Translations under genes and position numbers: made by a program
Part shown: positions 1 through 64,000 of the stretch, piece by piece
Position numbering within the stretch: the first letter of the stretch is position 1
Layout: the number at the start of each line of letters is the position of its first letter
Notes under the pieces: model-generated
What the model saw: only the letters and a program-made list of their open reading frames with translations
Told to the model about the DNA's origin: nothing
The model's database searches: none
Assembly: GCA_016934955.1 (NCBI GenBank)
Contig: JAFGRY010000051.1
Coordinates: forward strand, 11,211-75,210
Length of the DNA stretch: 64,000 bases
Origin: a bacterium
Lineage (GTDB): Bacteria; Zhuqueibacterota; QNDG01; JAGLOF01
Direction of reading: 5' to 3'

Positions 1-5
1 TTGGC

Positions 6-1430
6 CTATTGTATCCTGCGATTTTGTTTTTTTAAACCACCGCTGATGACAACCGATTTCCACTGCTGTCGAAGCTGGTTCATGTGCTGCTGCAGATTCT
101 GATCGCTAACACCTTTCCGCCGGTAAAAAGCCTGCACTTTTTTCGGGTCATATCTCCTCCCAACGTCATTCAGGGCTGCGGTAAAGCCAATAATCATCCA
201 GATATGGTTCCCCAGTTTCGACCCCAACAAGTGGTACCCCGGCCCCGGTATCGAGGCGATTAAAAAGACGATCAACGAAGCGCCCAGTCCCAGTGAGAGA
301 TTACGTATGAGATAATTATTGCTCAGACTCCCCCGAATGATATTGTACAGCCAGATTGCCATGAAAATAATAAAACAGGTCAGACCCCAGTACCCGAGCT
401 CGGAAGCAATGAGCAGATAGACGTTGTGGACAAATTCCCAGCCGATGTGCTCACGGTAGTTCTGATATCCCACCCCGAACCAGGGGTGTTCGGCGATCAG
501 CGCCTTTGATTCCTCCATCTGGCGGGTTCGGTTTTCGATCTGGATGTCTGCATCGGATTCGAACATCCGCTTCTGGAGCAGGTCGCCCAAAAACAGAAGC
601 CCGATAAAGGCCAATACCCCGAGAGGGATCAGCATTCTGGTGAGGTATCTGCGGATTTTACCCCGGTCGAGCACCATATCCACGATGAATAAAGCCACCA
701 TCGCGATCGAAAAACCGATCCACGATCCCCGATTCTGACAGGTGACCAATCCGCCGACTCCGAGAACAAAAACGAGAATGTAGATATTGCGCGCCCGCTT
801 TTTCCCCTCACGGTAAGCGACCATTATCATCCGGTAGGCGAGAGGGATGATGATTGCCAAAAACATACCGAACGCGTTGGCGTGGAAAAATGTCCCGTTC
901 GCCCGCCAGAAATCCCCCGCGTCCCTCTCATCGATGACGCCGATGGTAAACGACCAGAACTTGAACTGAATCATGGCGAGCGCACCCTGAAATCCGATGC
1001 TTATAAAGAATCCCGCCAGCACGTACTTGATATCACTTGGCTTGCGGACACCGTTATATATGCAGTAGAACATCAGATACCGTTCAACGAATGAATAGAT
1101 ACCCCGGTTCGCCTGAATTTGATTAACGGCATTGGATGCGGAAAAAATACAGCCGATAAGCATAAATAGTGCGGTGATCAGAACCGGTATATAAAAACGT
1201 TGAAGGGGCCGGCGCTGATTTTTTTCAAAAAAGGAAAGCACGAATAAAATGAAGAAAATGATCGTCGACAGGTACAGGTCCTGCGCGATAGAGGCCATCC
1301 AGAGTCCGCCCTGCCAGGGGGTGATGATGATACTCGCCGTTAAAATAGCCTTAAGTGGTTCCCTGGATCTGAAATAGACGATAACGAGAACAATCAGTAC
1401 GATTCCAATATATATCAGCTGTTTGACCAC
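6..1430 (-). CDS. O-antigen ligase / Wzy-like polymerase family polytopic membrane protein
   Basis: 474-aa ORF with many hydrophobic spans. It carries a HNVYLLIASELGYWG motif of the kind seen in the Wzy_C/O-antigen ligase family. It is the last gene of the glycan cluster in this window, 3 nt after the upstream GT4. Confidence 0.65.
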   Translation of the reverse strand: MVKQLIYIGIVLIVLVIVYFRSREPLKAILTASIIITPWQGGLWMASIAQDLYLSTIIFFILFVLSFFEKNQRRPLQRFYIPVLITALFMLIGCIFSASNAVNQIQANRGIYSFVERYLMFYCIYNGVRKPSDIKYVLAGFFISIGFQGALAMIQFKFWSFTIGVIDERDAGDFWRANGTFFHANAFGMFLAIIIPLAYRMIMVAYREGKKRARNIYILVFVLGVGGLVTCQNRGSWIGFSIAMVALFIVDMVLDRGKIRRYLTRMLIPLGVLAFIGLLFLGDLLQKRMFESDADIQIENRTRQMEESKALIAEHPWFGVGYQNYREHIGWEFVHNVYLLIASELGYWGLTCFIIFMAIWLYNIIRGSLSNNYLIRNLSLGLGASLIVFLIASIPGPGYHLLGSKLGNHIWMIIGFTAALNDVGRRYDPKKVQAFYRRKGVSDQNLQQHMNQLRQQWKSVVISGGLKKQNRRIQ

Positions 1431-1433
1431 ACA

Positions 1434-2690
1434 TCACTCCGTTTTGTCCGCTCTGGAATCTATCACATTCCGATATTCATTCAGCAGCCACCGGTAATGA
1501 TCTTCGGGAGAAAAATGCTGCTCGGCAAATACCCGTGCCTGGGCTCCCATCTTTCCCACAGTGTCCGGATGCTCTGCAAGCCTGTCTATTGCAGCTGCGA
1601 GCCGCTCCGCATCGCCGGGAGGAAACAGCAGTCCGGTTCTTCCGTGGTCGACGAATTCCGGAATGCCACCAATCTCCGCCCCGATCACCGGCTTCCCCAT
1701 GCAGAACGGCTCGTAGATGACAAAAGGCGAATTTTCATACCATTCGGATGGAACAACCACGAAAGCCGCTCCGCCGAGAATGCGGCGCAGGTCTTCCCCG
1801 CTCTGATACCCGGTGAAGGAAACCCGGCCCAGACCGTGACCTTCGACATACTGCTGCAGCTGAGTCCGGACGGGGCCGTCTCCCACTATCACCAGCTTCA
1901 TCGCGGTTTTTGTCATCCGCACCGCCTCAAGCAGGGTCAGCAGCCCTTTTTCACCGGAAAGCCGTCCGTAATAGAGATAGTAATCACTTCCGCCGGGCCG
2001 GAAGGGATATTCATCCATATTGAGCGTTAAAAAATGGTGGACGACTTTGTCTTCCGGGATGCCTCCCTCAATCAGTTTTTTACCGATGAAAGCACTGGGC
2101 ACATGAAACCTGTCGACGATTCCGTATATATTCAGCATTCGATGAATTACGGCCTCGAGAGTGATCAGCAGACTCGCCGAGACCGAGTCCTTGTGGCAGC
2201 GCTGCAGAAAGGCGTTGTAATACGCGCCGTGCAGACACCGTTCACAAATTTCCTGTTTGTGTTCAATATACAACCGGTAATTGGGGCATACCAGCTTGTA
2301 CTGGTGCACGGTCTGAATCACCGGGATACCATGCTTTCTCAGCGTATGCAGTATCGAGGGTGAAATTTGATGATCGATCATGTGTATATGAGCGATATCC
2401 GGCTGTACCTCCTCAAGAAGCGATTCGAGCCGGTGTTTTGCGTGCAGGGAATAGATCACCCGGGCGGAGGCATGCATGGTCTTGAGCGGATGCCGGAGCG
2501 GATGCAGCTCGTCATAGTCGACATGATCGACAAAGAAGGACGCGTAGGCAGACTCGACGTTATCGGGATGCTGCATGGAAAAGGGGATCACCGTGTGGCC
2601 CTGATTTTCCAGAAGCTTTGTCAGTTCAAAGAGGTACCGCTCCACTCCGCCCTTGACAAAATAGAATTTATCTATCATCAGTATTCGCAT
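1434..2690 (-). CDS. Glycosyltransferase family 4 (GT-B, group 1)
   Basis: The N-terminus MRILMIDKFYFVKGGVERY is typical of GT4. The C-terminal half has the E-x7-E signature (ENSPFVIYE) followed by GKPVIGAEIGGIPEFV. Its start overlaps the upstream stop by 1 nt (TAATG). Confidence 0.85.
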   Translation of the reverse strand: MRILMIDKFYFVKGGVERYLFELTKLLENQGHTVIPFSMQHPDNVESAYASFFVDHVDYDELHPLRHPLKTMHASARVIYSLHAKHRLESLLEEVQPDIAHIHMIDHQISPSILHTLRKHGIPVIQTVHQYKLVCPNYRLYIEHKQEICERCLHGAYYNAFLQRCHKDSVSASLLITLEAVIHRMLNIYGIVDRFHVPSAFIGKKLIEGGIPEDKVVHHFLTLNMDEYPFRPGGSDYYLYYGRLSGEKGLLTLLEAVRMTKTAMKLVIVGDGPVRTQLQQYVEGHGLGRVSFTGYQSGEDLRRILGGAAFVVVPSEWYENSPFVIYEPFCMGKPVIGAEIGGIPEFVDHGRTGLLFPPGDAERLAAAIDRLAEHPDTVGKMGAQARVFAEQHFSPEDHYRWLLNEYRNVIDSRADKTE

Positions 2691-4432
2691 TACGGCCGTT
2701 CACCTTGTTGCTGGTATCCGGATACGTCGATATCGGTGAAGCGATAGATCACTGTTCTGAGGTTCGGAGCAGCGGTTTCATCATACACCAATTGCAGAAA
2801 GTCCGGTACGCCCTTTCCGAGGAACAGCTGCGCCATATTGGGATTATCCATGATATACCGCTCATTGAGGACCAAAAACTCCGTACCGCGATGACGGGCG
2901 TATGCGTGGATCCTGTCCAGAGAGTTCAGGGGAATATCGACGGCCATGGAGATATCGTAATTTCCGGCATAGTAATTCACGGTATGGTAGCGTGACATCA
3001 TTGCAGGGACGCCGCTGCACTGTTCCCGCAACCAGATTCCCGCCAGTTTCTGTTCCACCGGCGGCGCCCAGCGGTCCGTTGAGTATTTCGCTTTGGACGC
3101 ATATTTCCCGAACTCCGGAAGCCAGAGCCCGAGCAGCACCACCGCTGTTACCGTCAGCATGCTCCATCGCTCCGAAGAAAGACGCAGTGCACCGTCCCCT
3201 CCGGCTTCCGTGATGGTGCCCTTCACCCAGCTGTGAAGATAGACCAGGCCTTCACCCGCCCAGACGAAACAGATGGGGAGCAGGGACAGCAGATACCGTT
3301 CGGTTATGTGAAATGCGGGCACAAGAATAAACCAGAAGAAACCGATATAGAGAAAAAGATAGAGCTCCCGGCAGATCCTCTCCGATTTCCAGGCCTCTCC
3401 GAACAGCCCGAGCACCGTGAGAAGAAACAGTACGGACGATAGTGTCGACGGCACTGCGGTTTTCAGGACCCGGTACAGATTGGTGACATATTTTTTCAGT
3501 AAGGCCGGGACGGTGACGGCAACGGCCGGATTGCCGTCGGCGCTGTCGATATGGGTGTATTCACCCTCATGGAACAGGTGGTCAAGCGGTGTTGATGTAT
3601 TGTCCGGGGAAAGGTCACGAAAGACATCGATCTCATCTCTGGATCTGTTTTCACCATAGAGCTCACCCTGCTGAATCACGACTTTGCCGCTCGGGGTCCA
3701 GCGTCCGGTGGCCCCCCGTAAAAAGAGCAGATAGGGCAGGGACGTCATCGCGAACACCAGAACTGAAAACAGCATGATCAGCAGGAATCTGTTTCCGTTT
3801 TTTCGCCTGATCCTGGAGAGCCGGAAACCCCCTGCAGCGGCGGCGAAAACCAGGATCAGCCCGGCCCCTTCGGGACGGGTGATGTAGGCGAGCGCGAAAA
3901 GGAACCCGACGGCTCCGCTCCAGAGCCAGTGCAGGCGAGTAAGAACGGACCAGCCGAGCAGAATGCCCCCGATCGCGAGCAGCATGTAGAGGGGTTCAGT
4001 CAGCGCGCTTGTCTGCATAAACGCCAGGGACGGCAGCCAGAGGGACAGCATCAGAGTAAGGAGTGCCGTGCTCCTGCTGTAATGTCTGCGCGCAAACAGG
4101 TACAGCAATGCACCAAGGGAGAGTCCGCAAATAATTGAGATCATTCTGGCCGCTGTTTCAATATTGGGGACCACACGCGCAAGCAGACTGATGAGCAGAG
4201 GGTAAAGCGGTGTCCAGAACACGTGCAGGATACCGGACAGTCCCTGAGTGAGACCGGTTGCCGCCAGCTGAAGATAGTGCACTTCATCGAAGGCGGCCGC
4301 GTACTGTTTGGTAATCATAAACAGTCTCAGCAGCAGGCCACCGGTGAAAACAAGAACAAGCTGCACCGGTTCCTGAGAGAGAACACGGCCCGGACTGCTG
4401 AATGGTCTCCTGTTTTCCCACTTCATATTCAC
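2690..4432 (-). CDS. GT-C fold membrane glycosyltransferase, ArnT/PMT-like (GT39/GT83-type)
   Basis: 580 aa with more than 10 predicted TM spans. An acidic DE motif sits in the first loop (AAAFDEVHYLQLA), as in ArnT/PMT_2 family enzymes. There is a roughly 150-aa C-terminal soluble domain. Confidence 0.7.
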   Translation of the reverse strand: MNMKWENRRPFSSPGRVLSQEPVQLVLVFTGGLLLRLFMITKQYAAAFDEVHYLQLAATGLTQGLSGILHVFWTPLYPLLISLLARVVPNIETAARMISIICGLSLGALLYLFARRHYSRSTALLTLMLSLWLPSLAFMQTSALTEPLYMLLAIGGILLGWSVLTRLHWLWSGAVGFLFALAYITRPEGAGLILVFAAAAGGFRLSRIRRKNGNRFLLIMLFSVLVFAMTSLPYLLFLRGATGRWTPSGKVVIQQGELYGENRSRDEIDVFRDLSPDNTSTPLDHLFHEGEYTHIDSADGNPAVAVTVPALLKKYVTNLYRVLKTAVPSTLSSVLFLLTVLGLFGEAWKSERICRELYLFLYIGFFWFILVPAFHITERYLLSLLPICFVWAGEGLVYLHSWVKGTITEAGGDGALRLSSERWSMLTVTAVVLLGLWLPEFGKYASKAKYSTDRWAPPVEQKLAGIWLREQCSGVPAMMSRYHTVNYYAGNYDISMAVDIPLNSLDRIHAYARHRGTEFLVLNERYIMDNPNMAQLFLGKGVPDFLQLVYDETAAPNLRTVIYRFTDIDVSGYQQQGERP

Positions 4433-5322
4433 TCCCCTGCGAGTTGTTTCATGTGGGTGAGACTCTCTGCAAGCGGTTCGAACCGGTATCCGCAGATATC
4501 GGCCAGTTTATCGCAGACCAGCCCGGAACGCTTCGGCCGCACGGCCCGCTGGTGAAACCGCTCGCTGGTTGTCTCGATGATCAGCTCGCCGTTCAGATCG
4601 AATACACCGGCGATCATCATTGCAAATGCATACCGGTTCATCAGTTCAGGCCCCGCCGCATGAAAAAGTCCCTCCGCATGGGCGTCCGCAAGTGTCAGCA
4701 GTGCTCCTGCCAGCTGGTCCGCATAGGTCGGGGTACCGTACTGATCATTGACAATCCGCACCTGCCTGCCCTCACGGAGCATACCGACCAGCCAGGTGAC
4801 AAAATTCGCATTGCCCGAGGGTGTGTATCCGAACAGGATCATCGTCCGGACAATCGTCGCAGTCGGCAAGACGCGTGTGACGGCAATTTCCCCTTCATAT
4901 TTACTGCGACCGTACACCGACAGCGGATTCGGTTCATCCACTTCGGTATAGGGGCCGTTTTCCCCGTCGAACACATAATCCGTTGAGACGTGTATCAGCC
5001 CGGCCCCCGTTTCCAGGGCCGCGATCGCCGCGTGTTCGGCTCCTGCGGTGTTGACCGCCCGGGCGCGTTCCGGATACTCCTCACACCGGTCGACATCGGT
5101 CATCGCGGCGGCATTCACAATGCAGTCTATCCCTCGGCCCCTGAGCGCACCGATGAGCCCATCCCGGTCACTGATATCCACCTGAAGATACTCCAGATCC
5201 CCGGGCATCCAGGCAGGTTTTCCATGAAGATCAGCGGCGAGGAGCTCATATGTCCCCTTCGCTGCAGCGAGAATCCTGCCTCCGAGCAGCCCTCCGGCTC
5301 CGATGACGCATAGTCTCTTCAC
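4429..5322 (-). CDS. rmlD: dTDP-4-dehydrorhamnose reductase-like SDR (RmlD family)
   Basis: It has a Rossmann motif (VIGAGGLLGGR) and the RmlD-type block HVSTDYVFDGENGPYTEVDEPNPLSVYGRSKYEGE. I placed the start at the GTG at 5322, 2 nt after the upstream stop. The ORF-track start at 5385 would overlap the upstream gene by 60 nt. Confidence 0.75.
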   Translation of the reverse strand: MKRLCVIGAGGLLGGRILAAAKGTYELLAADLHGKPAWMPGDLEYLQVDISDRDGLIGALRGRGIDCIVNAAAMTDVDRCEEYPERARAVNTAGAEHAAIAALETGAGLIHVSTDYVFDGENGPYTEVDEPNPLSVYGRSKYEGEIAVTRVLPTATIVRTMILFGYTPSGNANFVTWLVGMLREGRQVRIVNDQYGTPTYADQLAGALLTLADAHAEGLFHAAGPELMNRYAFAMMIAGVFDLNGELIIETTSERFHQRAVRPKRSGLVCDKLADICGYRFEPLAESLTHMKQLAGE

Positions 5323-5324
5323 GT

Positions 5325-6446
5325 TCAATGTCCTCTCGCCATGCGCCTGAACAGTGCCTCGTAATCCCGGGCAACCCGGTCCCAAGAATATTCACGGTGA
5401 GCCCGTTCCCTGGCTTTTTCTCGATACCGGGCCACCTGTTCCGGATGATCGAGCAGGCGCTGCATCTGTTCGGCGAGCATGGATATATTCCGGTGTCCGT
5501 AATAGCAGCCGGCATCGCCCAGGGCTTCTCTGTGTTCAGGCACATCATGGGCGATAATGCAGTTGCCGAATCCCATCCCCTCGAGCAGCGCGGGATGGGT
5601 TCCCCCTACTTCCGTCGCCTGGACATAGAGATAGGCATGCGACTGCAGCTCCCGGTACCCGTCGCCGAAAACATACCCGGTAAACAGTATCCGGCTGTCA
5701 CCGGTGCGTTTCAGCTGCTGAATATAGCGGCTGTTATACGGTGCATCACCGACCACAACCAGTTTCTTTTTCGTCTTCACCCGTTCAAAGGCGCTGACGA
5801 CATGATGAGCATTGTTTTCCGGTTCGAGACGGCTGACGTAAAGCAGATAATTGTCAGGCGCGAGCCCGAACCGTTTCAGCGTTTCTCCCGCCGCTGTTTT
5901 TTCCGTAGGGGCCCCATAGGGGATGAAGGTCGAACGCTTGCCGAATCTATTGCGATAGTACCGTTCGATAAAACGGGAATCGGTCACTACCTGGTCCGGA
6001 ATGAAGGTCGCCAGACATTCGGAAAACCGATAGACCCATTGTCCTATCTTGTTCCATTTCGCCCGCTGCCATTCGAGACCGTCGACATTGACGGCGACCC
6101 GCTGTCCCGCCAGCCTCGGCACCAGGGAGAAAATACTGTTGACACTGTTACAGATCAGCACCGCGTCATAGGGCTCACGCAGCCCCCTGAAAACGCTGAG
6201 AAACGTATGTGCCACCGTATCGAAATACTTGTGATTGAGCGTGGGCAGTATCACCAGACGAACACCCTTGTAGGTGTCGCCGCTGTACTCAATAGTGTTC
6301 GACCTTCCATACACGGTGACATCGTGGCCCATGGCGACGAGTCTCACGCTCAACTCTTCTGCAAAGGTTTCGAATCCGCCGTAGTTTGCGGGTATTCCCC
6401 GGGTTCCCATTATCGCAATGCGCATGTTCCGGTCCAATCTGCTCAT
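5325..6446 (-). CDS. Glycosyltransferase family 4 with DUF1972-type N-terminus (RgpA-like, possible rhamnosyltransferase)
   Basis: MRIAIMGTRGIPANYGGFETFAEELSVRL is the characteristic DUF1972 N-terminus, and a GT1 C-terminal domain follows. It lies next to the RmlD-like gene. An alternative ATG is at 6425. Confidence 0.75.
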   Translation of the reverse strand: MSRLDRNMRIAIMGTRGIPANYGGFETFAEELSVRLVAMGHDVTVYGRSNTIEYSGDTYKGVRLVILPTLNHKYFDTVAHTFLSVFRGLREPYDAVLICNSVNSIFSLVPRLAGQRVAVNVDGLEWQRAKWNKIGQWVYRFSECLATFIPDQVVTDSRFIERYYRNRFGKRSTFIPYGAPTEKTAAGETLKRFGLAPDNYLLYVSRLEPENNAHHVVSAFERVKTKKKLVVVGDAPYNSRYIQQLKRTGDSRILFTGYVFGDGYRELQSHAYLYVQATEVGGTHPALLEGMGFGNCIIAHDVPEHREALGDAGCYYGHRNISMLAEQMQRLLDHPEQVARYREKARERAHREYSWDRVARDYEALFRRMARGH

Positions 6447-6448
6447 AT

Positions 6449-7855
6449 TTAATCGACTATGTCCTCCGGACGCAGCTCTTTTACCACAATCAGCACGATG
6501 CCGTACAGGCAGCAGAGCCCGGCCATCGCTGCAATCGCCCCGAGACCTGTCACATCGATCAGCAGGGAAATCAGATATATCAGCCCGGCCGCGCCGGATA
6601 TTTTCAGAAACGAAACGAAGGGCACCACCGGACCGAACCGCCGGACCACGACATACCCGGCAACCGCGGTAACGATCAGGAGGGATAAAAGAGTCGCCAG
6701 CGGCGCACCGGCAATTCCAAACCGCTGAATGAGAACACCGTTCAACATCACATCCAGAATAACTCCGGCAGCGGTAATCCCCATGGAAATCCGGGGGCTG
6801 TCAGCCGCGTTCAGGGCGGTCGTTAAGAGGAAAAAAAATGACAGCAGGGAAAAGGCCCAGATCAGAGTACGAAACAGGTCTCCCCCGGGTGCGTATTCGG
6901 CCCTGAAAATGAAGATGATGATGTCCCGGCTGTACCGCAGCGAGAGCAGACAGATCGGCAGTACAGCGCTGTACAGCAGCCTGAAAGCGGTCCTCAGCGT
7001 ATTCAAAGCCTGAACTTTGTCATTTCTCGCCAGGGCCCGGGACAGCCCGGGCAGCACTGTGGCAGACAGTCCGAAAAAAATGAAGTAGGGTACTCTGGCA
7101 ATCAGTGATGCCGCACTGTAATATCCGGTGGACGCCCCGCCGATGAAATACTTGACCGCCCATAAATCTATATTCAGAAAGAGATTGATGGCAAGAGAAA
7201 AAATGGTCACCGGGATCGCGAACCGCAGCAGCGGACGCCAGTCCACCGTCGTCCGGGCCGGCTGCAGATTCGAGCGCGCGAGATATATGAAACCAAGTCC
7301 CATGGCGATGAAGGATCCGGCAATATTCCCGTAAAACGCCCCGTCAAGCGAACGCATCAGGCTCACGAAAACAACGACCGCCACCATCTTCGCCACGGAA
7401 AAAACGATGATCATGAGCGCCTGTCGGCTGAAACGAAGGAGGCCGTTCTGCAGATGCATCAAAATAAAAAATGCGCTGTAGGTCCAGATGTCCCATACCG
7501 CGATTTTCAGGTACCCTGCAAGAGCGGTGTCTTTGAGAAAATCGCCGATCAGCGGCGCTCCGAGGAAAGCCGTACCGAAGAAAAACAGGGTAAAGACCGC
7601 CTGAATGCGGGAGGAGAGCACGAGAAACCGGGATGCCTGACGTTCATCCGCGGCGGTAAATTTCTGCAGTGCTGTCGGGATGCCGCTGATAGCTCCGATC
7701 TCAAACCACATGAGAATACCCATGACGATTCCATAGGTGCCGTAAAGCTCGAGAGAAAGTGTCTTTGCCAGCCATCTGTTGAGGAGGAATCCGGTAACCA
7801 GCTGCACTCCCCACCCGAACATCAGCAGCATTGTCCCCCGTTTTAACGAACTCAC
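6449..7855 (-). CDS. wzx: Wzx-type oligosaccharide flippase (MOP superfamily)
   Basis: About 12-14 TM spans in a polysaccharide-biosynthesis-protein-like layout. The ORF-track start is 7891. A GTG at 7855 gives a 4-nt GTGA overlap with the upstream stop, and an ATG at 7831 is also possible. Confidence 0.7.
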   Translation of the reverse strand: MSSLKRGTMLLMFGWGVQLVTGFLLNRWLAKTLSLELYGTYGIVMGILMWFEIGAISGIPTALQKFTAADERQASRFLVLSSRIQAVFTLFFFGTAFLGAPLIGDFLKDTALAGYLKIAVWDIWTYSAFFILMHLQNGLLRFSRQALMIIVFSVAKMVAVVVFVSLMRSLDGAFYGNIAGSFIAMGLGFIYLARSNLQPARTTVDWRPLLRFAIPVTIFSLAINLFLNIDLWAVKYFIGGASTGYYSAASLIARVPYFIFFGLSATVLPGLSRALARNDKVQALNTLRTAFRLLYSAVLPICLLSLRYSRDIIIFIFRAEYAPGGDLFRTLIWAFSLLSFFFLLTTALNAADSPRISMGITAAGVILDVMLNGVLIQRFGIAGAPLATLLSLLIVTAVAGYVVVRRFGPVVPFVSFLKISGAAGLIYLISLLIDVTGLGAIAAMAGLCCLYGIVLIVVKELRPEDIVD

Positions 7856-9579
7856 CGCTGCTCCTCTTCTGCCGTCCAGCGAAACAGACACATCGACTCC
7901 AGCGCCACGCTTATCGGCGCCCCGAAACGGCTTGTCAGATAGGTACGGATGAATTCGGGCACATAGGCGTCATGAGCCCAGTGATATGTCTCGAGGACGA
8001 TCCAGCCGGCCGGATGGTCGGTGATTATCCGCTTCAGATCATCGAGACTGGTAATACAGGGTGCGCCGCCGTATATATCGACAAGCACACCCCCGTCATT
8101 ACTGCTCTGCTTCTCCTTGGCCTGTTCGAGCAGGCTCCAGTTAAGACAGTAATCCGGGTGCGTGCCGTAGTAGATACTGGTGGCAGGCAAACTGGAGATA
8201 AGAAGATCACCCGGTAATGACTGTTCCCTGATAATGGCTGAGGCTTCCTTCCAGCCCGCCGGGGTTACCGCTCCGTTTGTGAATCCGTCGGGATTGAAAG
8301 GGATATGCAGGGATATCCTCAGCCAGGGTGTGAGCACGAATATCAGAAGCAGGACGACGGTCACCGCAGTTCCCAGGTGTTTTTCGAACAGTTTCAAGAA
8401 CCCCGATTTCATCGAAAGATTTTTCTTCAGCAGTTCTCTGGATATCAACGTTTCGAAACTGACGAGATTGACGAATCCGTACGCCGCGAGGATAAGAAAG
8501 AAGGGATACACGTTGAATATATAGACTTGTGTATTGTGTGTAAATACGCAGCAGAGCAGAAACAGCTGACACGTAAACATAATGAATAGAAACAGTGCCC
8601 GGGCGTTATAGCGGAAAAATGCCTGTACTGACCCGATGAAGAAAAGGGTCATCAACGGCATGCGGTACTGGGACATCAAAAAATACACAAGATTCAGCCG
8701 GTGTTCACCGGTCGCTATGCCCATGGCCCAGGGGGGGGTGTAGGTGAAAAAATAATGGAGTGCTTCCCTGGCCTGGGGTAAAAACAGCAGGGGAAGCGTA
8801 CCGGCAATCAGTAATCCCGCGGCCCCGATACAATAAATATTGACTATTTTTTGCGCGCCCTCCTGAACGACCGACATCACTGCCGCCATAAAAAAAAGAT
8901 AGAGAAACAGCGATGCTCCCCAAAATATTGCCAGTTTGTGAAGGTAGAGATAGCTCCCGAGAATAATCAATACGGCCGGAACGGCCCATAGCGGAGATAC
9001 TCCCCACCTGTTCCAGAACATTCCGAGACGTTTCAGGAGAGAGTCGCCCTTCACTTTCAGCACCGCCTGAACACGCTCGCTTTTTCGTGATTCAAGGGCC
9101 ATTAATACGGTGTAGGCAAACAGAATGGTAGCTGACTGCAGAAGCGTATACGCACGGGCAGTACGTGACCAGCCGATCTCAAAATGAGAAAACGCCATGA
9201 GAAACGCGGCAAACATCCCGACTTTCCAGTTGAAAAAACGGCTTGCCAGAAGATACACCAGCAGCACGTTCACTATTCCGAACAGGGCCGGTATCAGTCT
9301 GGTGGAGAATTCATTAACCGACGTGTGGCGGAAAACAAATGCCGTCAGGTAGAGGTGCAGCGGTGCCCTGACATGCTCTACGCCCGAGGGAAGTTCAAAG
9401 GTGCCCTTTTCGACGTAGGATGACGCCGCAAAGACCGTATTGATTTCATCCACCCAGAAACTCGCACGGCCCAGATTCCACAGCCTGAGAAAGGATGCGG
9501 CCCCTGCGATCAGGATCAGCAGCAGAGCGATGGAAATCCACGATCCGGCATGTGATGCTTTGGCTGTTTCACTGCCCAC
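7852..9579 (-). CDS. GT-C fold membrane glycosyltransferase, ArnT/PMT-like (second copy)
   Basis: 575 aa and polytopic. It has the first-loop motif ASFWVDEINTVFAASS and a C-terminal soluble domain. It starts at a GTG preceded by GGAGGAAATAATT. Confidence 0.7.
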   Translation of the reverse strand: MGSETAKASHAGSWISIALLLILIAGAASFLRLWNLGRASFWVDEINTVFAASSYVEKGTFELPSGVEHVRAPLHLYLTAFVFRHTSVNEFSTRLIPALFGIVNVLLVYLLASRFFNWKVGMFAAFLMAFSHFEIGWSRTARAYTLLQSATILFAYTVLMALESRKSERVQAVLKVKGDSLLKRLGMFWNRWGVSPLWAVPAVLIILGSYLYLHKLAIFWGASLFLYLFFMAAVMSVVQEGAQKIVNIYCIGAAGLLIAGTLPLLFLPQAREALHYFFTYTPPWAMGIATGEHRLNLVYFLMSQYRMPLMTLFFIGSVQAFFRYNARALFLFIMFTCQLFLLCCVFTHNTQVYIFNVYPFFLILAAYGFVNLVSFETLISRELLKKNLSMKSGFLKLFEKHLGTAVTVVLLLIFVLTPWLRISLHIPFNPDGFTNGAVTPAGWKEASAIIREQSLPGDLLISSLPATSIYYGTHPDYCLNWSLLEQAKEKQSSNDGGVLVDIYGGAPCITSLDDLKRIITDHPAGWIVLETYHWAHDAYVPEFIRTYLTSRFGAPISVALESMCLFRWTAEEEQR

Positions 9580-9679
9580 AATTATTTCCTCCTAACCATA
9601 CTTCCGCGAGACCGTCCCCGAATCGTCACTGCCTGAGAAGCAGATCGGGATACACGCGGGCGCCTCGGGGCATGATCCG

Positions 9680-11197
9680 TCATTCCCTGAGCTCGATAAA
9701 TCCATCTGCAACGGCATGTGTACCTCTAAACCGTTCCGCTGCCGCCGAGGTAGCATAGACAGGGTTCCCGTCGCCGAATACCATTTCGATCTCAGCGGCG
9801 GAAAGATAGTATTTGTCGTTGATCCAGCCGCCGTCAACCCGGTACACCGCTCCACCCGGCTCGATGCCGTAGTGGATCATCTCCGGAAACCGGCGAATTA
9901 AAACAAAATAATCGATATGTTCAAACAAACCGGCCTCTTCGGTAAAGAGCATGGCCCTGCTCTGGCTATAGCTGATACTGTTCTCATTAAGTATCCTCAG
10001 GTACCGCTTGTATTCGGGCGGCCGGTACAGCCACCGGGCACACTGAGCGTAGAGAGCCCCGCTCCAGAAGACCAGGACGGCAATCAGCAGATAAGAGGCC
10101 CATCTGAATACAGGCATGCTTTCCGGTTTTCCCCGAGCCCCCCATATGCCGATGGATGCAGTCACCACCGCGAAAAACACCGGCATATCGACCCGCTCGA
10201 TGATGAACGAGGCCAGCGCGATCGGCACCGCTCCGGCAATGAGCAGCATCACGATCGGCACCGGACTGCTCTTCCAGCGACGAACAGCCCCGATGATTCC
10301 CCAGAGGAGAAATCCGTAAAAAAGGATATTGGTTCCCGCCACCGCGGCAATGAATGCGAACCGGATCGGGGGTGAGTTAATTTTTCCGATATCAAGGGGG
10401 ATGTTGTTCACTTCACGGAACGGCAGGATCCAGTCTTTCTGAACCCGCTCGAGTACGGCATCGGTTTCATGGGAAAAGGCGGACAGATGGCTCTCGATGC
10501 CGTAACTGCCGGTATACGCCTCTTTGAAAAGCCGGAATCCTTCGGGAATCAGGGCCAAAACACCGCCCACTATGACACCGATCAATAGGTAGACAACGGC
10601 TGTATGGATAATCCGTAATCGCAGCTTTCCCCTGCCGAACAGCAGAAGCAGGGGCAGCACGATATAGACGATGGCCACGGTATGAAAAAGCAAAGCGACC
10701 GAAAAGCCCGCCGCAGCCAACAGCAGCCGGGGCACGGTAACTCCCCGATGAAACGCACTGTCAACGGCCGCCGCCATGACCGCTATGCCCGCAAGCAGCG
10801 GCAGATTGTCTTCCAGACGCAGGTTCAGCAGATGGTATCCCGGAATGACCATGAGAAGGATGAACCCCCAAAAAGCGCTGGTGGCATCGAGATGGTTTCT
10901 GAGAATACGAAACCCGGCCAGGAGAAAAATCACCGTACTCAATGCTGAAAGAAAAGCGACCGGTGCGACCAGGTCGGCAGTACATGCGCCGGCGATCAGC
11001 AGGTATGCGCCGTACACCATGTGGACGTTCCAGATCACGGGATTATCCCAGGTAACCGATCCCCGTCCGAAGCTGATGAGGCTGGACGCGGTGTCCGGAT
11101 CGACGGTTGTGTGCGAGAGATTCAGCGACACCAGGAGAAAAAGGAAAAGCAGGGCCGCAAGACCCCCAACGGTGACACTCACTGTTCGTTCAGTCAT
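9680..11197 (-). CDS. Polytopic membrane protein with C-terminal soluble domain (candidate third GT-C-like transferase)
   Basis: About 12 hydrophobic spans followed by a roughly 110-aa hydrophilic tail. I recognised no named family. The start is placed at the ATG at 11197, which overlaps the upstream stop by 8 nt (ATGACTGA); the ORF-track start is 11284. Confidence 0.45.
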   Translation of the reverse strand: MTERTVSVTVGGLAALLFLFLLVSLNLSHTTVDPDTASSLISFGRGSVTWDNPVIWNVHMVYGAYLLIAGACTADLVAPVAFLSALSTVIFLLAGFRILRNHLDATSAFWGFILLMVIPGYHLLNLRLEDNLPLLAGIAVMAAAVDSAFHRGVTVPRLLLAAAGFSVALLFHTVAIVYIVLPLLLLFGRGKLRLRIIHTAVVYLLIGVIVGGVLALIPEGFRLFKEAYTGSYGIESHLSAFSHETDAVLERVQKDWILPFREVNNIPLDIGKINSPPIRFAFIAAVAGTNILFYGFLLWGIIGAVRRWKSSPVPIVMLLIAGAVPIALASFIIERVDMPVFFAVVTASIGIWGARGKPESMPVFRWASYLLIAVLVFWSGALYAQCARWLYRPPEYKRYLRILNENSISYSQSRAMLFTEEAGLFEHIDYFVLIRRFPEMIHYGIEPGGAVYRVDGGWINDKYYLSAAEIEMVFGDGNPVYATSAAAERFRGTHAVADGFIELRE

Positions 11198-12155
11198 GAT
11201 CGATCCTCCCCTGCCTGTTACCGCTCTGTTTTTTCTCGGTGGACAAACCGGCCTTATACGGTCCCCGGATAAATCCCCAGACATGAGCGACGAATCCCAG
11301 AAGAATGAGCGGATACATCGCCGCCGTTTTCAGGAGCAGTGTCCGGTCTGAAAACAGAAAACAGCGAAACGTCATCACTGTTCTGTAAATCGGCACCAGC
11401 GGCAGCAGAAACGGATAATCGATCAGGAAGGAGCCGTAAATATTCGTCCGCCGCCGCACTTCCACCTCTCCCTCTCCGAGATATACCTGATTTCTCACGT
11501 ACGCCTTGAACGATGTACGATTCATATGCGTGATTTTTGCATCGGGATTAAAAAAAATAGCAAACCCCTTTGACCGGGCATATTCACAAAACATCGTATC
11601 TTCGGCCTTCATGAAATCAGGAAAATATCCAACCGTATCGAACACTTCCCGGGCAACAGACAGGTTGCAGGAGGCGACTCCCTTCACCGTTCCGGCCTTG
11701 ACTCCCGGATTGAGCTCCCGGAACTCGGTGATATATTCCGCGGTGCCGAAGAGGCTGTCCGGTGTGCCGTTCACGACACTTCCCCCCACGATTTTGTACC
11801 CCCTTCGATGTTCTTCGAGATGCTGTTCCAGCCAATAGGGGTCCAGCACGCAGTCCACATCGGTGAAACAGACAATATCGCCCTTCACGGCAGCTGCTCC
11901 CGCGGAACGTGCCTTGCCGGGGTAGGTCCGCTGCTGCAAATGCACAACCGTGACCTCGGGAAACCGGGCCTGAATCATTTCAGCGGGACTTGCCGGAGAG
12001 CTGTCAACGACCGTGACGTCGAACGGATAATCGGTTTTCTGATTCAGGACGGATTCCAGGCAGGTGAGTATATCACTGCCGGGCTTGTAGGAAGGGATCA
12101 CAACGGAAATGTTTTTCTTTGCAATGTCAATTGTTTCCATACCAGCCCGTTTCAT
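11190..12155 (-). CDS. Glycosyltransferase family 2
   Basis: It has the GT2 N-terminal signature ISVVIPSYKPGSDILTCLESVLNQ and the DxD-like motif FTDVDC. It overlaps the upstream gene by 4 nt. Confidence 0.85.
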   Translation of the reverse strand: MKRAGMETIDIAKKNISVVIPSYKPGSDILTCLESVLNQKTDYPFDVTVVDSSPASPAEMIQARFPEVTVVHLQQRTYPGKARSAGAAAVKGDIVCFTDVDCVLDPYWLEQHLEEHRRGYKIVGGSVVNGTPDSLFGTAEYITEFRELNPGVKAGTVKGVASCNLSVAREVFDTVGYFPDFMKAEDTMFCEYARSKGFAIFFNPDAKITHMNRTSFKAYVRNQVYLGEGEVEVRRRTNIYGSFLIDYPFLLPLVPIYRTVMTFRCFLFSDRTLLLKTAAMYPLILLGFVAHVWGFIRGPYKAGLSTEKKQSGNRQGRIDHD

Positions 12156-13273
12156 TTATTTTCAAGATCAATTTGTTTAAGCATATCTCTAGAACTGCTC
12201 ATCACATCCCACTTGCTGCGGACATAGAACGGAGCCGCGGCCATAATCACATGCGTGATCCACACATTCTTCATCACGGCAAAAAAGGGCGGATAGAGCA
12301 GCAGTACCAGGGGAAGCGCCCACCAGAGGGACTGTGCAATCAGCACCCCGTAGAGCACCGTGCCCGCGAGCACACAGTAGGGAACGGCCATAAACTGCAG
12401 AAGCGCCGGCAGAAAGATGCGCCAGTCGTACCGTCCATTGACGAGCAGGGGCAGGTGCCTGCTGTACACCTGCAGAACACCTTTGCAGCGTCGGATCTTC
12501 TGTTTGAATCGTTCAGACAATGTCGTGGGTGTGCATTCGTAGGCTACCGCCCGGTCATCGTAGACGAACCTGAATCCTTTGGCGATGATATGAAACAGCA
12601 GCTCCGTGTCATCGGCCAGCGAATTGAGGTGAACATCCCTGACAAGATCTGTTCTAAAGGCGACAATCGGTCCGTTGCAGATTGAGATTGAATGCAGCCT
12701 CGACTCCCCCTTACGCCAGATGCTGTAAAATCTCCGGTAAATCTGTTCATCGGTCTCCATCTGTCCCTTTTCGTTGATCGAGAGTATCCTCACTTCTCCG
12801 TTTGCCCCGCCGACACGCGGATCGGCGAAATTGCCGACAAGCTCACGGACCGCATCCCTTTCCAGCAGGCTGTCGGCATCGGTCTCAACAATGAGCTCGG
12901 TATCGATTCGGGAGAACGCGAAATTCAATGCGTTCGGTTTGCTTCGTTCGTATTCGTTGTCCAGCACTTCCGCCCTGAAGGGCAGCGATCCGATTGTCCG
13001 CTCGAGGATGGTCCTGGTGGCATCGGTGGAATGGTCATTGATAAAAAGCACCCGAAGCCGCTCCGGCGGATAATCTGTCCGGGCGATATTCTCGACTTTC
13101 TTGGCAATGACTTCCGCTTCGTTGTAGGCGCAGACCAGCAGGGTCACATCCGGAAGATCAGCCCCCCGGGTATGTGTAACCGCTTTTCGGGAGAGAAGAA
13201 ACGTGAAAAGCGTGAACCCGAGGGTAACCGCCGCAGTGATCGAAAAACAGAGTATGAACAGTAATGCTATCAT
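12152..13273 (-). CDS. Membrane-embedded GT2, synthase-like (NodC/PgaC/cellulose-synthase-type architecture)
   Basis: An N-terminal TM span is followed by a GT2 core (LLVCAYNEAEVI, INDHSTD, TDADS). A Q-x-x-R-W-like motif (QKIRRCKG) and several C-terminal TM spans follow. Confidence 0.7.
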   Translation of the reverse strand: MIALLFILCFSITAAVTLGFTLFTFLLSRKAVTHTRGADLPDVTLLVCAYNEAEVIAKKVENIARTDYPPERLRVLFINDHSTDATRTILERTIGSLPFRAEVLDNEYERSKPNALNFAFSRIDTELIVETDADSLLERDAVRELVGNFADPRVGGANGEVRILSINEKGQMETDEQIYRRFYSIWRKGESRLHSISICNGPIVAFRTDLVRDVHLNSLADDTELLFHIIAKGFRFVYDDRAVAYECTPTTLSERFKQKIRRCKGVLQVYSRHLPLLVNGRYDWRIFLPALLQFMAVPYCVLAGTVLYGVLIAQSLWWALPLVLLLYPPFFAVMKNVWITHVIMAAAPFYVRSKWDVMSSSRDMLKQIDLENK

Positions 13274-13283
13274 GACAACAGAT

Positions 13284-14213
13284 TCATCGGTTATGTTCGT
13301 CCTTTATCAGCTGACGTAACCGCTGCATTTCTTTCCGGACCATCCGCCAGCTCCTGTAGGAAGAATCGAGCAGCAGTCCCATAAGGAAAAGAAGTACCGA
13401 AAGGAGAATACAGATCGCGGTTATGATTGCCAGGCCGGTATGCTGCATGAGACCGGTCTGCAGATAGCGGATGATCAGTGATATACCGGTGCCGCTTCCG
13501 GTGATGAAGAAGATCAGAGACAGAATAACGAAAAAGTTCATCGGATTATAGTCTCTGAACAGCGTGATGATGGTGTAAAAAATGAGAAATCCGTCACTCC
13601 AGGTGCTCAGCTTGGACTCGGATCCGCTTATTCTGCTGCGGTAGTTGATGGGCATTTCCAGGATACGGTAACGCTCCTCCAGAGACCGTATGGTCAATTC
13701 CACCTCGATTTCAAATCCTTCGGAGAGCAGCACAAGATTATCCACCAGTTCCCTGCTGAGGATCCGGTACCCGGAGAGGATATCCTTCAGCTGTACTTTA
13801 AACGTCTTGTTCAGCAGGTGAGTCAGCAGGAAATTGCCGATCCGGTGGGTGAATGAAAATGCCGTCGAGTGTACCTGTTGCCGCAGGCCGACCACCATAT
13901 CGGCCCTGTGCTCGGCCACCGGCTTGATGAGGTCCCTGATATTCTCGGCGCTGTATGTCAAATCGGCATCGACCATAATGTATATATCGGCATCGATCTC
14001 TTCCAGCATGTGCCGAACTGCATACCCCTTGCCCTGAAGACGGCAGGAGACAACCGTCGCTCCCGCCTCTTTCGCCTTTTCGGCTGTCGCGTCGACACTG
14101 TTATTGTCCCCAACATATATATCCGCCTCGGGGAGTGCTGATTTGAATTCAGTCACGACCTGAGCGACGGACACTTCCTCATTATATGCCGGTATGATTA
14201 CCGCAATCTGCAC
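13284..14213 (-). CDS. Polyprenyl-phosphate sugar synthase-type GT2 (GtrB/ArnC/DPM1-like), paralog 3
   Basis: It has a GT2 core (VIIPAYNEE, VGDNNSVD, DxD = VDADL) and a C-terminal two-TM hairpin, which is the GtrB-type layout. Confidence 0.7.
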   Translation of the reverse strand: MQIAVIIPAYNEEVSVAQVVTEFKSALPEADIYVGDNNSVDATAEKAKEAGATVVSCRLQGKGYAVRHMLEEIDADIYIMVDADLTYSAENIRDLIKPVAEHRADMVVGLRQQVHSTAFSFTHRIGNFLLTHLLNKTFKVQLKDILSGYRILSRELVDNLVLLSEGFEIEVELTIRSLEERYRILEMPINYRSRISGSESKLSTWSDGFLIFYTIITLFRDYNPMNFFVILSLIFFITGSGTGISLIIRYLQTGLMQHTGLAIITAICILLSVLLFLMGLLLDSSYRSWRMVRKEMQRLRQLIKDEHNR

Positions 14214-14231
14214 GCTTACCTCCCGAGGCAG

Positions 14232-15188
14232 TTAATTGATGATCTCTTCGATGTTGTACTCCTCGATCTCACCGGCATGAGTGAATATCACCATCTCACC
14301 CAGAAGACCGATGGATATCATCTGAATACCGATAACCAGAAGCAGGGCGCCGAGGATGAGCAGCGGTCTGCCGGCGATAGGGCCGATCAGCAGAATGCGG
14401 TACACAAACAGGTACAGCTCTATTGCCAGCCCCACCAGAAACAGAAACGTGCCGAGAAATCCCAGGAAATGGATCGGCTTTTTCGAATACCGGGAAAGGA
14501 AAAAAACGGTGATGATATCGAGTATGCGCTGTACATATTCTTTCGGATACTTCGATTTTCTGAACATCCCGTGTAATTGCTCTACCTTGACTTCCCTTAC
14601 TTTGTACCCCTGCTGAGCGGCCAGCACAGGAAGGAAATTGTACAGATCTCCATAAAAGGAGACCTTTGAAAGCACGCTCTTTCTGGTCACGAAAATGCCG
14701 CTGTTAATATCATGCAGCCGGATTCGGGATAAGCGGCAGGCCATGGAATTGAACATCCGGGAGATGATACGGTTGAGCAAACTGTCCCGCCGGGGATACC
14801 GCCAGCCAACGATGAAGTCTCCGCCGCTGTCGAGAGCATTGAACAGAACCGGCAGTCCCTCAGGAGCCACCCGCACACGGCCGCTGATAAAGGCCACCTC
14901 TTCTCCCAGGGAATATTTCAAACCCGCTTCCAGAGCAGCGGCTTCACCGAACGTAGACCGCATCCTGATTACTCGAATGCGGCTGTCCGTGCTCTTTTCC
15001 TTGAGCGTCTCGAATGTCCGGTCGGTGCTGCCGTCGTCGATAAAAAGCACTTCGAAACTGCGGCCTGTCCCGGACATGGCCGTCACCACAGTATCGGCAA
15101 GCTCCGACACGCCTTCGTCGATGTTATATGCGGCAACGATAACCGATGCCTGCGGCCTTTTTTCTCTGGGAGATCTGCTCTTGTCCAT
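14232..15188 (-). CDS. GtrB/ArnC/DPM1-like GT2 paralog 2, with degenerate DxD motif
   Basis: It aligns by eye over its full length with the 15190-16155 product, including the FIDDGSTDRT block and the C-terminal TM hairpin. The AMDGDLQND block of its neighbour is FISGRVRVA here. Confidence 0.7.
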   Translation of the reverse strand: MDKSRSPREKRPQASVIVAAYNIDEGVSELADTVVTAMSGTGRSFEVLFIDDGSTDRTFETLKEKSTDSRIRVIRMRSTFGEAAALEAGLKYSLGEEVAFISGRVRVAPEGLPVLFNALDSGGDFIVGWRYPRRDSLLNRIISRMFNSMACRLSRIRLHDINSGIFVTRKSVLSKVSFYGDLYNFLPVLAAQQGYKVREVKVEQLHGMFRKSKYPKEYVQRILDIITVFFLSRYSKKPIHFLGFLGTFLFLVGLAIELYLFVYRILLIGPIAGRPLLILGALLLVIGIQMISIGLLGEMVIFTHAGEIEEYNIEEIIN

Positions 15189-15189
15189 A

Positions 15190-16155
15190 TCAATCCTCAG
15201 TACGGTTATACTCTATCGGAGAAACGGTGATACCCCGCCGGTCACCCGTTAGCACGATCAGACTGGCGACCAGTCCCATTAACAGAAACTGAAATCCGGC
15301 CGCAAGCAGCAGAAAGACAATGGTTGCCGGAACATTGAGATCAACGAGATTGGCGTGCCGGGTAACCATCCGGCAGACCAGCCAGCAGCAGGCGATCATA
15401 CCCGAACCGATGAACCATGCCCCGAGCATGCCGAAAAAACGCAGCGGATTCCTCAGATGCTTGAGTAACAGGGTCAGGCTTATCAGATCCATGATCACCC
15501 TGAATGTTCTCGTTATCGTGTATTTTGACTCCCCGTAGACCCGGGGCCGGTGATTCACCACAACCTCCGTGATCCGGGCGCCTTCAATCCTCGCCAGTAC
15601 CGGAATGAACCGGTGCAGTTCTCCGTAGACGCGAATATGTTTAATGACCTCCCGGCGGAAGGCCTTCAGGGAACAGCCGGTGTCATGAAGCCGCACCCCC
15701 GTCAGGGAACAGATCAGCCGGTTCGCGATACGTGACGGCACTTTCCGTATCAGGAGCTTGTCCTGCCTGTTTTTCCGCCATCCGGCCACGACATCATACC
15801 CCTCTTCAATCTTGCTCAGAAGCAGCGGGATGTCCTCCGGATCATTCTGCAGGTCGCCGTCCATGGCAATGACAATATCTCCGGCGCTCGCCTTGAAGCC
15901 GGCGGCCATTGCCGCTGACTGGCCCCGGTTGCTTCTGAAAAGAATGATCTTGAAGTGCGGATCCCTGCCGGCCTGTTCCTTGAGAATATCCCGCGTCCCG
16001 TCGCTGCTGCCGTCATCGACGAAGATGATCTCATAGGATTGACCCGTTCTTTCAAGCACGTCCTTTATGGATCGATAGAGAATCAGGACATTCTCATGCT
16101 CATTGTACACAGGAACGGTGACGGAAATCCGTATATGGTCGCCGGTGCGGTTCAT
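15190..16155 (-). CDS. Polyprenyl-phosphate sugar synthase-type GT2 (GtrB/ArnC-like), paralog 1
   Basis: Motifs VTVPVYNEHENV, FVDDGSSDGT, AMDGDLQNDPEDIP, GWRKNRQD and GESKYTITRTFRV are followed by a C-terminal two-TM hairpin. This is the classic GtrB/ArnC pattern. Confidence 0.8.
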   Translation of the reverse strand: MNRTGDHIRISVTVPVYNEHENVLILYRSIKDVLERTGQSYEIIFVDDGSSDGTRDILKEQAGRDPHFKIILFRSNRGQSAAMAAGFKASAGDIVIAMDGDLQNDPEDIPLLLSKIEEGYDVVAGWRKNRQDKLLIRKVPSRIANRLICSLTGVRLHDTGCSLKAFRREVIKHIRVYGELHRFIPVLARIEGARITEVVVNHRPRVYGESKYTITRTFRVIMDLISLTLLLKHLRNPLRFFGMLGAWFIGSGMIACCWLVCRMVTRHANLVDLNVPATIVFLLLAAGFQFLLMGLVASLIVLTGDRRGITVSPIEYNRTED

Positions 16156-16158
16156 ACC

Positions 16159-16317
16159 TTAAAAGAGGGTATAAATGAACGGTGCGACAACGCTGCTGCT
16201 GGTAAGAACGATGATCACGCCAAGCAGCACAAGAACGATAATTATCGGTGTCAGCCACCATTTCCTGTTCTCTTTCAGAAATGAAAACAGCTGAATAAGT
16301 ATTTTCCCTTTTGCCAT
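16159..16317 (-). CDS. Small membrane protein, DUF5989 / SxtK-like (52 aa, absent from the ORF track)
   Basis: My translation is MAKGKILIQLFSFLKENRKWWLTPIIIVLVLLGVIIVLTSSSVVAPFIYTLF. It has one TM span and the KWWL...APFIYTLF ends typical of the tiny proteins found beside carbamoyltransferases. It lies 3 nt upstream of the next start. Confidence 0.65.
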   Translation of the reverse strand: MAKGKILIQLFSFLKENRKWWLTPIIIVLVLLGVIIVLTSSSVVAPFIYTLF

Positions 16318-16335
16318 GTGACAGCGCTGCCTCCC

Positions 16336-16773
16336 TTAATACATCTTTTTATAGCGTTCGATCGACCAGGCACTTTCATCCTTCATCACCCAGTGGCTTT
16401 CAGCCTCGGGATCGAGATGTCCCTCGATAGGATTTTTCCCGAACAGCTTCATGACCAGGCCGATCGGCGTTACGATACCGTAGAAAATCACCGCCAGCAG
16501 CACCCGTGAGACGAGCCAGCCCACGGTAAACGCGATACCCATCCAGAACCGGTATACATAGGTGAGCGACCGCGGATAGACCGCTCCCAGCGCCATGAGC
16601 ATGGCGCCGACGCCAAACAGCACGAACCGCCATTCCGAAACGACATGCCTGTATTCCATGTACAGGCCGATCAGCAGAAAAATTCCGCCCACGAACAGCC
16701 CGAATTTCCTCAGGTTTTTCCCGGAAAGATTCAGGTCCTGTATTTCATCTCTGACATCACTAATCCAGCTCAT
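16336..16773 (-). CDS. SxtJ-family small membrane protein
   Basis: 145 aa counted from the ATG at 16773 (MSWISDVRDEIQDL...), with three to four TM spans. It overlaps the carbamoyltransferase stop by 14 nt. The ORF-track start at 16923 would lie inside the carbamoyltransferase gene. Confidence 0.6.
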   Translation of the reverse strand: MSWISDVRDEIQDLNLSGKNLRKFGLFVGGIFLLIGLYMEYRHVVSEWRFVLFGVGAMLMALGAVYPRSLTYVYRFWMGIAFTVGWLVSRVLLAVIFYGIVTPIGLVMKLFGKNPIEGHLDPEAESHWVMKDESAWSIERYKKMY

Positions 16774-18577
16774 ATTCCTGTCTCCAGTCAATTGTGTCGT
16801 GGAATTTCGGTTGATTCTCTTTGTAGAGGATGTAATTGCCCAGCACCAGGACATCCATTTCCGTTCGCATGAAGCAGCGATAGGCATCGAGAGGAGACTG
16901 CACGATCGGTTCACCACGGACATTGAATGATGTGTTGACGATCACCGGACAGCCGGTTTTTTTGTCAAGGGCATCGATCAATGCATGGTACCGCTCATTC
17001 GTCTTTTTACTCACCGATTGAATGCGGGCCGAATAGTCGACATGAGTCACGGCCGGAATCTCGGACCGGACAACGTTGAGTTTGTCGATACCCCAAAGCC
17101 TGTGCTGCGCGTCGGTCATTGCGATCTGCTTATCCTTTTTTACATCCGCAACCAGCAGCATATAGGGACTCGGACGATCGATTTCGAACCAGTCACTGAT
17201 TTTCTCCTCGAGCACCGACGGCGCAAAAGGCCGAAAACTCTCCCTGTACTTGATTTTCAAATTCATTTTTTTCTGAATATTGGGAGATCTGGCATCGCCG
17301 AGAATGGACCTGCTTCCCAGAGCGCGGGGTCCGAATTCCATTCGTCCCTGGAACCAGCCGATCACCTTTTCTTCCGTCATATGATTGACCACCGTGTCGA
17401 CAAGTGGTCCGAACTCCATATAGGTAGCCGGAAGGTCATGTTTCTCGAGAAATTTTCCGATATATTCATTGCTGTAGGCCGGCCCCAGATAGGATCCCTT
17501 CTGTAAATCTTCGCCCTTTTTATCGGGCAGGGGATTCCCGAGAACATGGTGATGGACGATATAGGCGGCACCCAGAGCGCCTCCGGCATCACCGGCAGCA
17601 GGCTGGATCCAGATATCGTCGAACAGCCCGCTGCGGAGCAGTTTGCCGTTCGCGACGCAATTGAGCGCGACACCGCCGGCAAGGCAGAGATTCTTTTCCC
17701 CGGTTTCCTTCTTCACATGCCGGGCCATTCTGTAGACGATCTCTTCCGTCACATCCTGTACCGAGCGGGCGAGATCCATCTCACGCTGCGTCAGGTTTGT
17801 CTCGGATTTGCGCGGAGGGCCGTCGAAGAGATCCGCAAATTTTCTGTTGGTCATGGTCAGGCCGGCGCAATAGTTGAAATAGTCCATATCCATGCGGAAC
17901 GACCCGTCTTCTTTCAGGTCGATGAGATGGTCAAAAATTCTCTGGACATATTTCGGCTCTCCGTAGGGAGCGAGTCCCATGATTTTGTATTCCCCGGAAT
18001 TCACCTTGAATCCGGTAAAATAGGTGAACGCAGAATAGAGAAGCCCGATGGAGTGGGGAAAGTGCAGCTCTGCCTTCAGCGTGACCCGGTTATCCCTGCC
18101 CACGCCCCAGGATGAGGTCGCCCATTCACCCACACCGTCTACTGTGAGAAACGCCGCGCGCTGAAACGGGGAAGGGAAAAAGGCGGCCGCCGCGTGTGAT
18201 TCATGATGCTCGGGAAACAGCACCTCACCGGTAAACCCTGTTTCCTTTTCGATGATATCCGGGATCCACAGTTTCTGCCTGATCCAGAGAGGCATCGCCT
18301 TGATGTAGGAATTGATCCCTTTGGGCACGAATCCGAGATAGGTTTCGAGAATACGTTCAAACTTGATAAACGGTTTATCGTAAAAAGCGACATAATCAAT
18401 ATCGGAAATATCGATTTTCGCCTCCCTGAGACAGTATTTTACCGCCTCGGCGGGAAAATTAAAATCGTGTTTCACTCTCGTGAACCGTTCTTCTTGCGCA
18501 GCCGCAACGATGTCGCCGTCATCCAGAAGACAGGCCGCACTGTCATGATAGAAACATGACAATCCCAAAATTTTCAT
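16760..18577 (-). CDS. Carbamoyltransferase (NodU/CmcH/SxtI family)
   Basis: The N-terminus MKILGLSCFYHDSAACLLDDGDIVAAAQEERFTRVKHD is the family hallmark. The length (605 aa) and C-terminal domain (VNTSFNVRGEPIV) also fit. Confidence 0.9.
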   Translation of the reverse strand: MKILGLSCFYHDSAACLLDDGDIVAAAQEERFTRVKHDFNFPAEAVKYCLREAKIDISDIDYVAFYDKPFIKFERILETYLGFVPKGINSYIKAMPLWIRQKLWIPDIIEKETGFTGEVLFPEHHESHAAAAFFPSPFQRAAFLTVDGVGEWATSSWGVGRDNRVTLKAELHFPHSIGLLYSAFTYFTGFKVNSGEYKIMGLAPYGEPKYVQRIFDHLIDLKEDGSFRMDMDYFNYCAGLTMTNRKFADLFDGPPRKSETNLTQREMDLARSVQDVTEEIVYRMARHVKKETGEKNLCLAGGVALNCVANGKLLRSGLFDDIWIQPAAGDAGGALGAAYIVHHHVLGNPLPDKKGEDLQKGSYLGPAYSNEYIGKFLEKHDLPATYMEFGPLVDTVVNHMTEEKVIGWFQGRMEFGPRALGSRSILGDARSPNIQKKMNLKIKYRESFRPFAPSVLEEKISDWFEIDRPSPYMLLVADVKKDKQIAMTDAQHRLWGIDKLNVVRSEIPAVTHVDYSARIQSVSKKTNERYHALIDALDKKTGCPVIVNTSFNVRGEPIVQSPLDAYRCFMRTEMDVLVLGNYILYKENQPKFHDTIDWRQEYELD

Positions 18578-19149
18578 TTACTTCTCCGCAGAATAGTGGT
18601 ACCATTGCACTTTTTACCAATTCTTCTCACCATCAATCCGGCCGGTATCAGCAGAACGCACTCCCAGATAACCGTCTTCAGATTGTGATAAGAAAAAAGA
18701 CTCGGAATAAACGCCTTCTGAGTCGATGCTTTCATAACATCCATGAATATAGCCGGCCGCCCGATGTAGTAATGATCACTGATAGGCCACAGCAGCTGCA
18801 GGCCGTAGGGGGCACTTCGATCTATGGTGAAAAGATCGATCACCAAGTGAGAAACGACCAGCATGAATGTAAGAAATCCGAGCCGTAAATTCCATTGTTT
18901 TTTTACGATACGCCAGATAGAGACTGCGATCAGCGCGGCCATCACCGCGAACCCGACGCTGTGCGTCCACTGGTGGTGAAACCGGTTCGGGCTTCCCGCC
19001 GCGTATCCGAAGAGAAAATCGATATCAGGCAGATTCGAAAAAACGACGACCGCCGCCGCTGCCGAAAGGCTGATTCTTCTGCGGGTATTCCCGTCCGCTG
19101 CCGCGAGCGCGATATAGCCGGCAATACTGTGTCCGACAGGGGTACTCAA
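18574..19149 (-). CDS. Membrane-bound metal-dependent hydrolase (YdjM/DUF457-like)
   Basis: Motifs PVGHSIAGY, LPDIDFLFGY and HHQWTHS sit in a four- to five-TM protein. It overlaps the downstream carbamoyltransferase by 4 nt. Confidence 0.6.
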   Translation of the reverse strand: MSTPVGHSIAGYIALAAADGNTRRRISLSAAAAVVVFSNLPDIDFLFGYAAGSPNRFHHQWTHSVGFAVMAALIAVSIWRIVKKQWNLRLGFLTFMLVVSHLVIDLFTIDRSAPYGLQLLWPISDHYYIGRPAIFMDVMKASTQKAFIPSLFSYHNLKTVIWECVLLIPAGLMVRRIGKKCNGTTILRRSK

Positions 19150-19162
19150 TACCGTCCGCCTC

Positions 19163-20980
19163 TCATCGCGCTTCTTCTCCCTGCTTCCGAAGCCACAATT
19201 CGAGAATCATCAGGGCCCAGAGCCTGTGGGAATTATTGGTCTCCCTGCGTTCATGTGCACCGATCAGTCTCTGGACCATTTCCGGCTGCACAATTCCCCG
19301 GTTTGTCAGCACCGGTTCAGCGAGCACATCATACATGAAATCCCGGACAGTCCTGTTCTCACGCATCCAGTTCTTCAAAGGGATACTGTGTCCCAACTTA
19401 TCTTTCCGATTGACGACCTCATCAGGAAGCAGCGGTTCAACTGCAATCTTCTCGATATGTTTTACATCGGATATGCCTGGCAGCTTCATATCAGAAGGCA
19501 CCCGGGCGCAGAGTTCAGCCAGTTCGGGATCGAGCATGGGATACCGCGGACGTATCCCGAATTGAACCGCCATGTCGAGTCTTCGCAGGTAAAACTGAAC
19601 AGCGGTCTGATAATCGCTGTACAATGATCTGGCAAGGGGATCATTGGTTTTGATTTCACGATTATACGAAATAAGGTCATTATACAGGCTGTTCCCCGGT
19701 TCAGTGTTGCCCAGAAAATCCGGATGTATCAGCTGGCGGAGATCGGAAGGGTGATAATAGACACGCCATCGGTGCGTTCCCAACACCCTGGGATAACGGT
19801 AACTCTCCGAGAACCGCTTGATCTTGACCGTAAGATCTTTCTTTTTATCCGAATCTTTCAATCTTCTGCCGAGAAACAGCAAGGGCGACAACAGAGGCAT
19901 CGGGATCCAGTCAAGGAAACGGGCGGCTTTATCAGCGGTATAGACCGGATGACCGGCAAATAGTTCATCCCCGCCGTCCCCGGTGAATATTTCATCGACC
20001 GTGCCGGCTGCCGCCCGGGAGAGGAGAAACGTCGCCACATTGATTCCCACATCACAGAAGGGTTCTTCCATGAACCCGGCCATCTCCTCAGCCAGGAGCA
20101 CTTCCTCCGGCCCGTACTCGACCAGTGTGTGGTCTGTATTAAACTCGGTTGCCACCCTCCGGGCGAATGGTGACTCATCGAATGATTCACCCCGGCAGCG
20201 GAACGAATAGGTGTGCATCCCGTTCGCTCCCCCCTTGTGGAGCAGGGACACAATGCTGGAGGAATCGAGACCGCCGCTGAGAAATGCTCCCGCCCGCTTG
20301 CCGGGATTGATTCTCCTGTTGACAGCGGCGGTGAGGCCTTCCCGAATGGCAGCAGCGGTCTCTGCCTCTGAACTGACCGGGCCGTTCTCGAACGTCAGGT
20401 CCCAGTATCGCTGAATGTCAGCTCTACCGTCACGAAAAAGCAATGAATGTGCCGGCCGCAACCTGAAGACCGACGCGTATACGGTCTCGGCCCCCGGATT
20501 GTAATTGAACATCAGATATTTCAAAATCGCTTCTCTGTTAAGCTCAGGGTGGTCTCCGGTAAGACGTGCGGTTGTCAGCAATCTTGATCCAAAGAGGAGA
20601 TTGCCGCCCTTATGCCTGTAATAGAGCAGCCCTGCTCCCATCTTGTCCCGGGCCAGCAGCGTTGTCCGTGTTCGTTCATCCCGTACGACCAGAGAAAAAT
20701 CTCCATTTAAAAGATCGAGAAATCCGTTGCCATCTTTGAGATACATCTCCCAGAGCGTTTTACCACTGTTGCAGGGGCCGCGCCCGCCTGCATCGAAGAT
20801 TCTGCCGCAAACCATCACCATTCCGGCATGGCCGGGAACCTCCCAGAAGAACTGTTCACCACTGATTTCCTCTGTCATCCCGCAATAGAATGCATCGCCG
20901 CTGTACGAGTACAGCAGCGTCTTTGTTATGTCAGCCTCTGCAGCCCCGTGCCGTATATTGCCCGTAACCCCTGAAAACAT
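19163..20980 (-). CDS. Asparagine synthase (AsnB)-family amidotransferase lacking the N-terminal Cys nucleophile
   Basis: The synthetase domain has an intact PP-loop (AFLSGGLDSSSIVS). An Ntn-like N-domain is recognisable (GDFSLVVRD, RDKMGAGLLYY), but the protein begins MFSGVTG instead of MCG. Confidence 0.8.
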   Translation of the reverse strand: MFSGVTGNIRHGAAEADITKTLLYSYSGDAFYCGMTEEISGEQFFWEVPGHAGMVMVCGRIFDAGGRGPCNSGKTLWEMYLKDGNGFLDLLNGDFSLVVRDERTRTTLLARDKMGAGLLYYRHKGGNLLFGSRLLTTARLTGDHPELNREAILKYLMFNYNPGAETVYASVFRLRPAHSLLFRDGRADIQRYWDLTFENGPVSSEAETAAAIREGLTAAVNRRINPGKRAGAFLSGGLDSSSIVSLLHKGGANGMHTYSFRCRGESFDESPFARRVATEFNTDHTLVEYGPEEVLLAEEMAGFMEEPFCDVGINVATFLLSRAAAGTVDEIFTGDGGDELFAGHPVYTADKAARFLDWIPMPLLSPLLFLGRRLKDSDKKKDLTVKIKRFSESYRYPRVLGTHRWRVYYHPSDLRQLIHPDFLGNTEPGNSLYNDLISYNREIKTNDPLARSLYSDYQTAVQFYLRRLDMAVQFGIRPRYPMLDPELAELCARVPSDMKLPGISDVKHIEKIAVEPLLPDEVVNRKDKLGHSIPLKNWMRENRTVRDFMYDVLAEPVLTNRGIVQPEMVQRLIGAHERRETNNSHRLWALMILELWLRKQGEEAR

Positions 20981-21045
20981 CAGGATCCTCCATCAACCAT
21001 CTGCAGCTGAAAGCGGTACGCCGATGCACCACCGCCCGCGCTCCG

Positions 21046-23697
21046 TCACTTCATTTTAACCATTTTGATTGTTTTTATCTCACTTCCGAACATCAATTGG
21101 CCGATATAGATACCGCTCCCCACTTCAGAACCTGCTAAATCGGTTCCATCCCAGCGATACGTATAATTCCCGGCCCCGCTGTGATCACTGCTTACGGAAG
21201 CGACAATTTGCCCCTGGGCATTATAGATATTCAGCACTACATGCCCGGCGGCAGGTATCCGGTAATTGATTGTCGTCACCGGATTGAATGGATTTGGATA
21301 ATTCCTGAAAAGCGTCAGATCGATGTCGTGTTCCTGACCCGTCCCGACTTCCGTGTAGATCGCAGTGTCCTCATAATTGATAATAGTCTCGTTGATTCGG
21401 AAAAAATCCCAATGGATAACCGTTTCGCAGTCCTCTTCTGAAATGGTTCTGAAATAAATCTTGATAAAACTGCTGCTGCTCTGAATCGGTTCCGTGCCGA
21501 AAACAGCTGCTTTCACGCTGCCGTGCTCCTGATCATTGAATACCAGTGAAAAATGATTTGATGTCACGGTTTTCTCGATCCCGAGAAATTCCAGGACCTG
21601 ATCGTCATATGAAAAAACAATGTCAGCTGCCAGCATGGAATAATCGGTTCCTGTCTGTACCGGAATATAAAATGTGTCTGATGCAGCATATGCACCCGTG
21701 GAACCCGTTGCTGCAATCTTGCCAGACTGCGCTGATGCGGACCAGTCCCCATTGACATCACCGATCAGATACGCAGTGTAATCTTCTTGCTCACCAAAGG
21801 GACCACTACTGCTATAAAAACGGGATTCCGGCTCAAAACGCCACTCGCCCGCTTTTGACCCGCCTGTTTTTGCCAACCCTACCGATGCTCGCGCTATCCA
21901 GCTGGCATCGCACATTTCAAGGATACCGTTTTCGTCCGCATCAGCACAGATGAGGGGATACCCTGAAAGTGATTCAAGACCGACAGAATGACGGGCGGCG
22001 AGCGCTGCATCATACGCGGATATCGCTCCTCCGGTGGTTTGGAGATAATCTGACTTCGAGGGACGCACTTCGAAATCACCACCCTCTCTCACGGGAAAGA
22101 GATAAAACCCCGAATTGTCTGTGGTGAGCACAGTGTCACGTGCGGTAATGTGCAGTTGCGCACCTTCGATCTTTTCTCCATTTATATACATACATGTTCC
22201 GGAAACCGGGGGACGTCCCTCTCCAAAATAAATAAATACCCTCCCTGCATCAGACCAGCCGTTAACATCACTGAAGGGTGCTGCGACAGCGAAATCGGGG
22301 CTCCCGTCGCCATTGAGATCGCCAGTACCGGTGACATTATTGCCGAAATGCATCGAATCGGCATCCGTACCCACTTTGGCATCGGGGATCGTGTTCAGGT
22401 TGACATGAATTCCCCAATTGTCGCTTTTACCCCTGATAATATAGGCTTTGCCGTTTCGCAACGTCGGATGGCTGTATGCAAATGCTCCTAACAGAATATC
22501 ATCAAATCCGTCAAAGTCAAAATCACCGATTCCCGAGAACCGGTATCCCGCATGATCTCTGATCTCCTCTCCCACATAAGAGGGGAGACCTCCCGCAGCC
22601 AACGATGACGGGAATGTATCACGACCGAATATAATATATGCAATACCACGGTTATTATCATACATGAAATCGGAAAACATGAAATCACCGAATCCGTCAT
22701 TATTGACATCCCCGACACGCCGTATCATCCACCCGAAAAAACCGGTATTGTATTCCGGAGTGATAATTATATCCGCATTCTCGACATTGTACCCCACTCC
22801 CCAATCCATTTCAGATCTGCCGAAAAACACAAAGATACGATTATTACCGGTGGCGCTGATCGCGAAGTCGGGGATAGTATCACCATTGATGTCTCCGATC
22901 CCGGAGACGCAGTAACCAAGAAATGCATACCAGGAATTGATGGAAAAAATCGCGTCGGCATTGCGCAGATAGAAGGGCGACTCCCAGCCTGTCTCACGCC
23001 CTCTGAGAAAATAAACGCGTCCATGATTATTATCTGTACCGGCTCCCACGTCGTCGTAATATGGTGCACTGATTGCTATCTCGGAACAACCGTCTCCATC
23101 CATATCTCCGATGACCGACACAGACATTCCCGCCAGGCTAAAATTATGCTCGCCTACAAAAATGACATCAGCCGCATTGTTGATGTTTGCATTAAGACCC
23201 CAGTCAATATTCTTGCGCCCGAAGACAAGATACGCATATCCGGGCACGGCAACATCAGGGTGTCCCGCAGGTGCGCCCATCAAGATATCAGAATACCCGT
23301 CTCCATTCACATCTCCGGCATGAACTTCATAGGCCAGGGCCCGCCGTTCACCAGGGCCGATAAAACGGGCATCCACCTGGTCAGTCGACATATCCATTTG
23401 AAACTCTGCTTTTCTTCTTCCGAGAATTAAATGGCATGCTCCCATATCCCAAAACGGAATATTATAATGAAATGTCCCTATAAGGAAATCGTCCAGGCCA
23501 TCGCCGTTAACATCACCGGCGGGTGAAAGTGCATACCCTATCCGCTGTGAAATCGAGGTGCCATGGAAGCTCCCTGTGGGAGAGGGAAAGAGATTTTGTC
23601 CAGACACATCAGCCGGAAAAAAACTGAGCAGCAGCACAGCGCCTCCGGCAAGCCGAAGCGTTGCGGCTATTCGTTCAGTCCACCTGTTGTTCTTCAT
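21046..23697 (-). CDS. Secreted FG-GAP (integrin-alpha-like beta-propeller) protein with dockerin-like and cohesin-like modules and a T9SS C-terminal sorting domain
   Basis: It has a signal peptide and at least 6 FG-GAP repeats (GDVNGDGYSDILMGAP, GDMDGDGCSEIAISAP, GDINGDTIPDFAISA, GDVNNDGFGDFMFSD, GDFDFDGFDDILLGA, GDLNGDGSPDFAVAAP). A dockerin-like segment (DADENGILEMCDASWIARASVGL) and a cohesin-like segment follow. The C-terminus NYPNPFNPVTTINYRIP...GIYIGQL...IKMVKMK is a T9SS type A sorting domain. The start is the ATG at 23697, preceded by GAGGA. Confidence 0.85.
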   Translation of the reverse strand: MKNNRWTERIAATLRLAGGAVLLLSFFPADVSGQNLFPSPTGSFHGTSISQRIGYALSPAGDVNGDGLDDFLIGTFHYNIPFWDMGACHLILGRRKAEFQMDMSTDQVDARFIGPGERRALAYEVHAGDVNGDGYSDILMGAPAGHPDVAVPGYAYLVFGRKNIDWGLNANINNAADVIFVGEHNFSLAGMSVSVIGDMDGDGCSEIAISAPYYDDVGAGTDNNHGRVYFLRGRETGWESPFYLRNADAIFSINSWYAFLGYCVSGIGDINGDTIPDFAISATGNNRIFVFFGRSEMDWGVGYNVENADIIITPEYNTGFFGWMIRRVGDVNNDGFGDFMFSDFMYDNNRGIAYIIFGRDTFPSSLAAGGLPSYVGEEIRDHAGYRFSGIGDFDFDGFDDILLGAFAYSHPTLRNGKAYIIRGKSDNWGIHVNLNTIPDAKVGTDADSMHFGNNVTGTGDLNGDGSPDFAVAAPFSDVNGWSDAGRVFIYFGEGRPPVSGTCMYINGEKIEGAQLHITARDTVLTTDNSGFYLFPVREGGDFEVRPSKSDYLQTTGGAISAYDAALAARHSVGLESLSGYPLICADADENGILEMCDASWIARASVGLAKTGGSKAGEWRFEPESRFYSSSGPFGEQEDYTAYLIGDVNGDWSASAQSGKIAATGSTGAYAASDTFYIPVQTGTDYSMLAADIVFSYDDQVLEFLGIEKTVTSNHFSLVFNDQEHGSVKAAVFGTEPIQSSSSFIKIYFRTISEEDCETVIHWDFFRINETIINYEDTAIYTEVGTGQEHDIDLTLFRNYPNPFNPVTTINYRIPAAGHVVLNIYNAQGQIVASVSSDHSGAGNYTYRWDGTDLAGSEVGSGIYIGQLMFGSEIKTIKMVKMK

Positions 23698-23720
23698 TAA
23701 TCTATCCTCGTAGAGTCTTT

Positions 23721-24725
23721 TTATTTTCTCACTGCCCAATAAATAAAATAATAATGAAAAAGTAATTTTGAACGATAATACTGTTTCCTCGTCCGTGTCA
23801 CCACGAATAGTAAAGCGAATATCACCATTTTAACAACTGCGTTCAGTGATCCGAGCACACGGAATGCCCACTTGTACCAGCGACCATGGTGCTTTTGGAA
23901 AAAATGGCTTCTGGCGGAGACAAACCATTTAAGATCGGTTTTCAGAGGATCGTTTACCTGTCCTATACTTTTTCTTTCGTGATGAATTATCTCCGCCTCG
24001 GGCACGAACCAGGTTTCATACCCAGCCTGCAGAATTCTGTAGCAGAGATCCGGCTCTTCTTCATACATGAACACGCTCTCATCAAAAAGCCCGACGCGAT
24101 CGACAATCTCTTTTCTTGTCAGCATACACTGACCGAGCACATAGTCAACCCGACTTCTCGGAATTACTTCAGAAACCGTAAATCCGCTGTCGCTGTATTC
24201 CGCTTTGGTACGCAACAATCGTTTGGCCACACTGAATATGGAAAGTGCGTCTTTCCAGGAAACATTATTGGTAAAAATAGTCTTCAGGCTCGGGAAATAC
24301 GCCCACGAAACCTGAATAGTACCGTCAGGATGTATGCACTTTGCTCCACAGAGACCAGCCTGTCGCTGTGTATCCATAAATTCCATGAGCCGTTCCACGG
24401 CCTGATCGAGTATTTCAGTGTCTGGATTGAGCAACAGCAGATATTCACCGGTACTGATCTCATATCCCTGATTATTCGCTTTACCAAATCCCACGTTTTC
24501 CCTGTTTTCGATCAGTCGCACTCCCGGAAAATCGGCCTTGACCATTTCAACGCTTTGATCAGCAGAGGCATTGTCAATCACAATAATCTCGAATGACCGG
24601 TGTTGCATCTCAGCGTAGATCGATTCAAGACATTTCCGGAGCAGCTCCCTGGTGTTCCAGTTGACAATGATAATCGATACATCTGTGCTATACTCTTTTC
24701 CCACAGTATTTTCCCGGAATTTCAT
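23721..24725 (-). CDS. Glycosyltransferase family 2
   Basis: It has VSIIIVNWNTRELLRKCLESI, VIDNASAD and a LLLNPDTE DxD-type block. Confidence 0.85.
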   Translation of the reverse strand: MKFRENTVGKEYSTDVSIIIVNWNTRELLRKCLESIYAEMQHRSFEIIVIDNASADQSVEMVKADFPGVRLIENRENVGFGKANNQGYEISTGEYLLLLNPDTEILDQAVERLMEFMDTQRQAGLCGAKCIHPDGTIQVSWAYFPSLKTIFTNNVSWKDALSIFSVAKRLLRTKAEYSDSGFTVSEVIPRSRVDYVLGQCMLTRKEIVDRVGLFDESVFMYEEEPDLCYRILQAGYETWFVPEAEIIHHERKSIGQVNDPLKTDLKWFVSARSHFFQKHHGRWYKWAFRVLGSLNAVVKMVIFALLFVVTRTRKQYYRSKLLFHYYFIYWAVRK

Positions 24726-24727
24726 AC

Positions 24728-25648
24728 TTAGTTATACAGCAGTTCCCGCGCCAGCGACTCCTTACCCGCCAGTCCGTGCAGAACACCCAGAATCTTGCCC
24801 CAAACACCTCTGATATTGCCTTTCGCTCCTTCAACCACCATCGCATATATCATTCCCGCTGATAAAAAGAATACATATTTCAGCCACTGGTACCAGCGGG
24901 CATGTTTCCGCATGAACACGATGGCATTACGGGCTTCAAGATATTTTTTCTTGAATGTGTATGTGCCGACACCCGAGTGAGGTCGGTGCCATACCACCGC
25001 ATCCGGGCAGAACACAACACGCCGGCCGCTTTTTCGTACCATAACCCCGTAATCGACATCTTCATAGCCGTATCCAATGAATGACTCATCGAGCAGTCCT
25101 ATATCTTCCAGAACTTCCCGCTTTATAAGCGTATGGCCCATTCCGAGAAAATCCACATCCATCGAAACCGTGTACCGCCCCTGTTCACGTTCGCCCCTTC
25201 CGTACTGACGCACGATATTTTGTGTAAAGTCTATTTTCGAGCCGCACGAAAGGATCAGATCCCGCTGTTCGAAATCATAAATTTTTGCCCCTGTCATCCC
25301 GATTTCGGGATCAGATTCACAAAGCGTGACCATATGCCTGAGAGCGTCCGGATCAGCGGTCAGATCATCATCAAGCACAAACAGATATTCGGCTCCCATA
25401 GCCAATGCCCTGGCCAGGCCGTAATTCTTCCCTTTGATCGCGCCGTAATTTTTTCCGTTTCTGACAATGGTTACATCGGGGTACTGACGGGCAACCGCTT
25501 CAGCAGTGCCGTCGGACGAGCCATTGTCGACAACGACTATATCGAAGGGTGCGTAATCCAATGCGCGCACAGAATGGATACTTTCAAGCACAATATCCCT
25601 GTTATTCCAGGTGAGAATAACAACGACAACATATGGACGTGGTTTCAT
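24728..25648 (-). CDS. Glycosyltransferase family 2
   Basis: It has VVVILTWNNRDIVLESIHSV, VVDNGSSDGT and VLDDDL. Confidence 0.85.
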   Translation of the reverse strand: MKPRPYVVVVILTWNNRDIVLESIHSVRALDYAPFDIVVVDNGSSDGTAEAVARQYPDVTIVRNGKNYGAIKGKNYGLARALAMGAEYLFVLDDDLTADPDALRHMVTLCESDPEIGMTGAKIYDFEQRDLILSCGSKIDFTQNIVRQYGRGEREQGRYTVSMDVDFLGMGHTLIKREVLEDIGLLDESFIGYGYEDVDYGVMVRKSGRRVVFCPDAVVWHRPHSGVGTYTFKKKYLEARNAIVFMRKHARWYQWLKYVFFLSAGMIYAMVVEGAKGNIRGVWGKILGVLHGLAGKESLARELLYN

Positions 25649-25692
25649 TACAAAACAGTCTCCAATAATACCAATGCCCGGCCTGCGAGCAG

Positions 25693-26778
25693 CTATGTGG
25701 ATCCGGCTCCCATTCTTGTTTTCAGTTTCCTGATGAACGGGCCGGCCATTCCGTCACGTCCGCTCCCGGGCAGTCTCAAGATAAAATCAGCATTTACCCG
25801 TCTCACAGCTGTGAATCCCCAGTGAGGATCCATCGGCGGCGGCACCAGTCCGCAGAACACCCATATGAAACCGGCATCGTGAAGCTGCTGGAAGAGCAGT
25901 CTTCCGAATTGATGCCTGGGACAGGCAAACGCGGTTACTTTCTTGACCGGAAGTTTTTCCTCAATTGCCGCTTTTGAACGGCGGACCTCTCTGCGCAGGC
26001 GCTCCAGCTGCTGTGCCTCCGATTCCAGTACACCGCCCGGGCCATTCCCTGCCTGAAACATACGGGACCGCTTCAGCACCTCTTTTTTCATTCCGGTTCC
26101 GGCTGCTGACAGGCGGGTGCCTTCCTCCCGATACACGTTCTGAAGCCACTCTTCCAGATTACCATTACTGATGAATCTTCGCCTGTCCGAGAGTCCAGAT
26201 GCAAATTCATACACCGGTGTTCCATACGGCGGTCTTTTCACCGGCAGGCCTTCATCAGCGGTAAGAATGGGCACTTCCTTTTTAAACACGTCGGCGATCT
26301 GCGGATCGTATAAATCGACAACCTTTCCCGACACGGGAATATTCGCATGCGAGTAAGAATGCGATTGAAAATCAATGACACCTGACCGCTCCATTTCTTC
26401 AGCCTGTTTCCAGGTTATATATCCCGGCTCATCGATCCAGTATGGGCTGATGAACGCCACAGCCCTGAAACCATATTTCATCAGCAGCGGATACACGATA
26501 GTATAAAGATCACGATACCCGTCATCGAAGGTCAGCAACACATTTTTTTTTGACAGGTCCGCAGCCTCACTAGTATCTGAATCAAGGTCAGCGATAATCG
26601 CTGTTTGATATCCATTGTTTTTCAGATGCGCAAGCTGCCGCGAAAAGACAGCTTTCTCTGTATGATGACAATAAAACACCGGCATCTCCCGACCTGTCCG
26701 GCTTCCGAACACAAACCCGGGATAATATCCCTTGAACGCCGCCTTCAGCATACCGCCCATTTCCAATAAGCCGTTCAC
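25693..26778 (-). CDS. Polysaccharide deacetylase (NodB homology, CE4)
   Basis: It has LLTFDDGYRDLYTIVYPLLMKYGFRAVAFI and the His motif FQSHSYSHANI. Confidence 0.8.
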   Translation of the reverse strand: MNGLLEMGGMLKAAFKGYYPGFVFGSRTGREMPVFYCHHTEKAVFSRQLAHLKNNGYQTAIIADLDSDTSEAADLSKKNVLLTFDDGYRDLYTIVYPLLMKYGFRAVAFISPYWIDEPGYITWKQAEEMERSGVIDFQSHSYSHANIPVSGKVVDLYDPQIADVFKKEVPILTADEGLPVKRPPYGTPVYEFASGLSDRRRFISNGNLEEWLQNVYREEGTRLSAAGTGMKKEVLKRSRMFQAGNGPGGVLESEAQQLERLRREVRRSKAAIEEKLPVKKVTAFACPRHQFGRLLFQQLHDAGFIWVFCGLVPPPMDPHWGFTAVRRVNADFILRLPGSGRDGMAGPFIRKLKTRMGAGST

Positions 26779-28187
26779 TTCTCAGCCCCGCTCTCTTCCT
26801 GGCCGGCCTTATAAAGTTCCTTCCCGCCTGCAGTGATATAATCAGGGACCATATACACTCCGTTTCCAACAGCCTCGGTGATAATCCGCTCAGCATTGGC
26901 AGCTTTCGCTTCTGGATAGTAGAGGCCATGACCCGTCGTCTGCCAGCCTTCCATTTTATCGACCAAGGCCTGACGGTGATTCTGCAGACGCGGTATCACT
27001 CCGCCCAATATAATACAATAAAGGAGTACCGCCGCACCATGAAGCGCGGCACCGAAAAACCGTCCCCTGCGAATCGTGTCAGGCAGGATTTCAATGAACG
27101 CGAATACCGTGCAGATCAATCCCATCACCGGAACAATCCGGTAGCGTGGTTCGATTGCCTGAGCTACGCCGAATCCCGATCGCGTCAGTACTGCTGCCGC
27201 GGCATTCATCACAACAAACAACATGAAATAAAAAACTACAGGATTACGCCTGTCATATCTACGGAAGAGAAGATAGAACCAGAACGCGCCCTCAAGTATC
27301 GACACGATATAGAGCCAGGGTTTGAACGGAAGCCACCCACCCATGAATGAGAGAAAATATTTTACTGCAACTACAGGATGCTGTAACGCATAAATTATCT
27401 CAGGATGTGATTCAGGCTTGTGATAACCGGTAAAATAGAGCGCTGTGGTAACCGAGAATACCGTCAGCACCGCCCAGAAAAACCAGCGGCTGCCACCTGC
27501 AGCCTCCCTGAAAGGCGGAGAAAAAACAATCCAGACAATCAGTATTAAAAATCCGAACCAGCCCGGAGCGCTGGAAATAGTGGCCAGTATCAGGAAAAAG
27601 AGAGCGCTCCCTGCTGATATCGCAGTGCGCCGGTTAAAAAGAATGAAAGAGAGGAGAACGAAAAGTAAAACGAAATAATTCTGCACGGCTCCGGTAGCCC
27701 ATATCATATTGGTCCAGGATGAAGGAAGCATAATCAGGAGAACAAGCGCCGGCATAAAACTGCCGGACAGCCTCCTGCTCTGCAGCAGACCCGCCCACAT
27801 GAGCACAACCGCCACAAGAGCACTGTTCCCGACAGCGATCAGGAACCGGAAATCGACACTTCCCATCAGAGACACCGAAAGATCCGCAGCAAGCCGCGTC
27901 AGCACGATCCTGTGCTCGTTATGGAAGGAAAAAAGATGCTGCAGTTTATCTCCTGGTGCGGCGTTCAGATAGGCGAGGATGGAATCGAAATCATCCCAGG
28001 CGGGGATATTGACCGCGAAACGGTACACCAGATAATAAAACACTGTGATGGTTCCCAGGATCGAGAGCAGCACCGTCCAGTGCGCGAGCCGTCGTTGGGA
28101 TCCGGGACCGGTCCTGCGTAACAAAAGATATAGCAGCACCGGAATGTTCATCAAAATGATTACAATCTGATAGACATTCATGATCAT
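26775..28187 (-). CDS. Polytopic membrane protein (candidate GT-C-like transferase or polymerase)
   Basis: 470 aa with about 12 TM spans and a short C-terminal soluble tail. It overlaps both neighbours by 4 nt. I recognised no family with confidence. Confidence 0.4.
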   Translation of the reverse strand: MIMNVYQIVIILMNIPVLLYLLLRRTGPGSQRRLAHWTVLLSILGTITVFYYLVYRFAVNIPAWDDFDSILAYLNAAPGDKLQHLFSFHNEHRIVLTRLAADLSVSLMGSVDFRFLIAVGNSALVAVVLMWAGLLQSRRLSGSFMPALVLLIMLPSSWTNMIWATGAVQNYFVLLFVLLSFILFNRRTAISAGSALFFLILATISSAPGWFGFLILIVWIVFSPPFREAAGGSRWFFWAVLTVFSVTTALYFTGYHKPESHPEIIYALQHPVVAVKYFLSFMGGWLPFKPWLYIVSILEGAFWFYLLFRRYDRRNPVVFYFMLFVVMNAAAAVLTRSGFGVAQAIEPRYRIVPVMGLICTVFAFIEILPDTIRRGRFFGAALHGAAVLLYCIILGGVIPRLQNHRQALVDKMEGWQTTGHGLYYPEAKAANAERIITEAVGNGVYMVPDYITAGGKELYKAGQEESGAEK

Positions 28188-29191
28188 CCGCCTCCCTGAT
28201 CTCTGCTATCGAGAAGTGAGTCGAGTATTCCCGATTCGACCAGATAGGTGTTATATTGAATCCGCCCCCGTACATTCAGATGGGAGTCATCGACAAACTC
28301 TGTATAATCGTAATACCGCGGCGTGTTGTCGATGACATTAAAATCGAAACTGCCGACGAAGGCATTCCAGCGCCCTTTTGTATAGGTTTCGTAAACAGGC
28401 TCCACCGCTTCATGCAACGGAAGTAGCAGGAATGCTTTCCGGACATGATGTCGCTCGAGAAGATCGATCATTCTTCTGAAATACTGTATTTCCGTTGGAT
28501 CGAGCTCCCGATTTTCCGAGGAGATCTCGGCATCCCAGCGGAAGACCGCCGTCCTGCTGTATATTCTTTCCGGATCTCTCGACCAGATCATAAATCCATG
28601 GTTCTGCCGGTACAGTCTGGAAATTTCCGGCATCGTCTGCATCCCGAAAAACGGAAAGGGTTTATTGAAAACCAGTGTATCTTTGCCAGCGCATGTCAAG
28701 GCCATGCGGTAAAGCGTCTTGCGGTTTCTTTCAAGATTTCTGATAAAATACTCACCCATATAGCCGGTTTCAACCAGATCGAGAAAGCGAAAATGCCGTA
28801 CTGTGGGCAGGCCGAAATGGCCGAAAAGGGTTGGCGGGAAAAATTGTATGCTCGGAACAAAAGAGAGAACGACGATTCCCGGCTTCAGATGATTCTCAAG
28901 ATAATATTTTAAAAGATAATATCCTTCGAGGAACGAAAGACCGCCGCCGCTTATATTCGAATAGGTGAAATGACGATGCTGCTGCAGAATACCCATATCG
29001 ATGCCGCTGATAAGCCGTGAGTCCCCGAGAAATACAATATCATCCGGTGTATGCTTTTCCATTCTCACCTGGTCGAACGCATAATTGAGTGTCAGCCGGA
29101 TAACAGCCTGCTCATTCTCCGGATCAAAATAAACCGAGACCAGGGGAACGGCAAGCAGCGTGATGAGCAGTATTTTCACAAATAATTTCAT
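28184..29191 (-). CDS. SGNH/DUF1574-like periplasmic partner of MBOAT (DltD/AlgX-type role)
   Basis: It has an N-terminal signal anchor, a GDS block (VFLGDSRLISG) and a C-terminal D-x-x-H (DDSHL). It lies immediately downstream of the MBOAT gene. Confidence 0.5.
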   Translation of the reverse strand: MKLFVKILLITLLAVPLVSVYFDPENEQAVIRLTLNYAFDQVRMEKHTPDDIVFLGDSRLISGIDMGILQQHRHFTYSNISGGGLSFLEGYYLLKYYLENHLKPGIVVLSFVPSIQFFPPTLFGHFGLPTVRHFRFLDLVETGYMGEYFIRNLERNRKTLYRMALTCAGKDTLVFNKPFPFFGMQTMPEISRLYRQNHGFMIWSRDPERIYSRTAVFRWDAEISSENRELDPTEIQYFRRMIDLLERHHVRKAFLLLPLHEAVEPVYETYTKGRWNAFVGSFDFNVIDNTPRYYDYTEFVDDSHLNVRGRIQYNTYLVESGILDSLLDSRDQGGG

Positions 29192-29195
29192 ACGA

Positions 29196-30638
29196 TTAAA
29201 ATTGAAAATAAATGAATGCCTGTTCGTTCAGCACACCCAAAAAGAGGACAATGAATACCGCTGCATAATACACCGGCCAGCGGATCCACGCCGGTTGTTT
29301 TGCAAGAATCGCCCGTACTGACCCGCCTCGCTGCAGCAACTGAACGGCCTCCATCAGCAGAATCACTGCAACAGCGGTGATGAATCCCGATCGTGTTATT
29401 ACCGGATAAAGGATCACCTGGAATTCATTGAAAATGAACATATTCCTGAGCAGGATCAAGGCATCACTGATTGAGTCAGCCCTGAAGAATATCCATGAGA
29501 AAAACACCAGATGAAATGTGATGAAAATCTGCAGCACCTTATGGAAAAACGATCCTTTTTCAATTCCCATTGCTGCCAGGAACCGGGACCGGATACCGGT
29601 CGTCAATCTGGAAACAACCAGGTACAAACCGTGCAGCGCTCCCCAGAGAACGAACGTCCAGTTTGCGCCGTGCCATAATCCGCTCACCAGAAATACAATG
29701 AGCAGATTACGATTCGTTTTCAGTTTTGATACTCTGTTCCCTCCCAGCGGGATATATAGATAGTCTTTGAACCATGTAGAAAGGGAGATGTGCCATCTGC
29801 TCCAGAACTCACCGATCGATTTGGAAAAGTAGGGCCGGCGAAAATTCTCCATCAGAGAGTACCCCATCACCTGAGCGGTACCGATGGCGATATCTGAATA
29901 TCCGGAAAAATCACAGTAGATCTGAAAGGCAAAAAAATAGGTAGCAATCCAGATTGGCAGACCTGTGTAGTCAGACGGACTCGCATATACATGATTGACA
30001 TAGGCTGCCAGCCGGTCGGCAACGACAACCTTTTTAAAGAACCCCCAGGCCATGAGTTTAAGGCCGTCCGTAACACGCTGATAGTCAAAGTGGTTCTCTT
30101 TATAAAATTGGGGCATGAGATGAACTGAACGCTCGATGGGGCCGGCCACCAGCTGCGGGAAAAAAGAAACATACACAGCGAAGATGCCCATATGCCGTTC
30201 AGGTTCCCGCTGCCCTCTGTACACATCGATGGTATAACTCAGCGTCTGAAACGTGTAGAATGAAATGCCCACCGGAAGCAGGATTTTCAGTGTCGGTGTC
30301 TGCCACGACACATGCAGAATATTGAACAGATCACCGAGAGAAGCAGAAATGAAATTGAAATATTTAAATCCAACCAGAACGGAAAGGTTTGCAATCAGGC
30401 TTATTACCAGGTATACGGTACGCTTATTCCTCTTTTCCCGGCGCCCCATCGCGAGTCCGCAGTAGTAGTCGACCAGCGTTGAGAATATAATGAGAATAAT
30501 GTACTCTATTTTCCAGCACATATAAAAAATATAGCTGGCGATAAGCAGGAGCACCCAGCGGTACCGCTGTGGTATTAAAAAATAAAACAGCACTACTACC
30601 GGAAAAAAAATCAGAAATTGAAATGAATTGAAAAGCAT
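29196..30638 (-). CDS. MBOAT-family membrane O-acyltransferase (AlgI/DltB-like)
   Basis: It begins MLFNSFQFLIFFPVVVLFYF and carries the conserved blocks FWSRWHISLSTWFKDYLYIPLGGNR and GLWHGANW. The start is taken at the ATG at 30638. Confidence 0.85.
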   Translation of the reverse strand: MLFNSFQFLIFFPVVVLFYFLIPQRYRWVLLLIASYIFYMCWKIEYIILIIFSTLVDYYCGLAMGRREKRNKRTVYLVISLIANLSVLVGFKYFNFISASLGDLFNILHVSWQTPTLKILLPVGISFYTFQTLSYTIDVYRGQREPERHMGIFAVYVSFFPQLVAGPIERSVHLMPQFYKENHFDYQRVTDGLKLMAWGFFKKVVVADRLAAYVNHVYASPSDYTGLPIWIATYFFAFQIYCDFSGYSDIAIGTAQVMGYSLMENFRRPYFSKSIGEFWSRWHISLSTWFKDYLYIPLGGNRVSKLKTNRNLLIVFLVSGLWHGANWTFVLWGALHGLYLVVSRLTTGIRSRFLAAMGIEKGSFFHKVLQIFITFHLVFFSWIFFRADSISDALILLRNMFIFNEFQVILYPVITRSGFITAVAVILLMEAVQLLQRGGSVRAILAKQPAWIRWPVYYAAVFIVLFLGVLNEQAFIYFQF

Positions 30639-30687
30639 ATGTCCTTCGCGCACCCGTTTTTATAAGCCCTCTATCGGACCGGGCGTA

Positions 30688-32127
30688 TCAACCTCGGCTC
30701 CGACGTTGTCGCACCCCTTTTACATGGGCCAGCATCTCAGCCACCTTTTCTTTGGGGAGCAATCCTGTATGGTAAAGTATTGTCAGATAGAGCACATTGA
30801 AAACTGCGATAGCGCCGATAAGCGAATACCGGAAAACAGCGATATAAACGACCACAGATACCGCCAGGGCGATGCCGTAAATGCCGGCAATCCGTTTCCA
30901 GTCCACGGCAATGCCGATCGTACGATATATCCTGAAAAAATAAATTAATACGGCCATTTCTGACAAAATCGTCGCGGATGCTGCGCCATACATATTGAAC
31001 GCCGGAATCAGCAGCATATTGAAGATCAGATTGATGACCGCCCCGAGAGTAACTGCAGCCATATATTTTTTTTCCCGGTCGGCTGCGAGTATTCCATGAG
31101 CCAGTAATCCATTGATGACGACAAACATCAGATTGAAAATTACGATCTTGAAAACCGGAATAGCTGGAACGTACATATCCTTATACAGTAAGGGTATACA
31201 CCAGGAGGCGAGAATGAAACCGTGAAAGACGATCAAGCAGGCCACTATGGCAAGATATCTCAGCCCGTCGTTCATCAATGCCGTCATTTCTTCAAGTGAC
31301 GTTTTAAAAAGTGTAGACAGTCGAGGATACAGCGCTTTGTTGAGCATCGAAGTGATAATGATGGCCGCGACCAGCAATCGGTATACTGCCGAGTAGAGCC
31401 CTGCCTGCGAATAATCACTAAGGATGCCGAGCATCAGGCTGTCAAGATAATAATATATCTGCACCATGATAATACCGAATCCCATGGGGAGTGATTTTTT
31501 CAGAATCGAGATCCACTCGGCTCGGTTACACTGAAAACGGATCAACCCGAATTCCCTGAAACTGAACATCCAGTAAAAAAGCTGCTGGATAAACATTCCC
31601 AGAACCCTGGCGACGGGGATCCAAAGCAGCTGTTCCCGGGATTTTACTGCCAGGAATACAACGATAATGAATACCGCTTCGCACAGCAGACGGCCGATGG
31701 CAGGCAAGCCCATGCGCTCGGTGCACTGAAAATACCATTCGATGGAAAGAGCGGTGAGTATAATCATGCCGCTGTAGACCATGACGAGCCGCCGGGTTTC
31801 CTGATCGTCCGGAAATACCTGAAGCAGCAGGGCAAGCAGAACGAACGTTATGGCGGAAAGCAAAAGCCGCAACGGAATGATTTTCCCGAGCAGTGATTCA
31901 ATCCGGTGAATATCACGCGACCCTTCTCTGATACCATAGATATCGAGCCCCGCATTCACCAGCATGAGGAAGTACAGCATGACGGATCGCGCAACCATGA
32001 TCCTTCCATAGGGATCCGGTCCAAGCACGCGGGCCGCGTAGGTCAGGGCAATAAAGAAGAGCAGCCCGCTTACACCCTCGGAAAAGGAGAGGAAGAAAAA
32101 ATTCTTTACATTTGTTTTATTGATCAC
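30688..32127 (-). CDS. wzx: Wzx-type oligosaccharide flippase (second copy)
   Basis: 479 aa with about 14 TM spans in a MOP/polysaccharide-biosynthesis-protein layout. Confidence 0.7.
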   Translation of the reverse strand: MINKTNVKNFFFLSFSEGVSGLLFFIALTYAARVLGPDPYGRIMVARSVMLYFLMLVNAGLDIYGIREGSRDIHRIESLLGKIIPLRLLLSAITFVLLALLLQVFPDDQETRRLVMVYSGMIILTALSIEWYFQCTERMGLPAIGRLLCEAVFIIVVFLAVKSREQLLWIPVARVLGMFIQQLFYWMFSFREFGLIRFQCNRAEWISILKKSLPMGFGIIMVQIYYYLDSLMLGILSDYSQAGLYSAVYRLLVAAIIITSMLNKALYPRLSTLFKTSLEEMTALMNDGLRYLAIVACLIVFHGFILASWCIPLLYKDMYVPAIPVFKIVIFNLMFVVINGLLAHGILAADREKKYMAAVTLGAVINLIFNMLLIPAFNMYGAASATILSEMAVLIYFFRIYRTIGIAVDWKRIAGIYGIALAVSVVVYIAVFRYSLIGAIAVFNVLYLTILYHTGLLPKEKVAEMLAHVKGVRQRRSRG

Positions 32128-32139
32128 TACACTGCATTC

Positions 32140-33948
32140 CTAATTTACAATCCAGCGGATCAGAACCCAATACATTCTGTACAATCCATTCATCATCCGC
32201 ATTGCCGCCCGAACCGCCGTGCTGGAGTCCGCATCACCGAGCAGATCGATGTTCCTGCTTGAAAGTACATGCCTGTCGCGGACACGCCTGATTGCGTTGA
32301 CCGCTCGCCGCTTTCTCAGCACCGCTGGCAGACTTGTAAGGACCTGCCAACTGCCCCTGGCAAACGGGGTGAGCTGCCCCTTGAATAGAAAAAAGAACAG
32401 CATGGCAATCTGATTCAGCAGCATCGCAGGAAGGACAACCACAATGGTTCGCACACGGTAATTCTTGAGCATGAACCACCAGCGGTTCCGGACCTGATAA
32501 TCAATCCAGCGGATGCCCTTTTTTTCCTGCCGATGATAGACGTGCGCTTCCGGAACGATCAGGCACGGATATCCAGCCAGGGACATTCTGAAACTGAAAT
32601 CCCCGTCTTCCCAGCCGAACATAAAATCTTCATCGTAGTATCCAATCTCTTCACTTTTTCGACGATCGACCAGCAGCGTGCCGCCGGGGATTGCCTCCAC
32701 CTGCACCGGTTTCCCCCAGATCATTGTATTCATACTGGCGCCGACAGCGTAATGAATGAACGCTCCGTTATACTGAATGCGGGAATGATCCTCATAGTAA
32801 CGAATCTGGGCCCCGGCAATACCGTTCCCGGGATGAGCCTGCATCACTTCCACCAGCCGGGTGACAGTGTCTTTCTCGAGAACGATGTCACCATCCATCA
32901 GCAGGACCAGTGGTGTGGAAGCCGATTTCAGCGCCAGATTACGGGCTGGATTCGGTCCCCTGTTCGCATCGGTACTGACAACCGTGATATCATGATACCG
33001 CTCACGGATAAAGGCAGCGCTTCCGTCGGGAGAACAGTTGTCAACTAGAATGATTTCGCTGATCATACCGTAATCCTGGGCACGCACCGAATCGATTGTC
33101 TCTTTCAGAACCGCCTTATTGTTATAGGCGATGACCCCCACGGTGACGGCAGGCTGTTCCGGTGCGGCCTCTTCCACGGAGCGCTTATTAATGATGGTCA
33201 CCGGATTCCCCGCGGCAACCGCATAGTCGGGTATCTTTCGGTGCACGGCCGACCCGGCGCCGATAATAGCGTGCCGACCGATACGCACACCGTCAAATAC
33301 AGTGGAATGTGCCCCTATCCATCCACCCGGTCCGACCGTAATACCATGAGAAGTGCGCCCCTGCTGCAACACCGGAAGCGTCGGATCGCTGAAATTATGC
33401 GTTCCACCGACGAGATACACGTAGGCTGCAACAAGTTCATCCTCGCCTATTCTCACTTCACTCGCGGAAAAAATGGTGACATGAGAACTGATATTGACGC
33501 GGTCTTCCAGAATGATGTCACCGTTCTTACAGTTCAGTATCGACTGCCGGCCGATATATACGCCGTCTCCGATGCTAATTCCGTGATTATCCTCACCCTT
33601 GGCATCCAGCACACACCCGTCATCGATCACCACATCACTGCCGATATATATTTTATGGGGATGGCGAATAACGACCCCTTTGCCGAAAGTGACATTTTTC
33701 CCGACACGTCCCAGCAGCCCCCGGTAAAGGCGGCTGCGGAGCAGCAGGCCGAGGGCTCCCGGCATATCCTGAACCAGCAGCATAACCAGCTCATAGGCGG
33801 CCAGCCTGAAGAATCCCGGCCGGCCCAGAATCAATGACCGGTATTTTTCCGATTTTCCGCCGTCGTTGAACAGCTCATGCTGAATTTCGATCGTCTTGTG
33901 CTGCTGCCTGTGCTCTTTCACGTGAGCAATCCTTCCTTCCTGTACCAT
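32140..33948 (-). CDS. Fusion protein: left-handed beta-helix (hexapeptide) acyltransferase + GT2 glycosyltransferase
   Basis: The N-terminal half has hexapeptide repeats (GKNVTFGKGVVI, IGSDVVIDDGCVL, IGDGVYIGRQSIL, VGPGGWIGAHSTVFDGVRIGRHAIIGAGSAV). The C-terminal half is a GT2 (VTVGVIAYNNKAVLKETIDSV, LVDNCSPDGS, LLMDGD) with TM spans at the end. An alternative GTG start at 33921 has a GGAAGGAAGGA upstream and a GTGA overlap. Confidence 0.8.
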   Translation of the reverse strand: MVQEGRIAHVKEHRQQHKTIEIQHELFNDGGKSEKYRSLILGRPGFFRLAAYELVMLLVQDMPGALGLLLRSRLYRGLLGRVGKNVTFGKGVVIRHPHKIYIGSDVVIDDGCVLDAKGEDNHGISIGDGVYIGRQSILNCKNGDIILEDRVNISSHVTIFSASEVRIGEDELVAAYVYLVGGTHNFSDPTLPVLQQGRTSHGITVGPGGWIGAHSTVFDGVRIGRHAIIGAGSAVHRKIPDYAVAAGNPVTIINKRSVEEAAPEQPAVTVGVIAYNNKAVLKETIDSVRAQDYGMISEIILVDNCSPDGSAAFIRERYHDITVVSTDANRGPNPARNLALKSASTPLVLLMDGDIVLEKDTVTRLVEVMQAHPGNGIAGAQIRYYEDHSRIQYNGAFIHYAVGASMNTMIWGKPVQVEAIPGGTLLVDRRKSEEIGYYDEDFMFGWEDGDFSFRMSLAGYPCLIVPEAHVYHRQEKKGIRWIDYQVRNRWWFMLKNYRVRTIVVVLPAMLLNQIAMLFFFLFKGQLTPFARGSWQVLTSLPAVLRKRRAVNAIRRVRDRHVLSSRNIDLLGDADSSTAVRAAMRMMNGLYRMYWVLIRWIVN

Positions 33949-34907
33949 TCGGCTGTTCTGGACAGCCCCTCCCGCAGGCTCACTTTCGGCGCATACCCGA
34001 GCAGGCGCTGCGCCTTGGCGATTGAAAACGCCCTGTCTTTCATGAAAAACTCAACTCGTCGCCGGTATATGGGCGGATTGATCTTGAAAGGGTAGCAGAT
34101 GCCTTCACAGACGGCACCGGCAATCCAGAGCGGCCACACCGGAATATGTACCCGGGAAATCCTGCGGCCCAGCACCTGCCCCACGATCCCGACAAATTCA
34201 TTCAGGGTCGTGTAGCGCTCCCCGGCCAGTGTGATCACCTCACCTTCGATACCCGGCGTCTCGCCCACCAGCCGTATCCCTTCCGCCAGGTCCTCTACAT
34301 AGGTGAGATGGTAAAGCACCTTCCCCGACCCGAACATTCTGAAGGCGCCGGAATTGATATGCCTGAATATTTTCAGAAACCGTGTGTCCCCCGGGCCGTA
34401 AATGCCGACCGGCCTGAACACGACACCGGGCAGCCTGTGCTCCCTGAAGAACGCCAGGGCGAGCCGTTCCCCTTCCAGTTTCGACTCCTGATAGTAATCG
34501 CCCGGATTGTAGGGATGCTCTTCAGTGGCGGGGGGATTTTTTATCTCTCCCTGGACACCGACCGTGCTGCAGTGGACAAACCGCTTGACGCCGGCATCCC
34601 GCGCCGCCTCCAGCAGATTCCGGGTCCCGTCCACATTCACATCCCAGAACATCTTTCGCGGAATATTCTCTTCCCGGTAGACCGCGGCGATATGGTAGAC
34701 GATATCAACACCGGAGACAGCGGCCGCGAGCGTCTCTCTGCGGCACAGATCCCCGTAAACAATTTCGACACCCGTCTTGCGAAGCGATGAATCGTCTGTT
34801 CCGGGCAGAAGCAGCCCCCGTACCCGGTACCCATGCTGTAACAGATTGCGGCAGAGATACCCTCCGGTAAACCCCGCGGCGCCGGTAACCAATGCAGTTT
34901 TTCCCAT
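33918..34907 (-). CDS. NAD-dependent sugar epimerase/dehydratase (extended SDR)
   Basis: It has ALVTGAAGFTGGYLCRNLL and a YQESK catalytic Y-x-x-x-K. Confidence 0.85.
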   Translation of the reverse strand: MGKTALVTGAAGFTGGYLCRNLLQHGYRVRGLLLPGTDDSSLRKTGVEIVYGDLCRRETLAAAVSGVDIVYHIAAVYREENIPRKMFWDVNVDGTRNLLEAARDAGVKRFVHCSTVGVQGEIKNPPATEEHPYNPGDYYQESKLEGERLALAFFREHRLPGVVFRPVGIYGPGDTRFLKIFRHINSGAFRMFGSGKVLYHLTYVEDLAEGIRLVGETPGIEGEVITLAGERYTTLNEFVGIVGQVLGRRISRVHIPVWPLWIAGAVCEGICYPFKINPPIYRRRVEFFMKDRAFSIAKAQRLLGYAPKVSLREGLSRTAEWYRKEGLLT

Positions 34908-34948
34908 ACAATATCCTGTTTTTTGTTACCTGCCGAACACGTCAGCGT

Positions 34949-36619
34949 CTACCATGTCCTGTACACGGAAGCGGCATCCGCCAGTTCCTTGCTCACCTGT
35001 GACTTGCTCCAGTTAAGTTCTCTGGCCGCGATCTTCGCGCATTCGCTGAGCAGATCGTCGCCCGGGTGCCCCGCCGAACCGGCATCGGTGCGTCTGTGCA
35101 CGATATCGGACAGTGTCACCGCCATCTCATTACGCACGGCATGAATGATTTCGGCTTTCAGCAGTTCGGCGCTGCCGCTTACCGTCTTATCCTTTCCGCG
35201 GATCTCCCCCGCGAGATCGAGAATGCCGGGATACTCGGTACCATAGAGCATGACCAGCCGCTGTATCACCCGCTCCGGCAAATCAGCCGGTTTCGTCCGC
35301 AGTGCGCCGTTCAGAAATTCATCGAAGAGAACGATATCGCCGCCTGCAAGGGGCACGCGATGAGAGATCGATTTCGCTAATTTCCGCCCGAGCTTGCTTC
35401 CCGCCAGATCGACGGTTTTTCGGGCGACGTCTCTGGCAGTCGTGTATTTCACCCCGATGACGCTCAGCAGACCTTTGACACCGTATTTTTTCTCATAATC
35501 GGTGAATCCGTAGTGCTTTTTCAGCACCACCTCACCTGTTTTGGGATTGAGACCCTCCATGGGGAGAAATCCCTTGTAATACCCGGTCACTTCTTTCCGC
35601 TGCACCGGCTCCCCCGGATACCCGGCGTTTATCTCCGAGAGAAAGTCCTGCACCTCTGATTCCATGACCTTCATATCATTCGGATGCCCGTTATAGGGGA
35701 GATGGTAGGTGCCGATGATCGTCTTGTCCCGCCAGGGAGTCATAAAGAGCACATGCCTGCCCCGGTAACGGGAGCCGTTCGTCAGCACGTTGGTGAACGG
35801 CGCGTAGATTCCCGCCGCGGTTTCCGGCAGCAGCCGGCGATTTACAATGAGATTCATGGCCGTGGACAGCTGTATCTGGGGCGTGTCCGAACCCGAGAAT
35901 CCATTAATGTCATCGACCCAGGCACCCGCGGTATTGATGACCATATGGCCGCGAATCTCGAACCGGTCCCCGGCGATCCGGTCCTCGGCCCTGACCCCGA
36001 CCACCCTGTCTTCTTTCCGGATGACTCCCGACGCCCGCACATAGTTGGCGGCTCTCGCGCCGCCGGCGACAGCCGATTTGACAAAAGCCAGCACCAGCCG
36101 CTCAGAACTGTACATCTGCGCGTCTGTCCAGCAGGCGCCGCCGTTCACTCCTTTGGGATCGATCCCCGGGACCAGGCGCAGACACTCCTTCGCGGAGACC
36201 ACTTTGCCGGCGGGAATGGTCTTCTCCGGATCTCCCAGACGGTTGCGGTCGGCGCTGAGCACATCATTGACCAGCAGCCCCGCGGTCATCACCAGCGGTC
36301 CTTTCATCATGAATCCGCAGGTCGGCATGACGCAGGGCAGGGGATGAATGAGATGAGGTGCCAGATGCATCATGATCCGCCGTTCCCGCACTGATTCCCG
36401 GAAACGCTTGATGTCCAGCTGCTGCAGGTACCGCAGCCCGCCATGGACGATCTTCAGACTGTTTGCGGAGGTTCCCGACCCGAAATCACCCTGGTCGACA
36501 ATAGCGACGGAGAGTCCCCGCTGCACTGCATCCAGGGCCGTTGCCGCGCCGTAGATACCCGCGCCGACAATGATCAGGTCGAATGTTTCGTTTGTCAATA
36601 GATCCAGATTTCTTTTCAT
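34949..36619 (-). CDS. FAD-dependent glycerol-3-phosphate dehydrogenase/oxidase-like flavoprotein (GlpD/GlpO family)
   Basis: It has FDLIIVGAGIYGAATALDAVQRGLSVAIVDQGDFGSGTSANSLKIVHGGLRYL and a long C-terminal helical domain, as in GlpD. Confidence 0.75.
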   Translation of the reverse strand: MKRNLDLLTNETFDLIIVGAGIYGAATALDAVQRGLSVAIVDQGDFGSGTSANSLKIVHGGLRYLQQLDIKRFRESVRERRIMMHLAPHLIHPLPCVMPTCGFMMKGPLVMTAGLLVNDVLSADRNRLGDPEKTIPAGKVVSAKECLRLVPGIDPKGVNGGACWTDAQMYSSERLVLAFVKSAVAGGARAANYVRASGVIRKEDRVVGVRAEDRIAGDRFEIRGHMVINTAGAWVDDINGFSGSDTPQIQLSTAMNLIVNRRLLPETAAGIYAPFTNVLTNGSRYRGRHVLFMTPWRDKTIIGTYHLPYNGHPNDMKVMESEVQDFLSEINAGYPGEPVQRKEVTGYYKGFLPMEGLNPKTGEVVLKKHYGFTDYEKKYGVKGLLSVIGVKYTTARDVARKTVDLAGSKLGRKLAKSISHRVPLAGGDIVLFDEFLNGALRTKPADLPERVIQRLVMLYGTEYPGILDLAGEIRGKDKTVSGSAELLKAEIIHAVRNEMAVTLSDIVHRRTDAGSAGHPGDDLLSECAKIAARELNWSKSQVSKELADAASVYRTW

Positions 36620-36649
36620 ATGTCGTGGTCTACCCTTCTCTGGTTGTTC

Positions 36650-37444
36650 TTACTTCACCGCGAATGCCATCAGGTGCCAGCCGCTTTTTCTCACCAGCCC
36701 CCGGGGGATGAGATTGAACAGCCCCACAAATACGGTGTTGAAGAGAAACCCTTTCAGCCCGCCGTGTAATCGTGACTTCACCGGGAACCGCTCCGGCACG
36801 ATCGTCACCCTGGAAAATCCTGAAAGCATTTCTTTAAATTCGGCAATAGTATATTTGTCAAGGACCGGCGCGTCCTCATGCTCGAGTCCGACCTTGAAGA
36901 ACCTGGACATGATGTTGAGCCAGCCGTTGCGGTTGTAGACCATTGCGATGAGCTGCCCGCCCTTTTTGAGAACACGCAACGATTCGGCGGCCATTTTTCC
37001 GGCATCAGCCGTATACTGCAGCACACCGTGGACGTAGACCACATCGAACAGCTCATTACGGTATTCCAGCGCTTCCCCGTTCATGACCCTGAATGTCCCC
37101 TTCAGCTTTCTGAGGCTGAAATTTTTCTTTGCCAGATCGATAGCGGTACGGGAAAGGTCTATCCCGGTGTAATCGGCCCCGTTTTCGGCAAACAGCACAG
37201 CATCGATGCCGGCCCCGCAGCCGATTTCCAGGACCTTCATCCCTTTGAACGCGGTAAAGTCGACCACGCGCTGCAGATAGTTCAGCTTGTCAAAGCGATA
37301 CGCGGCCAGATCGTTGAAAAAACCCGCTGTCCCCACCGGATGGGTCACGATTTCAAGATCATGGATGCGCTCGTTCCAGTACTCGCTTATTCTGTCGATC
37401 AGCAGCTGATTTTCATGCATTACCAGACTCCTGCGTTTCCGCAT
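36650..37444 (-). CDS. Class I SAM-dependent methyltransferase
   Basis: It has motif I (VLEIGCGAGIDAVLFAENGADYTGIDLS) and the motif LKKGGQLI. Confidence 0.85.
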   Translation of the reverse strand: MRKRRSLVMHENQLLIDRISEYWNERIHDLEIVTHPVGTAGFFNDLAAYRFDKLNYLQRVVDFTAFKGMKVLEIGCGAGIDAVLFAENGADYTGIDLSRTAIDLAKKNFSLRKLKGTFRVMNGEALEYRNELFDVVYVHGVLQYTADAGKMAAESLRVLKKGGQLIAMVYNRNGWLNIMSRFFKVGLEHEDAPVLDKYTIAEFKEMLSGFSRVTIVPERFPVKSRLHGGLKGFLFNTVFVGLFNLIPRGLVRKSGWHLMAFAVK

Positions 37445-39330
37445 TATCCGTTGCCGTAGAGTTCATTCCATTGCTGAAACACCATCAGCGCCCAGAGAAG
37501 GTGACTGTGGTTGGCTCTTCCCTCGACATGCTCGTTCACGAGCTGTTCCACGTACCGGCCGTTGAAAATTCCCTGACGCTGCAGACGTTCCGCGTTCAGC
37601 AGGTCCGTCATCATCGGTCTCAGTTCATTCCGGATCCAGTTCTTTATCGGAATGCTGAACCCCTGTTTGTCCCGGTTCTGCACTTCGGGCGGAAGAGCAT
37701 TCCAGAAGGTCCGGTTGAGAATAACCTTGGTTTTCCAGCGGTCCATTTTAAACCCGGGCGGCAGAGAGCAGGCGAACTCGACAATCCGGTGATCCAGGTA
37801 GGGCACCCGGGCCTCCAGGGATGTCGCCATTGACATTCTGTCCACTTTCACGAGGATGTTGTCGACCAGATAGGTCTTGATGTCTATGTACCCTGTCCTG
37901 GTGATTTCCGGCACGTCCCCGGCGGCGGCACTGTGCCGATGGATAAAATCATAGGGGTCTTCGCTGCGGACCGCGGCGCGGGCATCCGGAGTAAAGAGCG
38001 CTTCCCGCTGCTTCTCGTGGAGAAACACCATCCAGCGCGCGTGGGCCAGTGTTTTCGGCAGCCGGGTTCCTTCGATGAACCGCTTGTAGGAATTGATCGC
38101 TCCCTTTTTCCTTTCCGTCGGAGGCAGACAGTGTGCCAGGGTTTCGAATCCGTAGCGTTTGACCAGCTTCGGCAGCAGATGATAATACCGCCGGTCGAAC
38201 AGGTGCGCTTTGTAGGTGTCATACCCTGCAAACAGCTCATCGCCGCCGTCGCCGGAGAGAGCAACGGTGACATGGTCACGGGCCATCCTGGAGACGATAT
38301 AGGTCGGAAAGATGGAAAAATCGCCGAACGGTTCATCGAGCTGCCGGATCAATTTTTCCGTGAGCTCAAGAGCGTCGGCTTCAACAATGAACTCATGATG
38401 ATCCGTATGGTACATATCCGCGACTGCTTTCGCGTAGGAAAGCTCATTGTATGACGACTCCCGGAATCCGATAGAAAACGTCTTCACCGGCCGGTCCATC
38501 AGCCCGGCCATCTGCGACACCATGATACTTGAGTCGATACCGCCGGAAAGGAACGCGCCCAGGGGCACATCGGCGATCAGCCGCAGCCGGACGGCATCCC
38601 GCAGCAGCTCGGCCAGCCGCTCCTCCGCTTCCCCGGCCGTCCAGGGCTGTTCCTTCGGCTGCAGCGTCCAGTAGGGCCGAATAGTGACACTGCCCTGCTT
38701 CATTGTCAGATAATGCCCCGGTTCCAGCTTGCGGACCGACCTGAAGATCGACCGTGGCGCGGGTATGTACTCAAAGGTCAGGAAATTGTTCAGCGCGTCG
38801 TAATCGATTTCTTTGTCAATCGCCTCACAGGCGAGAATTGCCTTGATCTCCGAACCGAACACCACTTTTTCACTGTCTTCATAGTAATAAAGCGGCTTTA
38901 TACCGATACGGTCCCGGGCCAGGATAAGCATCTGTTCGAGCTCATCCCAGACGGCGAATGCGAACATCCCGTTCAGCCGGGAAAACACATCCTCGCGCCA
39001 GGACTCGTATCCGTGCAGAATCGTTTCGGTGTCGCTGGCGGTCCTGAACCGGTGCCCCGCGGCCTCCAGTTCTGCGGAGAGATCCTGATAATTATATATC
39101 TCGCCGTTGAAGACGATGTGTCTGGTGCGATCCTCGTTGGATATGGGCTGATGACCGGATGCGAGATCGATGATCGAGAGCCGCCGCATGGCGAGCCCGG
39201 CCCGTCCTGACACAAGCCGGCCGCTGTCGTCGGGCCCGCGGTGTACAAGAGTGTCACACATGCGGCCAAGCATGGATTCATCCGGTACCCTGCCGGGCTC
39301 CTTGTAGACAATTCCGCAAATGCCGCACAT
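37444..39330 (-). CDS. asnB: Asparagine synthase (glutamine-hydrolysing) family amidotransferase, canonical
   Basis: It begins MCGICGIVY, so the Cys2 nucleophile is present. It also has the PP-loop AFLSGGIDSSIMVS. Length is 628 aa. Confidence 0.88.
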   Translation of the reverse strand: MCGICGIVYKEPGRVPDESMLGRMCDTLVHRGPDDSGRLVSGRAGLAMRRLSIIDLASGHQPISNEDRTRHIVFNGEIYNYQDLSAELEAAGHRFRTASDTETILHGYESWREDVFSRLNGMFAFAVWDELEQMLILARDRIGIKPLYYYEDSEKVVFGSEIKAILACEAIDKEIDYDALNNFLTFEYIPAPRSIFRSVRKLEPGHYLTMKQGSVTIRPYWTLQPKEQPWTAGEAEERLAELLRDAVRLRLIADVPLGAFLSGGIDSSIMVSQMAGLMDRPVKTFSIGFRESSYNELSYAKAVADMYHTDHHEFIVEADALELTEKLIRQLDEPFGDFSIFPTYIVSRMARDHVTVALSGDGGDELFAGYDTYKAHLFDRRYYHLLPKLVKRYGFETLAHCLPPTERKKGAINSYKRFIEGTRLPKTLAHARWMVFLHEKQREALFTPDARAAVRSEDPYDFIHRHSAAAGDVPEITRTGYIDIKTYLVDNILVKVDRMSMATSLEARVPYLDHRIVEFACSLPPGFKMDRWKTKVILNRTFWNALPPEVQNRDKQGFSIPIKNWIRNELRPMMTDLLNAERLQRQGIFNGRYVEQLVNEHVEGRANHSHLLWALMVFQQWNELYGNG

Positions 39331-39331
39331 A

Positions 39332-40543
39332 TCAGCGGATCCTTCCGCTTACCTGCTGCAGGGCCTGACGCAGTTTTTTCAGGTAGACTTCATAGCTGTA
39401 GGTTGATTCGGCCAGTGCTTTCGCCGCCGTTCCGATACGCGCCGCCAGTTCGCTGTCCTGCAGCACCTGCACGATCCCGTCGGCGAAGCTCCCGGGATCC
39501 GGCTCCGTGAGCACGGCCACCGTATCATCCATCACCTGTGTGTGTGTATACCGCCTGGTGGCGACGATCGGGACACCCGACCGGAAATAGGCATATATTT
39601 TCAGCGGTGTGTTCGTCCCCCGTGACCGCGGTGAGAGCAGCACATCCGCACAGCGGATATAGCTTCCCACTTCATCGGGGCGGACCTGCCCGGTGAACCG
39701 GACAGCGTCGATCACCCCTTCTTCCACCGCCATCGCCCGGAACATCTCTACCTGATCCGGGTGGCCGCCCACGAGAACGAAGATGCTCCCGGGTACAGCT
39801 GCAATCACCTTTGCAATGGACCGGATCAGGAGATCGAGCCCCTGATACGCCTCAAATGTACCGGTGTAGAGGGCGACGCTCCCGCCCTCAAGGCCCAGTT
39901 CCTTTTTCCGTTCTTCCGTACGATCTTCCTCTCCGAAAATCATACCGTAATCGATAACATTCTCGATGAGCACCGATCCCCGTGCAGGTGAAACCGCCGC
40001 GACATGATCGTGGAGGTCCGGACAGATCGTGATCACACCGGCACTGTTTTTCAGCACCCAGCGCTCCAGCTTCTCGAATATCCAGACGAGCGCCCTTGAA
40101 TTCGAAAACTGGAAATTGCCCAGCTGCTGGGGCAGGCTGGAGTGCATGTCATACAGATGCGGAACACGGAACATTTTCGCGAAAAGGACACCCCAGAAAC
40201 CCGCCTCTTCATGGGTATGAACGTAGTCATACCGGTGACAAAGCAGCCGGCCGAAGGTCCTGCACATAAGTAAAAAATCAAGAGGCACTTTTGCCGCCGA
40301 TGGCCCGATTTTCACGTTTCGGATGCCCGGGACGGGGGGGATCCGATGGATAGTCAGGCGGGGGAAATCGACATCTTCACCGATGTGATAGGTGAGCAGA
40401 TCGACCCGGTGCCCCAGGTCGGACAGCGCCTTGCAGCGGCCCACCACACTCAGCGGAGTTCCCCTTGGCTCGAAAATAGGTTCAGGTGCCACCATCAAAA
40501 TATGCATAGAATCGGCCATCACGATCATTTCCTGCTTTCGCAT
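39332..40543 (-). CDS. Glycosyltransferase family 4
   Basis: A GT-B N-domain (HILMVAPEPIFEPRGTPLSV) is followed by a group-1 C-terminal domain. Confidence 0.85.
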   Translation of the reverse strand: MRKQEMIVMADSMHILMVAPEPIFEPRGTPLSVVGRCKALSDLGHRVDLLTYHIGEDVDFPRLTIHRIPPVPGIRNVKIGPSAAKVPLDFLLMCRTFGRLLCHRYDYVHTHEEAGFWGVLFAKMFRVPHLYDMHSSLPQQLGNFQFSNSRALVWIFEKLERWVLKNSAGVITICPDLHDHVAAVSPARGSVLIENVIDYGMIFGEEDRTEERKKELGLEGGSVALYTGTFEAYQGLDLLIRSIAKVIAAVPGSIFVLVGGHPDQVEMFRAMAVEEGVIDAVRFTGQVRPDEVGSYIRCADVLLSPRSRGTNTPLKIYAYFRSGVPIVATRRYTHTQVMDDTVAVLTEPDPGSFADGIVQVLQDSELAARIGTAAKALAESTYSYEVYLKKLRQALQQVSGRIR

Positions 40544-40545
40544 GC

Positions 40546-41991
40546 TTATGCCGCACCATACCCGGTGAGTACGACGAACACCGTGCGGAAAAGAATTTTA
40601 AGGTCCTTCCAAAGTGAAAAATTGTCGATGTACTGCAGGTCCATCTCCATCCACTGGTCAAAATCGATCTTGTTTCGTCCGCTCACCTGCCAGATACAGG
40701 TAAGACCGGGCTTCATACTGAGACGCCGCCGCTGCCAGCTTTTATACATTTCGACTTCAGTCGGGATCGGCGGCCGGGGACCGACAAGACTCATATCGCC
40801 CTTGAGCACGTTGAAGAGCTGAGGCAGTTCATCGATACTCAATTTCCGCATATACCGGCCTACCGACGTTACTCTGGGATCATGTTTTATTTTAAATACC
40901 GGGCCGTCCATCTCATTCTGCTTGGAGAGCTCCTTCTGACGTACTTCAGATCCGGCGTACATTGAGCGAAACTTGTAGAGCGTGAATTTTCTTCCGTTGA
41001 GACCGCACCGAACCTGTCTGAAAAACACCGGACCCTTTGAGGTGAACTTTATTAAAAGGGCCGAAACAATCATCACCGGAGACAATAAAATCAGTGCGAT
41101 GATGGCGATCAAGACATCGAGCAGCCGCTTGAAAAAAAGCTGCCATTCTTTTGCGATTGACGTCTGGTACACGATCAGCGGGATACCGGCAAAATCCGTC
41201 TGATGCAGTTTCGCCAGCTTCGGTTTGTACAGATCGACCGATACGGCAGTCTGAATACCCTCCCGCTCACAATAAAAAATTGCGTCTTCGATCCGGTTGA
41301 GCCAGAGTCGCGGAACAACAAAGATCACTCTGTCCACTACAAACTCTCTGATCAGCCGGGGAATGTCAGTAATACGCCCGATTACTTCATAATCGACAAT
41401 CTTCTTCCCCAGCAGCTTGGGGTCATCGTCGACGAGCCCGACAATTTTCAATCCCCAGTTCGCATGTTCCCGCACGACGTTGATAAATTCAAGAGCCCGT
41501 GCGCCGGTCCCCACAATGAGGATATTGACGAGATTGATGCCCTGCCTGTAGGTATAATCGAGTATCCAGCGCCAGACAGCTTTTGACAGCGCCAACCCCA
41601 AAAAAGCGGTAGCGGCGAATATACCCACGTATAAACGGCTGGTGAGCACCATTTTCAGAAGAAACACCCCGCTGCCCAGGAGCAGCACCGAGAAAAGTCC
41701 CGTCCTGAACACCTTCCAGAGAATCTCCAGGTAGATCTTGGTCCTGAAATTCTGATAGACATTATCCAGCGACATGAATCCGATCCAGGCGGGAATAGTG
41801 ATCATGATCAGCCAGAGATGCCGCAGGTAAAAGTAGAATATTCCCCCTTCAGCGTATGCCAGCGGTCCGAGATCGAATATATCCCGGATAATCAGGGTGA
41901 TGAAATAGGCGATGAAAAATGATGCCGCGATAATAATGACATCCGTCGCTTTCATCAGTCTGACAAGAAACAGCTCTTTCTCGCGTACCAT
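40546..41991 (-). CDS. Polyprenyl-phosphate glycosylphosphotransferase, WbaP/EpsL-type initiating enzyme
   Basis: Four to five N-terminal TM spans and a central Rossmann-like domain (ILIVGTGARA) are followed by the bacterial sugar transferase domain with RKLSIDELPQLFNVLKGDMSLVGPRP. Confidence 0.88.
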   Translation of the reverse strand: MVREKELFLVRLMKATDVIIIAASFFIAYFITLIIRDIFDLGPLAYAEGGIFYFYLRHLWLIMITIPAWIGFMSLDNVYQNFRTKIYLEILWKVFRTGLFSVLLLGSGVFLLKMVLTSRLYVGIFAATAFLGLALSKAVWRWILDYTYRQGINLVNILIVGTGARALEFINVVREHANWGLKIVGLVDDDPKLLGKKIVDYEVIGRITDIPRLIREFVVDRVIFVVPRLWLNRIEDAIFYCEREGIQTAVSVDLYKPKLAKLHQTDFAGIPLIVYQTSIAKEWQLFFKRLLDVLIAIIALILLSPVMIVSALLIKFTSKGPVFFRQVRCGLNGRKFTLYKFRSMYAGSEVRQKELSKQNEMDGPVFKIKHDPRVTSVGRYMRKLSIDELPQLFNVLKGDMSLVGPRPPIPTEVEMYKSWQRRRLSMKPGLTCIWQVSGRNKIDFDQWMEMDLQYIDNFSLWKDLKILFRTVFVVLTGYGAA

Positions 41992-41994
41992 GTA

Positions 41995-42954
41995 TCAATC
42001 CTCAATACCGTTTTGTTGCCTGAACCATTCGACATAGTTGAGGATGCCTTCCTCGATACCGACATGCGGATTATACCCGAGTTCAGACTTGGCCCTGGTA
42101 ATGTCGGCGTAGGTAATCCGGACATCTCCCGGCTGATCAGGCTGGCGGTCGATGTGTGCTTTTATCCCCAGCGCCCTCTCGATCAGACCGATCAGCGCCT
42201 GCAGCTCGATGGTATGAGATTCACCGAGATTGTATACATGGTAGCCGCGGCAGTTGTCTATCGCCCTCATGATACCGTCGATGATATCCGAAATATAGGT
42301 GTAATCCCTGCGGCTCGTCCCATCACCGTACACGGGAATCGGTTCCCCCCGGGCGATGCTGCGGGTAAATTTGGTGATCGCCATATCCGGTCTCTGCCGG
42401 GGCCCGTATACGGTAAAAAACCTGAGGCAGGTTACCGGCAGACCGTAAAGATGATGATAGGTGTATCCGATTAACTCGCAGGCTTTTTTTGTCGCGGCAT
42501 AGGGAGAGATGGGATGGTCAACAGAATCGCTTTCTGAAAAGGGCACTTTCTTGTTGTTTCCATACACCGATGACGAGGACGCCATCACAAATGCTGCCAC
42601 ATCGTGCCTGACAGCGGCATCCAGAAGGTGCATGGTGCCTTCAATATTCACCTTTTCATAAAGAAGCGGCTGCTGAAGAGAGGGCCGAACCCCGGCCCGG
42701 GCAGCCAAATGGACAATCGCATCAAAACGGAATCTGCTATATGCGGAATCTATCCTGTCTGTATCGAGAATGTCAGCTTCGATCAGCGTATATCGATCAT
42801 GATCGAGCAATTCTGAAATGTTCTGTCGTTTAACCTTTGGATCATAGTAATCATTAAAATTGTCAATACATACGACGTAATGTCCATCCCCTATCAGCTT
42901 TTCGCTTAAATGGGAGCCGATGAAGCCTGCACCCCCGGTAACTAAAAAGCGCAT
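41995..42954 (-). CDS. UDP-glucuronate 4-epimerase-like SDR
   Basis: It has MRFLVTGGAGFIGSHLSEKLIGDGHYVVCIDNFNDYYDP (the NDYYD block is typical of this subfamily) and YAATK as the Y-x-x-x-K. The ATG at 42954 is preceded by GAGGAGGG. The ORF-track TTG at 42966 is an alternative start. Confidence 0.75.
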   Translation of the reverse strand: MRFLVTGGAGFIGSHLSEKLIGDGHYVVCIDNFNDYYDPKVKRQNISELLDHDRYTLIEADILDTDRIDSAYSRFRFDAIVHLAARAGVRPSLQQPLLYEKVNIEGTMHLLDAAVRHDVAAFVMASSSSVYGNNKKVPFSESDSVDHPISPYAATKKACELIGYTYHHLYGLPVTCLRFFTVYGPRQRPDMAITKFTRSIARGEPIPVYGDGTSRRDYTYISDIIDGIMRAIDNCRGYHVYNLGESHTIELQALIGLIERALGIKAHIDRQPDQPGDVRITYADITRAKSELGYNPHVGIEEGILNYVEWFRQQNGIED

Positions 42955-42962
42955 ATCCCTCC

Positions 42963-45272
42963 TCAATAACGGTAATAGCTGTACCCGTCATGGGCAACTT
43001 CAACTCCTGCACAGTTTAATAGGACCCCTAAGACATTAGTCTGTAAATTATTGAACAGCTCAAGTTTCTGAGCCACATGATTTCTGTTGGTCATACCCGA
43101 GCGCACCAGCACCAGCACCCCGTCAACCAGCGTACTCAAAATTACCGCATCTGACGCGGCCATGAGCGGCGGCGTATCGAAAATGACAAAATCAAATCGC
43201 TGCCTGACGCCTTCGATGAACCGCTTCATTCGGTCGGATCCCAGCAGCTCGGAGGGATTGGGAAGCAGTGAACCGCAGGTAATCACCGTCAGGTTCGGAA
43301 TATAGGTCTCATTCAGGATCGTATCGAGCGGCACGACGCCGGTCAAATAATTAGTAAGACCCGGTTTTTTGGGACAGTTGAAGCTGTTGTGCAGCACGCC
43401 TCTTCTCAGATCGGCGTCGACAAGAAGCGTTTTACTCTTTTGCTGGGCCAGGGTTATTCCCAGGTTGGCTGCGGTGAATGATTTGCCTTCTCCGGGCGCG
43501 ACGCTGCCGATCGCCAGTGTCTTTATTTCCCCGATACTTTTATTGAAGAGAATACTTGTCCGCAGAGATCGATACGCTTCACCAATGGGTGTCGGCGAAT
43601 AATCATGAGTAACGATTTGTGAGCTCACGCTTTTTGCCTTCTCGGAATCCTGCAACTCATAATCGTCGAACTTCACTTTCGGGATCACGCCGAGAATCGG
43701 CAGCTGCAGATACCGTTTGATATCGGTCCTGGTTTTTATCCTCTTGTCAAGCGCCTCACTCACCAGGACACTCATCAGGCCGATTATCAGGGCAACACCT
43801 CCGCCGATTGCGCCTTTTTTCTTTTTACTGGCACTCACCGGGTACGGGACCGGAACGGCTTCGTCAATGATCCGCCCGTTATCCGAACCTACTGCAGCCG
43901 CCAGTTCCGCTTCATTGAGAAGCTCAAAATTTTTACTGTAGATCTGCTGCTTGACTCTCCATTGACGATCGAGATTGTACATTTTAACCTGCTCGGATGG
44001 CAGCCGGTTGAGTATCGCCTGCTTCTCCCGCATTTGCTGTCGAATATTTCTCAACTCGTCATTGAGGTCCCCGAGCTTGCTCTGGGCCAGGGTGAGGATC
44101 ATCATCTCTACATCTGATATCTTCGTGCTGATCTCGATGACGTCTTCATTACTGTCAGGAAGCCCCCTCTCCCGCTGCAACGAAGTTTTCTGCCTGTCGT
44201 AATCGTTCAGCTGGCTCTTTGCCATATCCATCTCTGAATCATCCGCGAACGCTTCCAGCGCCGCTATCTGCCGAAATATGTAGTGCCCCAGGTCATCGAT
44301 ATTCACGTTCAAGTTCTGAGAATCGAATTTGTTGAGAAACTGCTGCAACTCTTTTTTCTGAAAGTCGATCCGGGAAGAGTCAAGCTCCAGTATCTTAAGG
44401 GCATCAACGGCGGATTTGGTTTCGTCAGTGAGCCCGAGCGGATGATCGAAATTGAAGGACTTGAGCTGTTCTTCGATCTTTTCCAGCTCGAGTCTCGATA
44501 CCCGTGCCCGCTCGTTGAGGAAATCAAGGCGTTCCTGCATCTGATCTTGACTGAGTTCCTTGCTTTGCTTGATGAAAATATCGGCAAGCAGGTTCACCGT
44601 CTGGCTGGCAATCATCGGGTCTTTGTCTTCCAGTGATATGCTCATCACATCACCGAGTCTGTTGAAATTGACCTCTTCTCTGGCCCTGAGCGATGACACG
44701 GTCCCTCTGAAATTGTTGATCCGAAAGAGAATCGTTCTCTGATTTTCAAAAGCGGTGGGCTTCAGGGAAAATTTCAATCCATTGTAATGCACCGTCGTAT
44801 CGACCATCTGTTCGAATTTGAGGCTGTCCAGCCGTAACGCGTCGTGATAGAAGGTGCAGTAGCCGGTCGGGTAATAGATGAGTTTATACACACCGGGCAC
44901 GGGGTTATGAGTCGTTGAGAACGCCGAGAAAAAATCAAATCGTGAGATGTACCGGTTGCTGGTCTCATCCAGAAGCTCGAGCGTCAACCCCAGTTCGGCG
45001 GTAACCTCCTCGGCAAATGAGCGGCTCTTCAGACGCAGCATGCGGCTCTGAATGAGATCATCGGATGTATCTCCTGAAACGTTATCGAAAGAGATCCATA
45101 CTTCCGATTTATACACCGGCGGCTGTTTTTTCACGTAGATAAACCAGGGAATGGTCAGTGCGAACGTTATCGCCAGCACTACCCACCAGCGATGCCTGAG
45201 TGCATCGATATATTTTTGGATATCCAGAGTTTCGCTCTGTAAATTCTGTTCATTGAAAATATCTTCCATCAA
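42963..45272 (-). CDS. wzc: Polysaccharide co-polymerase / tyrosine autokinase (Wzc/GumC/EpsG-type)
   Basis: It has an N-terminal TM span, a long coiled periplasmic region, a second TM span, then a kinase domain. The kinase has Walker A (APGEGKS), A-prime (LLVDADLRRG) and B (FDFVIFDTPP). The tail is Tyr-rich (DGYSYYRY). Confidence 0.85.
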   Translation of the reverse strand: MMEDIFNEQNLQSETLDIQKYIDALRHRWWVVLAITFALTIPWFIYVKKQPPVYKSEVWISFDNVSGDTSDDLIQSRMLRLKSRSFAEEVTAELGLTLELLDETSNRYISRFDFFSAFSTTHNPVPGVYKLIYYPTGYCTFYHDALRLDSLKFEQMVDTTVHYNGLKFSLKPTAFENQRTILFRINNFRGTVSSLRAREEVNFNRLGDVMSISLEDKDPMIASQTVNLLADIFIKQSKELSQDQMQERLDFLNERARVSRLELEKIEEQLKSFNFDHPLGLTDETKSAVDALKILELDSSRIDFQKKELQQFLNKFDSQNLNVNIDDLGHYIFRQIAALEAFADDSEMDMAKSQLNDYDRQKTSLQRERGLPDSNEDVIEISTKISDVEMMILTLAQSKLGDLNDELRNIRQQMREKQAILNRLPSEQVKMYNLDRQWRVKQQIYSKNFELLNEAELAAAVGSDNGRIIDEAVPVPYPVSASKKKKGAIGGGVALIIGLMSVLVSEALDKRIKTRTDIKRYLQLPILGVIPKVKFDDYELQDSEKAKSVSSQIVTHDYSPTPIGEAYRSLRTSILFNKSIGEIKTLAIGSVAPGEGKSFTAANLGITLAQQKSKTLLVDADLRRGVLHNSFNCPKKPGLTNYLTGVVPLDTILNETYIPNLTVITCGSLLPNPSELLGSDRMKRFIEGVRQRFDFVIFDTPPLMAASDAVILSTLVDGVLVLVRSGMTNRNHVAQKLELFNNLQTNVLGVLLNCAGVEVAHDGYSYYRY

Positions 45273-45294
45273 GCCTTCTCCGATGGTTAGGTGA

Positions 45295-46011
45295 CTATAT
45301 TGATCCCTGCTTGAGTCTGAGATAGACCAGCACCATTGAAGCGAATAAATTGAAAATCGACATGAGGGTCCCCAGGCCGATACCGCCCCTCATCGGTGCC
45401 AGCAGCTGGTCACCGGATTCAATTCCCACTTCTTCAAGTGAAATACCCTGCTCGAATGCTTCCAGAACATTTGGTATGACGACTTTGCCGCCGCGCTCCA
45501 CCCGCATTTTGGCAAGATCGCACCCCTTGTCCGGACCGCCGGCGAGCTCCACCACATCCCACACCGAGCTGGTCGGGTCAACGTGATACGCCCCCGGCTC
45601 ATTGAAGGCACCCTGGAGGGTCAGCCGTATCAACGGCCTGACATATACATAGGGGTCCTGCAGGTACTGGGAAAACCGTTCCTTGAGCGCCTCGGTAACC
45701 TCATATACCGTGTATCCCTTGACCTTGACCTGGCCGATCAGCGGCATCACGATATATCCTTCGGGATTTATGGGATAATCTCTGCTGAGATCCAGATCCC
45801 GGAAAGCGAATTCGCGCCCTTTCAGCTCGTGCACCTGAACACGCACGGCGTCACCTGGCTGAAAAACAGTCAATGACCTGGCGGATTCACTCCATTGATA
45901 TTTATAATCGTCCTGCGCCGCGGCATCCGGGATTCCGGCACCGACAAAAATCACAACCCCTAAGATCAAATAAAAACAAAAAGATAATGCACTGCTCACT
46001 CTGCGCTGCAT
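45295..46011 (-). CDS. wza: Polysaccharide export outer-membrane protein (Wza-like, Poly_export + SLBB)
   Basis: A signal peptide is followed by FQPGDAVRVQV and INPEGYIVMPLIGQVKVKGYTVYEVTEALKERF, with an SLBB-like C-terminal part. The start is placed at the ATG at 46011, preceded by GGGAGAG. The ORF-track start at 46122 would read through a terminator hairpin. Confidence 0.8.
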   Translation of the reverse strand: MQRRVSSALSFCFYLILGVVIFVGAGIPDAAAQDDYKYQWSESARSLTVFQPGDAVRVQVHELKGREFAFRDLDLSRDYPINPEGYIVMPLIGQVKVKGYTVYEVTEALKERFSQYLQDPYVYVRPLIRLTLQGAFNEPGAYHVDPTSSVWDVVELAGGPDKGCDLAKMRVERGGKVVIPNVLEAFEQGISLEEVGIESGDQLLAPMRGGIGLGTLMSIFNLFASMVLVYLRLKQGSI

Positions 46012-46074
46012 CAGCACTCTCCCGATGTGTTTAACCATAACTCTCAATCCGCCAAAAAAAGCAATTACCATACC

Positions 46075-46102
46075 AAAAAAAAACATCCGATCTCCGGATG
46101 TT
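46075..46102 (-). terminator. Rho-independent terminator downstream of the STAS-domain gene
   Basis: The minus strand reads AACATCCG-GAGAT-CGGATGTT followed by a run of T. The plus-strand A-run is 9 nt long (46075-46083). It lies about 120 nt after the stop at 46225 and upstream of the probable wza start. Confidence 0.6.
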
Positions 46103-46224
46103 GCTGTCGCTACTCGAGGCATGTGAGCAAGATATCCATAGATTCATACCGTGCCATCTCCAAAGGACTGGACGACTTCTTTATAAAGGTATCTGATCGT
46201 ACCTGCAAACAGTCTGCTCGATCC

Positions 46225-46920
46225 TCAGCGCGACCGATAAAACCTGTACCGCTTCTCCTTTGTTTCCAAATTCAAGTCTTTAAGCATTGACCGGACTTTG
46301 AACCAGCCTATCTTATTGAATCCGTATTCTTCCGTGTTCAGCTGTTGCTGAATCAGCCGGGTGCTCCCAAGCGGATTATCGATAACGATCCGTTTAATCT
46401 TCTCGACGATGGGCACTTCCTGCGTATCGATAGCAATCGAGTATTTTCGCAGGTTTGCCCGTCCGGGCGCCGCGTTCCCGGAGGCGGGAGATGCATCGCC
46501 GCCGGATCCCTGCAGATCGACCGCCTGTTGAAGGGGTTTCGATTCCGAGAGGTTGATGCCCCTGAGTATATCAAATTCATCGATCGCTTCTTCAACGGTA
46601 TCATAGTAGTTGAGGATGCGATTGAACTCAAGCATCTCAAACACCTCGAACACTTCAGCCGTCATCTGTACGATCTTCAGATCACCGCCTTTTTCGAGGA
46701 TATTCTTGATCTCGCCCATAAACACGCCCCAGCCGGCACTGCTGATGTAGGAAACACCGCCGAGATCCGCAACAATCTGGTAATGCTTCTTCTTGATAAG
46801 CTCCTGTATCGTTCGGGTCAGCTCTTTACTCGTTGTCGTATCGATATACCCGACAATCGACAGCAGCGTTATATCTCCGTGTGCCCCGACCCTGTTCAAT
46901 GAAAGTTTGATTCCCTGCAT
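46225..46920 (-). CDS. STAS-domain protein (anti-sigma-factor-antagonist fold) with an uncharacterised basic C-terminal extension
   Basis: The N-terminal roughly 110 aa match SpoIIAA/STAS by eye (IVADLGGVSYISSAGWGVFMGEI, LKIVQMTAEVFEVFEMLEF). A Gly/Ala/Ser linker follows. The last roughly 70 aa end in KEKRYRFYRSR and I recognised no family for them. Confidence 0.65.
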   Translation of the reverse strand: MQGIKLSLNRVGAHGDITLLSIVGYIDTTTSKELTRTIQELIKKKHYQIVADLGGVSYISSAGWGVFMGEIKNILEKGGDLKIVQMTAEVFEVFEMLEFNRILNYYDTVEEAIDEFDILRGINLSESKPLQQAVDLQGSGGDASPASGNAAPGRANLRKYSIAIDTQEVPIVEKIKRIVIDNPLGSTRLIQQQLNTEEYGFNKIGWFKVRSMLKDLNLETKEKRYRFYRSR

Positions 46921-46929
46921 GCAGTATCT

Positions 46930-48414
46930 CTACGCTTGTCTCAGATCAGCTTTTACTATGCATTGTGCATACTCTACAATGAATGCTTCCGCAATCGACT
47001 GCCATGAACGGGCGGCTGTCATACAGCTTTTCACCAGCTCCTTACGGCCCTTTTCATCCTTAAGATAACGGACCGCCGCCTTCACCGCCTTCACCAGGTT
47101 ATCGCTCTTCAGCGCTTCGATAATAAACGAATTCCCGGATCCGCCCGCTGAAGAAACCGGTGCCAGAACATCGCGAAACGCACCGGTGACATACACAATG
47201 GGGATGACCCCGTACGCCATGGCCCGAAATACCGCCAACCCCGCTTCAGGATAATTCGAAATCGAGAGAATCAGGTCCGATCCTGAAAATGCCCCGTGCA
47301 GCAGTCGTTCATCCCGGCCATCGATAAGCCCGATCCTTCCGCTCTGCTTTTTCTGAAGTCTTTTCAGCTCCTGCAGCCAGCGCTCATCCCGATAGATAAA
47401 AAGCAGATTCACCCCCGCCTTGAGCAGCGCCTCGGCGGTATCGAGAACGAGCCGGAAAAACCCCGTATTGTTGACCTCCTGCTGAATCAGTACCAGCGGA
47501 TGATCAGCATGATCCTGAAGCGAAAGGGATTCGATGAGCGCCTCTCGGTTCACCGTTCTTCCGGCCGGGTTCTTCACGGAAAAACATTCCTGAACCAGCT
47601 GGTCGTTTTCGGGATTCCAGTGATCGGACACAGCGCCCGGCGGAATAACCGTGCAGGCGGCGGGTGAAGCGGACAAAGCAGGTGCTTTCCTCTTTTTACC
47701 GGCGGTGAGTGTTTCGACGATGACGTCACTCACCGTATTGATCGTATCAGAGAATGCCATGCCGGCCTGCAGAAAACTGAACCGGTTGTTCTTAACCAGC
47801 TCCATGACCTCGCCGGCCGCATCACCCAGCGCCATGCTGCTGATGCAGGCCGCATCGAACGTGCCGTCTTCACCGAGATCATGCACCGTAAACATGGACG
47901 ACATATCCCGGAAAAACGCATCGTCCCGGTAACAGGTCTTCAGATACAGGGGCACTGTTCCGGACTGCCAGCCGTTACAGTGAATGACGTCCGGCTGCCA
48001 CTGCAGTTTCTTCAGCGTTTCGAGCACACCGCGGCTGAAAAGGATAAACCGTTTGTCGTTGTCCGGAAACGGATTGCCGCTTTCATGGTGTCGATAAATG
48101 CCCTTCCTGTTAAAGAACGGTTTATAATCGATAAAATAGACCTGTACCCGGGAATCCGGCATAAAGGCGGATTTCACGTTAATGGTGATGCTTCGATTCC
48201 CGAAAGGCACTTCGATATTCTGCAGCCGGATCACATCCCGTAAAATATATTTACGCTCGTTGATCACCCGGTATTGGGGGACGATCAGCCGAACATCATG
48301 TCCCATGTTCTTAAGCAGCCTCGGCAGCGTCCCGCCGATCTCCGCAATGTCACCCGTCTGAACAAAGGGAGCAATTTCGGGATAGACCATGAGAATATTG
48401 AGCTGCTTATTCAT
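46930..48414 (-). CDS. glgA: Glycogen/starch synthase-like GT5 protein (divergent nucleotide-sugar motifs)
   Basis: It has a GlgA-like N-terminus (LNILMVYPEIAPFVQTGDIAEIGGTLPRLLKNMGHDVRLIVPQY) and a matching overall length. The canonical KTGGL motif reads QTGDI. Confidence 0.7.
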   Translation of the reverse strand: MNKQLNILMVYPEIAPFVQTGDIAEIGGTLPRLLKNMGHDVRLIVPQYRVINERKYILRDVIRLQNIEVPFGNRSITINVKSAFMPDSRVQVYFIDYKPFFNRKGIYRHHESGNPFPDNDKRFILFSRGVLETLKKLQWQPDVIHCNGWQSGTVPLYLKTCYRDDAFFRDMSSMFTVHDLGEDGTFDAACISSMALGDAAGEVMELVKNNRFSFLQAGMAFSDTINTVSDVIVETLTAGKKRKAPALSASPAACTVIPPGAVSDHWNPENDQLVQECFSVKNPAGRTVNREALIESLSLQDHADHPLVLIQQEVNNTGFFRLVLDTAEALLKAGVNLLFIYRDERWLQELKRLQKKQSGRIGLIDGRDERLLHGAFSGSDLILSISNYPEAGLAVFRAMAYGVIPIVYVTGAFRDVLAPVSSAGGSGNSFIIEALKSDNLVKAVKAAVRYLKDEKGRKELVKSCMTAARSWQSIAEAFIVEYAQCIVKADLRQA

Positions 48415-48519
48415 AACGCATCCTTACGATGCCGCAATTCCGAGAAGCCTCTGTACGGAAGAGAGCCCGCCGCCGCACTGAAATGATAGCACGATTGGTG
48501 ATGGTCCGAACCGGATCGG

Positions 48520-49341
48520 TTACTGAGCGATCTGATTCAAATACTGTCGCGCTAAACTGACCTTCGGATGGGAGGGATAATTATCGATGAACTTCTGCAA
48601 TTCCAGTCGCGCCCGTTCCAGGTTCTTCATCCGCATATAGCAGATCCCCAGTTTGAGCTGTGCATCGGCTTCTTTATTGGAATTGTAAAAAGTAAACACC
48701 TTTTCAAACGCCACCGCAGCCTGCTGATAATCACCCAGGGAATCGTAACATTCACCGATCCAGTACTGACAGTTGTCCGACAGCGAGTGTGTCATATTCT
48801 CACTGAGCAGCTCCTCAAACATTTGAATGGCGGTACGGTAATCTCTCTCCTCTCTCGCTTTCGACAGTGCCGCCTGATAGCGGTCCTGGAACGTCCCCCG
48901 GTTATAGGCTGGATAGGTTGCGGCCGGCGGCACCGTCTCTTCTGCGGCGCGATTCTGCTCCGCAGCCGTGCGGGTCTGCTCCGTCGCCGCGTTGTCAACG
49001 CGGGTGTCGACCGCGGTTTCATTTTTCCGCACTGTTGTCTTGGGTTTTTCCGTCACGGGTTTTTGTTCGGCAACGGTTTTATTTTCAGTGACACCCAGCA
49101 GTTTCAGGACGTCATCTTCGGCAATCGTATCCTGCGTTTTTTTCTCCTCGTTCCCGGCATTTTCAGTTTTGTCAGATGTATCGTTCGTCAATCCGAGAAG
49201 GGCATCGATATCTTCAACATCGCCTGCGGGCTCTTCCTCATAAACAGCCTGGCCCGAGCTGCTGCAGCCCGTGACAGCAAGCAATCCCGCCACCAGCAGA
49301 ACAACCGGCACTGCAAGCATAGTTTTGGTAAGCTGTTTCAT
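48520..49341 (-). CDS. TPR-repeat lipoprotein, YbgF/CpoB-like C-terminal domain
   Basis: The signal peptide has a lipobox (LLAVTGC). An acidic, Thr-rich low-complexity linker is followed by C-terminal TPRs (CQYWIGECYDSLGDYQQAAVAFEKV, ADAQLKLGICYMRMKNLERA, YPSHPKVSLA). Confidence 0.65.
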   Translation of the reverse strand: MKQLTKTMLAVPVVLLVAGLLAVTGCSSSGQAVYEEEPAGDVEDIDALLGLTNDTSDKTENAGNEEKKTQDTIAEDDVLKLLGVTENKTVAEQKPVTEKPKTTVRKNETAVDTRVDNAATEQTRTAAEQNRAAEETVPPAATYPAYNRGTFQDRYQAALSKAREERDYRTAIQMFEELLSENMTHSLSDNCQYWIGECYDSLGDYQQAAVAFEKVFTFYNSNKEADAQLKLGICYMRMKNLERARLELQKFIDNYPSHPKVSLARQYLNQIAQ

Positions 49342-49402
49342 GGTCATCCCCTCATTTAAACATACATCTAATTTCATAATTTATTAAAAAACTAAAACAA
49401 AA

Positions 49403-50209
49403 TCAAGCCTTTTTAAGTGAAGTCCGGCCCAGCACCAGATAGAGCAGCAGGCCCGTCACGACCATGAGAAACGATATCGCCTGATTGACCGTCAATGAAA
49501 CACCGAAAAACGGGAACATGACCGACGCCTCGTAATATCTCACGAAATCGATCAGGAACCGCGCGGTCCCGTAGAGCATGAGGAACAGTGCCAGCACGGC
49601 GCCGTCGAACCGCTGCTTTCGATCAAAGAAATAGAGTATGAGCGCGATGCCCAGCCCGTAGAGAGACGCATATAACTGGGTGGGATGCAGCGGTGCACCC
49701 TGCTGCACGTATCCGGCGGGACTGTTGAGCGGAAACCGCACCGCCCAGGGCAGGCTGCAGGTCTTTCCGAAACAGCACCCGTTGAGGAAACAGCCGATTC
49801 TCGTCAGAAAAATACCGGCGGCGAACGAGGGGGTAAAAATATCACCGAGTTTCAGGATGCTGATTTTCTTGACGAAGCAGTACACGGCGATGACAATGAC
49901 CGAAAGCACAACCCCCCCCAGCATCGAAAGCCCGGCAATGCCGATTTCACCGGTGCTTTGAAAAGGATTGATCGTATCGAGCCATCTGCCCTGAAACTCT
50001 TCAAGATGAGTGACCACGTAAAGAAGTCTCGACCCCAGAATGGCGGAAATCACCACCAGCAGCGAAAGGTCCATAATGTCATTTCTGTCGATCCCTTTCC
50101 GGTCCGACCGCCTCATGGCCCAGTAGATGCCCACGAGAAAGGAAATGGCGAGCATTAATCCGTATGCGTGAATTTCGAAACGGCCCAATTTCAATAGAAC
50201 AGGATACAT
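49403..50209 (-). CDS. lgt: Prolipoprotein diacylglyceryl transferase
   Basis: It has MYPVLLKLGRFEIHAYGLMLAISFLVGIYWA, GSRLLYV and HPTQLYASLYG. Confidence 0.9.
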   Translation of the reverse strand: MYPVLLKLGRFEIHAYGLMLAISFLVGIYWAMRRSDRKGIDRNDIMDLSLLVVISAILGSRLLYVVTHLEEFQGRWLDTINPFQSTGEIGIAGLSMLGGVVLSVIVIAVYCFVKKISILKLGDIFTPSFAAGIFLTRIGCFLNGCCFGKTCSLPWAVRFPLNSPAGYVQQGAPLHPTQLYASLYGLGIALILYFFDRKQRFDGAVLALFLMLYGTARFLIDFVRYYEASVMFPFFGVSLTVNQAISFLMVVTGLLLYLVLGRTSLKKA

Positions 50210-50241
50210 ATGTCGCTCCCTCAGTAATGTGCTGCGGTCAA

Positions 50242-51924
50242 TTAATGTTTAAAATGTCTCAGGCCGGTGAGCGCCATGGCGACGCCAAGTTCATCACAGG
50301 CGGCAATGGAATCCCCGTCCCGCCTGGATCCTCCGGGCTGCACAATATAGCGAATTCCGAACGAGGCCGCTTCTCTCACCGTATCGTCAAACGGGAAAAA
50401 TGCATCAGATGCCATGACCATGGCCGCCATCTGCTCTGCGATGTACTGCTCAGCCGGCACGGTGATTTTTTTTCGCTCATATTCAATCATCACATTTTCC
50501 CTGGCTTTTGTCACCGCCAGCTTACGGAGAGAATCCACCCTGTTGGGCTGACCCGCGCCCATACCCATTACCTGGAAAACACCCGGACGGTACGCTCTGG
50601 CGAGCACAATCGCATTCGATTTCGTGTGCTTGCAGGCTTTGCAGGCAAAAAGGGCGAGTGCTTCACCGTTTTTGCCGAACTGCTTTTCTGTGACGACGTT
50701 GAAAAAATCGAACACGCGCAGATCCCGCTCCATTTCAAGCAGTCCACCGGTAATTTTCCGATAGGTAAACCGGTCGGGAGTGCCGGTCCTGTCAAGCGGG
50801 CCGGTTTTCAGCAAGCGTATGTTCTTCACGGCGGTAAGCAATTCCAGGGCATCATCAGTAAAGTCGGGAGCGACGATCACTTCGACAAATTTGCCGGGAA
50901 CCTGCTGCGGCACCAGCGCACCGTCCCGGTAGACATAACTGGTATGCTCCCGGTCGCTCCCCTTCAGAAACCCGGCGAATTCATGGTCAACGACGGTATT
51001 GGCGGCGATTACCGAACCGAACGCAGACACCGGATCCCCCTCCCACGCCCGCTCAAGCGCCTCGGCGCCACTCTTTCCGGTGGCGAATCCGCACGGATTG
51101 GTATGTTTGATCACCGCCACACCCGGACCACCGTCGAGCTCCTTCACCGCCTCAAAGGCCGCATCGGCGTCTACGTAGTTATTGTAGGACATCGCTTTGC
51201 CATGGATCACTTCCGCTGCGGCGACACTGGGCTCGGATACCGCCGGATCTCTGAAAAAGGATCCCGCCTGATGGCTGTTCTCCCCGTATCTCAGCGTTCT
51301 GCCCGTGGTGTACGCGAGCCGGCGCACCGGCTCACCGGCAAGGACCCGGGAAAGATAGGTGTCGATCGCCGCGTCATAGTCGGCGGTTCTGCGAAACGCC
51401 TTGACTGCCAGCCGCTGCCTCAGCTCCAGACTCGTGCCGCCGTTCTCCTTGATCTCTTCCAGAACGGCATCATAGTCATCCGGATCGGAGACGACTGTCA
51501 CCGAGCGAAAATTCTTGGCGCTGCTTCGCAGCATCGAAGGACCGCCGATGTCGATTTGTTCAACCGCCTCCTCCAGGCTGACATCAGGGGCGGCAACAGT
51601 CCGCTCAAAGGGGTAGAGGTTCACCGCGACGATGTCTATCCATTCGATTCCCTGGACCTCGGCTTCCCTGCGGTCCCCTTCATGCTCCCGGCGTCCCAGC
51701 AGCGCACCGTGAATCGCGGGATGGAGCGTTTTAACCCGGCCGCCCATCATCTCCGGGAAGCCGGTTACGGACTCAACCGGCACAACCGCAATCCCGTTTT
51801 CCTGCAGCAGCCGGGCGGTGCCGCCGGTGGAAAGAATCTCATATCCCAGGGAAGCGAGCTCCCCGGCAAAGGCCACGATACCGGTTTTATTTGAAACGCT
51901 TAAAAGAGCACGTCCTTTTTTCAA
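50242..51924 (-). CDS. purH: Bifunctional AICAR transformylase / IMP cyclohydrolase
   Basis: It has RALLSVSNKTGIVAFAGELASLGYEILSTGGTARLL and GGRVKTLHPAIHGALL, with a full-length AICARFT domain. It starts at a TTG preceded by AGGAGGAG. Confidence 0.92.
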   Translation of the reverse strand: MKKGRALLSVSNKTGIVAFAGELASLGYEILSTGGTARLLQENGIAVVPVESVTGFPEMMGGRVKTLHPAIHGALLGRREHEGDRREAEVQGIEWIDIVAVNLYPFERTVAAPDVSLEEAVEQIDIGGPSMLRSSAKNFRSVTVVSDPDDYDAVLEEIKENGGTSLELRQRLAVKAFRRTADYDAAIDTYLSRVLAGEPVRRLAYTTGRTLRYGENSHQAGSFFRDPAVSEPSVAAAEVIHGKAMSYNNYVDADAAFEAVKELDGGPGVAVIKHTNPCGFATGKSGAEALERAWEGDPVSAFGSVIAANTVVDHEFAGFLKGSDREHTSYVYRDGALVPQQVPGKFVEVIVAPDFTDDALELLTAVKNIRLLKTGPLDRTGTPDRFTYRKITGGLLEMERDLRVFDFFNVVTEKQFGKNGEALALFACKACKHTKSNAIVLARAYRPGVFQVMGMGAGQPNRVDSLRKLAVTKARENVMIEYERKKITVPAEQYIAEQMAAMVMASDAFFPFDDTVREAASFGIRYIVQPGGSRRDGDSIAACDELGVAMALTGLRHFKH

Positions 51925-51966
51925 AACTCCTCCTTACATCTCTTCTCTCAGACGGTAACACTGAAG

Positions 51967-52608
51967 TTACGATTTTTCAGGGAGAATTTCAACCCTATTG
52001 TTCGAAATCCGGACCCTGCCGTCGGCAAAACAGGCAAGAACCGCGGGGTAGAGCCTGTGCTCCACTTCCAGCACCCGCTTCGCCAGTACCTCCGGTGTAT
52101 CCCCGCTCAGCACCGGAACACATTCCTGGGCGATGACCGGACCGTGATCATAGTGCTCGTCAACCAGATGGATGGTCACTCCCGTCACTTTGCAGCCGTA
52201 ATCGAGCACGGCTTCGTGCACATGACGGCCGTACATGCCCCTTCCGCCGAATGCCGGTAGCAGCCCGGGGTGAATATTCGTTATCCGCTGCGCATAGAGC
52301 GAGATCAGTTCCGGCGGAATTTTTTTCATATACCCTGCCAGCGCGATGAAATCGATATCATGCTCATGCATGAGAGCGATCAGCCGGGTAACATAGGCCT
52401 CACGCCGGTCGAACTCCTTTCGGCACACCGCCGCCACGGGAATGCCAAAGGACTCCGCGACGGCAATGGCTCCCGCCTCCGGATCGCTGACGACAAGCAG
52501 CCCGATATCCGCTTTGAGCGTACCTCGATCGGCGGCTTCGGCGATCGCTGTAAAGTTCGAGCCCCTGCCGGAGGCGAAAACGGCGATTCTGAGCCGCTTC
52601 ACACTCAA
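51967..52608 (-). CDS. purN: Phosphoribosylglycinamide formyltransferase
   Basis: It has RIAVFASGRGSNFTAI, NIHPGLLPAFGG and GVTIHLVDEHYDHGPVIAQ. Confidence 0.9.
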   Translation of the reverse strand: MSVKRLRIAVFASGRGSNFTAIAEAADRGTLKADIGLLVVSDPEAGAIAVAESFGIPVAAVCRKEFDRREAYVTRLIALMHEHDIDFIALAGYMKKIPPELISLYAQRITNIHPGLLPAFGGRGMYGRHVHEAVLDYGCKVTGVTIHLVDEHYDHGPVIAQECVPVLSGDTPEVLAKRVLEVEHRLYPAVLACFADGRVRISNNRVEILPEKS

Positions 52609-53891
52609 TACCTCCCCTGGAGGACATCGTAATGCGGTGTCGTCAGGTAGTACTCGCCGAATCCCTGGTCATCGACAAAGATGAACTCCCGGTTGATGCT
52701 CCTGTAGTACCAGATCTCATAGGGTTTTGAATCGGGCTCAAAAGGATGCCGGTCAACCGCGTCCGGCGCACCCAGAATGATATACACTCTCCCCCGGTCC
52801 GTTTTCCAGCCGGCGGTAAATTTTCCAAAGACCCGGTTGGCAAAGTCGACCCGGCGATAGTACTCCTCCATGAGTTCGTTGGCAGGTGTGGTCGGAGTGG
52901 GATCCCTGTCGGCCCAGAACTCGAAGAATTGTTTTTTCCGTTCGTCCGTCGATACATCTTTGAAGACGCGTATCTCCTCAGCTGCGGCGATATAGGAAAG
53001 CTGATCGATCGCATCGTCGAGGCTGGTGGAAAGCGCGGGCATTCCCCGGTAATGGAGCGTAAAGGAGCGGACACGTTCGACTTTATTCCGCCGTCTGCCT
53101 GATTCGACGATGAACTTGTACTGTCCGTTCATCGATTCACTGTCCATGAGAAATGTTCTCACCGTCCGGAAACCGGTCAGGGGCACGGTTTCCTCATTCT
53201 CAAACACGGTCTTGTCGGCCGCGTCGACGATCCGGTAAACAAGATCAAGGGATTCCTGCTGCTGATAGGCATACACTTCGAATTCCAGCTCATGCTGCTT
53301 CTCCTCCTTCTCGAGGATGCTGGAGACCGCGAACCGGTCGTCACCCGACCCGGAAACCGCACCGGGCACCCGGAAACGAAGGCTGCTCAGAGAAAACGGG
53401 CCCTTAAAATAATCGGGAACGCGGATGTTGACGGTACGATAGGCCGTCTTGGCAAGATCGATGTCGAGCACCGATATCTCCACTGTATAGTCTCCGGGCT
53501 CCACTGTAAAAACAAGCCAGGTGGTATCGAACTGAAAATTCGAAGTGGTCTTGGTATACGTTTTCGTCGATACTTTTTTCCGGATGGTTCTGACCCCGGT
53601 CTGAACCTGCTTCGCATTGAATACCGACACCGACAGCTCATAGCGCGCTTCGTAGAGCGAATCATTTTTGACAAACTGCAGCCGGTCATAGGCGATCTGC
53701 GCGCCCACATGCAGCTCGATGGTCACTGAATCCGCACCCAGACGGGACGCGGTGGTCGTGAAAAACCACGGCAGCGGTCCCGTATCGTCATATGCGGTCC
53801 GTTCCGGGAGCTGTGCATACAGGCCTGATATCGACAGCAGGAGGCCTGCCAGTACCGATACTGCTCCCATCCATTTCGTTTTCTTTGTCAT
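52605..53891 (-). CDS. GWxTD domain-containing secreted protein
   Basis: It has a signal peptide and the C-terminal block FFEFWADRDPTPTTPANELMEEYYRRVDFANRVFGKFTAGWKTDRGRVYIILGAPD, which contains GWKTD. It overlaps both neighbours by 4 nt. Confidence 0.8.
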   Translation of the reverse strand: MTKKTKWMGAVSVLAGLLLSISGLYAQLPERTAYDDTGPLPWFFTTTASRLGADSVTIELHVGAQIAYDRLQFVKNDSLYEARYELSVSVFNAKQVQTGVRTIRKKVSTKTYTKTTSNFQFDTTWLVFTVEPGDYTVEISVLDIDLAKTAYRTVNIRVPDYFKGPFSLSSLRFRVPGAVSGSGDDRFAVSSILEKEEKQHELEFEVYAYQQQESLDLVYRIVDAADKTVFENEETVPLTGFRTVRTFLMDSESMNGQYKFIVESGRRRNKVERVRSFTLHYRGMPALSTSLDDAIDQLSYIAAAEEIRVFKDVSTDERKKQFFEFWADRDPTPTTPANELMEEYYRRVDFANRVFGKFTAGWKTDRGRVYIILGAPDAVDRHPFEPDSKPYEIWYYRSINREFIFVDDQGFGEYYLTTPHYDVLQGRY

Positions 53892-55228
53892 GATACACTA
53901 TCCTCCTTTACGGCTGTACCGGTCATATCATAGTAGCTGTACCCCGTAATCTTCACCCGAATGATCTCGCCCGGGGTATGGGCGCCGTCGATCCATACCG
54001 TCTGATCGACCTCCGGGGCATCTCCTCTTGTTCTTCCGTAATACAGCTGCTGACTGCTGTCGTATCCGTCGACGATAACCTCCTGCAGACTGCCTGCCAT
54101 CTCCGCATTTAAACTCTCTGAGATGCGCTGCTGTTCCGACATCAGCCTGCGGTGGCGCGAGAGCGCCGTCCTCCTGGGAACCTGATCCTCAAAGCTGAAG
54201 GCGGGGGTGCCTTCTTCCCGGGAAAACACAAAGGCCCCCAGGCGATTGAATCTGAAATCTTTGACAAATGCAAGCAGTTCATTGAAATCCGACGCCCGCT
54301 CACCGGGGAATCCGACGATACAGGTCGTTCTGATCACGATATCGGGCAGAACAGCCCTCATCTTCCGCAGCAGTGCTGTGATATCCGCTCTCCTCTCCCT
54401 TCTCCCCATCCGTCGCAGCACCCGATCCGCGATATGCTGGAGCGGAATGTCGGCATAGGCGCAGATTTTTTCTTCCGCTGCCATGATCTCCAGCAGATCG
54501 TCACTGACCGAACCGGGATACAGATACATGATCCGAATCCAGTCGATTCCGTCTATCCGGACAAGCATGTTCAGCAGACCGCTGAGAGTGGGGCCTCCGG
54601 GAAGATCCCGGCCGTAGGCGGCGGTGTCCTGGCCGATCAGAATCAGTTCCCGGGCACCTGCCGCGGCAAGCGCCTCACTCTCCTCAACCAGCGACTCGGG
54701 TGTGCGGCTCCTGAATGCGCCTTTGATTCCCGGAATCGCACAGAACGTACAGCGATGGTCGCATCCATCCGCGATTTTCAGGTATGCCGTGTGCGCCGGA
54801 CCGAACCGGTGGCGTCTGACATAGGCGTCCGGCGACCAGTGAATGGTTTCTCCGGACAGATACCGTCCCATCTCCTGAAACGCCTCGATGCCGAAATAGG
54901 CATCCACTTCCGGGATTTCCCGCTGCAGGTCTTCCCGGTAGCGCTGGGAAAGACATCCCCAGACGACGACCTTCTTGCCCGGATCCTCTTCTTTGAGCCT
55001 GACCGCTTCCAGGATCGTATTGATAGATTCCTGTTTGGCATCCTCGATAAAGCCGCAGGTATTGACAACCACGACGTCCGCATCGGCCGGATCGTCGATG
55101 ATCCGCAGCCGCCGGCCCTTGAGCAGTCCCGCCAGCACTTCGGAATCGACTTCATTTTTCGAACATCCCAGGGTGATAAACGCGGCTTTTCGACATTGCC
55201 GCGGGGACGACGGTGTGTTCTCACTCAC
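53888..55228 (-). CDS. rimO: Ribosomal protein S12 methylthiotransferase (radical SAM MTTase with TRAM domain)
   Basis: It has FITLGCSKNEVDSE, VNTCGFIEDAKQESI, the radical SAM cluster motif CDHRCTFCAIP and a C-terminal TRAM domain. The start is placed at the GTG at 55228, overlapping the ftsY stop by 8 nt. The ORF-track start at 55363 lies inside ftsY. Confidence 0.82.
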   Translation of the reverse strand: MSENTPSSPRQCRKAAFITLGCSKNEVDSEVLAGLLKGRRLRIIDDPADADVVVVNTCGFIEDAKQESINTILEAVRLKEEDPGKKVVVWGCLSQRYREDLQREIPEVDAYFGIEAFQEMGRYLSGETIHWSPDAYVRRHRFGPAHTAYLKIADGCDHRCTFCAIPGIKGAFRSRTPESLVEESEALAAAGARELILIGQDTAAYGRDLPGGPTLSGLLNMLVRIDGIDWIRIMYLYPGSVSDDLLEIMAAEEKICAYADIPLQHIADRVLRRMGRRERRADITALLRKMRAVLPDIVIRTTCIVGFPGERASDFNELLAFVKDFRFNRLGAFVFSREEGTPAFSFEDQVPRRTALSRHRRLMSEQQRISESLNAEMAGSLQEVIVDGYDSSQQLYYGRTRGDAPEVDQTVWIDGAHTPGEIIRVKITGYSYYDMTGTAVKEDSVS

Positions 55229-56126
55229 CGAAGAATCCGTCCACGAATGCTTCCGGATCGAAGGGCACCAGATCGTCCATCCCTTCACCCAGCCCCGCCC
55301 ATTTGATCGGGATTTGGAGCGTGTTGAACACGGAAACGACAATACCGCCCCGGGCCGAACCATCCAGTTTTGTCAGCGCGATATCGGTGACACCAACCGC
55401 GTCGCTGAACAATCGTGCCTGGCTCAATCCGTTCTGGCCGGTCGTGGCATCGATCACCAGCAGCACTTCATGGGGAGCGCCCGGCATTCTCCGGTCGAGC
55501 ACTCTCCGTATCTTTTTCAGCTCCTCCATCAGGTTCACTTTCGTGTGCAGCCGGCCCGCCGTATCAACAAGGAGGATATCGGCATTCCGCGCCAGCGCGG
55601 AATCGAGAGCGTCATAGGCGACGGCAGCGGGATCCGACCCTGTCTTCTGCAGCACCACGTGGACTTTCGCCCGCTGTCCCCACTCCTCCAGCTGCTCAGC
55701 GGCAGCCGCCCGGAATGTATCTGCCCCCGCAAGCACCACCTTCTTTCCCTCAGCTGCATACCGCACTGCCAATTTACCGATAGTCGTGGTCTTTCCCGTG
55801 CCATTAACCCCCACGACAAGGATCACCCGGGGGTTCTCCAGGCGTTCTTCAGGAGATGCAGCCGCAACGATGCCGCTGATCTCCGACTTGAGGATCCGCC
55901 TGATGCAGGTCCGGGGATCATCACAGCCGTCGAGCCCGGACCGCACTTTGTCCACAAGGGCAAGCGCCGTATCGACTCCGAGATCGGCTTCAATCAGCAC
56001 TTCTTCAAGCTCGTCGAGCAGCGAATCGTCGACCCTGCCGCTCCTGAATACGGAGGCGATGCGATTCAGGAATCCCGTTCTGCTCTTTCGTAATCCTGCG
56101 TTCCATTTCTGTTTTCGATCTGCCAT
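55221..56126 (-). CDS. ftsY: Signal recognition particle receptor (short NG-only form)
   Basis: It has VILVVGVNGTGKTTTIGKLA, LLVDTAGRLHTK and TKLDGSARGG. Confidence 0.92.
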   Translation of the reverse strand: MADRKQKWNAGLRKSRTGFLNRIASVFRSGRVDDSLLDELEEVLIEADLGVDTALALVDKVRSGLDGCDDPRTCIRRILKSEISGIVAAASPEERLENPRVILVVGVNGTGKTTTIGKLAVRYAAEGKKVVLAGADTFRAAAAEQLEEWGQRAKVHVVLQKTGSDPAAVAYDALDSALARNADILLVDTAGRLHTKVNLMEELKKIRRVLDRRMPGAPHEVLLVIDATTGQNGLSQARLFSDAVGVTDIALTKLDGSARGGIVVSVFNTLQIPIKWAGLGEGMDDLVPFDPEAFVDGFFGE

Positions 56127-56163
56127 ACATACAACTCTTCAGACGTACCAGGACCGGAGACCG

Positions 56164-56724
56164 TCAGCACTGCCTGGACAGCTGCAGCGTGAAGGCCTTG
56201 TAGTAGGCCCAGGTGGACCAGGCGGTCAGCATGAGGCCGGCGACGAGCATCAGAAGGGCCCAGGGCTGCACTTCCAACACGTAGAGCAGCACGGCGACCG
56301 CCACCGCGAATGCGGAGGTTTTACCCGGTCTGGCTGATTCCATCACGACCTTTCGGCCCCGGATTATCAGCAGTCCGCCCAGGAGCACCGCGAGTTCCCG
56401 CGCTGCGAGAATTGCAGCTCCCCACACCGGGAAATAGTAACTGTCTGAAAAGACAAGCCAGCCGGCAACGGACAGAACCGTCAGTTTGTCGGCCAGGGGA
56501 TCGAGGATTCTTCCCAGGTCCGACCGCTGGTTCAGCCGCCGCGCCGCCAGGCCGTCGAGAAAATCGGTGGCCGCACTTGCCAGCATCCAGGCCACCGCCT
56601 CCAGCCGTGCCCCGCGGGCAAGAGCGGCCAGGATCGGCGGGATCATGAAAAACCGGAGTGCGGTCAGCAGGTTTGGAATGGTGACGATTCTTTTTTCAGG
56701 AAGACTGTCACGGTGTGATTCCAT
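56164..56724 (-). CDS. CDP-alcohol phosphatidyltransferase (PgsA-like)
   Basis: The motif D-x2-DG-x2-AR-x8-G-x3-D-x3-D is present as DFLDGLAARRLNQRSDLGRILDPLADK. The protein is 186 aa with four to five TM spans. Confidence 0.8.
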   Translation of the reverse strand: MESHRDSLPEKRIVTIPNLLTALRFFMIPPILAALARGARLEAVAWMLASAATDFLDGLAARRLNQRSDLGRILDPLADKLTVLSVAGWLVFSDSYYFPVWGAAILAARELAVLLGGLLIIRGRKVVMESARPGKTSAFAVAVAVLLYVLEVQPWALLMLVAGLMLTAWSTWAYYKAFTLQLSRQC

Positions 56725-56738
56725 AGACGATACCCGAT

Positions 56739-57911
56739 TTAGGTGAATATTTTTGCGGCCTGGAGAATCAGTTTCGGATGTCTGACCAGGGCCGCCCTGA
56801 AGATCTGAAACGCCGAACGCCTTTCCGGCGGAACCGCGGCGAGCAGTTCTGCAGTGCGATTCAATTCCTCGTCACTGAATGCATCAACGACCTGCTTGAT
56901 CCGATAGGAGAAACGGCACTGCCGCCCTTCGGTTTTCTCCCACTCTTTCTCATAGGCCGACAATGCGTGCCGGGTCAGACGTCCCTTCCTGACCGCCCGG
57001 GCCGCTGTTTCGCCGGCGATCCGGCCCGCGATCATGGCGTTGACAATGCCCCCTCCGGTGAGAGGGTTGGCCTGGCGGGCGGCGTCTCCAACCAGCATAA
57101 TGCCGTCACCGGTAAGCCGACTGAGCGGCGGCCCGACAGGGACGCCCCCGGCCACTGCCGCCAGAACCGAGGCCCCGGGAAACCGTGTTTCGATAAAATG
57201 ATCGAGATAGTCCGCAGGTTTCCGGGCCGCGGCGAATTCGCCCGTGATACCCAGGCCGACGTTTGCCGTATGCGCGTTCTTGGGGAATACCCATGCGTAT
57301 CCGCCCGGGGCGATCATTGTGCCGAGATGGAACTCCACTCGTCCGGGATCGACATCGATGCCGGTGAGTGTTTTCTGCACGCAGGATTCCATCAGGGCCG
57401 GCGGCAGACGGGTATCGAGACCCGCCCAGCGTCCCACTCGGGATTCAGTCCCGTCGGCACCGATAACGATCCTCGCCTTCAGGTCGAGAGTCCTGCCGCC
57501 GCATCGGCACCGGACACCGCATACCCTGCCGCCCTCAAGCAGCAGCCCGCACACGAACGCATTTGTCTGCAGCCTCGCGCCCGCCTGCACGGCGCGTTCG
57601 GCCAGGTCACTGTCAAAAATCCGCCGGTGTAAAATATATCCCCTGTCATCGGGGTAGGCATCGATGACCGTTCCGTTCGGGGCGACAAACCGGGCCCCGG
57701 TTATGGTCGCGGCGATCCAGCGGGCATCCACACTCCCTGCGGCCAGTTCCAGCCCCTGAACGGAGACGCCCTCGGCGCACCTGACCGGAATTCCCACCTC
57801 CCTGTCCTTTTCGAGCATGAGCACAGACATGCCGTTTTCCGCGGCCGCCTTGGCGGCCCAGGACCCTCCCGGCCCGGCGCCGGCAACGATTATATCATAT
57901 GCAGCGGTCAC
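56739..57911 (-). CDS. Geranylgeranyl reductase family flavoprotein
   Basis: It has FAD motifs YDIIVAGAGPGGSWAAKAAAENG, VRCAEG and LVGDAARQANPLTGGGI, plus YAWVFPKNAHTANVGLG (Y-x-W-x-F-P-x8-G-x-G). The start is placed at the GTG at 57911, giving a 4-nt GTGA overlap with the ferredoxin stop. Confidence 0.85.
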   Translation of the reverse strand: MTAAYDIIVAGAGPGGSWAAKAAAENGMSVLMLEKDREVGIPVRCAEGVSVQGLELAAGSVDARWIAATITGARFVAPNGTVIDAYPDDRGYILHRRIFDSDLAERAVQAGARLQTNAFVCGLLLEGGRVCGVRCRCGGRTLDLKARIVIGADGTESRVGRWAGLDTRLPPALMESCVQKTLTGIDVDPGRVEFHLGTMIAPGGYAWVFPKNAHTANVGLGITGEFAAARKPADYLDHFIETRFPGASVLAAVAGGVPVGPPLSRLTGDGIMLVGDAARQANPLTGGGIVNAMIAGRIAGETAARAVRKGRLTRHALSAYEKEWEKTEGRQCRFSYRIKQVVDAFSDEELNRTAELLAAVPPERRSAFQIFRAALVRHPKLILQAAKIFT

Positions 57912-58081
57912 GCCTGTCTTTCCAGGGCGCCCACGGGACAGATATCCACACAGTCGCCGCAGCCGGCACACAGCTCTGAATCGATATGCAGCTGCACCTG
58001 TTCAAGGGTAATTGCATCGGTCGGGCAGACGCCGACACAGGTTCCGCAGAAATCACAGAATTCGAGAAGGACATCAATCAT
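57908..58081 (-). CDS. 2x[4Fe-4S] ferredoxin (57 aa)
   Basis: Two C-x2-C-x2-C-x3-CP clusters are present (CDFCGTCVGVCP and CAGCGDCVDICP). The ATG at 58081 is preceded by AAGGAGG about 11 nt upstream. The ORF-track start at 58162 would overlap the UbiA gene. Confidence 0.8.
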   Translation of the reverse strand: MIDVLLEFCDFCGTCVGVCPTDAITLEQVQLHIDSELCAGCGDCVDICPVGALERQA

Positions 58082-58100
58082 CTGTTTCCCCGACCTCCTT

Positions 58101-59051
58101 TTAATTCCTGAAACTTGGATAAGAGATATCAAACCGCCGTTTATAGTACCACTTTGAAACAAAGAAAACAGTGACCACCGGAATCAGATAGAGCGGATGG
58201 AGAACAGTGATTCCAGCCGCGAGCGCCAGTACCGAGTATTTGGTTGCCCGCACCACATCCTTCTCCTCACCCGTTACCGCACTGTACACAAAAAAGGGCA
58301 GCATGATTCCGCCGCAGATAAGCAGGAGACGATCGCCTGTCAGCGCCGCGACCGCCAGCATGAAAAGTTCAAGTATCAGAGCCCAGGCGGCTGTTTTCTG
58401 CGTTCCGTACTTGACACCGAACGTTATCTTGCCGCTCGCCTCATCCCCCTGCCGGTCGGGCAGCGTTGTGTTGAGATAGACGGCCCCGCCCGCCAGGCCG
58501 TAGGCGGCGGCCCTGGCCGGGAGCAGCGGGTCTCCGCCGCCCGCGTACCACCCGATGCTGTATATGAGAACGCCCGCCCCCGCGTTGGTGACGATACCCA
58601 TGATGGGGTGGTCTTTCCAGGATGCGGGGGGGTAGTTGTAACACCAGCCTGACAGGACGAGCAGCGCCAGAATCAGCAGCCCGAACCCGGTCCCGGCGAT
58701 AAACCCGCCGGCCGTGCCGGCCGCGGCAAGCAGTACCGCCTGAATCAGGGCCTTACGCCTGGATATGAGCCCTTCGGAAACAAGGAACAGTTTGCCGTTT
58801 ATCCTGTCTGTTTGAATGTCATTGAGCTGGTTGAGGATAAACACCGCCCCAACGGTAAGCGTCAGGGGAATGGCCGCCAGGAACAGGTGCAGCGGGCCGC
58901 CGGTATACATGTCTGTCGCACCGGTGGTTCTCCCGCCGGAATGCCCTGCCAGAAAAAAGGTCCACACCGGATAGAAGAGCGTCGGCCTGAGAAGAAACAG
59001 ATAATCCAGCCAGCCGGGCACCCTGGGAAAAGAACCTCCCGGGTTACTCAT
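58101..59051 (-). CDS. UbiA-family membrane prenyltransferase
   Basis: It has about 8-9 TM spans and both Asp-rich motifs: NQLNDIQTD (N-x3-D-x3-D) and DRQGD (D-x3-D). The start is placed at the ATG at 59051, overlapping the purF stop by 8 nt; the ORF-track start is 59210. Confidence 0.78.
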   Translation of the reverse strand: MSNPGGSFPRVPGWLDYLFLLRPTLFYPVWTFFLAGHSGGRTTGATDMYTGGPLHLFLAAIPLTLTVGAVFILNQLNDIQTDRINGKLFLVSEGLISRRKALIQAVLLAAAGTAGGFIAGTGFGLLILALLVLSGWCYNYPPASWKDHPIMGIVTNAGAGVLIYSIGWYAGGGDPLLPARAAAYGLAGGAVYLNTTLPDRQGDEASGKITFGVKYGTQKTAAWALILELFMLAVAALTGDRLLLICGGIMLPFFVYSAVTGEEKDVVRATKYSVLALAAGITVLHPLYLIPVVTVFFVSKWYYKRRFDISYPSFRN

Positions 59052-60441
59052 GCTGGGTCTTCCTGAACGCTTCCCTGATACTGACCGGATACTTGCCGCT
59101 GAAACAGGCGGTGCAGTATCCGTCTCCCTTTCTCGAGACAGCACTGCAGAGCCCCTCAACGGAGAGATAGCCGAGACTGTCCACATCGAGATGCCGGCGG
59201 ATCTCCTCAACGCTCATTGAGGTCGCGATCAGTTCCTCCCTGGTGGGGAAATCCATCCCGTAAAAACAGGGATGCTTGATGGGAGGGCTGCTCACACGGA
59301 CGTGCACCTCCCGCGCCCCGGCCTTCCTCAGCAGCTGGGTGAGCACTTTCAGGGTCGTTCCCCGGACAATGGAGTCCTCCACGACGACGACACGCTGATC
59401 CTTGAGAACCCCGGCCACAGGATTGAATTTCACCTTCACATTGAAATGCCTGATTTTCTGCAGCGGCTGAATGAAGGTCCTCCCGATATAGTGATTTCTG
59501 ATCAGCCCCAGCTCAAACCGTATCCCCGATTCATTCGCGAATCCAAGGGCGGCGGTGTTGCTCGAATCGGGTACCGAGATGACGATATCCGCATCGACCG
59601 GGTGTTCCATAGCCAGGCGCTTGCCCAGTTTGCGACGTGTCTTGTCCACGCAGTCACCGAAAATGCGGCTGTCGGGACGGGAAAAATAGATAAATTCGAA
59701 AATGCAGTGCGCCTTCCCGGTGGAGGCGGCAAAGGATTCCGATGTCAGGCCGTTTTCATCGATAATGAGCATCTCGCCGGGGTCAACATCCCTGATATAA
59801 TCAGCACCGATCAGATCCAGCGCACAGGTCTCGGAAGCGACGACATATCCATCGTCGAGTTTCCCCAGCGCCAGCGGTTTGAATCCTTTGGGATCGCGGG
59901 CCGCGATCAGCTTGTCCCGGGTCATGATCACCAGAGAATAGGCGCCCTTGATCCGGGAGAGGGCATCCCGTATTTTCGCCACAAGCCCGTCCGCTTTGGA
60001 GCGGGCTATCAGGTGCAGAATCGGTTCACTGTCGGTAGTGGAACGGAAAATCGCCCCTTCTTCCTGCAGCATGTCGTGAATCGCCCGGGAATTCACCAGA
60101 TTGCCATTGTGTCCCAGGGCGATGGGGCCGTCCTTCGTGTTGACCAGCAGCGGCTGAACATTGTGAATGTCATTCGACCCCGTCGTTGAATAGCGGTTAT
60201 GGCCGATCGCCAGCCGCCCCTTCAGCTTCTCGATAACGGCCCGGTCATTGAACACGTCATTGACCAGGCCGAGACCGTTGTGCTCATAAATCCGCGTCCC
60301 GTCTGAAGAGACGATACCGGCGCTCTCCTGTCCCCGATGCTGCAGCGCGTAGAGACCCAGATAGGCGATCTCGGCCGCGGCATCATGATTGCATACGCCG
60401 ATAATACCGCAGAATTCCCTAGGTTTGTCTTCCATCTCCAC
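59044..60441 (-). CDS. purF: Amidophosphoribosyltransferase (Fe-S type, with propeptide)
   Basis: A 10-residue leader precedes the CGIIGV nucleophile. It also has DSIVRGTT (PRPP loop) and C-terminal Cys residues (HPCFYG, GYCTACFSGKYP). Confidence 0.92.
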   Translation of the reverse strand: MEMEDKPREFCGIIGVCNHDAAAEIAYLGLYALQHRGQESAGIVSSDGTRIYEHNGLGLVNDVFNDRAVIEKLKGRLAIGHNRYSTTGSNDIHNVQPLLVNTKDGPIALGHNGNLVNSRAIHDMLQEEGAIFRSTTDSEPILHLIARSKADGLVAKIRDALSRIKGAYSLVIMTRDKLIAARDPKGFKPLALGKLDDGYVVASETCALDLIGADYIRDVDPGEMLIIDENGLTSESFAASTGKAHCIFEFIYFSRPDSRIFGDCVDKTRRKLGKRLAMEHPVDADIVISVPDSSNTAALGFANESGIRFELGLIRNHYIGRTFIQPLQKIRHFNVKVKFNPVAGVLKDQRVVVVEDSIVRGTTLKVLTQLLRKAGAREVHVRVSSPPIKHPCFYGMDFPTREELIATSMSVEEIRRHLDVDSLGYLSVEGLCSAVSRKGDGYCTACFSGKYPVSIREAFRKTQHE

Positions 60442-61509
60442 TCAGTGATCCTTTTTTCCAGTGATAACGATCGGATTGCTGTAAATCCAGCCTCTTCCCT
60501 TTTTAAAGACTTCTACGCGATACACGCCGGGCTCAGAAGTCGTCATGCCCAGTCTGTCGCCCGACACCTTCTGAATGAGACGGCCGTCCTGAAGCAGACG
60601 GATTTTCCCTTTCGCCGGGACCATCGTTTCCAGCCTGACGCTGCCGCCTCCCGGGATTCGGCTTCCCATCTCATAGAGATCTCCCCCCTTCAGCGCCCGG
60701 AACCGGAACCCCCGGGCATCGCCCAGCGAATAGTTGGAAACGAAGCAGCACCCCTGTTCGAGCGCGGCAAACACCGCTTTTTCCGCTTCCGCGAAAGGCA
60801 GGCATCCATCATCTCCACAGATCGGCCTTTCGGTCAGGATGTGCGTCCTGATTGATTTGAACTGGACCTTGTAGGGATATATCTCGACCGGAATAAATCC
60901 GAAAAATCTTAGTGAAAACGCGTGCACGTCAATGCCGCCGATGCCGATCACCCGTCTGTCTGCGTTCAGCCGGTCCCAGCGCCGCAGGATATCCCATTCG
61001 GGAAATCTGATGGACCGGAGCGGATGCCAGATGCGCCAGAAAATATTCGCCCGGGTTACGCCCTCCATCCACTCCGACAGCTGATTCCAGATCTCGATGC
61101 CGTCGAACCCTTCCACATCCCAATCCGTCCAGGGATAGGGAGGATATGCTTCGGAAAAATTTCTCTTTTCCGCGGGATGGGCGATTATGCCGAATCCTCC
61201 TCTTTCCCGCACCCGGGAGACATAGTCAGCGGCGGTACTCCCCCCCACTTCCCTGTCGAGCCTGAAAGCAAGATAGTGATTCTTGTCGTCTCTGTCATTG
61301 ATCTCGTACCCGATCAGCACCAGCACCCTGCCGTACCAGCCTTCCAGTCCCGACCGCTTTGGTTCAAGGGTATTGTGGTCCGTGAACATGAGAAAATCAA
61401 GTGACTTGCTTCCGGCGATCCCGGCAATTTCGGGAATCGGCAGAGAGCCGTCCGAAACGTTCGAATGCAGATGCACCGCACCGACCGATTCATGCATATC
61501 ACCTACCAT
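60442..61509 (-). CDS. PHP-domain metallophosphoesterase-like protein
   Basis: It has VHLHSNVSDGS and FTDHNT PHP motifs, further His blocks (IIAHP, IDVHAF) and a C-terminal beta-rich domain. Confidence 0.7.
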   Translation of the reverse strand: MVGDMHESVGAVHLHSNVSDGSLPIPEIAGIAGSKSLDFLMFTDHNTLEPKRSGLEGWYGRVLVLIGYEINDRDDKNHYLAFRLDREVGGSTAADYVSRVRERGGFGIIAHPAEKRNFSEAYPPYPWTDWDVEGFDGIEIWNQLSEWMEGVTRANIFWRIWHPLRSIRFPEWDILRRWDRLNADRRVIGIGGIDVHAFSLRFFGFIPVEIYPYKVQFKSIRTHILTERPICGDDGCLPFAEAEKAVFAALEQGCCFVSNYSLGDARGFRFRALKGGDLYEMGSRIPGGGSVRLETMVPAKGKIRLLQDGRLIQKVSGDRLGMTTSEPGVYRVEVFKKGRGWIYSNPIVITGKKDH

Positions 61510-61886
61510 ACCAGCAGCAGACCTCCGATGACGACCCCCAGAAAATCGGCGGCGAGATCCTTCCAGCTGAAACGATTGTTCGCCGAGCGATGATCGTTCA
61601 GCTCCTTGAAAACGCCCAGGGAAAGGCTGAAAACAGCTCCCGCAAGCCGGCTGTCATGACGCGGGCGCTCGAATCGATTATGCAGGAGCCAGCCGGCGGC
61701 GCCGCAGAGAAGCATGCTCGCGGCCGCGTGTTTCGCTTTATCGCTTCCCAGCCAGCGGTCGGCCCGGAACACGGCGGCCGGCTCCGCATCCGGTGTGCGC
61801 CTCTCCGGAACCGGAGGCCCGGCTGTCTGGGCATGCAGGGCTCCGGCCAGAACCGTGACCGCGAGTATGGCGCCCGCCAGGTTCAT
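61503..61886 (-). CDS. YfiM/DUF2279-like small exported protein
   Basis: It has a signal peptide plus the blocks GSDKAKHAAAS, GVFKELNDHR and FSWKDLAADFLGV, which resemble E. coli YfiM as I remember it. Confidence 0.5.
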   Translation of the reverse strand: MNLAGAILAVTVLAGALHAQTAGPPVPERRTPDAEPAAVFRADRWLGSDKAKHAAASMLLCGAAGWLLHNRFERPRHDSRLAGAVFSLSLGVFKELNDHRSANNRFSWKDLAADFLGVVIGGLLLVW

Positions 61887-62456
61887 TCAGAGTCCAAGCT
61901 CCCCGTCTATCTCTTTCATCGCATCCAGCGCCAGGGTGAGAAAGGTATCCAGGTCGAGCCCCAGCTCTTCACAGCTCGCGATCTGGCCCCTGTCGGCTCC
62001 GGCGGCGAACCGCTTTTCCTGAAATCGTCTTTTGAGAAAAGTGAGGTCGAGATGGCGAAGCTTCCGGGAAGGATGCATCAGGGCCGCGGCCACGATCAGG
62101 CCGGTAACCGGATCGGCAGCATACAGCGCCTTATCCATGAGTGAGGTTCGGGGAAAATGGCCGGGATGACACCGAATCGCCTGTATCACCCCGGGGGGCA
62201 GGTCTTCATCCGCAAGCATCTCCGCTGTGCGGAGGCCGTGCCTGCTGAAATCGTTCACTGTTTCATCATAATCCAGATCGTGAAGCAGTCCTGCCAGGGA
62301 CCAGTCGTCACGATTCTCTGCAAACCTGTCGGCGAGACTGCCCATCACCGCTTCGACGGCACGCATATGCTTGCGAAGATTTTTATTACCCACACGCGAC
62401 GTTACCAGCCTCCAGGCCGTCTCTCTGTCCATTTTTCTCCCGGCGTCCACGTTCAT
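61887..62456 (-). CDS. HD-domain metal-dependent phosphohydrolase (COG2316-like)
   Basis: It has KHMRAVEAVM and AGLLHDLDYDE, which carries the HD dyad. An alternative ATG at 62432 begins MDRETAW. Confidence 0.7.
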   Translation of the reverse strand: MNVDAGRKMDRETAWRLVTSRVGNKNLRKHMRAVEAVMGSLADRFAENRDDWSLAGLLHDLDYDETVNDFSRHGLRTAEMLADEDLPPGVIQAIRCHPGHFPRTSLMDKALYAADPVTGLIVAAALMHPSRKLRHLDLTFLKRRFQEKRFAAGADRGQIASCEELGLDLDTFLTLALDAMKEIDGELGL

Positions 62457-62459
62457 TAC

Positions 62460-62945
62460 CTAAAATCTATACACCAGCGCCACCTGTTCAATACCGGGCG
62501 TAACACGGGTCTCCAGAGACAGATTATCGCTGATATCAAAGGGCCGCAGCTTTGCATCAACGTGAGCGTCAAACACCTGCAGCAACCAGAATGCCGCGGC
62601 ATACCAGATGAACCGGCTTCGGTCGTCTTCATAGAATACGCGCTCTGTCTCGGTAGTGCTGCGCACCGCCCGCTGATTCTGAACGACCGCCGCGCCGATG
62701 AGTCCGGCTTCTATGCCGAAAACGGCAACTGCCTTCAGTCTCTTCCCGTTATACCACTGACCGAATCCCGGCAGCAGTGCCGACCGGATGACCGCCCCCG
62801 GCACACTCTGTTCCGATGTATCGGCCGCCGCCTTCCGCACCGGAACCGCAGGACCGACAGCCGCGTCCTCCGCATGCTGAGCAGCCGCGGAACCGGCCGC
62901 CGTCATGGATACAAGCAGGGCAACGATCAGGCGGCGCGCATTCAT
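62460..62945 (-). CDS. DUF5683-like exported/membrane protein
   Basis: A signal peptide is followed by SALLPGFGQWYNGKRLKAVAVFGIEAGLIG, the motif typical of this FCB-associated family. The start is placed at the ATG at 62945. The ORF-track start at 63095 overlaps ridA. Confidence 0.6.
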   Translation of the reverse strand: MNARRLIVALLVSMTAAGSAAAQHAEDAAVGPAVPVRKAAADTSEQSVPGAVIRSALLPGFGQWYNGKRLKAVAVFGIEAGLIGAAVVQNQRAVRSTTETERVFYEDDRSRFIWYAAAFWLLQVFDAHVDAKLRPFDISDNLSLETRVTPGIEQVALVYRF

Positions 62946-62979
62946 GCGGCTGGTCCGGGGAGGGTGATCATGTTCTCCG

Positions 62980-63369
62980 TCACACTGCCGCGGCCACGCA
63001 TTCAATCTCAACAAGAACATCCTTCGGCAGCCTCGCCGCCTCGATCGCCGACCGCGCCGGCGGGTCATCAGCGAAAAATTCCCCATACACACCATTCATT
63101 CCGGCAAAATCGTTCATATCCCTGAGGAAGACGGTGGTCTTGACAACATTGGCAAGCGATGATCCAGCGGCCTCAACCACCGCTTTCAGGTTCAGAAGCG
63201 CCTGGCGTGTCTGAACAGCGATATCACCGTCGATTACCGCACCGGAAGCGGGATCGATGGGTATCTGCCCCGCGGTGAAAATCAGCCGGCGGCAGTCGAC
63301 AACAACCGCCTGGCTGTAGGGACCGATCGCGGCCGGCGCCCTGTCTGTGTGTATTATCGTGCGAACCAT
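62980..63369 (-). CDS. ridA: RidA/YjgF-family reactive intermediate deaminase
   Basis: It has TDRAPAAIGPYSQAV, TVFLRDMNDFAGMN and PARSAIEAARLPKDVLVEIE. Confidence 0.9.
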   Translation of the reverse strand: MVRTIIHTDRAPAAIGPYSQAVVVDCRRLIFTAGQIPIDPASGAVIDGDIAVQTRQALLNLKAVVEAAGSSLANVVKTTVFLRDMNDFAGMNGVYGEFFADDPPARSAIEAARLPKDVLVEIECVAAAV

Positions 63370-63394
63370 TTAACTCTCCATCACCTTGTTACCG

Positions 63395-63574
63395 TTACTT
63401 GTCCTCAGGGATATCTTCGAAATGGGCATCCTCCACTTCGGACCGGCTCAGATCCAGCGGCTTGTTGCGGTTCTGGCCCCGCACCTGCTCCTTGGGAGCC
63501 ATATCCGGCTTGAAGAGCCGGAACAGTTTATACCCCAGATACCCGACCACAAAATAGAAAATAAGTTTCAGCAT
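63395..63574 (-). CDS. Small single-TM protein, DUF4834-like (59 aa, not in the ORF track)
   Basis: My translation is MLKLIFYFVVGYLGYKLFRLFKPDMAPKEQVRGQNRNKPLDLSRSEVEDAHFEDIPEDK. It has an N-terminal TM span and an acidic C-terminal tail. It is co-directional with its neighbours and fills the gap that the track assigns to a plus-strand 68-aa ORF. Confidence 0.5.
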   Translation of the reverse strand: MLKLIFYFVVGYLGYKLFRLFKPDMAPKEQVRGQNRNKPLDLSRSEVEDAHFEDIPEDK

Positions 63575-63588
63575 AAGTATATCCCGCG

Positions 63589-64000
63589 CTAAAAGTTACC
63601 CGGCATATAGAATTTGACACCCATAGGCGGATTCAGGATCTGTTTCATCAAATCCTCAAGCACCGCCCTGTTGCCCACAAAATCTATTTCAGAGGTGTTG
63701 ATCACCAGCAGCGGCGTTTCCGTATACCTGAAAAAGAATTCGTTATAGGCATCGTTCAGCCGCTTGATATAGTCCGAAGACATGTGCTTTTCATATTTAC
63801 GGTTGCGTTTGCGGATATTCTCGAGAAGCTTTTCCGTGCTGGACTGCAGATAGATGACGAGATCCGGTTTCGGCAGCTCCGTCTCCATGAGCGTGGCGAT
63901 GCGTTCATACAGCACAAGATCGCGCTTCTCCAGGTTCATATAGGCGAAAATCTTGTCCTTGGAGAAGATGAAATCAGCGATCATATAGGGGTGGAAGAGG
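63589..64000 (-). CDS. Deoxynucleoside kinase (partial; N-terminus beyond the window edge)
   Basis: The C-terminal two thirds of a dNK-family protein are present (DLVIYLQSSTEKLLENIRKRNRKYE, LLVINTSEIDF). The reading frame stays open upstream of the M at 63984 to position 64000, and the P-loop region is missing. Confidence 0.8.
   Translation of the reverse strand, partial: LFHPYMIADFIFSKDKIFAYMNLEKRDLVLYERIATLMETELPKPDLVIYLQSSTEKLLENIRKRNRKYEKHMSSDYIKRLNDAYNEFFFRYTETPLLVINTSEIDFVGNRAVLEDLMKQILNPPMGVKFYMPGNF

What the first reader, a model, noticed from the sequence alone, without database searches (positions are those of the whole stretch)
2690..16155. Three tandem polyprenyl-phosphate sugar synthase paralogs, matched by three to four GT-C (ArnT/PMT-like) membrane transferases
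Seen in sequence: three consecutive GT2 genes (15190-16155, 14232-15188, 13284-14213) each combine a GtrB/ArnC/DPM1-type catalytic core with a C-terminal two-TM hairpin. The same co-directional block holds two clear ArnT/PMT-like GT-C proteins (2690-4432 and 7852-9579, both with the first-loop DE motif). A third polytopic protein with a C-terminal soluble domain lies at 9680-11197, and a fourth candidate at 26775-28187. Established knowledge: GtrB/ArnC/DPM1 enzymes make polyprenyl-phosphate monosaccharides on the cytoplasmic face, and GT-C enzymes consume them on the periplasmic face (lipid A Ara4N, O-antigen glucosylation, protein O-mannosylation, arabinan synthesis). Inference: roughly 1:1 numbers of donor synthases and GT-C transferases suggest several parallel periplasmic glycosylation branches. 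These could decorate the Wzx/Wzy-built polymer, or a protein acceptor such as the T9SS cargo encoded 5 kb upstream. This density in one operon is unusual.
Basis: partly seen in the sequence, partly recalled or inferred. Interest (0 to 1): 0.7.

Follow-up and report, generated by a model that had tools for sequence, protein, structure and literature searches.

The report
Conserved lipid-sugar synthase trio with GT-C transferases
An uncultured sediment or spring bacterium carries a surface-polysaccharide gene cluster that appears to add side-chain sugars outside the cell through lipid-linked donors; this is a known strategy, but one of its three "donor synthases" belongs to a widely conserved variant that has lost the catalytic metal-binding motif and always sits next to an intact partner.

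Summary
Genes 15190-16155, 14232-15188 and 13284-14213 are GT2 proteins of the polyprenyl-phosphate glycosyltransferase type (ArnC/GtrB/DPMS/AglJ), each with a C-terminal two-helix hairpin. Genes 2690-4432 and 7852-9579 pass Pfam PMT_2 and carry a first-loop D-E motif. Gene 9680-11197 is a probable divergent GT-C. Gene 26775-28187 models as a GT-C, and its relatives sit in classical GtrA/UbiA/DprE-type loci.

The trio is not a local oddity. It is the core of a module (AsnB-like, YdjM, GT2, GT2, GT2, then GT2s, PMT_2, MOP flippase, DUF1972 GT4, RmlD, PMT_2) found in at least 357 species-level genomes; the 80 best-matching are mostly labelled KSB1 or Calditrichota.

The middle gene is not a canonical synthase. 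In all 87 orthologues examined here, the D-x-D-x-Q motif is replaced: the second Asp is always Arg and the first is usually Ser, Thr or Ala. Yet it is about as conserved as its intact upstream neighbour, which is adjacent in 85 of 85 loci.

So the 1:1 synthase-to-GT-C count is doubtful. Two-plus-two arrangements are already known in Streptococcus mutans. No evidence supports glycosylation of the T9SS cargo protein.

Verdict: a new variant of a known system, of moderate interest.

The parts
15190..16155 (-). PPS1: an ArnC-like polyprenyl-phosphate glycosyltransferase that looks catalytically complete (MDGDLQN motif, C-terminal two-helix hairpin).
   Evidence: All 11 ArnC substrate or metal residues listed in PMC12690121 are invariant in the orthologue alignment A8.
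14232..15188 (-). PPS2: a paralogue of PPS1 with the same fold and hairpin. D-x-D-x-Q is replaced by S-G-R-V-R, and PxYNE by AAYNI. It starts 1 nt after the PPS1 stop codon.
13284..14213 (-). PPS3: an AglJ/DPM1-like polyprenyl-phosphate hexosyltransferase with a VDADLT motif and a two-helix hairpin.
12152..13273 (-). A membrane-anchored GT2 of the PgaC/NodC-like Glyco_tranf_2_3 type, with one N-terminal hydrophobic segment and a C-terminal hydrophobic stretch (three overlapping 19-residue windows). It is not of the polyprenyl-phosphate synthase type.
11190..12155 (-). A GT2 ('g2b') that is conserved in the module next to the PMT_2 gene.
9680..11197 (-). A probable divergent GT-C from a very rare family. 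VDPDT is invariant in the first loop, and there is a C-terminal soluble domain.
   Evidence: PMT_2 scores 22.5 bits, below the cut-off, but 6 of 9 family members hit PMT_2. hhalign against the 2690 family gives 65.7% probability and E = 5.7e-5 in register. Only 5 clusters were found among 1.84 billion representatives. The AF2 model failed, with pLDDT 46.
7852..9579 (-). GT-C 'C_b', of the PMT_2/ArnT type, with WVDE in the first loop. It is the most frequent GT-C of the module.
6449..7891 (-). The second MOP (Wzx/MurJ/MatE) flippase, conserved beside C_b. It is a candidate flippase for the polyprenyl-phosphate sugar or for a second lipid-linked intermediate.
   Evidence: A MATE-family flippase in a three-component system is a published precedent (PMC11127046).
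5325..6446 (-). A GT4 with a DUF1972 domain, resembling the Cps2T/GacB-type rhamnosyltransferases.
   Evidence: NF046071 scores 176 bits over the full length.
4429..5385 (-). RmlD, dTDP-4-dehydrorhamnose reductase.
   Evidence: TIGR01214 scores 235.6 bits, above the cut-off of 224.
2690..4432 (-). GT-C 'C_a', of the PMT_2 type, with FDEVHY in the first loop.
1434..2690 (-). A GT4 glycosyltransferase.
6..1430 (-). A Wzy_C (O-antigen polymerase/ligase family) membrane protein.
18574..19149 (-). A YdjM-family membrane protein, conserved directly upstream of PPS1 in relatives.
   Evidence: present in 56 of 69 loci.
19163..20980 (-). An AsnB-like amidotransferase with a weak GATase domain, conserved upstream of YdjM and PPS1.
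   Evidence: 40 of 48 loci. An AsnB-like gene also lies within 3 kb of 15 of 80 more distant PPS1-like genes.
16159..18577 (-). An insert specific to this window: a NodU-like carbamoyltransferase (16760-18577), SxtJ (16336-16773) and DUF5989 (16159-16317).
   Evidence: It is absent from this position in the three relatives inspected gene by gene; no carbamoyltransferase or SxtJ match appears in any of the related loci listed.
26775..28187 (-). A GT-C-like membrane protein from a family unknown to Pfam. P62, D65, D66, E91 and H92 are invariant.
   Evidence: The AF2 model has pLDDT 86.4. Five of the six top Foldseek PDB hits have probability 1.0: STT3A, ArnT 5ezm, PglB (twice) and AftA; their TM-scores are 0.42-0.45. 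Homologues lie beside GtrA, UbiA and DprE1/E2-like genes.
25693..26778 (-). A polysaccharide deacetylase (PgaB-like N-terminal domain).
   Evidence: A related gene lies upstream of the trio in 19 of 48 loci.
21046..23739 (-). An FG-GAP repeat protein with a T9SS type A sorting domain.
30688..32127 (-). The first Wzx-type flippase of the cluster.
40546..46122 (-). The start of the cluster: Wza (45295-46122), Wzc (42963-45272), an epimerase or dehydratase (41995-42966) and an EPS-type polyprenyl glycosylphosphotransferase (40546-41991).

Best explanation
Setting. The region is the distal half of a roughly 46 kb, single-strand, Wzx/Wzy-type surface-polysaccharide cluster. The host is an uncultured bacterium (NCBI locus-tag prefix JXO52) whose closest relatives for this module are mostly labelled candidate division KSB1 (Zhuqueibacterota) or Calditrichota.

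Proposed pathway.
1. A rhamnose-containing repeat unit is built on undecaprenyl pyrophosphate. The enzymes are the EPS-type phosphoglycosyltransferase, soluble GT2 and GT4 enzymes including a DUF1972 rhamnosyltransferase, and RmlD.
2. The repeat unit is flipped across the membrane and polymerised.
3. In parallel, PPS1 (ArnC-like) and PPS3 (AglJ/DPM1-like) charge polyprenyl phosphate with single sugars on the cytoplasmic face.
4. A flippase moves these lipid-linked sugars outward. The second MOP protein at 6449-7891 is the candidate, because no GtrA or SMR gene is present.
5. Three to four GT-C enzymes transfer the sugars onto the polymer as side chains.

Role of PPS2. PPS2 is not a conventional third synthase. 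It arose from a PPS1-like gene and keeps the fold, the hairpin, the DDGS nucleotide-binding residues and two of the three Und-P-binding arginines. It has replaced the proposed catalytic base and both metal ligands, with an invariant Arg at the second Asp position. It is always encoded immediately after PPS1. It most likely works together with PPS1, for example within the tetramer that this enzyme family forms, as a non-catalytic or altered-chemistry subunit.

Basis. Shown: the family assignments, motifs, synteny and conservation. Inferred: the sugars, the acceptor, the identity of the flippase and any PPS1-PPS2 complex.
For: - Cluster composition is established.
- All three GT2 proteins match polyprenyl-phosphate GT models and structures over their full length, hairpin included.
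- PMT_2 scores above the gathering cut-off for 2690-4432 and 7852-9579. The acidic first-loop residues are invariant.
- For 26775-28187, the AF2 model (pLDDT 86) finds GT-C structures as five of its six best PDB matches. Its homologues sit in GtrA/UbiA/DprE-like loci.
- 9680-11197 gives a weak but in-register PMT_2 signal.
- The module is conserved. 357 loci were found among GTDB species representatives. PPS1 is adjacent to PPS2 in 85 of 85 loci. A third hairpin-bearing GT2 follows in 67 loci. A PMT_2 gene lies within 10 kb in 32 of 46 loci, the MOP flippase in 29 and the DUF1972 GT4 in 31.
- Arg replaces the second Asp of the motif in all 87 PPS2 orthologues from related loci, and the S/T-G/S-R-V-R pattern recurs in the 120 best database homologues. 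PPS1 keeps DGD(L/M)Q in 80 of 81 sequences.
- Mean pairwise identity among orthologues is 56.7% for PPS1 and 54.4% for PPS2, so PPS2 is under similar constraint.
- In ArnC, D100 is the proposed base, D102 and Q104 hold Mn2+, and the enzyme is a tetramer bridged by its C-terminus (PMC12690121).
- Published precedents exist for several synthase and GT-C pairs in a rhamnan cluster (PMC11754754) and for a MATE/MOP flippase in such a system (PMC11127046).
Against: - No biochemical data exist for any of these proteins.
- The GT-C fold of 2690-4432 and 7852-9579 rests on Pfam only. Profiles of both families find nothing significant in the PDB by sequence (ArnT at E = 0.12 is the only hit).
- The model of 9680-11197 failed.
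- Fourteen of 46 related loci show no PMT_2 gene within 10 kb, so the PPS1-PPS2 pair may have a GT-C-independent role.
- PPS1-like genes at 44-50% identity mostly stand alone without a PPS2 (39 of 47 loci with room downstream). A partner is therefore not intrinsically required by this enzyme type.
- Two Arg residues in place of the metal ligands could equally mean that PPS2 is an active, metal-independent enzyme.
Confidence: 0.6

Rival explanations
1. All three GT2 proteins are active, independent donor synthases for three different sugars. Each feeds its own GT-C. PPS2 uses Arg104 and Arg106 in place of a divalent metal to neutralise the nucleotide diphosphate.
For: - PPS2 is under strong purifying selection.
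- It keeps DDGS, the R130/R133 equivalents of ArnC R128/R131, D160 and the S-K-Y motif.
- Basic residues replacing the metal are known in some metal-independent GT-A enzymes (from my own knowledge; not tested here).
- The window holds 3 to 4 GT-C-like genes.
Against: - The proposed catalytic base (first Asp) is Ser, Thr or Ala in most PPS2 orthologues.
- The equivalents of ArnC N77, R137 and R205 are also changed.
- PPS2 is never found without PPS1 immediately upstream.
- GT-C number varies between 0 and 2 within 10 kb while the pair stays constant.
Confidence: 0.2
2. The GT-C enzymes glycosylate proteins rather than the polysaccharide, in the manner of PMT-like O-glycosylation. The targets would be T9SS cargo such as the FG-GAP protein, or other envelope proteins.
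For: - The Pfam family that is hit is PMT_2.
- Large secreted proteins with FlgD_ig domains or a T9SS sorting domain lie just upstream of the module in several relatives.
- A GtrB plus GT-C system for protein O-glycosylation is known in streptococci (PMC11092751, listed but not read).
Against: - The FG-GAP protein has no Ser/Thr-rich disordered stretch; the maximum is 9 Ser or Thr in any 30 residues.
- A homologous cargo gene is found upstream in only 9 of 48 loci.
- The GT-C genes are interleaved with RmlD, a rhamnosyltransferase, a flippase and a Wzy_C protein.
- PMT_2 is a broad family that includes ArnT-like lipid and glycan transferases.
Confidence: 0.12
3. The GT2 hairpin enzymes initiate an oligosaccharide on polyprenyl monophosphate, as AglJ does in haloarchaea. 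The neighbouring soluble GT2 and GT4 enzymes extend it. The second MOP protein flips it. A GT-C then transfers it en bloc.
For: - PPS3 matches AglJ best, at 242 bits over the full length.
- 7852-9579 gives weak hits to Agl23 and to archaeal STT3.
- A second flippase and several soluble GTs lie between the synthases and the GT-Cs.
Against: - All scores are below the equivalog cut-offs.
- A conventional phosphoglycosyltransferase and a first Wzx already serve the cluster.
- DUF1972 enzymes of the GacB/Cps2T type act on pyrophosphate-linked acceptors (from my own knowledge).
- I know of no bacterial precedent.
Confidence: 0.08
4. This is an Arn-like lipid A or LPS-core modification pathway. PPS1 acts as ArnC, the polysaccharide deacetylase as ArnD, and a PMT_2 protein as ArnT.
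For: - The best structural-sequence match of PPS1 is ArnC, at 193 bits against 110 bits for GtrB.
- A polysaccharide deacetylase recurs upstream in 19 of 48 loci.
- The only PDB hit of the C_b profile is ArnT, at E = 0.12.
Against: - PPS1 scores 208 bits against a cut-off of 529 for the ArnC equivalog.
- No ArnA-type or ArnB-type gene is present in the cluster. The only formyltransferase domain in the window is a PurN-like 213-residue protein beside PurH.
- The deacetylase matches PgaB, not ArnD.
- The surrounding genes are those of a Wzx/Wzy polysaccharide cluster.
Confidence: 0.05

Closest known systems
Streptococcal rhamnopolysaccharide clusters: S. mutans SCC (sccABCDEFGHMNPQ) and S. pyogenes GAC (gacA-L)
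   Same: - RmlD lies next to a DUF1972 GT4 rhamnosyltransferase, with further GT2 enzymes.
- One cluster holds more than one hairpin-bearing GT-A Und-P-sugar synthase together with GT-C side-chain transferases. SccN works with SccM and SccP with SccQ (PMC11754754).
- One synthase can serve more than one transferase.
   Different: - Here export is of the Wzx/Wzy and Wza/Wzc type, not by an ABC transporter.
- The host is a diderm of the FCB group, not a Gram-positive coccus.
- There are three synthase-like genes, one without DXD, and three to four GT-C-like genes.
- An AsnB-like gene and a YdjM gene are fixed upstream.
- No GroP transferase was seen.
Three-component periplasmic glycosylation systems (GtrA/GtrB/Gtr* of Shigella and Salmonella; the Citrobacter pentofuranose system)
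   Same: A polyprenyl-phosphate sugar synthase, a flippase and a GT-C modify a Wzx/Wzy-built polymer after export (PMC11127046). A MATE/MOP-family flippase can replace GtrA.
   Different: - No GtrA or SMR gene is present.
- The synthases come as a conserved trio.
- The system is embedded in the main cluster rather than carried on a prophage or accessory cassette.
ArnC (Und-P Ara4FN transferase) and GtrB tetramers
   Same: PPS1 aligns over its full length and keeps every listed substrate and metal residue. PPS2 keeps the fold, the hairpin, DDGS, and the R128 and R131 equivalents.
   Different: - PPS1 is far below the ArnC equivalog cut-off, and the other Arn genes are absent.
- PPS2 has S, R and R at D100, D102 and Q104.
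- Known family members are homotetramers. A fixed pair of an intact and a DXD-less paralogue has not been described in the papers I could search.
Non-catalytic partners of lipid-sugar synthases and pseudo-glycosyltransferase partners (GacJ with GacI; DPM2/DPM3 with DPM1; Cosmc with T-synthase; GtfB with GtfA). These are recalled from my own knowledge, not tested here.
   Same: An active transferase depends on, or is stimulated by, a co-encoded non-catalytic protein.
   Different: GacJ, DPM2 and DPM3 are small membrane proteins, not full-length paralogues. No interaction has been shown here.
Haloarchaeal AglJ and the Agl pathway
   Same: PPS3 gives a full-length match to the AglJ model at 242 bits.
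   Different: The score is below the cut-off of 325, the organism is a bacterium, and no AglB/STT3-type oligosaccharyltransferase was identified.

Membership tests
Polyprenyl-phosphate glycosyltransferases (GtrB/ArnC/DPMS type, GT2) | A GT-A GT2 catalytic domain | tested here: met
   PF00535 scores 124.7, 68.7 and 73.3 bits against a cut-off of 23.3 for PPS1, PPS2 and PPS3.
Polyprenyl-phosphate glycosyltransferases (GtrB/ArnC/DPMS type, GT2) | A C-terminal pair of transmembrane helices after the juxtamembrane helices | tested here: met
   Hydropathy shows two helices at about residues 230-297 in all three proteins. The alignments to ArnC and GtrB run through the hairpin.
Polyprenyl-phosphate glycosyltransferases (GtrB/ArnC/DPMS type, GT2) | The D-x-D-L-Q metal and base motif, described as conserved throughout the family (PMC12690121) | tested here: not met
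   PPS1 (DGDLQ) and PPS3 (DADLT) meet it. PPS2 (SGRVR) does not, and neither does any of its 87 orthologues in related loci or the 120 best database homologues.
Polyprenyl-phosphate glycosyltransferases (GtrB/ArnC/DPMS type, GT2) | The arginines that bind the polyprenyl phosphate (ArnC R128, R131 and R137) | tested here: inconclusive
   PPS1 has all three invariant. PPS2 keeps R130 and R133, but has N139 at the R137 position with R140 beside it.
Polyprenyl-phosphate glycosyltransferases (GtrB/ArnC/DPMS type, GT2) | Transfer of a sugar from a nucleotide sugar to polyprenyl phosphate; a tetrameric assembly | not testable with these tools
   This needs enzyme assays and either multimer prediction or cryo-EM.
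GT-C glycosyltransferases (PMT_2/ArnT-like, GT-C_A) | A polytopic membrane domain with an acidic motif in the first extracytoplasmic loop | tested here: met
   There are 8 to 10 hydrophobic segments. The motifs are D49 (2690-4432), D44 and E45 (7852-9579), D33 and D35 (9680-11197), and D65 and D66 (26775-28187). All are invariant in their families.
GT-C glycosyltransferases (PMT_2/ArnT-like, GT-C_A) | A sequence-profile match above the curated threshold | tested here: inconclusive
   Met by 2690-4432 (37.0 bits) and 7852-9579 (33.8 bits) against the cut-off of 26.1. 9680-11197 scores 22.5 bits, below the cut-off, although 6 of 9 relatives hit PMT_2. 26775-28187 has no hit, and nor do its 16 relatives.
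GT-C glycosyltransferases (PMT_2/ArnT-like, GT-C_A) | The GT-C fold shown by structure comparison | tested here: inconclusive
   - 26775-28187: the model has pLDDT 86. Five of the six top PDB hits (STT3A, ArnT, PglB twice, AftA) have probability 1.0, but TM-scores are only 0.42-0.45 and E is about 0.02.
- 9680-11197: the model is unusable.
GT-C glycosyltransferases (PMT_2/ArnT-like, GT-C_A) | Use of a polyprenyl-phosphate-linked donor | not testable with these tools
   Only context is available: co-location with the synthases here, and with GtrA, UbiA and DprE-like genes for relatives of 26775-28187.
Three-component (GtrA/GtrB/Gtr*) glycosylation system | A dedicated small flippase of the GtrA or SMR type | tested here: not met
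   No GtrA_DPMS_TM or SMR hit was found among the cluster genes, and no unassigned intergenic ORF is left. A MOP protein is the substitute candidate.
Arn (lipid A aminoarabinose) pathway | ArnA, ArnB, ArnC, ArnD, ArnT and ArnE/F equivalogs | tested here: not met
   PPS1 scores 208 bits against the cut-off of 529. The deacetylase matches PgaB, not ArnD. There is no aminotransferase or ArnA-type fusion in the window.
Streptococcal-type rhamnan cluster | RmlD with a DUF1972 rhamnosyltransferase and an ABC-transporter export route | tested here: inconclusive
   RmlD passes its cut-off (235.6 against 224). The DUF1972 GT4 scores 176 bits against 500 for Cps2T. There is no ABC transporter; Wzx and Wzy are present instead.

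The most novel reading that the evidence does not exclude
PPS2 defines an undescribed, widely conserved clade of polyprenyl-phosphate-glycosyltransferase-like proteins, present in at least 357 species-level genomes. In this clade an invariant Arg replaces the second, metal-binding Asp of the D-x-D-x-Q site, and the other two motif positions are also replaced. The protein would act as an obligate, co-translated partner of an intact ArnC-like synthase. It could be a pseudo-glycosyltransferase subunit of a hetero-tetramer that regulates, scaffolds or hands on the lipid-linked sugar. Alternatively it could be the first metal-independent member of the family.
Probability: 0.35. Interest if true: 0.7.

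Novelty: new variant of a known kind. Interest (0 to 1): 0.5.

Why it matters
- **Surface glycans of uncultured phyla.** Nothing is known experimentally about the surface glycans of KSB1/Zhuqueibacterota, Calditrichota and their relatives. This module is a conserved, lineage-marking part of their envelope biosynthesis.
- **The enzyme family.** The DXD motif is currently described as universal in polyprenyl-phosphate glycosyltransferases, a family that includes the polymyxin-resistance enzyme ArnC. A conserved DXD-less paralogue locked to an intact one would be a natural experiment. It bears on how these tetrameric enzymes bind nucleotide and lipid phosphate, and on whether pseudo-enzyme subunits exist in this family.
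- **Genome annotation.** Counting GT2-hairpin genes overestimates the number of lipid-linked donors, so synthase-to-GT-C ratios should not be read as pathway counts.

Tried and rejected
- **Single-sequence PDB searches.** Searches with 2690-4432 and 7852-9579 found nothing relevant.
- **Profile PDB searches.** The C_b, C_a and 9680 families gave only ArnT at E = 0.12, or nothing.
- **AF2 model of 9680-11197.** It was built from 5 sequences and failed, with pLDDT 45.7. I therefore ran no fold search on it.
- **Exhaustive profile search for more relatives of 9680-11197.** It returned only 5 clusters, so a deeper alignment was not possible.
- **Promoter and terminator scan of 1-20000.** All matches lay inside coding regions and none in an intergenic gap. 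The sigma-70 consensus may not apply to this lineage.
- **Recent tandem duplication.** Rejected, because pairwise identity is only 22-35%.
- **PPS2 as a decaying pseudogene.** Rejected. The reading frame is intact, there are more than 1000 homologues, and constraint is nearly equal to that on PPS1.
- **Arn pathway membership.** Considered and rejected, as set out in the membership table.
- **Literature searches.** Searches for a DXD-less polyprenyl-phosphate GT paralogue and for KSB1 or Calditrichota glycan clusters found nothing relevant.
- **Synthase-to-GT-C co-occurrence test.** No fixed pairing emerged. C_b and the MOP flippase accompany the 'NTDGDNQY'-type third GT2 in 21 and 22 of 32 loci respectively, and the AglJ-type third GT2 in 0 of 6. 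The window itself combines the AglJ type with C_b. The 10 kb flanks limit this test.

Full report
**Anatomy of the window.** Every substantial gene from about 46.1 kb down to base 6 lies on the minus strand, with very short or overlapping junctions. Pfam and NCBIfam give the following order:
- Wza (45295-46122) and Wzc (42963-45272).
- An SDR epimerase or dehydratase.
- An EPS-type polyprenyl glycosylphosphotransferase (40546-41991; TIGR03025 at 419 bits, cut-off 296).
- A GT4, a full AsnB, a methyltransferase, an FAD oxidoreductase, an SDR enzyme and a hexapeptide-GT2 fusion.
- The first Wzx (30688-32127).
- An MBOAT, a 335-residue protein with one TM helix, and a 470-residue polytopic protein (26775-28187).
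- A polysaccharide deacetylase and two GT2 genes.
- An FG-GAP protein with a T9SS type A sorting domain (21046-23739; TIGR04183 at 36.9 bits, cut-off 23).
- An AsnB-like protein with a weak GATase domain (19163-20980) and YdjM (18574-19149).
- A NodU-like carbamoyltransferase, SxtJ and DUF5989 (16159-18577).
- The three GT2 genes of the finding.
- Two more GT2 genes, two polytopic proteins, a second MOP flippase (6449-7891), a DUF1972 GT4 (5325-6446) and RmlD (4429-5385; passes TIGR01214).
- A third polytopic protein (2690-4432), a GT4 and a Wzy_C protein (6-1430).

The part of the window above 46.2 kb lies outside the cluster. It holds a STAS-domain protein and a glycogen/starch synthase (46225-48414), a TPR protein, Lgt, and purine, tRNA-modification and secretion genes such as PurH, PurN, MiaB, FtsY and PurF.

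**The three GT2 genes.**
- PPS1 (15190-16155) aligns end to end with the ArnC model (208 bits) and with solved ArnC structures (E = 6.5e-56). It also matches GtrB (1e-30) and P. furiosus DPMS (5e-22).
- PPS2 (14232-15188) does the same more weakly: ArnC at 5e-30 and GtrB at 1e-19.
- PPS3 (13284-14213) aligns end to end with the AglJ model (242 bits) and matches DPMS.
- Each has two hydrophobic helices near residues 230-297.

The three proteins share only 35, 26 and 22% identity, so this is not a recent tandem duplication.

**PPS2 is a non-canonical member.** The residue-level alignment to ArnC and GtrB places PPS2 I-S-G-R-V-R-V opposite ArnC L-D-A-D-L-Q-N and GtrB I-D-A-D-L-Q-D.
- The ArnC structure paper (PMC12690121) assigns D100 as the likely catalytic base and D102 and Q104 as the Mn2+ ligands. 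[quoted passage not shown] All three residues are replaced in PPS2.
- Of the 11 substrate and metal residues listed there, PPS1 orthologues keep all 11 invariant.
- PPS2 keeps the equivalents of D48, R128, R131, S210 and K211. It changes N77, D100, D102, Q104, R137 and R205.
- This is not decay. The search returned more than 1000 homologues. The best 120 are 58-87% identical, and nearly all tabulated motif variants read S/T-G/S-R-V-R.
- In 87 orthologues from related loci the motif is mostly [S/T/A]-x-R-V-R. The Arg at the second Asp position is invariant.

**Synteny.** A profile scan of one genome per GTDB species found 357 loci. The 80 best are mostly labelled candidate division KSB1, Zhuqueibacterota or Calditrichota, or are unclassified MAGs from sediments and springs. 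The window's own proteins carry NCBI locus tags with the prefix JXO52 from an unclassified 'bacterium'. I called ORFs in these loci and assigned them to window proteins with phmmer, with these results:
- A PPS1 orthologue lies directly upstream of PPS2 in 85 of 85 loci that have room for it. The junction is often overlapping or only a few bases long.
- PPS1 keeps (M/L)DGD(L/M)QN in 80 of 81 sequences.
- A third GT2 of about 320 residues with a C-terminal hairpin follows in 67 loci. Nine are orthologues of the window's AglJ-like PPS3. The other 58 belong to a different 'NTDGDNQY' subfamily.
- YdjM lies upstream in 56 of 69 loci, and the AsnB-like gene in 40 of 48.
- Within 10 kb downstream, in 46 non-redundant loci, a PMT_2 GT-C occurs in 32, the MOP flippase in 29 and the DUF1972 GT4 in 31.
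- Mean pairwise identity among orthologues is 56.7% for PPS1 and 54.4% for PPS2. The DXD-less protein is therefore constrained almost as tightly as the intact one.
- In the reciprocal scan of metagenomes with a PPS1 profile, the close PPS1 relatives (57-60% identity) again had PPS2 next to them. Most relatives at 44-50% identity stood alone (39 of 47 with room), and an AsnB-like gene lay within 3 kb of 15 of the 80 loci. A few had a weaker PPS2-like neighbour, three of which showed an R-(V/I)-R motif.

Together these results suggest that PPS2 arose from a PPS1-type gene and became fixed as its neighbour in this lineage.

**The GT-C candidates.**
- 2690-4432 and 7852-9579 pass the Pfam PMT_2 threshold (37.0 and 33.8 bits, cut-off 26.1). 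Their orthologue families align with each other at 98.3% hhalign probability over about 400 columns. The first-loop acidic residues are invariant. Sequence profiles of both families reach no solved structure significantly; ArnT at E = 0.12 is the only hit.
- 9680-11197 belongs to a very rare family, with 5 clusters among 1.84 billion representatives. Six of 9 members hit PMT_2, with a best E-value of 1.6e-6. The family profile aligns to the 2690 family at 65.7% probability and E = 5.7e-5 over 201 columns. That alignment places its invariant VDPDT on the FDEVHY motif. The AF2 model was unusable. I rate it a probable, unproven GT-C.
- 26775-28187 has no Pfam or NCBIfam match, and neither do its 16 relatives. 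Its model is confident (pLDDT 86.4, pTM 0.86), and five of its six best PDB matches are GT-C enzymes. STT3A, ArnT, PglB and AftA appear at probability 1.0, but TM-scores are only 0.42-0.45 and E is about 0.02. Its relatives lie in textbook lipid-donor contexts. One is GtrA, UbiA, [homologue], LPG_synthase_TM, FAD_binding_4, adh_short and HAD in Parachitinimonas. Another has GtrA nearby with several GT2 genes. A third sits directly after a GT2. The first of these resembles the pentofuranose three-component systems described in PMC11127046.

**Mechanism.** The best-supported reading is a Wzx/Wzy-dependent, rhamnose-containing polysaccharide. It is further carbamoylated, acylated, amidated or deacetylated, judging from the accessory genes. 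Its side chains are added outside the cytoplasm from polyprenyl-phosphate sugars made by PPS1 and PPS3.
- No GtrA or SMR flippase is present. The second MOP protein, conserved beside the commonest GT-C, is the obvious candidate, and a MATE-family flippase in such a system has been proposed before (PMC11127046).
- The closest characterised analogue is the streptococcal rhamnan system. [quoted passage not shown] SccN also serves a further, unidentified transferase (PMC11754754). That the neighbouring GT4 in such clusters is of the DUF1972 type rests on my own knowledge.

Multiple parallel branches in one cluster are therefore established, and a 1:1 count is not required.

**What remains unusual.** The fixed PPS1-PPS2 pair is the unusual feature. 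ArnC and GtrB are tetramers in which the hairpins form an eight-helix bundle and the C-terminus bridges neighbouring protomers. A paralogue that keeps those parts, the nucleotide-binding DDGS and two lipid-phosphate arginines, but loses the base and the metal ligands, is a plausible non-catalytic or altered subunit. The alternative is an Arg-assisted, metal-independent enzyme, and I cannot exclude it. Both are inferences, and no tool here could test association or activity.

**Protein acceptor.** The FG-GAP T9SS cargo protein lacks Ser/Thr-rich linkers. Homologous cargo genes are upstream in only 9 of 48 loci. Other relatives carry different secreted proteins there, with Flg_new_2 or DUF1565 domains. 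This fits secreted polysaccharide-processing or surface proteins co-located with an envelope glycan cluster. It does not show that they are glycosylated.

**Verdict.** The system is a new variant of multi-component transmembrane glycosylation. Its one new element is the conserved DXD-less synthase paralogue.

Noticed in passing
window 56164-59210 (minus strand): Three consecutive genes encode a CDP-alcohol phosphatidyltransferase, a geranylgeranyl reductase (GGR_cat) and a UbiA prenyltransferase. This combination recalls the archaeal-type ether-lipid genes reported in FCB-group bacteria (from my own knowledge).
   Followed up: no
window 16159-18577 (minus strand): A NodU-like carbamoyltransferase, SxtJ and a 52-residue DUF5989 protein (81 bits) are inserted between YdjM and PPS1. 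The three relatives inspected gene by gene have no such insert, and no related locus listed has a match to either gene. This suggests O-carbamoylation of the glycan in this organism.
   Followed up: partly
L098, L099, L108-L110, L125, L128, L133, L140, L141, L150, L151, L157, L164 (metagenome loci): In 15 of 80 loci, PPS1-like GT2 genes at 44-50% identity that lack a PPS2 neighbour still have an AsnB-like amidotransferase within 3 kb. The ArnC-like plus AsnB-like pairing is therefore broader than the KSB1/Calditrichota module. No known pathway that I could name explains it.
   Followed up: partly
window 9680-11197 (minus strand): This membrane protein family is extremely rare, with only 5 representative clusters among 1.84 billion proteins. 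None was seen in the 80 related loci. It is a very narrow accessory gene.
   Followed up: yes
window 28184-30653 (minus strand): An MBOAT is followed, with overlapping stop and start codons, by a 335-residue protein with one TM helix and no family match. The best hit is DUF1574 at E = 0.08. This is probably an O-acylation pair of the AlgI/AlgJ or DltB/DltD kind. The next gene is the GT-C-like 26775-28187.
   Followed up: partly
L002 11995-13410; L004 11954-13894: The slot after the third GT2 is variable in relatives. One has a B12-binding radical SAM enzyme. Another has a GFO_IDH_MocA oxidoreductase plus an unknown protein. This hints at lineage-specific sugar tailoring.
   Followed up: no
window 19163-20980 and 37444-39330 (minus strand): The cluster has two asparagine-synthase-family genes. 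The upstream one has a full GATase domain (166 bits). The one beside YdjM has only a weak GATase signal (39 bits) and is closest to the XrtA/PEP-CTERM amidotransferase model.
   Followed up: no
window 32140-33948 (minus strand): A 602-residue fusion of a hexapeptide-repeat (acyltransferase-like) N-terminal part with a GT2 domain.
   Followed up: no
window 52605-53891 and 62460-63095 (minus strand): A GWxTD-domain protein and a DUF5683 protein lie among the housekeeping genes. I believe both families are typical of FCB-group bacteria, which would fit the taxonomic placement (from my own knowledge).
   Followed up: no

What the first reader, a model, noticed from the sequence alone, without database searches (positions are those of the whole stretch)
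21046..23697. A T9SS cargo protein (FG-GAP propeller + dockerin + cohesin-like + sorting domain) embedded in the glycan operon
Seen in sequence: an 883-aa secreted protein lies between two GT2 genes and an AsnB-like gene, co-directional with them, with gaps of only 23 and 65 nt. It has at least 6 FG-GAP/calcium-binding repeats, a dockerin-like EF-hand pair, a cohesin-like beta domain and a C-terminal NYPNPFNP...KMVKMK T9SS sorting domain. Established knowledge: in Porphyromonas gingivalis, T9SS cargo loses its C-terminal domain and is covalently attached to an anionic LPS, whose synthesis needs WbaP, Wzx, Wzy and glycosyltransferase functions. Inference: this locus may encode both a surface protein and the dedicated glycan it is anchored to or glycosylated with. 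A dockerin and a cohesin-like module in one chain would also allow self-assembly into a surface lattice. No cargo-plus-anchor-glycan operon outside Bacteroidota is known to me.
Basis: partly seen in the sequence, partly recalled or inferred. Interest (0 to 1): 0.65.

Follow-up and report, generated by a model that had tools for sequence, protein, structure and literature searches.

The report
Secreted propeller protein inside a polysaccharide operon
An uncultured KSB1-type bacterium keeps a gene for a secreted, calcium-binding propeller surface protein inside the most variable part of a sugar-coat (exopolysaccharide) operon, which suggests that the protein and the sugar polymer work as a matched pair on the cell surface.

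Summary
An 883-aa minus-strand gene (21046-23697) lies 23 nt after a GT2 gene and 65 nt before an AsnB-like gene. It encodes a signal peptide, a seven-bladed FG-GAP propeller, a small beta-sandwich, a dockerin-like helical module, a cohesin-like beta-sandwich and a T9SS type A sorting domain. The dockerin call is weak for this copy: only one intact calcium loop and no Pfam hit.

It is not a chance insertion. Ten of 13 examined members of this KSB1 (candidate phylum, FCB superphylum) family, counting the target, lie inside the same Wza/Wzc, Wzx-type polysaccharide locus. Only 2 of 79 generic FG-GAP loci from other phyla have any cluster-gene homologue nearby.

In a close relative the flanks are 82-94% identical in protein. 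The central 13 kb (Wzx, GT2s, deacetylase, this gene) is replaced, and the FG-GAP protein is only 33% identical. The gene therefore belongs to the structure-determining cassette.

Best reading: a glycan-matched extracellular partner that binds or tethers the polymer, like Vibrio RbmC/Bap1. T9SS core genes could not be checked.

The parts
21046..23697 (-). Gene for the 883-aa FG-GAP / dockerin-like / cohesin-like / T9SS-CTD protein (stop codon included)
23698..23720 (-). 23-nt gap after the upstream GT2 gene. It holds the GAGGA ribosome-binding site 8 nt before the ATG and has no terminator.
23599..23697 (-). Residues 1-33: Sec signal peptide (basic N-region, hydrophobic helix 6-25, VSG|Q). The cleavage site is inferred by eye.
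22222..23580 (-). Residues ~40-492: seven-bladed FG-GAP (integrin-alpha-type) beta-propeller with a DxNxDGxxD calcium loop in every blade
22027..22206 (-). Residues 498-557: CarboxypepD_reg-like beta-sandwich (weak Pfam hit, confident strands in the model)
21877..22023 (-). Residues 559-607: three-helix dockerin-like module with one intact F-hand loop (DADENGILEMCD at 586). The first half lacks the loop.
21349..21849 (-). Residues 617-783: cohesin-like beta-sandwich, the most variable module of the family (about 20% pairwise identity)
21049..21306 (-). Residues 798-883: T9SS type A C-terminal sorting domain (NYPNPFNP ... GIYIGQL ... KMVKMK)
20290..33182 (-). Variable, lower-GC central cassette of the glycan locus. 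It has no nucleotide similarity to the close relative L094. Contents: GT2 half of the hexapeptide-GT2 gene, Wzx, MBOAT, two unknown ORFs, CE4 deacetylase, two GT2 genes, the FG-GAP gene, and the 5' part of the AsnB-like gene.
6..46122 (-). Whole co-directional polysaccharide locus: Wza, Wzc, epimerase, WbaP-like initiating transferase, GT1, AsnB, methyltransferase, DAO, epimerase ... GT2 x5, PMT_2, flippase, GT1, RmlD, PMT_2, GT1, Wzy_C
7852..19149 (-). Genes that recur downstream of the FG-GAP gene in relatives: YdjM (18574-19149), two ArnC/PgfS/AglJ-like polyprenyl-phosphate sugar synthases (14232-16155) and a PMT_2 GT-C glycosyltransferase (7852-9579). Between them lie genes specific to this genome and L094: carbamoyltransferase, SxtJ and a small DUF5989-like ORF.

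Best explanation
Shown. The gene encodes a Sec- and T9SS-type exported surface protein. From N to C it has a calcium-binding seven-bladed FG-GAP propeller, a small beta-sandwich, a dockerin-like helical module, a hypervariable cohesin-like beta-sandwich and a type A sorting domain. It belongs to a very large paralogous family of the uncultured FCB phylum KSB1/Zhuqueibacterota. This copy and its nearest relatives are a fixed, apparently co-transcribed part of a Wza/Wzc plus Wzx-type heteropolysaccharide locus. They sit in the central cassette that is swapped between close relatives together with the flippase, GT2s and deacetylase.

Inferred. The protein is the extracellular partner matched to the particular polysaccharide its operon makes. 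After export it probably stays at the surface and binds, tethers or cross-links that polymer non-covalently, as the FG-GAP propellers of Vibrio cholerae RbmC/Bap1 do with VPS. The conserved propeller and dockerin-like parts may contact common partners, such as the cohesin-bearing T9SS proteins encoded elsewhere. The hypervariable cohesin-like and sandwich modules are candidates for the structure-specific contact.
For: - Architecture.
- Operon context: RBS and short gaps, no terminator.
- Conserved location: counting the target, 10 of 13 family members examined lie inside the syntenic glycan locus. These are the target plus L001/L002, L003, L004/L005, L010, L011, L012, L092, L093 and L094. The three outside it lie in arrays of T9SS cargo genes.
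- Background: 2 of 79 generic FG-GAP loci from other phyla have any cluster-gene homologue nearby.
- Cassette behaviour, first case: against L094 the flanks are 82-94% identical in protein and about 80% in DNA. Window 20290-33182 has no DNA similarity, and the FG-GAP protein is 33% identical, from another clade and in another position.
- Cassette behaviour, second case: L001/L003 against L004.
- The cassette has lower GC (0.47-0.51 against 0.54-0.58 in the flanks).
- Per-domain divergence: cohesin-like 0.20, propeller 0.46, dockerin-like 0.51.
- Precedent: the FG-GAP propellers of RbmC/Bap1 bind VPS directly, and rbmABC sit beside vps-1 (PMC10102183, PMC11451748, PMC3161981).
Against: - No binding data exist and no carbohydrate-binding family was detected.
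- The propeller's closest solved relatives are integrins, which bind proteins.
- Co-variation with the cassette could reflect joint horizontal transfer, or joint selection on two surface antigens, without physical interaction.
- Family members outside glycan loci show that the fold is not tied to this polymer.
- T9SS core genes were not seen, so even the export route is inferred from the sorting domain alone.
Confidence: 0.42

Rival explanations
1. The protein is a T9SS cargo whose sorting domain is cut off by a PorU-like sortase. Its new C-terminus is then covalently joined to the glycan made by this same operon, giving a dedicated cargo-plus-anchor pair.
For: - Type A sorting domain above the NCBIfam cut-off, and similarity to the PorU sorting domain.
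- Conserved position inside the glycan locus.
- The locus has WbaP-like, Wzx, Wzy_C-family and AsnB-type amidotransferase genes. These are functions that A-LPS synthesis needs in Porphyromonas (own knowledge).
Against: - Wza/Wzc head the locus, the signature of exported EPS or capsule rather than lipid-linked LPS.
- No DegT/WbpE-type aminotransferase or VimA-like gene was found among the window ORFs scanned.
- Many other cargo genes with the same sorting domain lie far from glycan genes, so a general anchor would not be expected to co-vary with one cargo.
- No PorU, PorV or PorZ gene was seen. They could not be searched for.
Confidence: 0.15
2. The protein is a glycoprotein substrate. The conserved ArnC/PgfS/AglJ-like polyprenyl-phosphate sugar synthases and the PMT_2 (GT-C) transferases next to it glycosylate it in the periplasm before T9SS export. 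The 'glycan operon' would then be partly a protein-glycosylation operon.
For: - Two full-length ArnC-like GT2 genes (209 and 112 bits to the ArnC model) also hit PgfS (adhesin glycosylation) and AglJ (S-layer glycosylation).
- PMT_2 genes recur downstream of the FG-GAP gene in most of the relatives' loci that extend far enough to show them.
Against: - The same enzyme pair commonly decorates polysaccharides or lipid A.
- The ArnC-like genes are in the conserved flank (59-65% identity across distant relatives), not in the cassette that co-varies with the protein.
- No glycosylation sequon is known for this phylum.
- All NCBIfam scores are far below the equivalog cut-offs.
Confidence: 0.15
3. The propeller is an enzyme (lyase, hydrolase or epimerase) that trims, releases or remodels the nascent polymer. 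It would be comparable to the glycanases encoded in other EPS loci (ExoK/ExsH, PslG, AlgL; own knowledge).
For: - Beta-propeller polysaccharide lyases exist (PL11, PL24, PL25; own knowledge).
- R52, Y55 and H77 are invariant in 84 sequences.
- A structure-specific enzyme would be expected to co-vary with the glycan cassette.
Against: - No catalytic family was hit in Pfam, NCBIfam or PDB.
- The invariant R/Y/H residues fall on the FG and GAP motif positions of blade 1, so they are probably structural (inference).
- The top 50 structural matches are all integrins.
Confidence: 0.1
4. There is no direct functional link. A fast-evolving surface antigen gene simply travels with the glycan cassette, because both are under the same diversifying pressure from phages and grazers and are exchanged as one block.
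For: - Low identity of the protein between relatives (33-41%) and lower GC of the cassette.
- Tandem duplications of the gene inside the locus in L092 and L093.
Against: - The gene is retained in every one of the ten loci, across divergence down to 35-65% identity of cluster enzymes. This holds in two different positions and three clades.
- It has operon-like spacing and its own RBS.
Confidence: 0.1

Closest known systems
Vibrio cholerae biofilm matrix adhesins RbmC and Bap1
   Same: Both are secreted proteins built around a calcium-associated FG-GAP beta-propeller and are encoded beside or within the exopolysaccharide genes (rbmABC next to vps-1). The propeller binds the cognate polysaccharide directly and acts as 'double-sided tape' (PMC10102183, PMC11451748, PMC3161981).
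   Different: - Eight blades there, seven here.
- A beta-prism lectin domain there, against dockerin-like, cohesin-like and sorting domains here.
- Export through a different secretion system in Vibrio (type II, own knowledge), against a T9SS sorting domain here.
- No detectable orthology was tested.
- Here the gene lies inside the variable cassette itself.
T9SS type A cargo of Bacteroidota (for example P. gingivalis gingipains anchored to A-LPS)
   Same: Both have a Sec signal peptide plus a C-terminal Ig-like sorting domain matching TIGR04183. The sorting domain resembles that of PorU.
   Different: - The host is KSB1, not Bacteroidota.
- The sorting domain is of the FlgD_ig-like flavour.
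- Neither the attachment machinery nor the A-LPS-type pathway could be shown.
- The adjacent glycan locus is of the Wza/Wzc EPS type.
Integrin alpha-subunit head (FG-GAP beta-propeller)
   Same: Seven FG-GAP blades with DxNxDGxxD calcium loops. It is the best sequence and fold match in the PDB (E 3e-24 and 7e-24).
   Different: All seven blades carry the calcium loop here, against three or four blades in integrins (own knowledge). There is no beta-subunit partner and the organism is bacterial.
Cellulosomal and non-cellulosomal cohesin-dockerin modules
   Same: The cohesin fold is confirmed by Foldseek (1g1k, 1anu, 2w1n). The family profile matches type I dockerins.
   Different: - Both modules are in one chain.
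- This copy has a single F-hand loop and no Pfam dockerin hit.
- The cohesin score is below the Pfam cut-off.
- There are no glycoside hydrolases, and attachment would be via T9SS rather than SLH or sortase.
PEP-CTERM/exosortase systems (EPS-locus-associated protein sorting)
   Same: The concept of a dedicated protein-sorting signal whose cargo is genomically tied to EPS loci is shared. The AsnB here is closest to the XrtA/PEP-CTERM system amidotransferase model (666 bits, below the 817 cut-off). Wzc and Wza also hit XrtA-associated models.
   Different: There is no PEP-CTERM motif and no exosortase gene in the window. The sorting signal is a T9SS domain.

Membership tests
T9SS type A cargo | C-terminal sorting domain matching TIGR04183 above its cut-off | tested here: met
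   37 bits against a cut-off of 23, residues 800-881. 12 of 12 family members hit Por_Secre_tail. The fold matches the PorU sorting domain.
T9SS type A cargo | N-terminal Sec signal peptide | tested here: met
   Basic N-region, hydrophobic helix at residues 6-25, VSG|Q. Judged by eye; no dedicated predictor was available.
T9SS type A cargo | Genome encodes the T9SS core (SprA/Sov, PorV, PorK/L/M/N, PorU) | not testable with these tools
   None of these families is among about 50 window ORFs or in the gene tables of the 16 contexts fetched with the look-up of encoding contigs. Whole genomes could not be searched. No statement on T9SS appears in the two KSB1 papers. T9SS is reported in other FCB phyla (PMC11285876).
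T9SS type A cargo | Sorting domain removed and protein secreted or attached | not testable with these tools
   Needs proteomics.
FG-GAP / integrin-alpha-type beta-propeller | Repeated FG-GAP units with calcium loops folding into a seven-bladed propeller | tested here: met
   Pfam E 4e-31 with 6 stretches. 7 loops. Model pLDDT 90. Integrin alpha at E 1e-23.
Dockerin (type I) | Pfam Dockerin_1 match in this protein | tested here: not met
   No hit at E<=1. However, 10 of 12 relatives match (best 1e-7), and the family profile hits 1ohz_B at 2e-4.
Dockerin (type I) | Two tandem F-hand calcium-binding loops | tested here: not met
   Only one loop (residues 586-597). The first segment keeps the helix (YDAALAAR) but has no loop, both here and in the family consensus.
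Cohesin | Pfam Cohesin at or above the gathering score | tested here: not met
   20.8-22.7 bits against 24.1.
Cohesin | Cohesin beta-sandwich fold | tested here: met
   Foldseek: 2w1n E 1e-10; 1g1k TM 0.63, rmsd 3.1 A; 1anu; 1ohz_A.
P. gingivalis-type cargo/A-LPS anchoring system | Attachment complex PorU/PorV/PorZ/PorQ | not testable with these tools
   Not in the window. Genomes are not searchable here.
P. gingivalis-type cargo/A-LPS anchoring system | Wbp/Vim pathway genes for the linking sugar (aminotransferase, VimA-type acyltransferase) | tested here: not met
   No DegT-type aminotransferase or VimA-like family was found among the minus-strand ORFs of 150 aa or more in the window. AsnB-type amidotransferases and a hexapeptide acetyltransferase are present.
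P. gingivalis-type cargo/A-LPS anchoring system | Glycan is lipid A-linked (WaaL ligase route) rather than exported as free polymer | tested here: inconclusive
   A Wzy_C-family protein is present, but ligase and polymerase cannot be told apart. Wza and a Wzc tyrosine autokinase (TIGR01007 above cut-off) point to EPS or capsule export.
RbmC/Bap1-type EPS-binding matrix adhesins | FG-GAP propeller protein encoded with the EPS genes | tested here: met
RbmC/Bap1-type EPS-binding matrix adhesins | Beta-prism lectin domain and eight blades | tested here: not met
   No such Pfam hit; seven blades.
RbmC/Bap1-type EPS-binding matrix adhesins | Direct binding of the cognate polysaccharide | not testable with these tools
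   Needs biochemistry.

The most novel reading that the evidence does not exclude
KSB1 bacteria build a serotype-like surface coat in which each polysaccharide variant comes with its own co-evolving T9SS-exported FG-GAP protein. The protein is either covalently attached to that glycan by a T9SS sortase, or acts as the structure-specific anchor that holds the capsule on the cell. This would be a matched protein-glycan coat module encoded in one swappable cassette, and the first cargo-plus-cognate-glycan operon outside Bacteroidota.
Probability: 0.12. Interest if true: 0.75.

Novelty: new variant of a known kind. Interest (0 to 1): 0.45.

Why it matters
Polysaccharide loci are normally read as enzyme-and-transporter operons. 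A secreted structural protein that is always present in the variable, structure-determining cassette would mean the coat of these uncultured bacteria is specified as a protein-glycan pair. It would extend the 'matrix adhesin next to its exopolysaccharide' principle, so far worked out mainly in Vibrio, to a distant phylum and to the T9SS. It also gives a concrete handle, cassette alleles against glycan genes, for testing how T9SS cargo and surface glycans are coupled outside Bacteroidota. In the KSB1 papers I searched, neither the protein family nor T9SS is mentioned.

Tried and rejected
- The genome-contig scan with the subfamily alignment was swamped by generic FG-GAP patterns. It returned 79 distinct loci from many phyla and no KSB1. 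It served only as a background control.
- Foldseek against viral structures was uninformative.
- Paper searches for T9SS in KSB1 found nothing: KSB1 with type IX secretion, T9SS or gliding, other candidate FCB phyla, and the supplements of the Zhuqueibacterota paper.
- The PurH search for taxonomy gave truncated names without organisms. The GlgA search gave KSB1 names, but only at 38-39% identity, so the placement is 'KSB1-affiliated' and no finer.
- An enzyme role was considered because R52, Y55 and H77 are invariant. They sit on the FG and GAP motif positions, and no catalytic family matches, so this was down-weighted.
- The longer TTG start at 23739 was rejected. It overlaps the GT2 gene and has no RBS, whereas the ATG at 23697 has GAGGA.
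Whether the dockerin-like helices pack on the cohesin-like domain in cis is therefore unknown.
Full report
**1. The observation**

The window has a minus-strand ORF at 21046..23739 (TTG). The ATG is preceded by GAGGA at a distance of 8 nt. The TTG start would overlap the upstream gene, so I accept 23697.

The upstream GT2 gene (23721-24725) ends 23 nt before the ATG, and a second GT2 gene lies at 24728-25648. The AsnB-like gene (19163-20980) starts 65 nt after the stop and has its own GGAGGA. No terminator-like hairpin lies in either gap.

**2. Domain anatomy**

- *Pfam and NCBIfam.* Pfam gives FG-GAP at E 4e-31 in six stretches and FlgD_ig above its threshold. Cohesin (20.8 bits against 24.1), Por_Secre_tail (20.8 against 27) and CarboxypepD_reg (20 against 32) fall below their thresholds. 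No dockerin hit appears even at E<=1. NCBIfam TIGR04183, the T9SS type A sorting domain, scores 37 bits against a cut-off of 23. Weak hits to PorU, PorZ and T9SS-dependent peptidases cover only their sorting domains.
- *Calcium loops.* The sequence has seven DxNxDGxxD loops at residues 62, 129, 198, 269, 330, 392 and 460. One further F-hand-type loop lies at residue 586.
- *Full-length model.* An AlphaFold2 model built on 84 homologues has pLDDT 90 and pTM 0.74. It shows a signal-peptide helix (6-25), a propeller (about 40-492), a small beta-sandwich (498-557), three helices (561-605), a large beta-sandwich (619-782) and a terminal beta-sandwich (800-881).
- *Propeller.* The nearest solved structures are integrin alpha heads, both by profile (E 3e-24) and by fold (E 7e-24).
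- *C-terminal half.* A separate model of this half (pLDDT 88.5) matches cohesins: 2w1n at E 1e-10, 1g1k at TM 0.63 and rmsd 3.1 A, plus 1anu and 1ohz_A. It also matches the sorting domain of PorU.
- *Family level.* Among 12 C-terminal halves, 12 hit FlgD_ig and Por_Secre_tail, 10 hit Dockerin_1 (best 1e-7) and 3 hit Cohesin (best 4e-9). The target is one of the two without a dockerin hit. The profile of these halves hits solved dockerins (1ohz_B, 2e-4), the PorU sorting domain (4.5e-3) and a cohesin (3ul4_A, 0.027).

There are seven blades, not six. There is an extra CarboxypepD_reg-like sandwich. The dockerin is only 'dockerin-like': one intact loop, in this copy and in the family consensus.

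**3. The locus**

Almost every long ORF in the window is on the minus strand. Scans of about 50 of them give the following order, upstream to downstream:

- Housekeeping genes, including FtsY, MiaB-type, PurN, PurH and Lgt.
- glgA and a STAS protein.
- Wza, then Wzc (tyrosine autokinase, TIGR01007 above cut-off), an epimerase, and a WbaP-like initiating transferase (TIGR03025 above cut-off).
- GT1, AsnB (closest to the XrtA/PEP-CTERM amidotransferase model), a methyltransferase, a DAO oxidoreductase and an epimerase.
- A hexapeptide acetyltransferase fused to GT2, Wzx, MBOAT, two unknown ORFs, a CE4 deacetylase and two GT2 genes.
- The FG-GAP gene.
- An AsnB-like gene, YdjM, carbamoyltransferase and SxtJ.
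- Five GT2 genes, two of them ArnC/PgfS/AglJ-like polyprenyl-phosphate sugar synthases.
- An unknown 534-aa ORF, PMT_2, a flippase, GT1, RmlD, PMT_2, GT1 and Wzy_C.

This is a Wzx-type heteropolysaccharide locus with Wza/Wzc export. The Wzy_C-family protein may be its polymerase. The target is the only ORF in the window with a T9SS sorting-domain motif. No T9SS core family was found.

**4. Whose genome**

The target has more than 6000 homologues of the same length and architecture. The named ones are candidate division KSB1 / Ca. Zhuqueibacterota. The nearest non-self hit is only 41% identical. GlgA from the window also finds only KSB1 or unclassified 'bacterium' names. KSB1 is a phylum of the FCB superphylum (PMC11683472). 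The organism is therefore a KSB1-affiliated, uncultured, non-Bacteroidota FCB bacterium. T9SS is reported as probably present in several other FCB phyla (PMC11285876). I found no statement for KSB1.

**5. Is the gene a chance insertion? No.**

A neighbour-joining tree of 120 family members puts the target with P0002-P0005 and P0009, next to a sister clade (P0006, P0020, P0025, P0026 and others).

I looked up the genomic context of 12 homologues:

- All five members of the target's clade lie inside a syntenic glycan locus (L001/L002, L003, L004/L005, L010, L011).
- Three members of the sister clade do too (L012, L092, L093).
- So does P0097 from a third clade (L094).
- The recurring gene set is AsnB, CE4 deacetylase, a GT2, one to three FG-GAP genes, YdjM, the two ArnC-like GT2 genes and PMT_2. 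Short contigs show only part of it.
- Three members of other clades (L006, L007, L008) instead sit in tandem arrays of genes for cohesin, FG-GAP and sorting-domain proteins, without glycan genes.

As a background, only 2 of 79 generic FG-GAP loci from other phyla had any homologue of a cluster gene within 10 kb.

The syntenic loci come from quite distant relatives. Cluster enzymes are 35-66% identical to those of the window. The association is therefore old.

**6. The gene lies in the variable cassette**

A much closer relative has PurH 86% and GlgA 84% identical, on a 45.6-kb contig (L094). It carries the same locus.

- *Flanks.* Flanking proteins are 82-94% identical: WbaP 93, AsnB 87, methyltransferase 89, DAO 86, epimerase 90, carbamoyltransferase 94. 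The DNA aligns at about 80% over window 42585-33182 and 20290-16576.
- *Centre.* Between 20290 and 33182 there is no DNA similarity (only one 180-bp match at 71%). Wzx is 26% identical, the deacetylase 33% and the GT2 genes 29-43%. MBOAT and the two unknown ORFs are absent.
- *The FG-GAP gene.* It is 33% identical, belongs to another clade, and sits before rather than after the GT2-deacetylase-GT2 block.
- *Composition.* The same interval has lower GC (0.47-0.51) than the flanks (0.54-0.58).
- *Second case.* L001 and L003 against L004 have flanks at 71-77% DNA identity, while the deacetylase-GT2-FG-GAP block does not align.

This is the classic layout of O-antigen and capsule loci, with conserved flanks and a swapped structure-determining centre. 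Here an exported protein gene is a constant member of that centre.

Within the protein, the cohesin-like module is the most divergent (mean pairwise identity 0.20). The propeller (0.46) and the dockerin-like helices (0.51) are the most conserved.

**7. Mechanism**

*Shown:*
- Export signals are present.
- The fold set is as described in section 2.
- The spacing is operon-like.
- The gene's membership of the glycan locus is conserved.
- The gene co-varies with the glycan-specific genes.

*Inferred:*
- The protein acts outside the cell on, or with, the polymer that its cassette specifies.
- The best precedent is Vibrio cholerae RbmC/Bap1. These are secreted proteins with FG-GAP propellers that bind VPS directly, and the rbmABC genes lie beside vps-1 (PMC10102183, PMC11451748, PMC3161981).
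- I therefore favour a non-covalent binder or tether of the cognate polysaccharide. The dockerin-like and cohesin-like modules would link it to other T9SS surface proteins, which in KSB1 include many cohesin-bearing cargo.
- My confidence in this specific function is about 0.4.

**8.

Covalent attachment of the cargo to this operon's glycan is not excluded, but it is not favoured, for three reasons:

- Wza/Wzc indicate export of a free or capsular polymer.
- No Wbp/Vim-type aminotransferase was found.
- Numerous cargo genes with the same sorting domain lie far from glycan genes, so a shared anchor glycan would not be expected to co-vary with one cargo.

Other rivals are as follows:

- *Glycoprotein substrate.* The protein could be glycosylated by the ArnC-like GT2 plus PMT_2 (GT-C) pair. 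Against this, those genes lie in the conserved flank.
- *Polymer-processing enzyme.* No catalytic family matches, and the invariant R52, Y55 and H77 fall on FG and GAP motif positions.
- *Hitch-hiking surface antigen.* This is hard to square with retention in ten of ten glycan loci, in two positions and three clades.

**9. Novelty and limits**

Each domain and the sorting signal are known kinds. EPS-locus-encoded matrix proteins are also known. The new points are:

- the combination of these parts;
- the host phylum;
- the constant presence of an exported FG-GAP protein inside the swappable cassette of a polysaccharide locus.

I rate it a new variant of a known kind, of moderate interest.

The main gaps are:

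- T9SS core genes could not be searched in any KSB1 genome.
- There are no binding or proteomic data.
- Only 13 family members, counting the target, were placed in context.

Noticed in passing
window 20290-33182: This is the central, lower-GC block of the glycan locus. It has no DNA similarity to the otherwise roughly 80%-identical locus of a close relative (L094). The left boundary falls inside the AsnB-like gene. The right boundary falls inside the hexapeptide-GT2 fusion gene, whose GT2 half is missing from the relative's 424-aa gene.
   Followed up: partly
window 16159-16317 (-), with 16336-16923 and 16760-18577: A 52-aa hydrophobic ORF follows SxtJ and the carbamoyltransferase, giving the same trio (carbamoyltransferase, SxtJ, DUF5989) annotated in L007. 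In L007 the trio sits directly upstream of two FG-GAP paralogues that are outside any glycan locus. The carbamoyltransferase is 77% identical to L007's and 94% to L094's.
   Followed up: partly
window 19163-20980 (-): The AsnB-like protein next to the target starts MFSGVTGN, without the N-terminal Cys nucleophile, and keeps only a fragment of the glutaminase domain (Pfam GATase_7 residues 77-134). It may be ammonia-dependent or have another adenylating role. The second AsnB (37444-39330) is complete and closest to the XrtA/PEP-CTERM amidotransferase model (666 bits, below the 817 cut-off).
   Followed up: no
window 14232-16155 (-), 7852-9579 (-), 2690-4432 (-): Two ArnC/PgfS/AglJ-like polyprenyl-phosphate sugar synthases and two PMT_2 (GT-C) genes are present. 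Together they form a periplasmic, lipid-carrier-dependent glycosylation module. The ArnC-like pair is 59-65% identical even in distant relatives. The acceptor (polymer, lipid or protein) is unknown.
   Followed up: partly
L006 10001-22664, L008 10001-22643, L007 641-15284: KSB1 contigs carry tandem arrays of genes for T9SS-sorting-domain proteins built from FG-GAP propellers and cohesin modules, including short cohesin-only proteins. Next to them are giant GDSL-lipase/fn3/Big proteins of more than 2600 aa. This suggests a large cohesin-dockerin-type surface assembly system in this phylum.
   Followed up: no
L092 3546-12607, L093 6187-10880: In two relatives the FG-GAP gene inside the glycan locus is duplicated or triplicated in tandem. 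One copy is a 1196-aa variant with HYDIN/ASH-type Ig domains, and another is a 661-aa copy with no sorting-domain family in its precomputed Pfam list.
   Followed up: no
window 46225-48414 (-): glgA and a STAS-domain gene sit just upstream of Wza. GlgA homologues lie on contigs of the same length as those carrying the FG-GAP glycan loci of relatives (44220, 47078, 92537, 93156 and 45581 bp), so they are probably the same contigs. The neighbourhood therefore looks conserved across the lineage.
   Followed up: partly
window 52605-53891 (-) and 62460-63095 (-): A GWxTD-domain protein (TIGR04514, 129 bits) and a DUF5683 protein lie among housekeeping genes upstream of the locus. Both families have unknown function.
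   Followed up: no
L013, L021, L077, L087: The degenerate-pattern scan also picked up FG-GAP propellers of similar length in Thermoplasmatota and other archaeal MAGs (up to 35% identity over about 460 residues). The calcium-loop propeller is therefore shared across domains.
   Followed up: no
window 9680-11284, 26775-28187, 28184-29191 (-): Three ORFs of 534, 470 and 335 aa inside the locus have no Pfam or NCBIfam match. Two of them are in the variable cassette and are absent from L094. They are candidates for a polymerase or other structure-specific functions.
   Followed up: no

Follow-up and report, generated by a model that had tools for sequence, protein, structure and literature searches.

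In an uncultured KSB1-like bacterium, a compact module encoding a UbiA-family prenyltransferase (FAM), a ferredoxin (Fdx), a geranylgeranyl reductase (GGR) and a CDP-alcohol phosphatidyltransferase suggests that a membrane lipid with saturated isoprenoid chains is made. The reading we favour, to which we give a probability of roughly 45%, is that FAM O-prenylates a glycerol-phosphate lipid as its presumed acceptor, that Fdx and GGR saturate the chain, and that the PgsA-like fourth enzyme adds a head group. The features within the window (the whole 64-kb stretch of DNA that was analysed) are as follows:

60442..61509, minus strand: PHP-type / CehA-McbA-like metallohydrolase, upstream of purF; NF038032 70 bits (cut-off 80), weak PHP match
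59044..60441, minus strand: purF (amidophosphoribosyltransferase), upstream neighbour; TIGR01134 533 bits
58101..59051, minus strand: FAM, UbiA-family prenyltransferase; 316 aa, PF01040 81 bits
57908..58081, minus strand: ferredoxin, 2x[4Fe-4S]; 57 aa, Fer4 E=8e-17
56739..57911, minus strand: GGR, FAD-dependent geranylgeranyl reductase of archaeal lipid-reductase type; 390 aa, TIGR02032 209 bits
56164..56724, minus strand: CDP-alcohol phosphatidyltransferase, PgsA-like; 186 aa, PF01066 111 bits
55221..56126, minus strand: ftsY, downstream boundary of the module; TIGR00064 332 bits

Direct reading of the sequence gave the minus-strand order purF, FAM, ferredoxin, GGR, CDP-alcohol transferase and ftsY, with ATGAGTAA common to the purF stop and the FAM start (an 8-nt overlap). 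FAM ends in TAA and the ferredoxin ATG lies 19 nt on, with an AAGGAGG ribosome-binding site inside this gap; the ferredoxin TGA overlaps the GTG start of GGR (GTGA), and 14 nt separate the GGR stop from the CDP-alcohol transferase, which is followed after 37 nt by the ftsY start. The four genes are real and co-oriented, with reading frames that overlap or almost touch, and by profile score the family matches of all four are well above chance level. An earlier note had described this layout with its junctions and motifs, and every detail was right. The neighbouring purF is probably syntenic context and not part of the lipid function, while a role of the metallohydrolase as an accessory phosphoesterase of the module is possible but unproven.

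FAM is a distinct family of the UbiA superfamily

FAM matched PF01040 (UbiA) well above the cut-off of 34 bits, and its family comprised 389 representatives at E<1e-30, with the signatures NQxxDxxxDxxNxK, Yx3Px3K, TxxxDxxGD and a C-terminal YYxxRFxxxYP. Both Asp-rich motifs were found (N74-Q-L-N-D78-I-Q-T-D82 and D199-R-Q-G-D203). The N-x-P-x-R-P loop was absent and replaced by N85-x-K87-L-F/Y-L, with K87 kept in 81/83 diverse members. The earlier note had taken the missing loop as a hint of an atypical acceptor; the absence is real and a hallmark of FAM, and the hint fits it. We count against the best reading that other residues stand where the DGGGPS/ChlG loop has its conserved Arg-Pro.

Mutagenesis of AfUbiA from Archaeoglobus fulgidus identified R22, N68, D72, K146, D198 and D202 as binding GPP/Mg (PMC4106721), and these residues aligned with FAM R22, N74, D78, K146, D199 and D203, as did AfUbiA D76 and Y139 (PMC4106721) with D82 and Y138. 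Each of the eight FAM residues was kept in at least 78 of 83 members, and by this alignment FAM is a prenyl-diphosphate-binding enzyme with intact catalytic residues. The AF2 model (pLDDT 93) displayed the UbiA fold, with AfUbiA 4TQ3 as top PDB match. Searched against PDB chains, the family profile recovered AfUbiA (74 bits), chlorophyll synthase (56 bits), MjDGGGPS (46 bits) and DPPR synthase (35 bits), so that its solved-structure matches include O-prenylating or phosphate-acceptor enzymes and no aromatic C-prenyltransferase; UbiA, MenA, COQ2 and UBIAD1 gave no match among PDB chains at E<=1. That AfUbiA, the nearest characterised relative, has no known acceptor is likewise counted against the best reading.

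FAM fell far under the cut-off of every NCBIfam subfamily model, including those for DGGGPS (22 bits, cut-off 296; 38 bits, cut-off 269), chlorophyll synthase (30 bits, cut-offs 212-313) and DPPR synthase (18 bits, cut-off 207). In the tree, FAM formed a separate clade (96% bootstrap) with AfUbiA as sister (82%), apart from the DGGGPS clade (94%) and outside the MenA, UbiA and CyoE clades, in agreement with the subfamily profiles. These sub-cut-off scores and the separate clade speak against assignment as DGGGPS, MenA, UbiA, CyoE or chlorophyll synthase. Collectively, profiles and tree place FAM as a large unnamed family of the UbiA superfamily, distinct from DGGGPS, MenA, UbiA, CyoE and ChlG.

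Ferredoxin, reductase and CDP-alcohol transferase

The 57-aa ferredoxin carries two CxxCxxCxxxCP motifs and matched FdxA_fam (46 bits) besides Fer4. GGR exceeded the TIGR02032 cut-off of 159 bits, matched GGR_cat PF22578 at 88 bits, and contains GAGPGG, RCAEG and YxWxFPx8GxG (Y205AWVFPKNAHTANVGLG). Its top equivalog was the Thermoplasmatales DGGGPL reductase (238 bits, under the cut-off of 780), and its nearest relative was the Thermoplasma lipid reductase PDB 3OZ2 (E=1e-68, ~45% identity). With 124 bits for the BchP/ChlP model, whose cut-off is 343, GGR falls outside the bacteriochlorophyll-type reductases that the earlier note had named as the alternative. In one Poribacteria-type locus (L012), Fdx and GGR form a single 510-aa fusion protein; the ferredoxin and the archaeal-type GGR are a conserved pair, fused in one lineage, and this fusion backs the partnership proposed earlier, in which the ferredoxin is the probable electron donor to GGR. 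A Methanosarcina GGR is reported to depend on an adjacent ferredoxin (Isobe 2014).

The CDP-alcohol transferase, far above the PF01066 cut-off of 22 bits, had as top NCBIfam matches pgsA TIGR00560 (80 bits, cut-off 109) and ClsA (72 bits, cut-off 240), whereas archaeal head-group synthase models gave at most 28 bits; its catalytic motif is intact (Dx2DGx2ARx8Gx3Dx3D, from D54). The enzyme is bacterial PgsA-like and may be the cell's ordinary PgsA, a resemblance that we also count against the best reading.

Gene order in relatives

The FAM-Fdx-GGR order was observed in 46/60 non-redundant loci, down to 34% identity, and the module arrangement turned up again in dozens of independent loci from metagenomes and MAGs. 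Since the genes are conserved as a unit, the outcome that the earlier note had set against its own proposal, an operon conserved in no relative, falls away. The FAM-Fdx-GGR-CDP-alcohol transferase arrangement was not found in the published literature searched. Where the gene after GGR was visible (40 loci), a CDP-alcohol transferase followed in 29 and was absent there in 11. Immediately upstream of FAM stood purF in 54/66 loci; a PHP-type metallohydrolase was conserved upstream in many, directly before FAM in 4. Further FAM contexts were the envelope-lipid loci bamA-skp-lpxD-FAM and dxr-rseP-FAM.

One objection is that this adjacency reflects housekeeping synteny and no common pathway, with an ordinary PgsA, a Fdx/GGR pair that saturates some other isoprenoid, and an unrelated FAM. 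The block HPPK/dNK-PHP-purF-FAM-...-ftsY-rimO-GWxTD-purN is retained as one unit in different lineages, and purF, ftsY and rimO have plainly unrelated functions, yet purF overlaps FAM; because PHP-purF-FAM-ftsY-rimO-GWxTD-purN is housekeeping synteny, adjacency is weaker evidence here than in a mobile operon. Some lineages have no Fdx-GGR beside FAM (L058, L066, L089, L051, L094, L096, L097) or no CDP-alcohol transferase at the site, and several loci carry insertions of restriction-modification and other mobile genes that separate Fdx from GGR. The synteny, the lineages with FAM but without Fdx-GGR and the 11/40 loci without the transferase are all counted against the best reading. We nevertheless regard mere synteny as unlikely: L012 has an Fdx-GGR fusion, the products fit biochemically (prenyl transfer, prenyl reduction, electron donor, lipid head-group transfer), and FAM recurs in Poribacteria in a neighbourhood wholly unlike the purF-ftsY block, where GGGPS and a DGGGPS-like UbiA lie in one cluster with it, Fdx and GGR.

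In three such Poribacteria-type loci, FAM adjoins a GGGPS (TIGR01769 218-226 bits, cut-off 161.55) and a DGGGPS-like UbiA (PRK12882 215-222 bits) that grouped with MjDGGGPS in the tree (94% bootstrap); the L012 cluster also holds a 570-aa relative of the PHP / CehA-McbA-like metallohydrolase family. This adjacency suggests that FAM is not the canonical enzyme but a further prenyltransferase associated with ether-lipid genes of archaeal type; with all three enzymes in one cluster, it probably carries out a prenylation that either supplements the canonical second etherification or is a variant of it.

The same loci bear on whether FAM acts as the lineage's DGGGP synthase and, together with a GGGPS encoded elsewhere, yields archaeol-type diethers. 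PRK12884 (82/83 members) and PRK12882 (76/83) were among the most consistent weak matches of FAM, MjDGGGPS was second in fold matches to its model, and GGGPS and DGGGPS homologs have been reported in all FCB phyla surveyed (PMC6431249). Within 8 kb of FAM in 80 KSB1-type loci, no GGGPS, DGGGPS, G1P dehydrogenase, CarS/CdsA or prenyl-diphosphate synthase was found, so FAM could fill the DGGGPS role there. The same five were not found in the 64-kb window, which is a further point counted against the best reading. A DGGGPS role is nonetheless improbable, given the tiny scores, the separation of the FAM clade from DGGGPS-like proteins and MjDGGGPS, N-x-K-L-F-L in place of the N-x-P-x-R-P loop, and the adjacent DGGGPS-like gene in Poribacteria, which favours a non-redundant role. 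The earlier note's first hypothesis, saturated isoprenoid lipids, gains support in its broad form from the Poribacteria clusters, while FAM as "the" DGGGP synthase did not hold up against a score of 22 bits versus 296 and the two separate clades.

Proposed function

In the preferred reading, FAM would attach a prenyl chain of all-trans geometry, probably a C20 chain donated by GGPP, through an oxygen atom to a lipid acceptor built on glycerol phosphate, for which GGGP from a GGGPS encoded elsewhere and a lyso- or monoalkyl glycerophosphate are candidates. The ferredoxin would pass electrons of low potential to the GGR-bound FAD, and GGR would hydrogenate the double bonds of the chain. Once a CdsA or CarS from another locus had activated the lipid with CDP, the CDP-alcohol transferase would attach glycerol phosphate, yielding a head group of PG type. 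In E. coli, bacterial GGGPS and DGGGPS led to archaeal-type PG lipids via host head-group enzymes (PMC7852524).

FAM might instead prenylate an aromatic head group (quinone or similar), with Fdx/GGR saturating the side chain. MenJ and the Archaeoglobus menaquinone prenyl reductase, with their saturated menaquinones, are precedents, and some GGR homologs reduce menaquinone tails. HPT and MenA models also matched FAM weakly, and the work on AfUbiA, the nearest structure, treated that protein as a homolog of UBIAD1/MenA (PMC4106721). A MenA gene lies ~3 kb from GGR in L068, L082 and L093 (TIGR00751 122-123 bits, cut-off 102); as this bona fide MenA coexists with FAM, FAM is not a MenA substitute there, which weakens a quinone role. 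Together with the failure of the FAM profile to match UbiA, MenA, COQ2 or UBIAD1 among PDB chains at E<=1, the Poribacteria clustering with GGGPS and DGGGPS, and a window without quinone-biosynthesis genes near the module, this makes a quinone product quite unlikely.

The second hypothesis of the earlier note, that the module tailors the polyprenyl-phosphate carrier for the EPS locus of the window, found no support, and we consider it very unlikely. Such tailoring would be by saturation, by DPPR-synthase-like transfer from PRPP, or by both. DPPR synthase is a detectable relative of FAM, K87 aligns with a Lys in the DPPR-synthase loop, the conserved neighbour purF uses PRPP, and the EPS locus has a Bac_transf initiating transferase; however, that locus lies >10 kb off, past purN, purH, lgt and glgA and outside the conserved block of relatives, DPPR synthase is the weakest structural relative and far under its NCBIfam cut-off, and the association with GGGPS and DGGGPS favours glycerol ether lipids over glycan carriers. 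A role of FAM as an intramembrane terpene synthase of UbiA fold, ionising a prenyl diphosphate without external acceptor for reduction of the product by GGR, is extremely unlikely: the Asp-rich motifs are also kept in such enzymes (PMC9835599) and FAM has no recognisable acceptor-binding signature, but searches returned no relative of this kind and its conserved neighbours serve lipid assembly, not terpenoid tailoring.

Comparison with known systems

AfUbiA (PDB 4TQ3-4TQ6), the top match of FAM by both sequence and fold (TM 0.65-0.72) and its sister clade, has all the diphosphate/Mg-binding residues in common with it and likewise has no N-x-P-x-R-P loop. It is archaeal, whereas FAM is bacterial; identity is only ~26%, and AfUbiA has a longer L2-3 loop and carries neither the NQ..K signature nor the C-terminal YYxxRFxxxYP. 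AF2 secondary structure predicts an extra C-terminal helix in FAM. ChlG/BchG with ChlP/BchP likewise pair a UbiA-family O-prenyltransferase with a reductase of the GGR family, by which the C20 chain is saturated after its transfer, and ChlG is the second-best sequence relative of FAM (56 bits), but photosynthesis genes are absent here and both proteins score far under the corresponding models (30 vs 212-313 and 124 vs 343). For the fourth gene, bacterial PgsA (CDP-diacylglycerol--glycerol-3-phosphate 3-phosphatidyltransferase) is the top named family, of similar size and with the full catalytic motif, although the score of 80 is under the equivalog cut-off of 109 and a position right after an isoprenoid reductase is unusual.

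In Methanosarcina acetivorans (Isobe et al. 2014), a small ferredoxin (MA1485) adjoins the lipid GGR (MA1484), as it does here, with a start/stop overlap and, in L012, a fusion; the likeness would extend to the presumed electron-donor role. The present host is bacterial, and its GGR is nearest to the Thermoplasma enzyme among the sequences compared. The ether-lipid genes of archaeal type known from FCB bacteria, exemplified by Ca. Cloacimonetes GGGPS and DGGGPS (Villanueva et al. 2021, PMC7852524; Coleman et al. 2019, PMC6431249), are built on the canonical enzymes, whereas the present module uses another prenyltransferase family with GGGPS not nearby. Both nevertheless place archaeal-type isoprenoid-lipid enzymes in bacteria of or near the FCB superphylum, with GGRs related to euryarchaeal GGRs; in those sets the lipid can be completed by a bacterial head-group enzyme of PgsA type and a PgsA-like enzyme is encoded here, and in Poribacteria FAM itself shares a cluster with GGGPS and DGGGPS.

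Gene layout of the module

The four-gene module between purF and ftsY is 2.9 kb long, and, as read from the sequence, every gene of this region is encoded on the minus strand. Exactly one gene each for a UbiA-family protein, a geranylgeranyl reductase (GGR) and a CDP-alcohol transferase, plus the small ferredoxin (Fdx) gene, was found in the whole window, and the Pfam and NCBIfam scores of the module proteins are far above chance. The tightly coupled layout described in the earlier note was confirmed from the sequence, junctions and coordinates included, and a motif check of the module proteins recovered all the motifs it had cited.

Genes of the module and its flanks (window coordinates)
60441..59044, minus strand: purF; 3' end CATGAGTAA, with the embedded ATG as UbiA-family start (8-nt overlap)
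59051..58101, minus strand: UbiA-family ORF, 316 aa; TAA stop, then 19 nt with AAGGAGG before the ferredoxin
58081..57908, minus strand: ferredoxin ORF, 57 aa; TGA stop overlaps the GTG start of the reductase (GTGA)
57911..56739, minus strand: reductase ORF, 390 aa; 14 nt to the CDP-alcohol transferase
56724..56164, minus strand: CDP-alcohol transferase ORF, 186 aa; 37 nt to ftsY
56126..55221, minus strand: ftsY, the next gene after the CDP-alcohol transferase

Scanning 52-63.5 kb for promoters and terminators returned nothing above shuffled expectation, and the same scan showed no intergenic terminator inside the module. Long plus-strand ORFs across the module (e.g. 54152-55306 and 56778-57632) were rejected as antisense shadows of GC-rich genes, because no family profile matches them and conservation is seen for the minus-strand genes instead.

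Several neighbouring features were also recorded. The rimO ORF as called (53888-55363, minus strand) shares 142 nt with ftsY, and the RimO profile match does not cover the N-terminal ~58 residues of this ORF; the true start probably lies further downstream. The lipid module, ftsY, rimO and a GWxTD-domain protein are flanked by the purine genes purN, purH and purF (50242-52608 and 59044-60441, minus strand), an interleaving also kept in relatives. Just upstream of purF, and kept in the syntenic block, is a PHP-type/CehA-McbA-like metallohydrolase (60442-61509, minus strand), with a YfiM-family lipoprotein homolog (61503-61886, minus strand; 63 bits against a cut-off of 117) and an HDIG-domain protein upstream of it in an order kept in two related loci (L008 and L010). 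The metallohydrolase directly precedes the UbiA-family gene in 4 loci, and a 570-aa protein of the same NCBIfam family (4640-6352) lies within the prenyltransferase/reductase cluster of the Poribacteria-type locus L012 (FAM/DGGGPS/GGR/GGGPS, described below); the metallohydrolase could be a lipid phosphoesterase, e.g. a PGP phosphatase. Farther away, the EPS locus contains a GlpD-like FAD-dependent glycerol-3-phosphate dehydrogenase (34949-36619, minus strand; 223 bits against a cut-off of 352) among a methyltransferase, AsnB, glycosyltransferases, a Wzx flippase and an MBOAT protein, and two ORFs of 470 and 335 aa in the polysaccharide locus (26775-29191, minus strand) had no Pfam match at E<=1e-8.

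The prenyltransferase belongs to a distinct clade of the UbiA superfamily

The UbiA-family protein of the module, whose family is here labelled FAM, belongs to PF01040 (81.2 bits against a gathering cut-off of 34.2). Its AF2 model (pLDDT 93) has a multi-helix intramembrane UbiA fold, for which Foldseek returned 4TQ3, 6M31, 8DJK, 4OD4 and 8J8K, all with probability 1.00 and TM 0.58-0.74; by both fold and sequence, the top PDB relatives were the Archaeoglobus fulgidus homolog AfUbiA, then the DGGGPS structure MjDGGGPS and chlorophyll synthase. An exhaustive profile search at E<1e-30 yielded 389 FAM representatives (50%-identity clusters), and among the best 150 of these every match was full-length and above 235 bits. 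The signature NQxxDxxxDxxNxK was present in 247 of 257 collected members, with further near-invariant positions at Y138-x3-P142-x3-K146, T195-x3-D199-x2-G-D203 and a C-terminal YYxxRFxxxYP.

AfUbiA residues N68, D72, D76, R22, K146, D198 and D202 correspond to N74, D78, D82, R22, K146, D199 and D203 of FAM. By mutagenesis, R22, N68, D72, K146, D198 and D202 of AfUbiA bind GPP/Mg (PMC4106721), and 94% or more of FAM members keep these six positions as well as D76 and Y139. Since the diphosphate/Mg residues are kept, FAM should be catalytically intact, with diphosphate binding and activity predicted from sequence. The study that solved the AfUbiA structure did not succeed in identifying an acceptor (PMC4106721), and our literature search on AfUbiA function found none.

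FAM scored far below every curated NCBIfam subfamily cut-off.

Scores of the window FAM protein against subfamily models (bits)
PRK12884 archaeal prenyltransferase: 38; cut-off 269
DGGGPS (NF009521/NF009522/NF009512): 22.3; cut-off 296
ChlG, (bacterio)chlorophyll synthase (TIGR01476 / NF005742): 30; cut-offs 212 and 313
HPT: 29; cut-off 226
MenA: 26.5; cut-off 102
CyoE: 18.9; cut-off 210
DPPR synthase: 18; cut-off 207

The ubiA_proteo model gave no match to FAM in the NCBIfam search. A set of 83 diverse members was likewise far below the cut-offs, with best E-values of only 1e-20 to 1e-24 overall and 3e-16 for the DGGGPS models. When the FAM profile was compared with solved structures, AfUbiA, ChlG, DGGGPS and DPPR synthase were matched, and no aromatic C-prenyltransferase among them was. 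In a small, simple neighbour-joining tree (200 bootstraps; few references, 3 of them partial and recovered from alignment print-outs), FAM was monophyletic in 192/200 bootstraps (96%) and grouped with AfUbiA at 82%, MjDGGGPS joined the second UbiA of the Poribacteria loci in 188/200 (94%), and E. coli UbiA, MenA and CyoE, plus ChlG, fell outside the FAM clade. By this tree and the NCBIfam scores, the protein lies outside the MenA, UbiA and CyoE clades; a place inside one of them is what the earlier note had named as counting against its reading. The loop after motif 1 is also distinctive: DGGGPS and chlorophyll synthase have N-x-P-x-R-P, whereas FAM has N-x-K-L-F/Y-L (N85-G-K87-L-F-L in the window protein instead of the DGGGPS D-x-x-N-x-P-x-R-P), and the Arg position of the DGGGPS loop is F, Y or L in 75 of 83 members. 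FAM is thus a large, distinct and unnamed UbiA clade.

An archaeal-type reductase and a bacterial-type CDP-alcohol transferase

GGR passed both TIGR02032 (209.4 bits against 158.8) and GGR_cat (PF22578; 87.6 against 27), and it carries the FAD motif GAGPGG, the catalytic-Cys motif RCAEG and Y205AWVFPKNAHTANVGLG (YxWxFPx7-8GxG). It did not reach the cut-off of the archaeal DGGGPL reductase equivalogs (NF041160, NF041080, NF041385), the best equivalog match being the Thermoplasmatales digeranylgeranylglycerophospholipid reductase (237.8 against a cut-off of 780). Because it matched PDB 3OZ2 over the full length at E=1e-68 but missed the equivalog cut-off, GGR is a close relative of these enzymes and not an equivalog. 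Membership of the bacteriochlorophyll reductases (BchP/ChlP, TIGR02023), raised earlier as a counter-possibility, was ruled out at 124.1 bits against 343.3. The ferredoxin is a minimal 2x[4Fe-4S] protein with two CxxCxxCxxxCP motifs, and GGR is of the archaeal lipid type, with a dedicated ferredoxin.

The CDP-alcohol transferase matched PF01066 (110.9 bits, cut-off 22) with a complete catalytic motif, Dx2DGx2ARx8Gx3Dx3D, at residues 54-79. Its best-named match was the PgsA equivalog TIGR00560, although below the cut-off (80.4 against 109.1), and archaetidylserine and archaetidylinositol-phosphate synthases gave at most 28 bits; in sequence the enzyme resembles bacterial PgsA or ClsA far more than the archaeal head-group synthases.

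Gene order in relatives

Close FAM relatives were found in uncultured bacteria (candidate division KSB1, Ca. Coneutiohabitans, Fidelibacterota and many labelled only 'bacterium'), and distant members in Poribacteria and WOR-3/Stahlbacteria. We annotated 97 loci with iterative HMM searches, 80 of them metagenome loci selected for the best fit to a pattern derived from A1, the closer alignment, so that near relatives are over-represented. With that over-representation, the order FAM-Fdx-GGR was present in 46 of the 60 non-redundant loci whose sequence runs on for 1.6 kb or more past FAM, and conservation of the arrangement in relatives, on which the earlier proposal depended, was thereby borne out; 2 more of the 60 had a DGGGPS-like gene interposed. 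purF lay directly upstream of FAM in 54/66 loci, and where the gene after GGR was visible (40 loci), it was the CDP-alcohol transferase in 29 and ftsY in 11. Fdx-GGR was not beside FAM in L058, L066, L089, L051, L094, L096, L097 and L009.

Individual lineages showed further variation. Between FAM/Fdx and GGR, inserts in L057 (8981-11279), L076 and L088 (about 9300-12000), L062 (9376-11083) and L038 (7383-8770) encode DNA methyltransferase/restriction-type, TIR-like, HAD hydrolase and small toxin-antitoxin-like ORFs, mobile genes among them, and so separate genes that are elsewhere closely paired. In one lineage (L036 6236-7258; L040 10521-11537; L043 10469-11497), a predicted TPR lipoprotein of ~340 aa occupies the GGR-ftsY slot in place of the CDP-alcohol transferase. 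WOR-3/Stahlbacteria-type loci have a 318-aa protein without an NCBIfam match 2 nt past the FAM stop (L094 8911-9867), and in another lineage (L009/L096) the FAM start overlaps an upstream AMP-binding (acyl-adenylate-forming) enzyme and a 57-aa ORF without a family match follows FAM (L096 9011-9184). A MenA gene passing TIGR00751, with an unexplained N-terminal extension of ~160-170 aa, is located ~3 kb downstream of FAM-Fdx-GGR, past a DinG-like helicase/exonuclease, in L068 (8405-9808), L082 (13152-14561) and L093 (13199-14578).

Three Poribacteria-type loci (L011, L012 and L095) placed FAM after bamA-skp-lpxD, a neighbourhood wholly different from that of the KSB1-type loci.

Lipid genes in the Poribacteria-type loci
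L011: FAM present; DGGGPS-like UbiA, 222 bits to PRK12882; Fdx-GGR present; GGGPS, 226 bits to TIGR01769 (cut-off 161.55)
L012: FAM present; DGGGPS-like UbiA, 220 bits (PRK12882); Fdx-GGR present, fused; GGGPS by PcrB domain
L095: FAM present; DGGGPS-like UbiA, 215 bits (PRK12882); Fdx-GGR absent; GGGPS, 218 bits (TIGR01769)

The L012 fusion (7304-8836) joins Fdx and GGR in one 510-aa protein, with the GGR portion starting at about residue 85. GGR of L011 (10252-11445) was called in two pieces of 45 and 313 aa, which suggests a frameshift or assembly error. One further locus reads dxr-rseP-FAM, a position within the classical envelope-lipid supercluster. Neither the 64-kb window nor, in KSB1-type loci, the stretch within 8 kb of FAM contained a G1PDH, GGGPS, DGGGPS or CarS gene, and the window also lacked MenA. 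KSB1-labelled GGGPS homologs were absent among the 120 matches listed, which were Poribacteria or nameless and hence uninformative.

Proposed function and alternatives

Our leading reading, to which we give a probability of roughly 45%, is that FAM attaches a prenyl chain to an oxygen of a glycerol-phosphate lipid and Fdx/GGR saturate this chain; CDP activation, by an enzyme whose gene lies elsewhere, would let the PgsA-like enzyme add the head group. It is favoured because FAM recurs with GGR/Fdx, and with GGGPS and DGGGPS in Poribacteria; because it is found in envelope-lipid neighbourhoods; because the solved structures matched by its profile include no aromatic C-prenyltransferase; and because bacterial GGGPS and DGGGPS have a published precedent, in which E. 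coli carrying both made archaeal-type PG lipids via host head-group enzymes (PMC7852524).

It is unlikely that FAM is simply the DGGGPS of this lineage: it shares one cluster with a separate DGGGPS-like enzyme in the Poribacteria-type loci, and an identity as DGGGP synthase proper, which the earlier note had implied, did not hold up against the score (22.3 against 296 bits), the separate clade (96%) and the N-G-K-L-F-L loop. Given this coexistence, we think that FAM is an additional or variant prenylation enzyme rather than the canonical DGGGP synthase. More specifically, and only tentatively, it may be a third, so far unrecognised membrane prenyltransferase of the bacterial pathway to isoprenoid glycerolipids, making a not-yet-described lipid saturated by Fdx-GGR, e.g. 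a hybrid acyl/phytanyl or otherwise extra-prenylated glycerophospholipid.

Mere synteny without a shared pathway would fit the conservation of the wider block HPPK/dNK ... PHP-purF-FAM-Fdx-GGR-CDPOH-ftsY-rimO-GWxTD-purN as housekeeping synteny, which weakens adjacency as evidence for shared function. The Fdx::GGR fusion in L012, the Poribacteria-type clusters in which FAM sits with a DGGGPS-like UbiA and GGGPS in a wholly different setting, and the dxr-rseP-FAM locus restore the functional link, and we hold the purely syntenic explanation to be improbable. Quinone prenylation by FAM is rated low, at perhaps an outside chance, because L068, L082 and L093 encode a true MenA (122-123 bits, cut-off 102) only 3 kb away from the module. 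Polyprenyl-phosphate or PRPP chemistry for glycan carriers, the second hypothesis of the earlier note, looks very unlikely on the annotation of window 26-52 kb, since the EPS locus is on the far side of purN, purH, lgt and glgA and falls outside the conserved block; that FAM is a terpene synthase is more far-fetched still.

Significance and relation to known systems

Archaeal-type isoprenoid lipid genes were already known in FCB-group and related bacteria (PMC7852524, PMC6431249). What is new is a large uncharacterised UbiA family, the FAM-Fdx-GGR(-CDP-alcohol transferase) order in several candidate phyla and its GGGPS/DGGGPS co-clustering in Poribacteria; our searches on the arrangement and on isoprenoid lipids of KSB1/Zhuqueibacterota or Poribacteria found no description of the FAM cluster. 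The family is kept across KSB1/Zhuqueibacterota, Fidelibacterota, Poribacteria and WOR-3/Stahlbacteria. For the 'lipid divide', the presence of archaeal-type lipid genes in FCB bacteria is directly relevant; to our knowledge this debate has so far been based on GGGPS and DGGGPS homologs, to which FAM adds. Were the FAM product a glycerol ether or hybrid lipid, membranes of mixed isoprenoid and fatty-acid composition, made by an undescribed route, would exist in several abundant uncultured phyla, and AfUbiA, whose structure is solved but whose function is orphan, would gain a testable one. Collectively, the finding is specific, widespread and directly testable, though not categorically new, and the 2.9-kb module permits a direct test in existing E. 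coli strains that have been modified to make archaeal lipids. In the gene layout of its reductase step the module resembles the ferredoxin-dependent GGR system of the M. acetivorans type, a dedicated small ferredoxin adjoining GGR in the window through the GTGA overlap, and such a ferredoxin-GGR partnership has an archaeal precedent (Isobe 2014).
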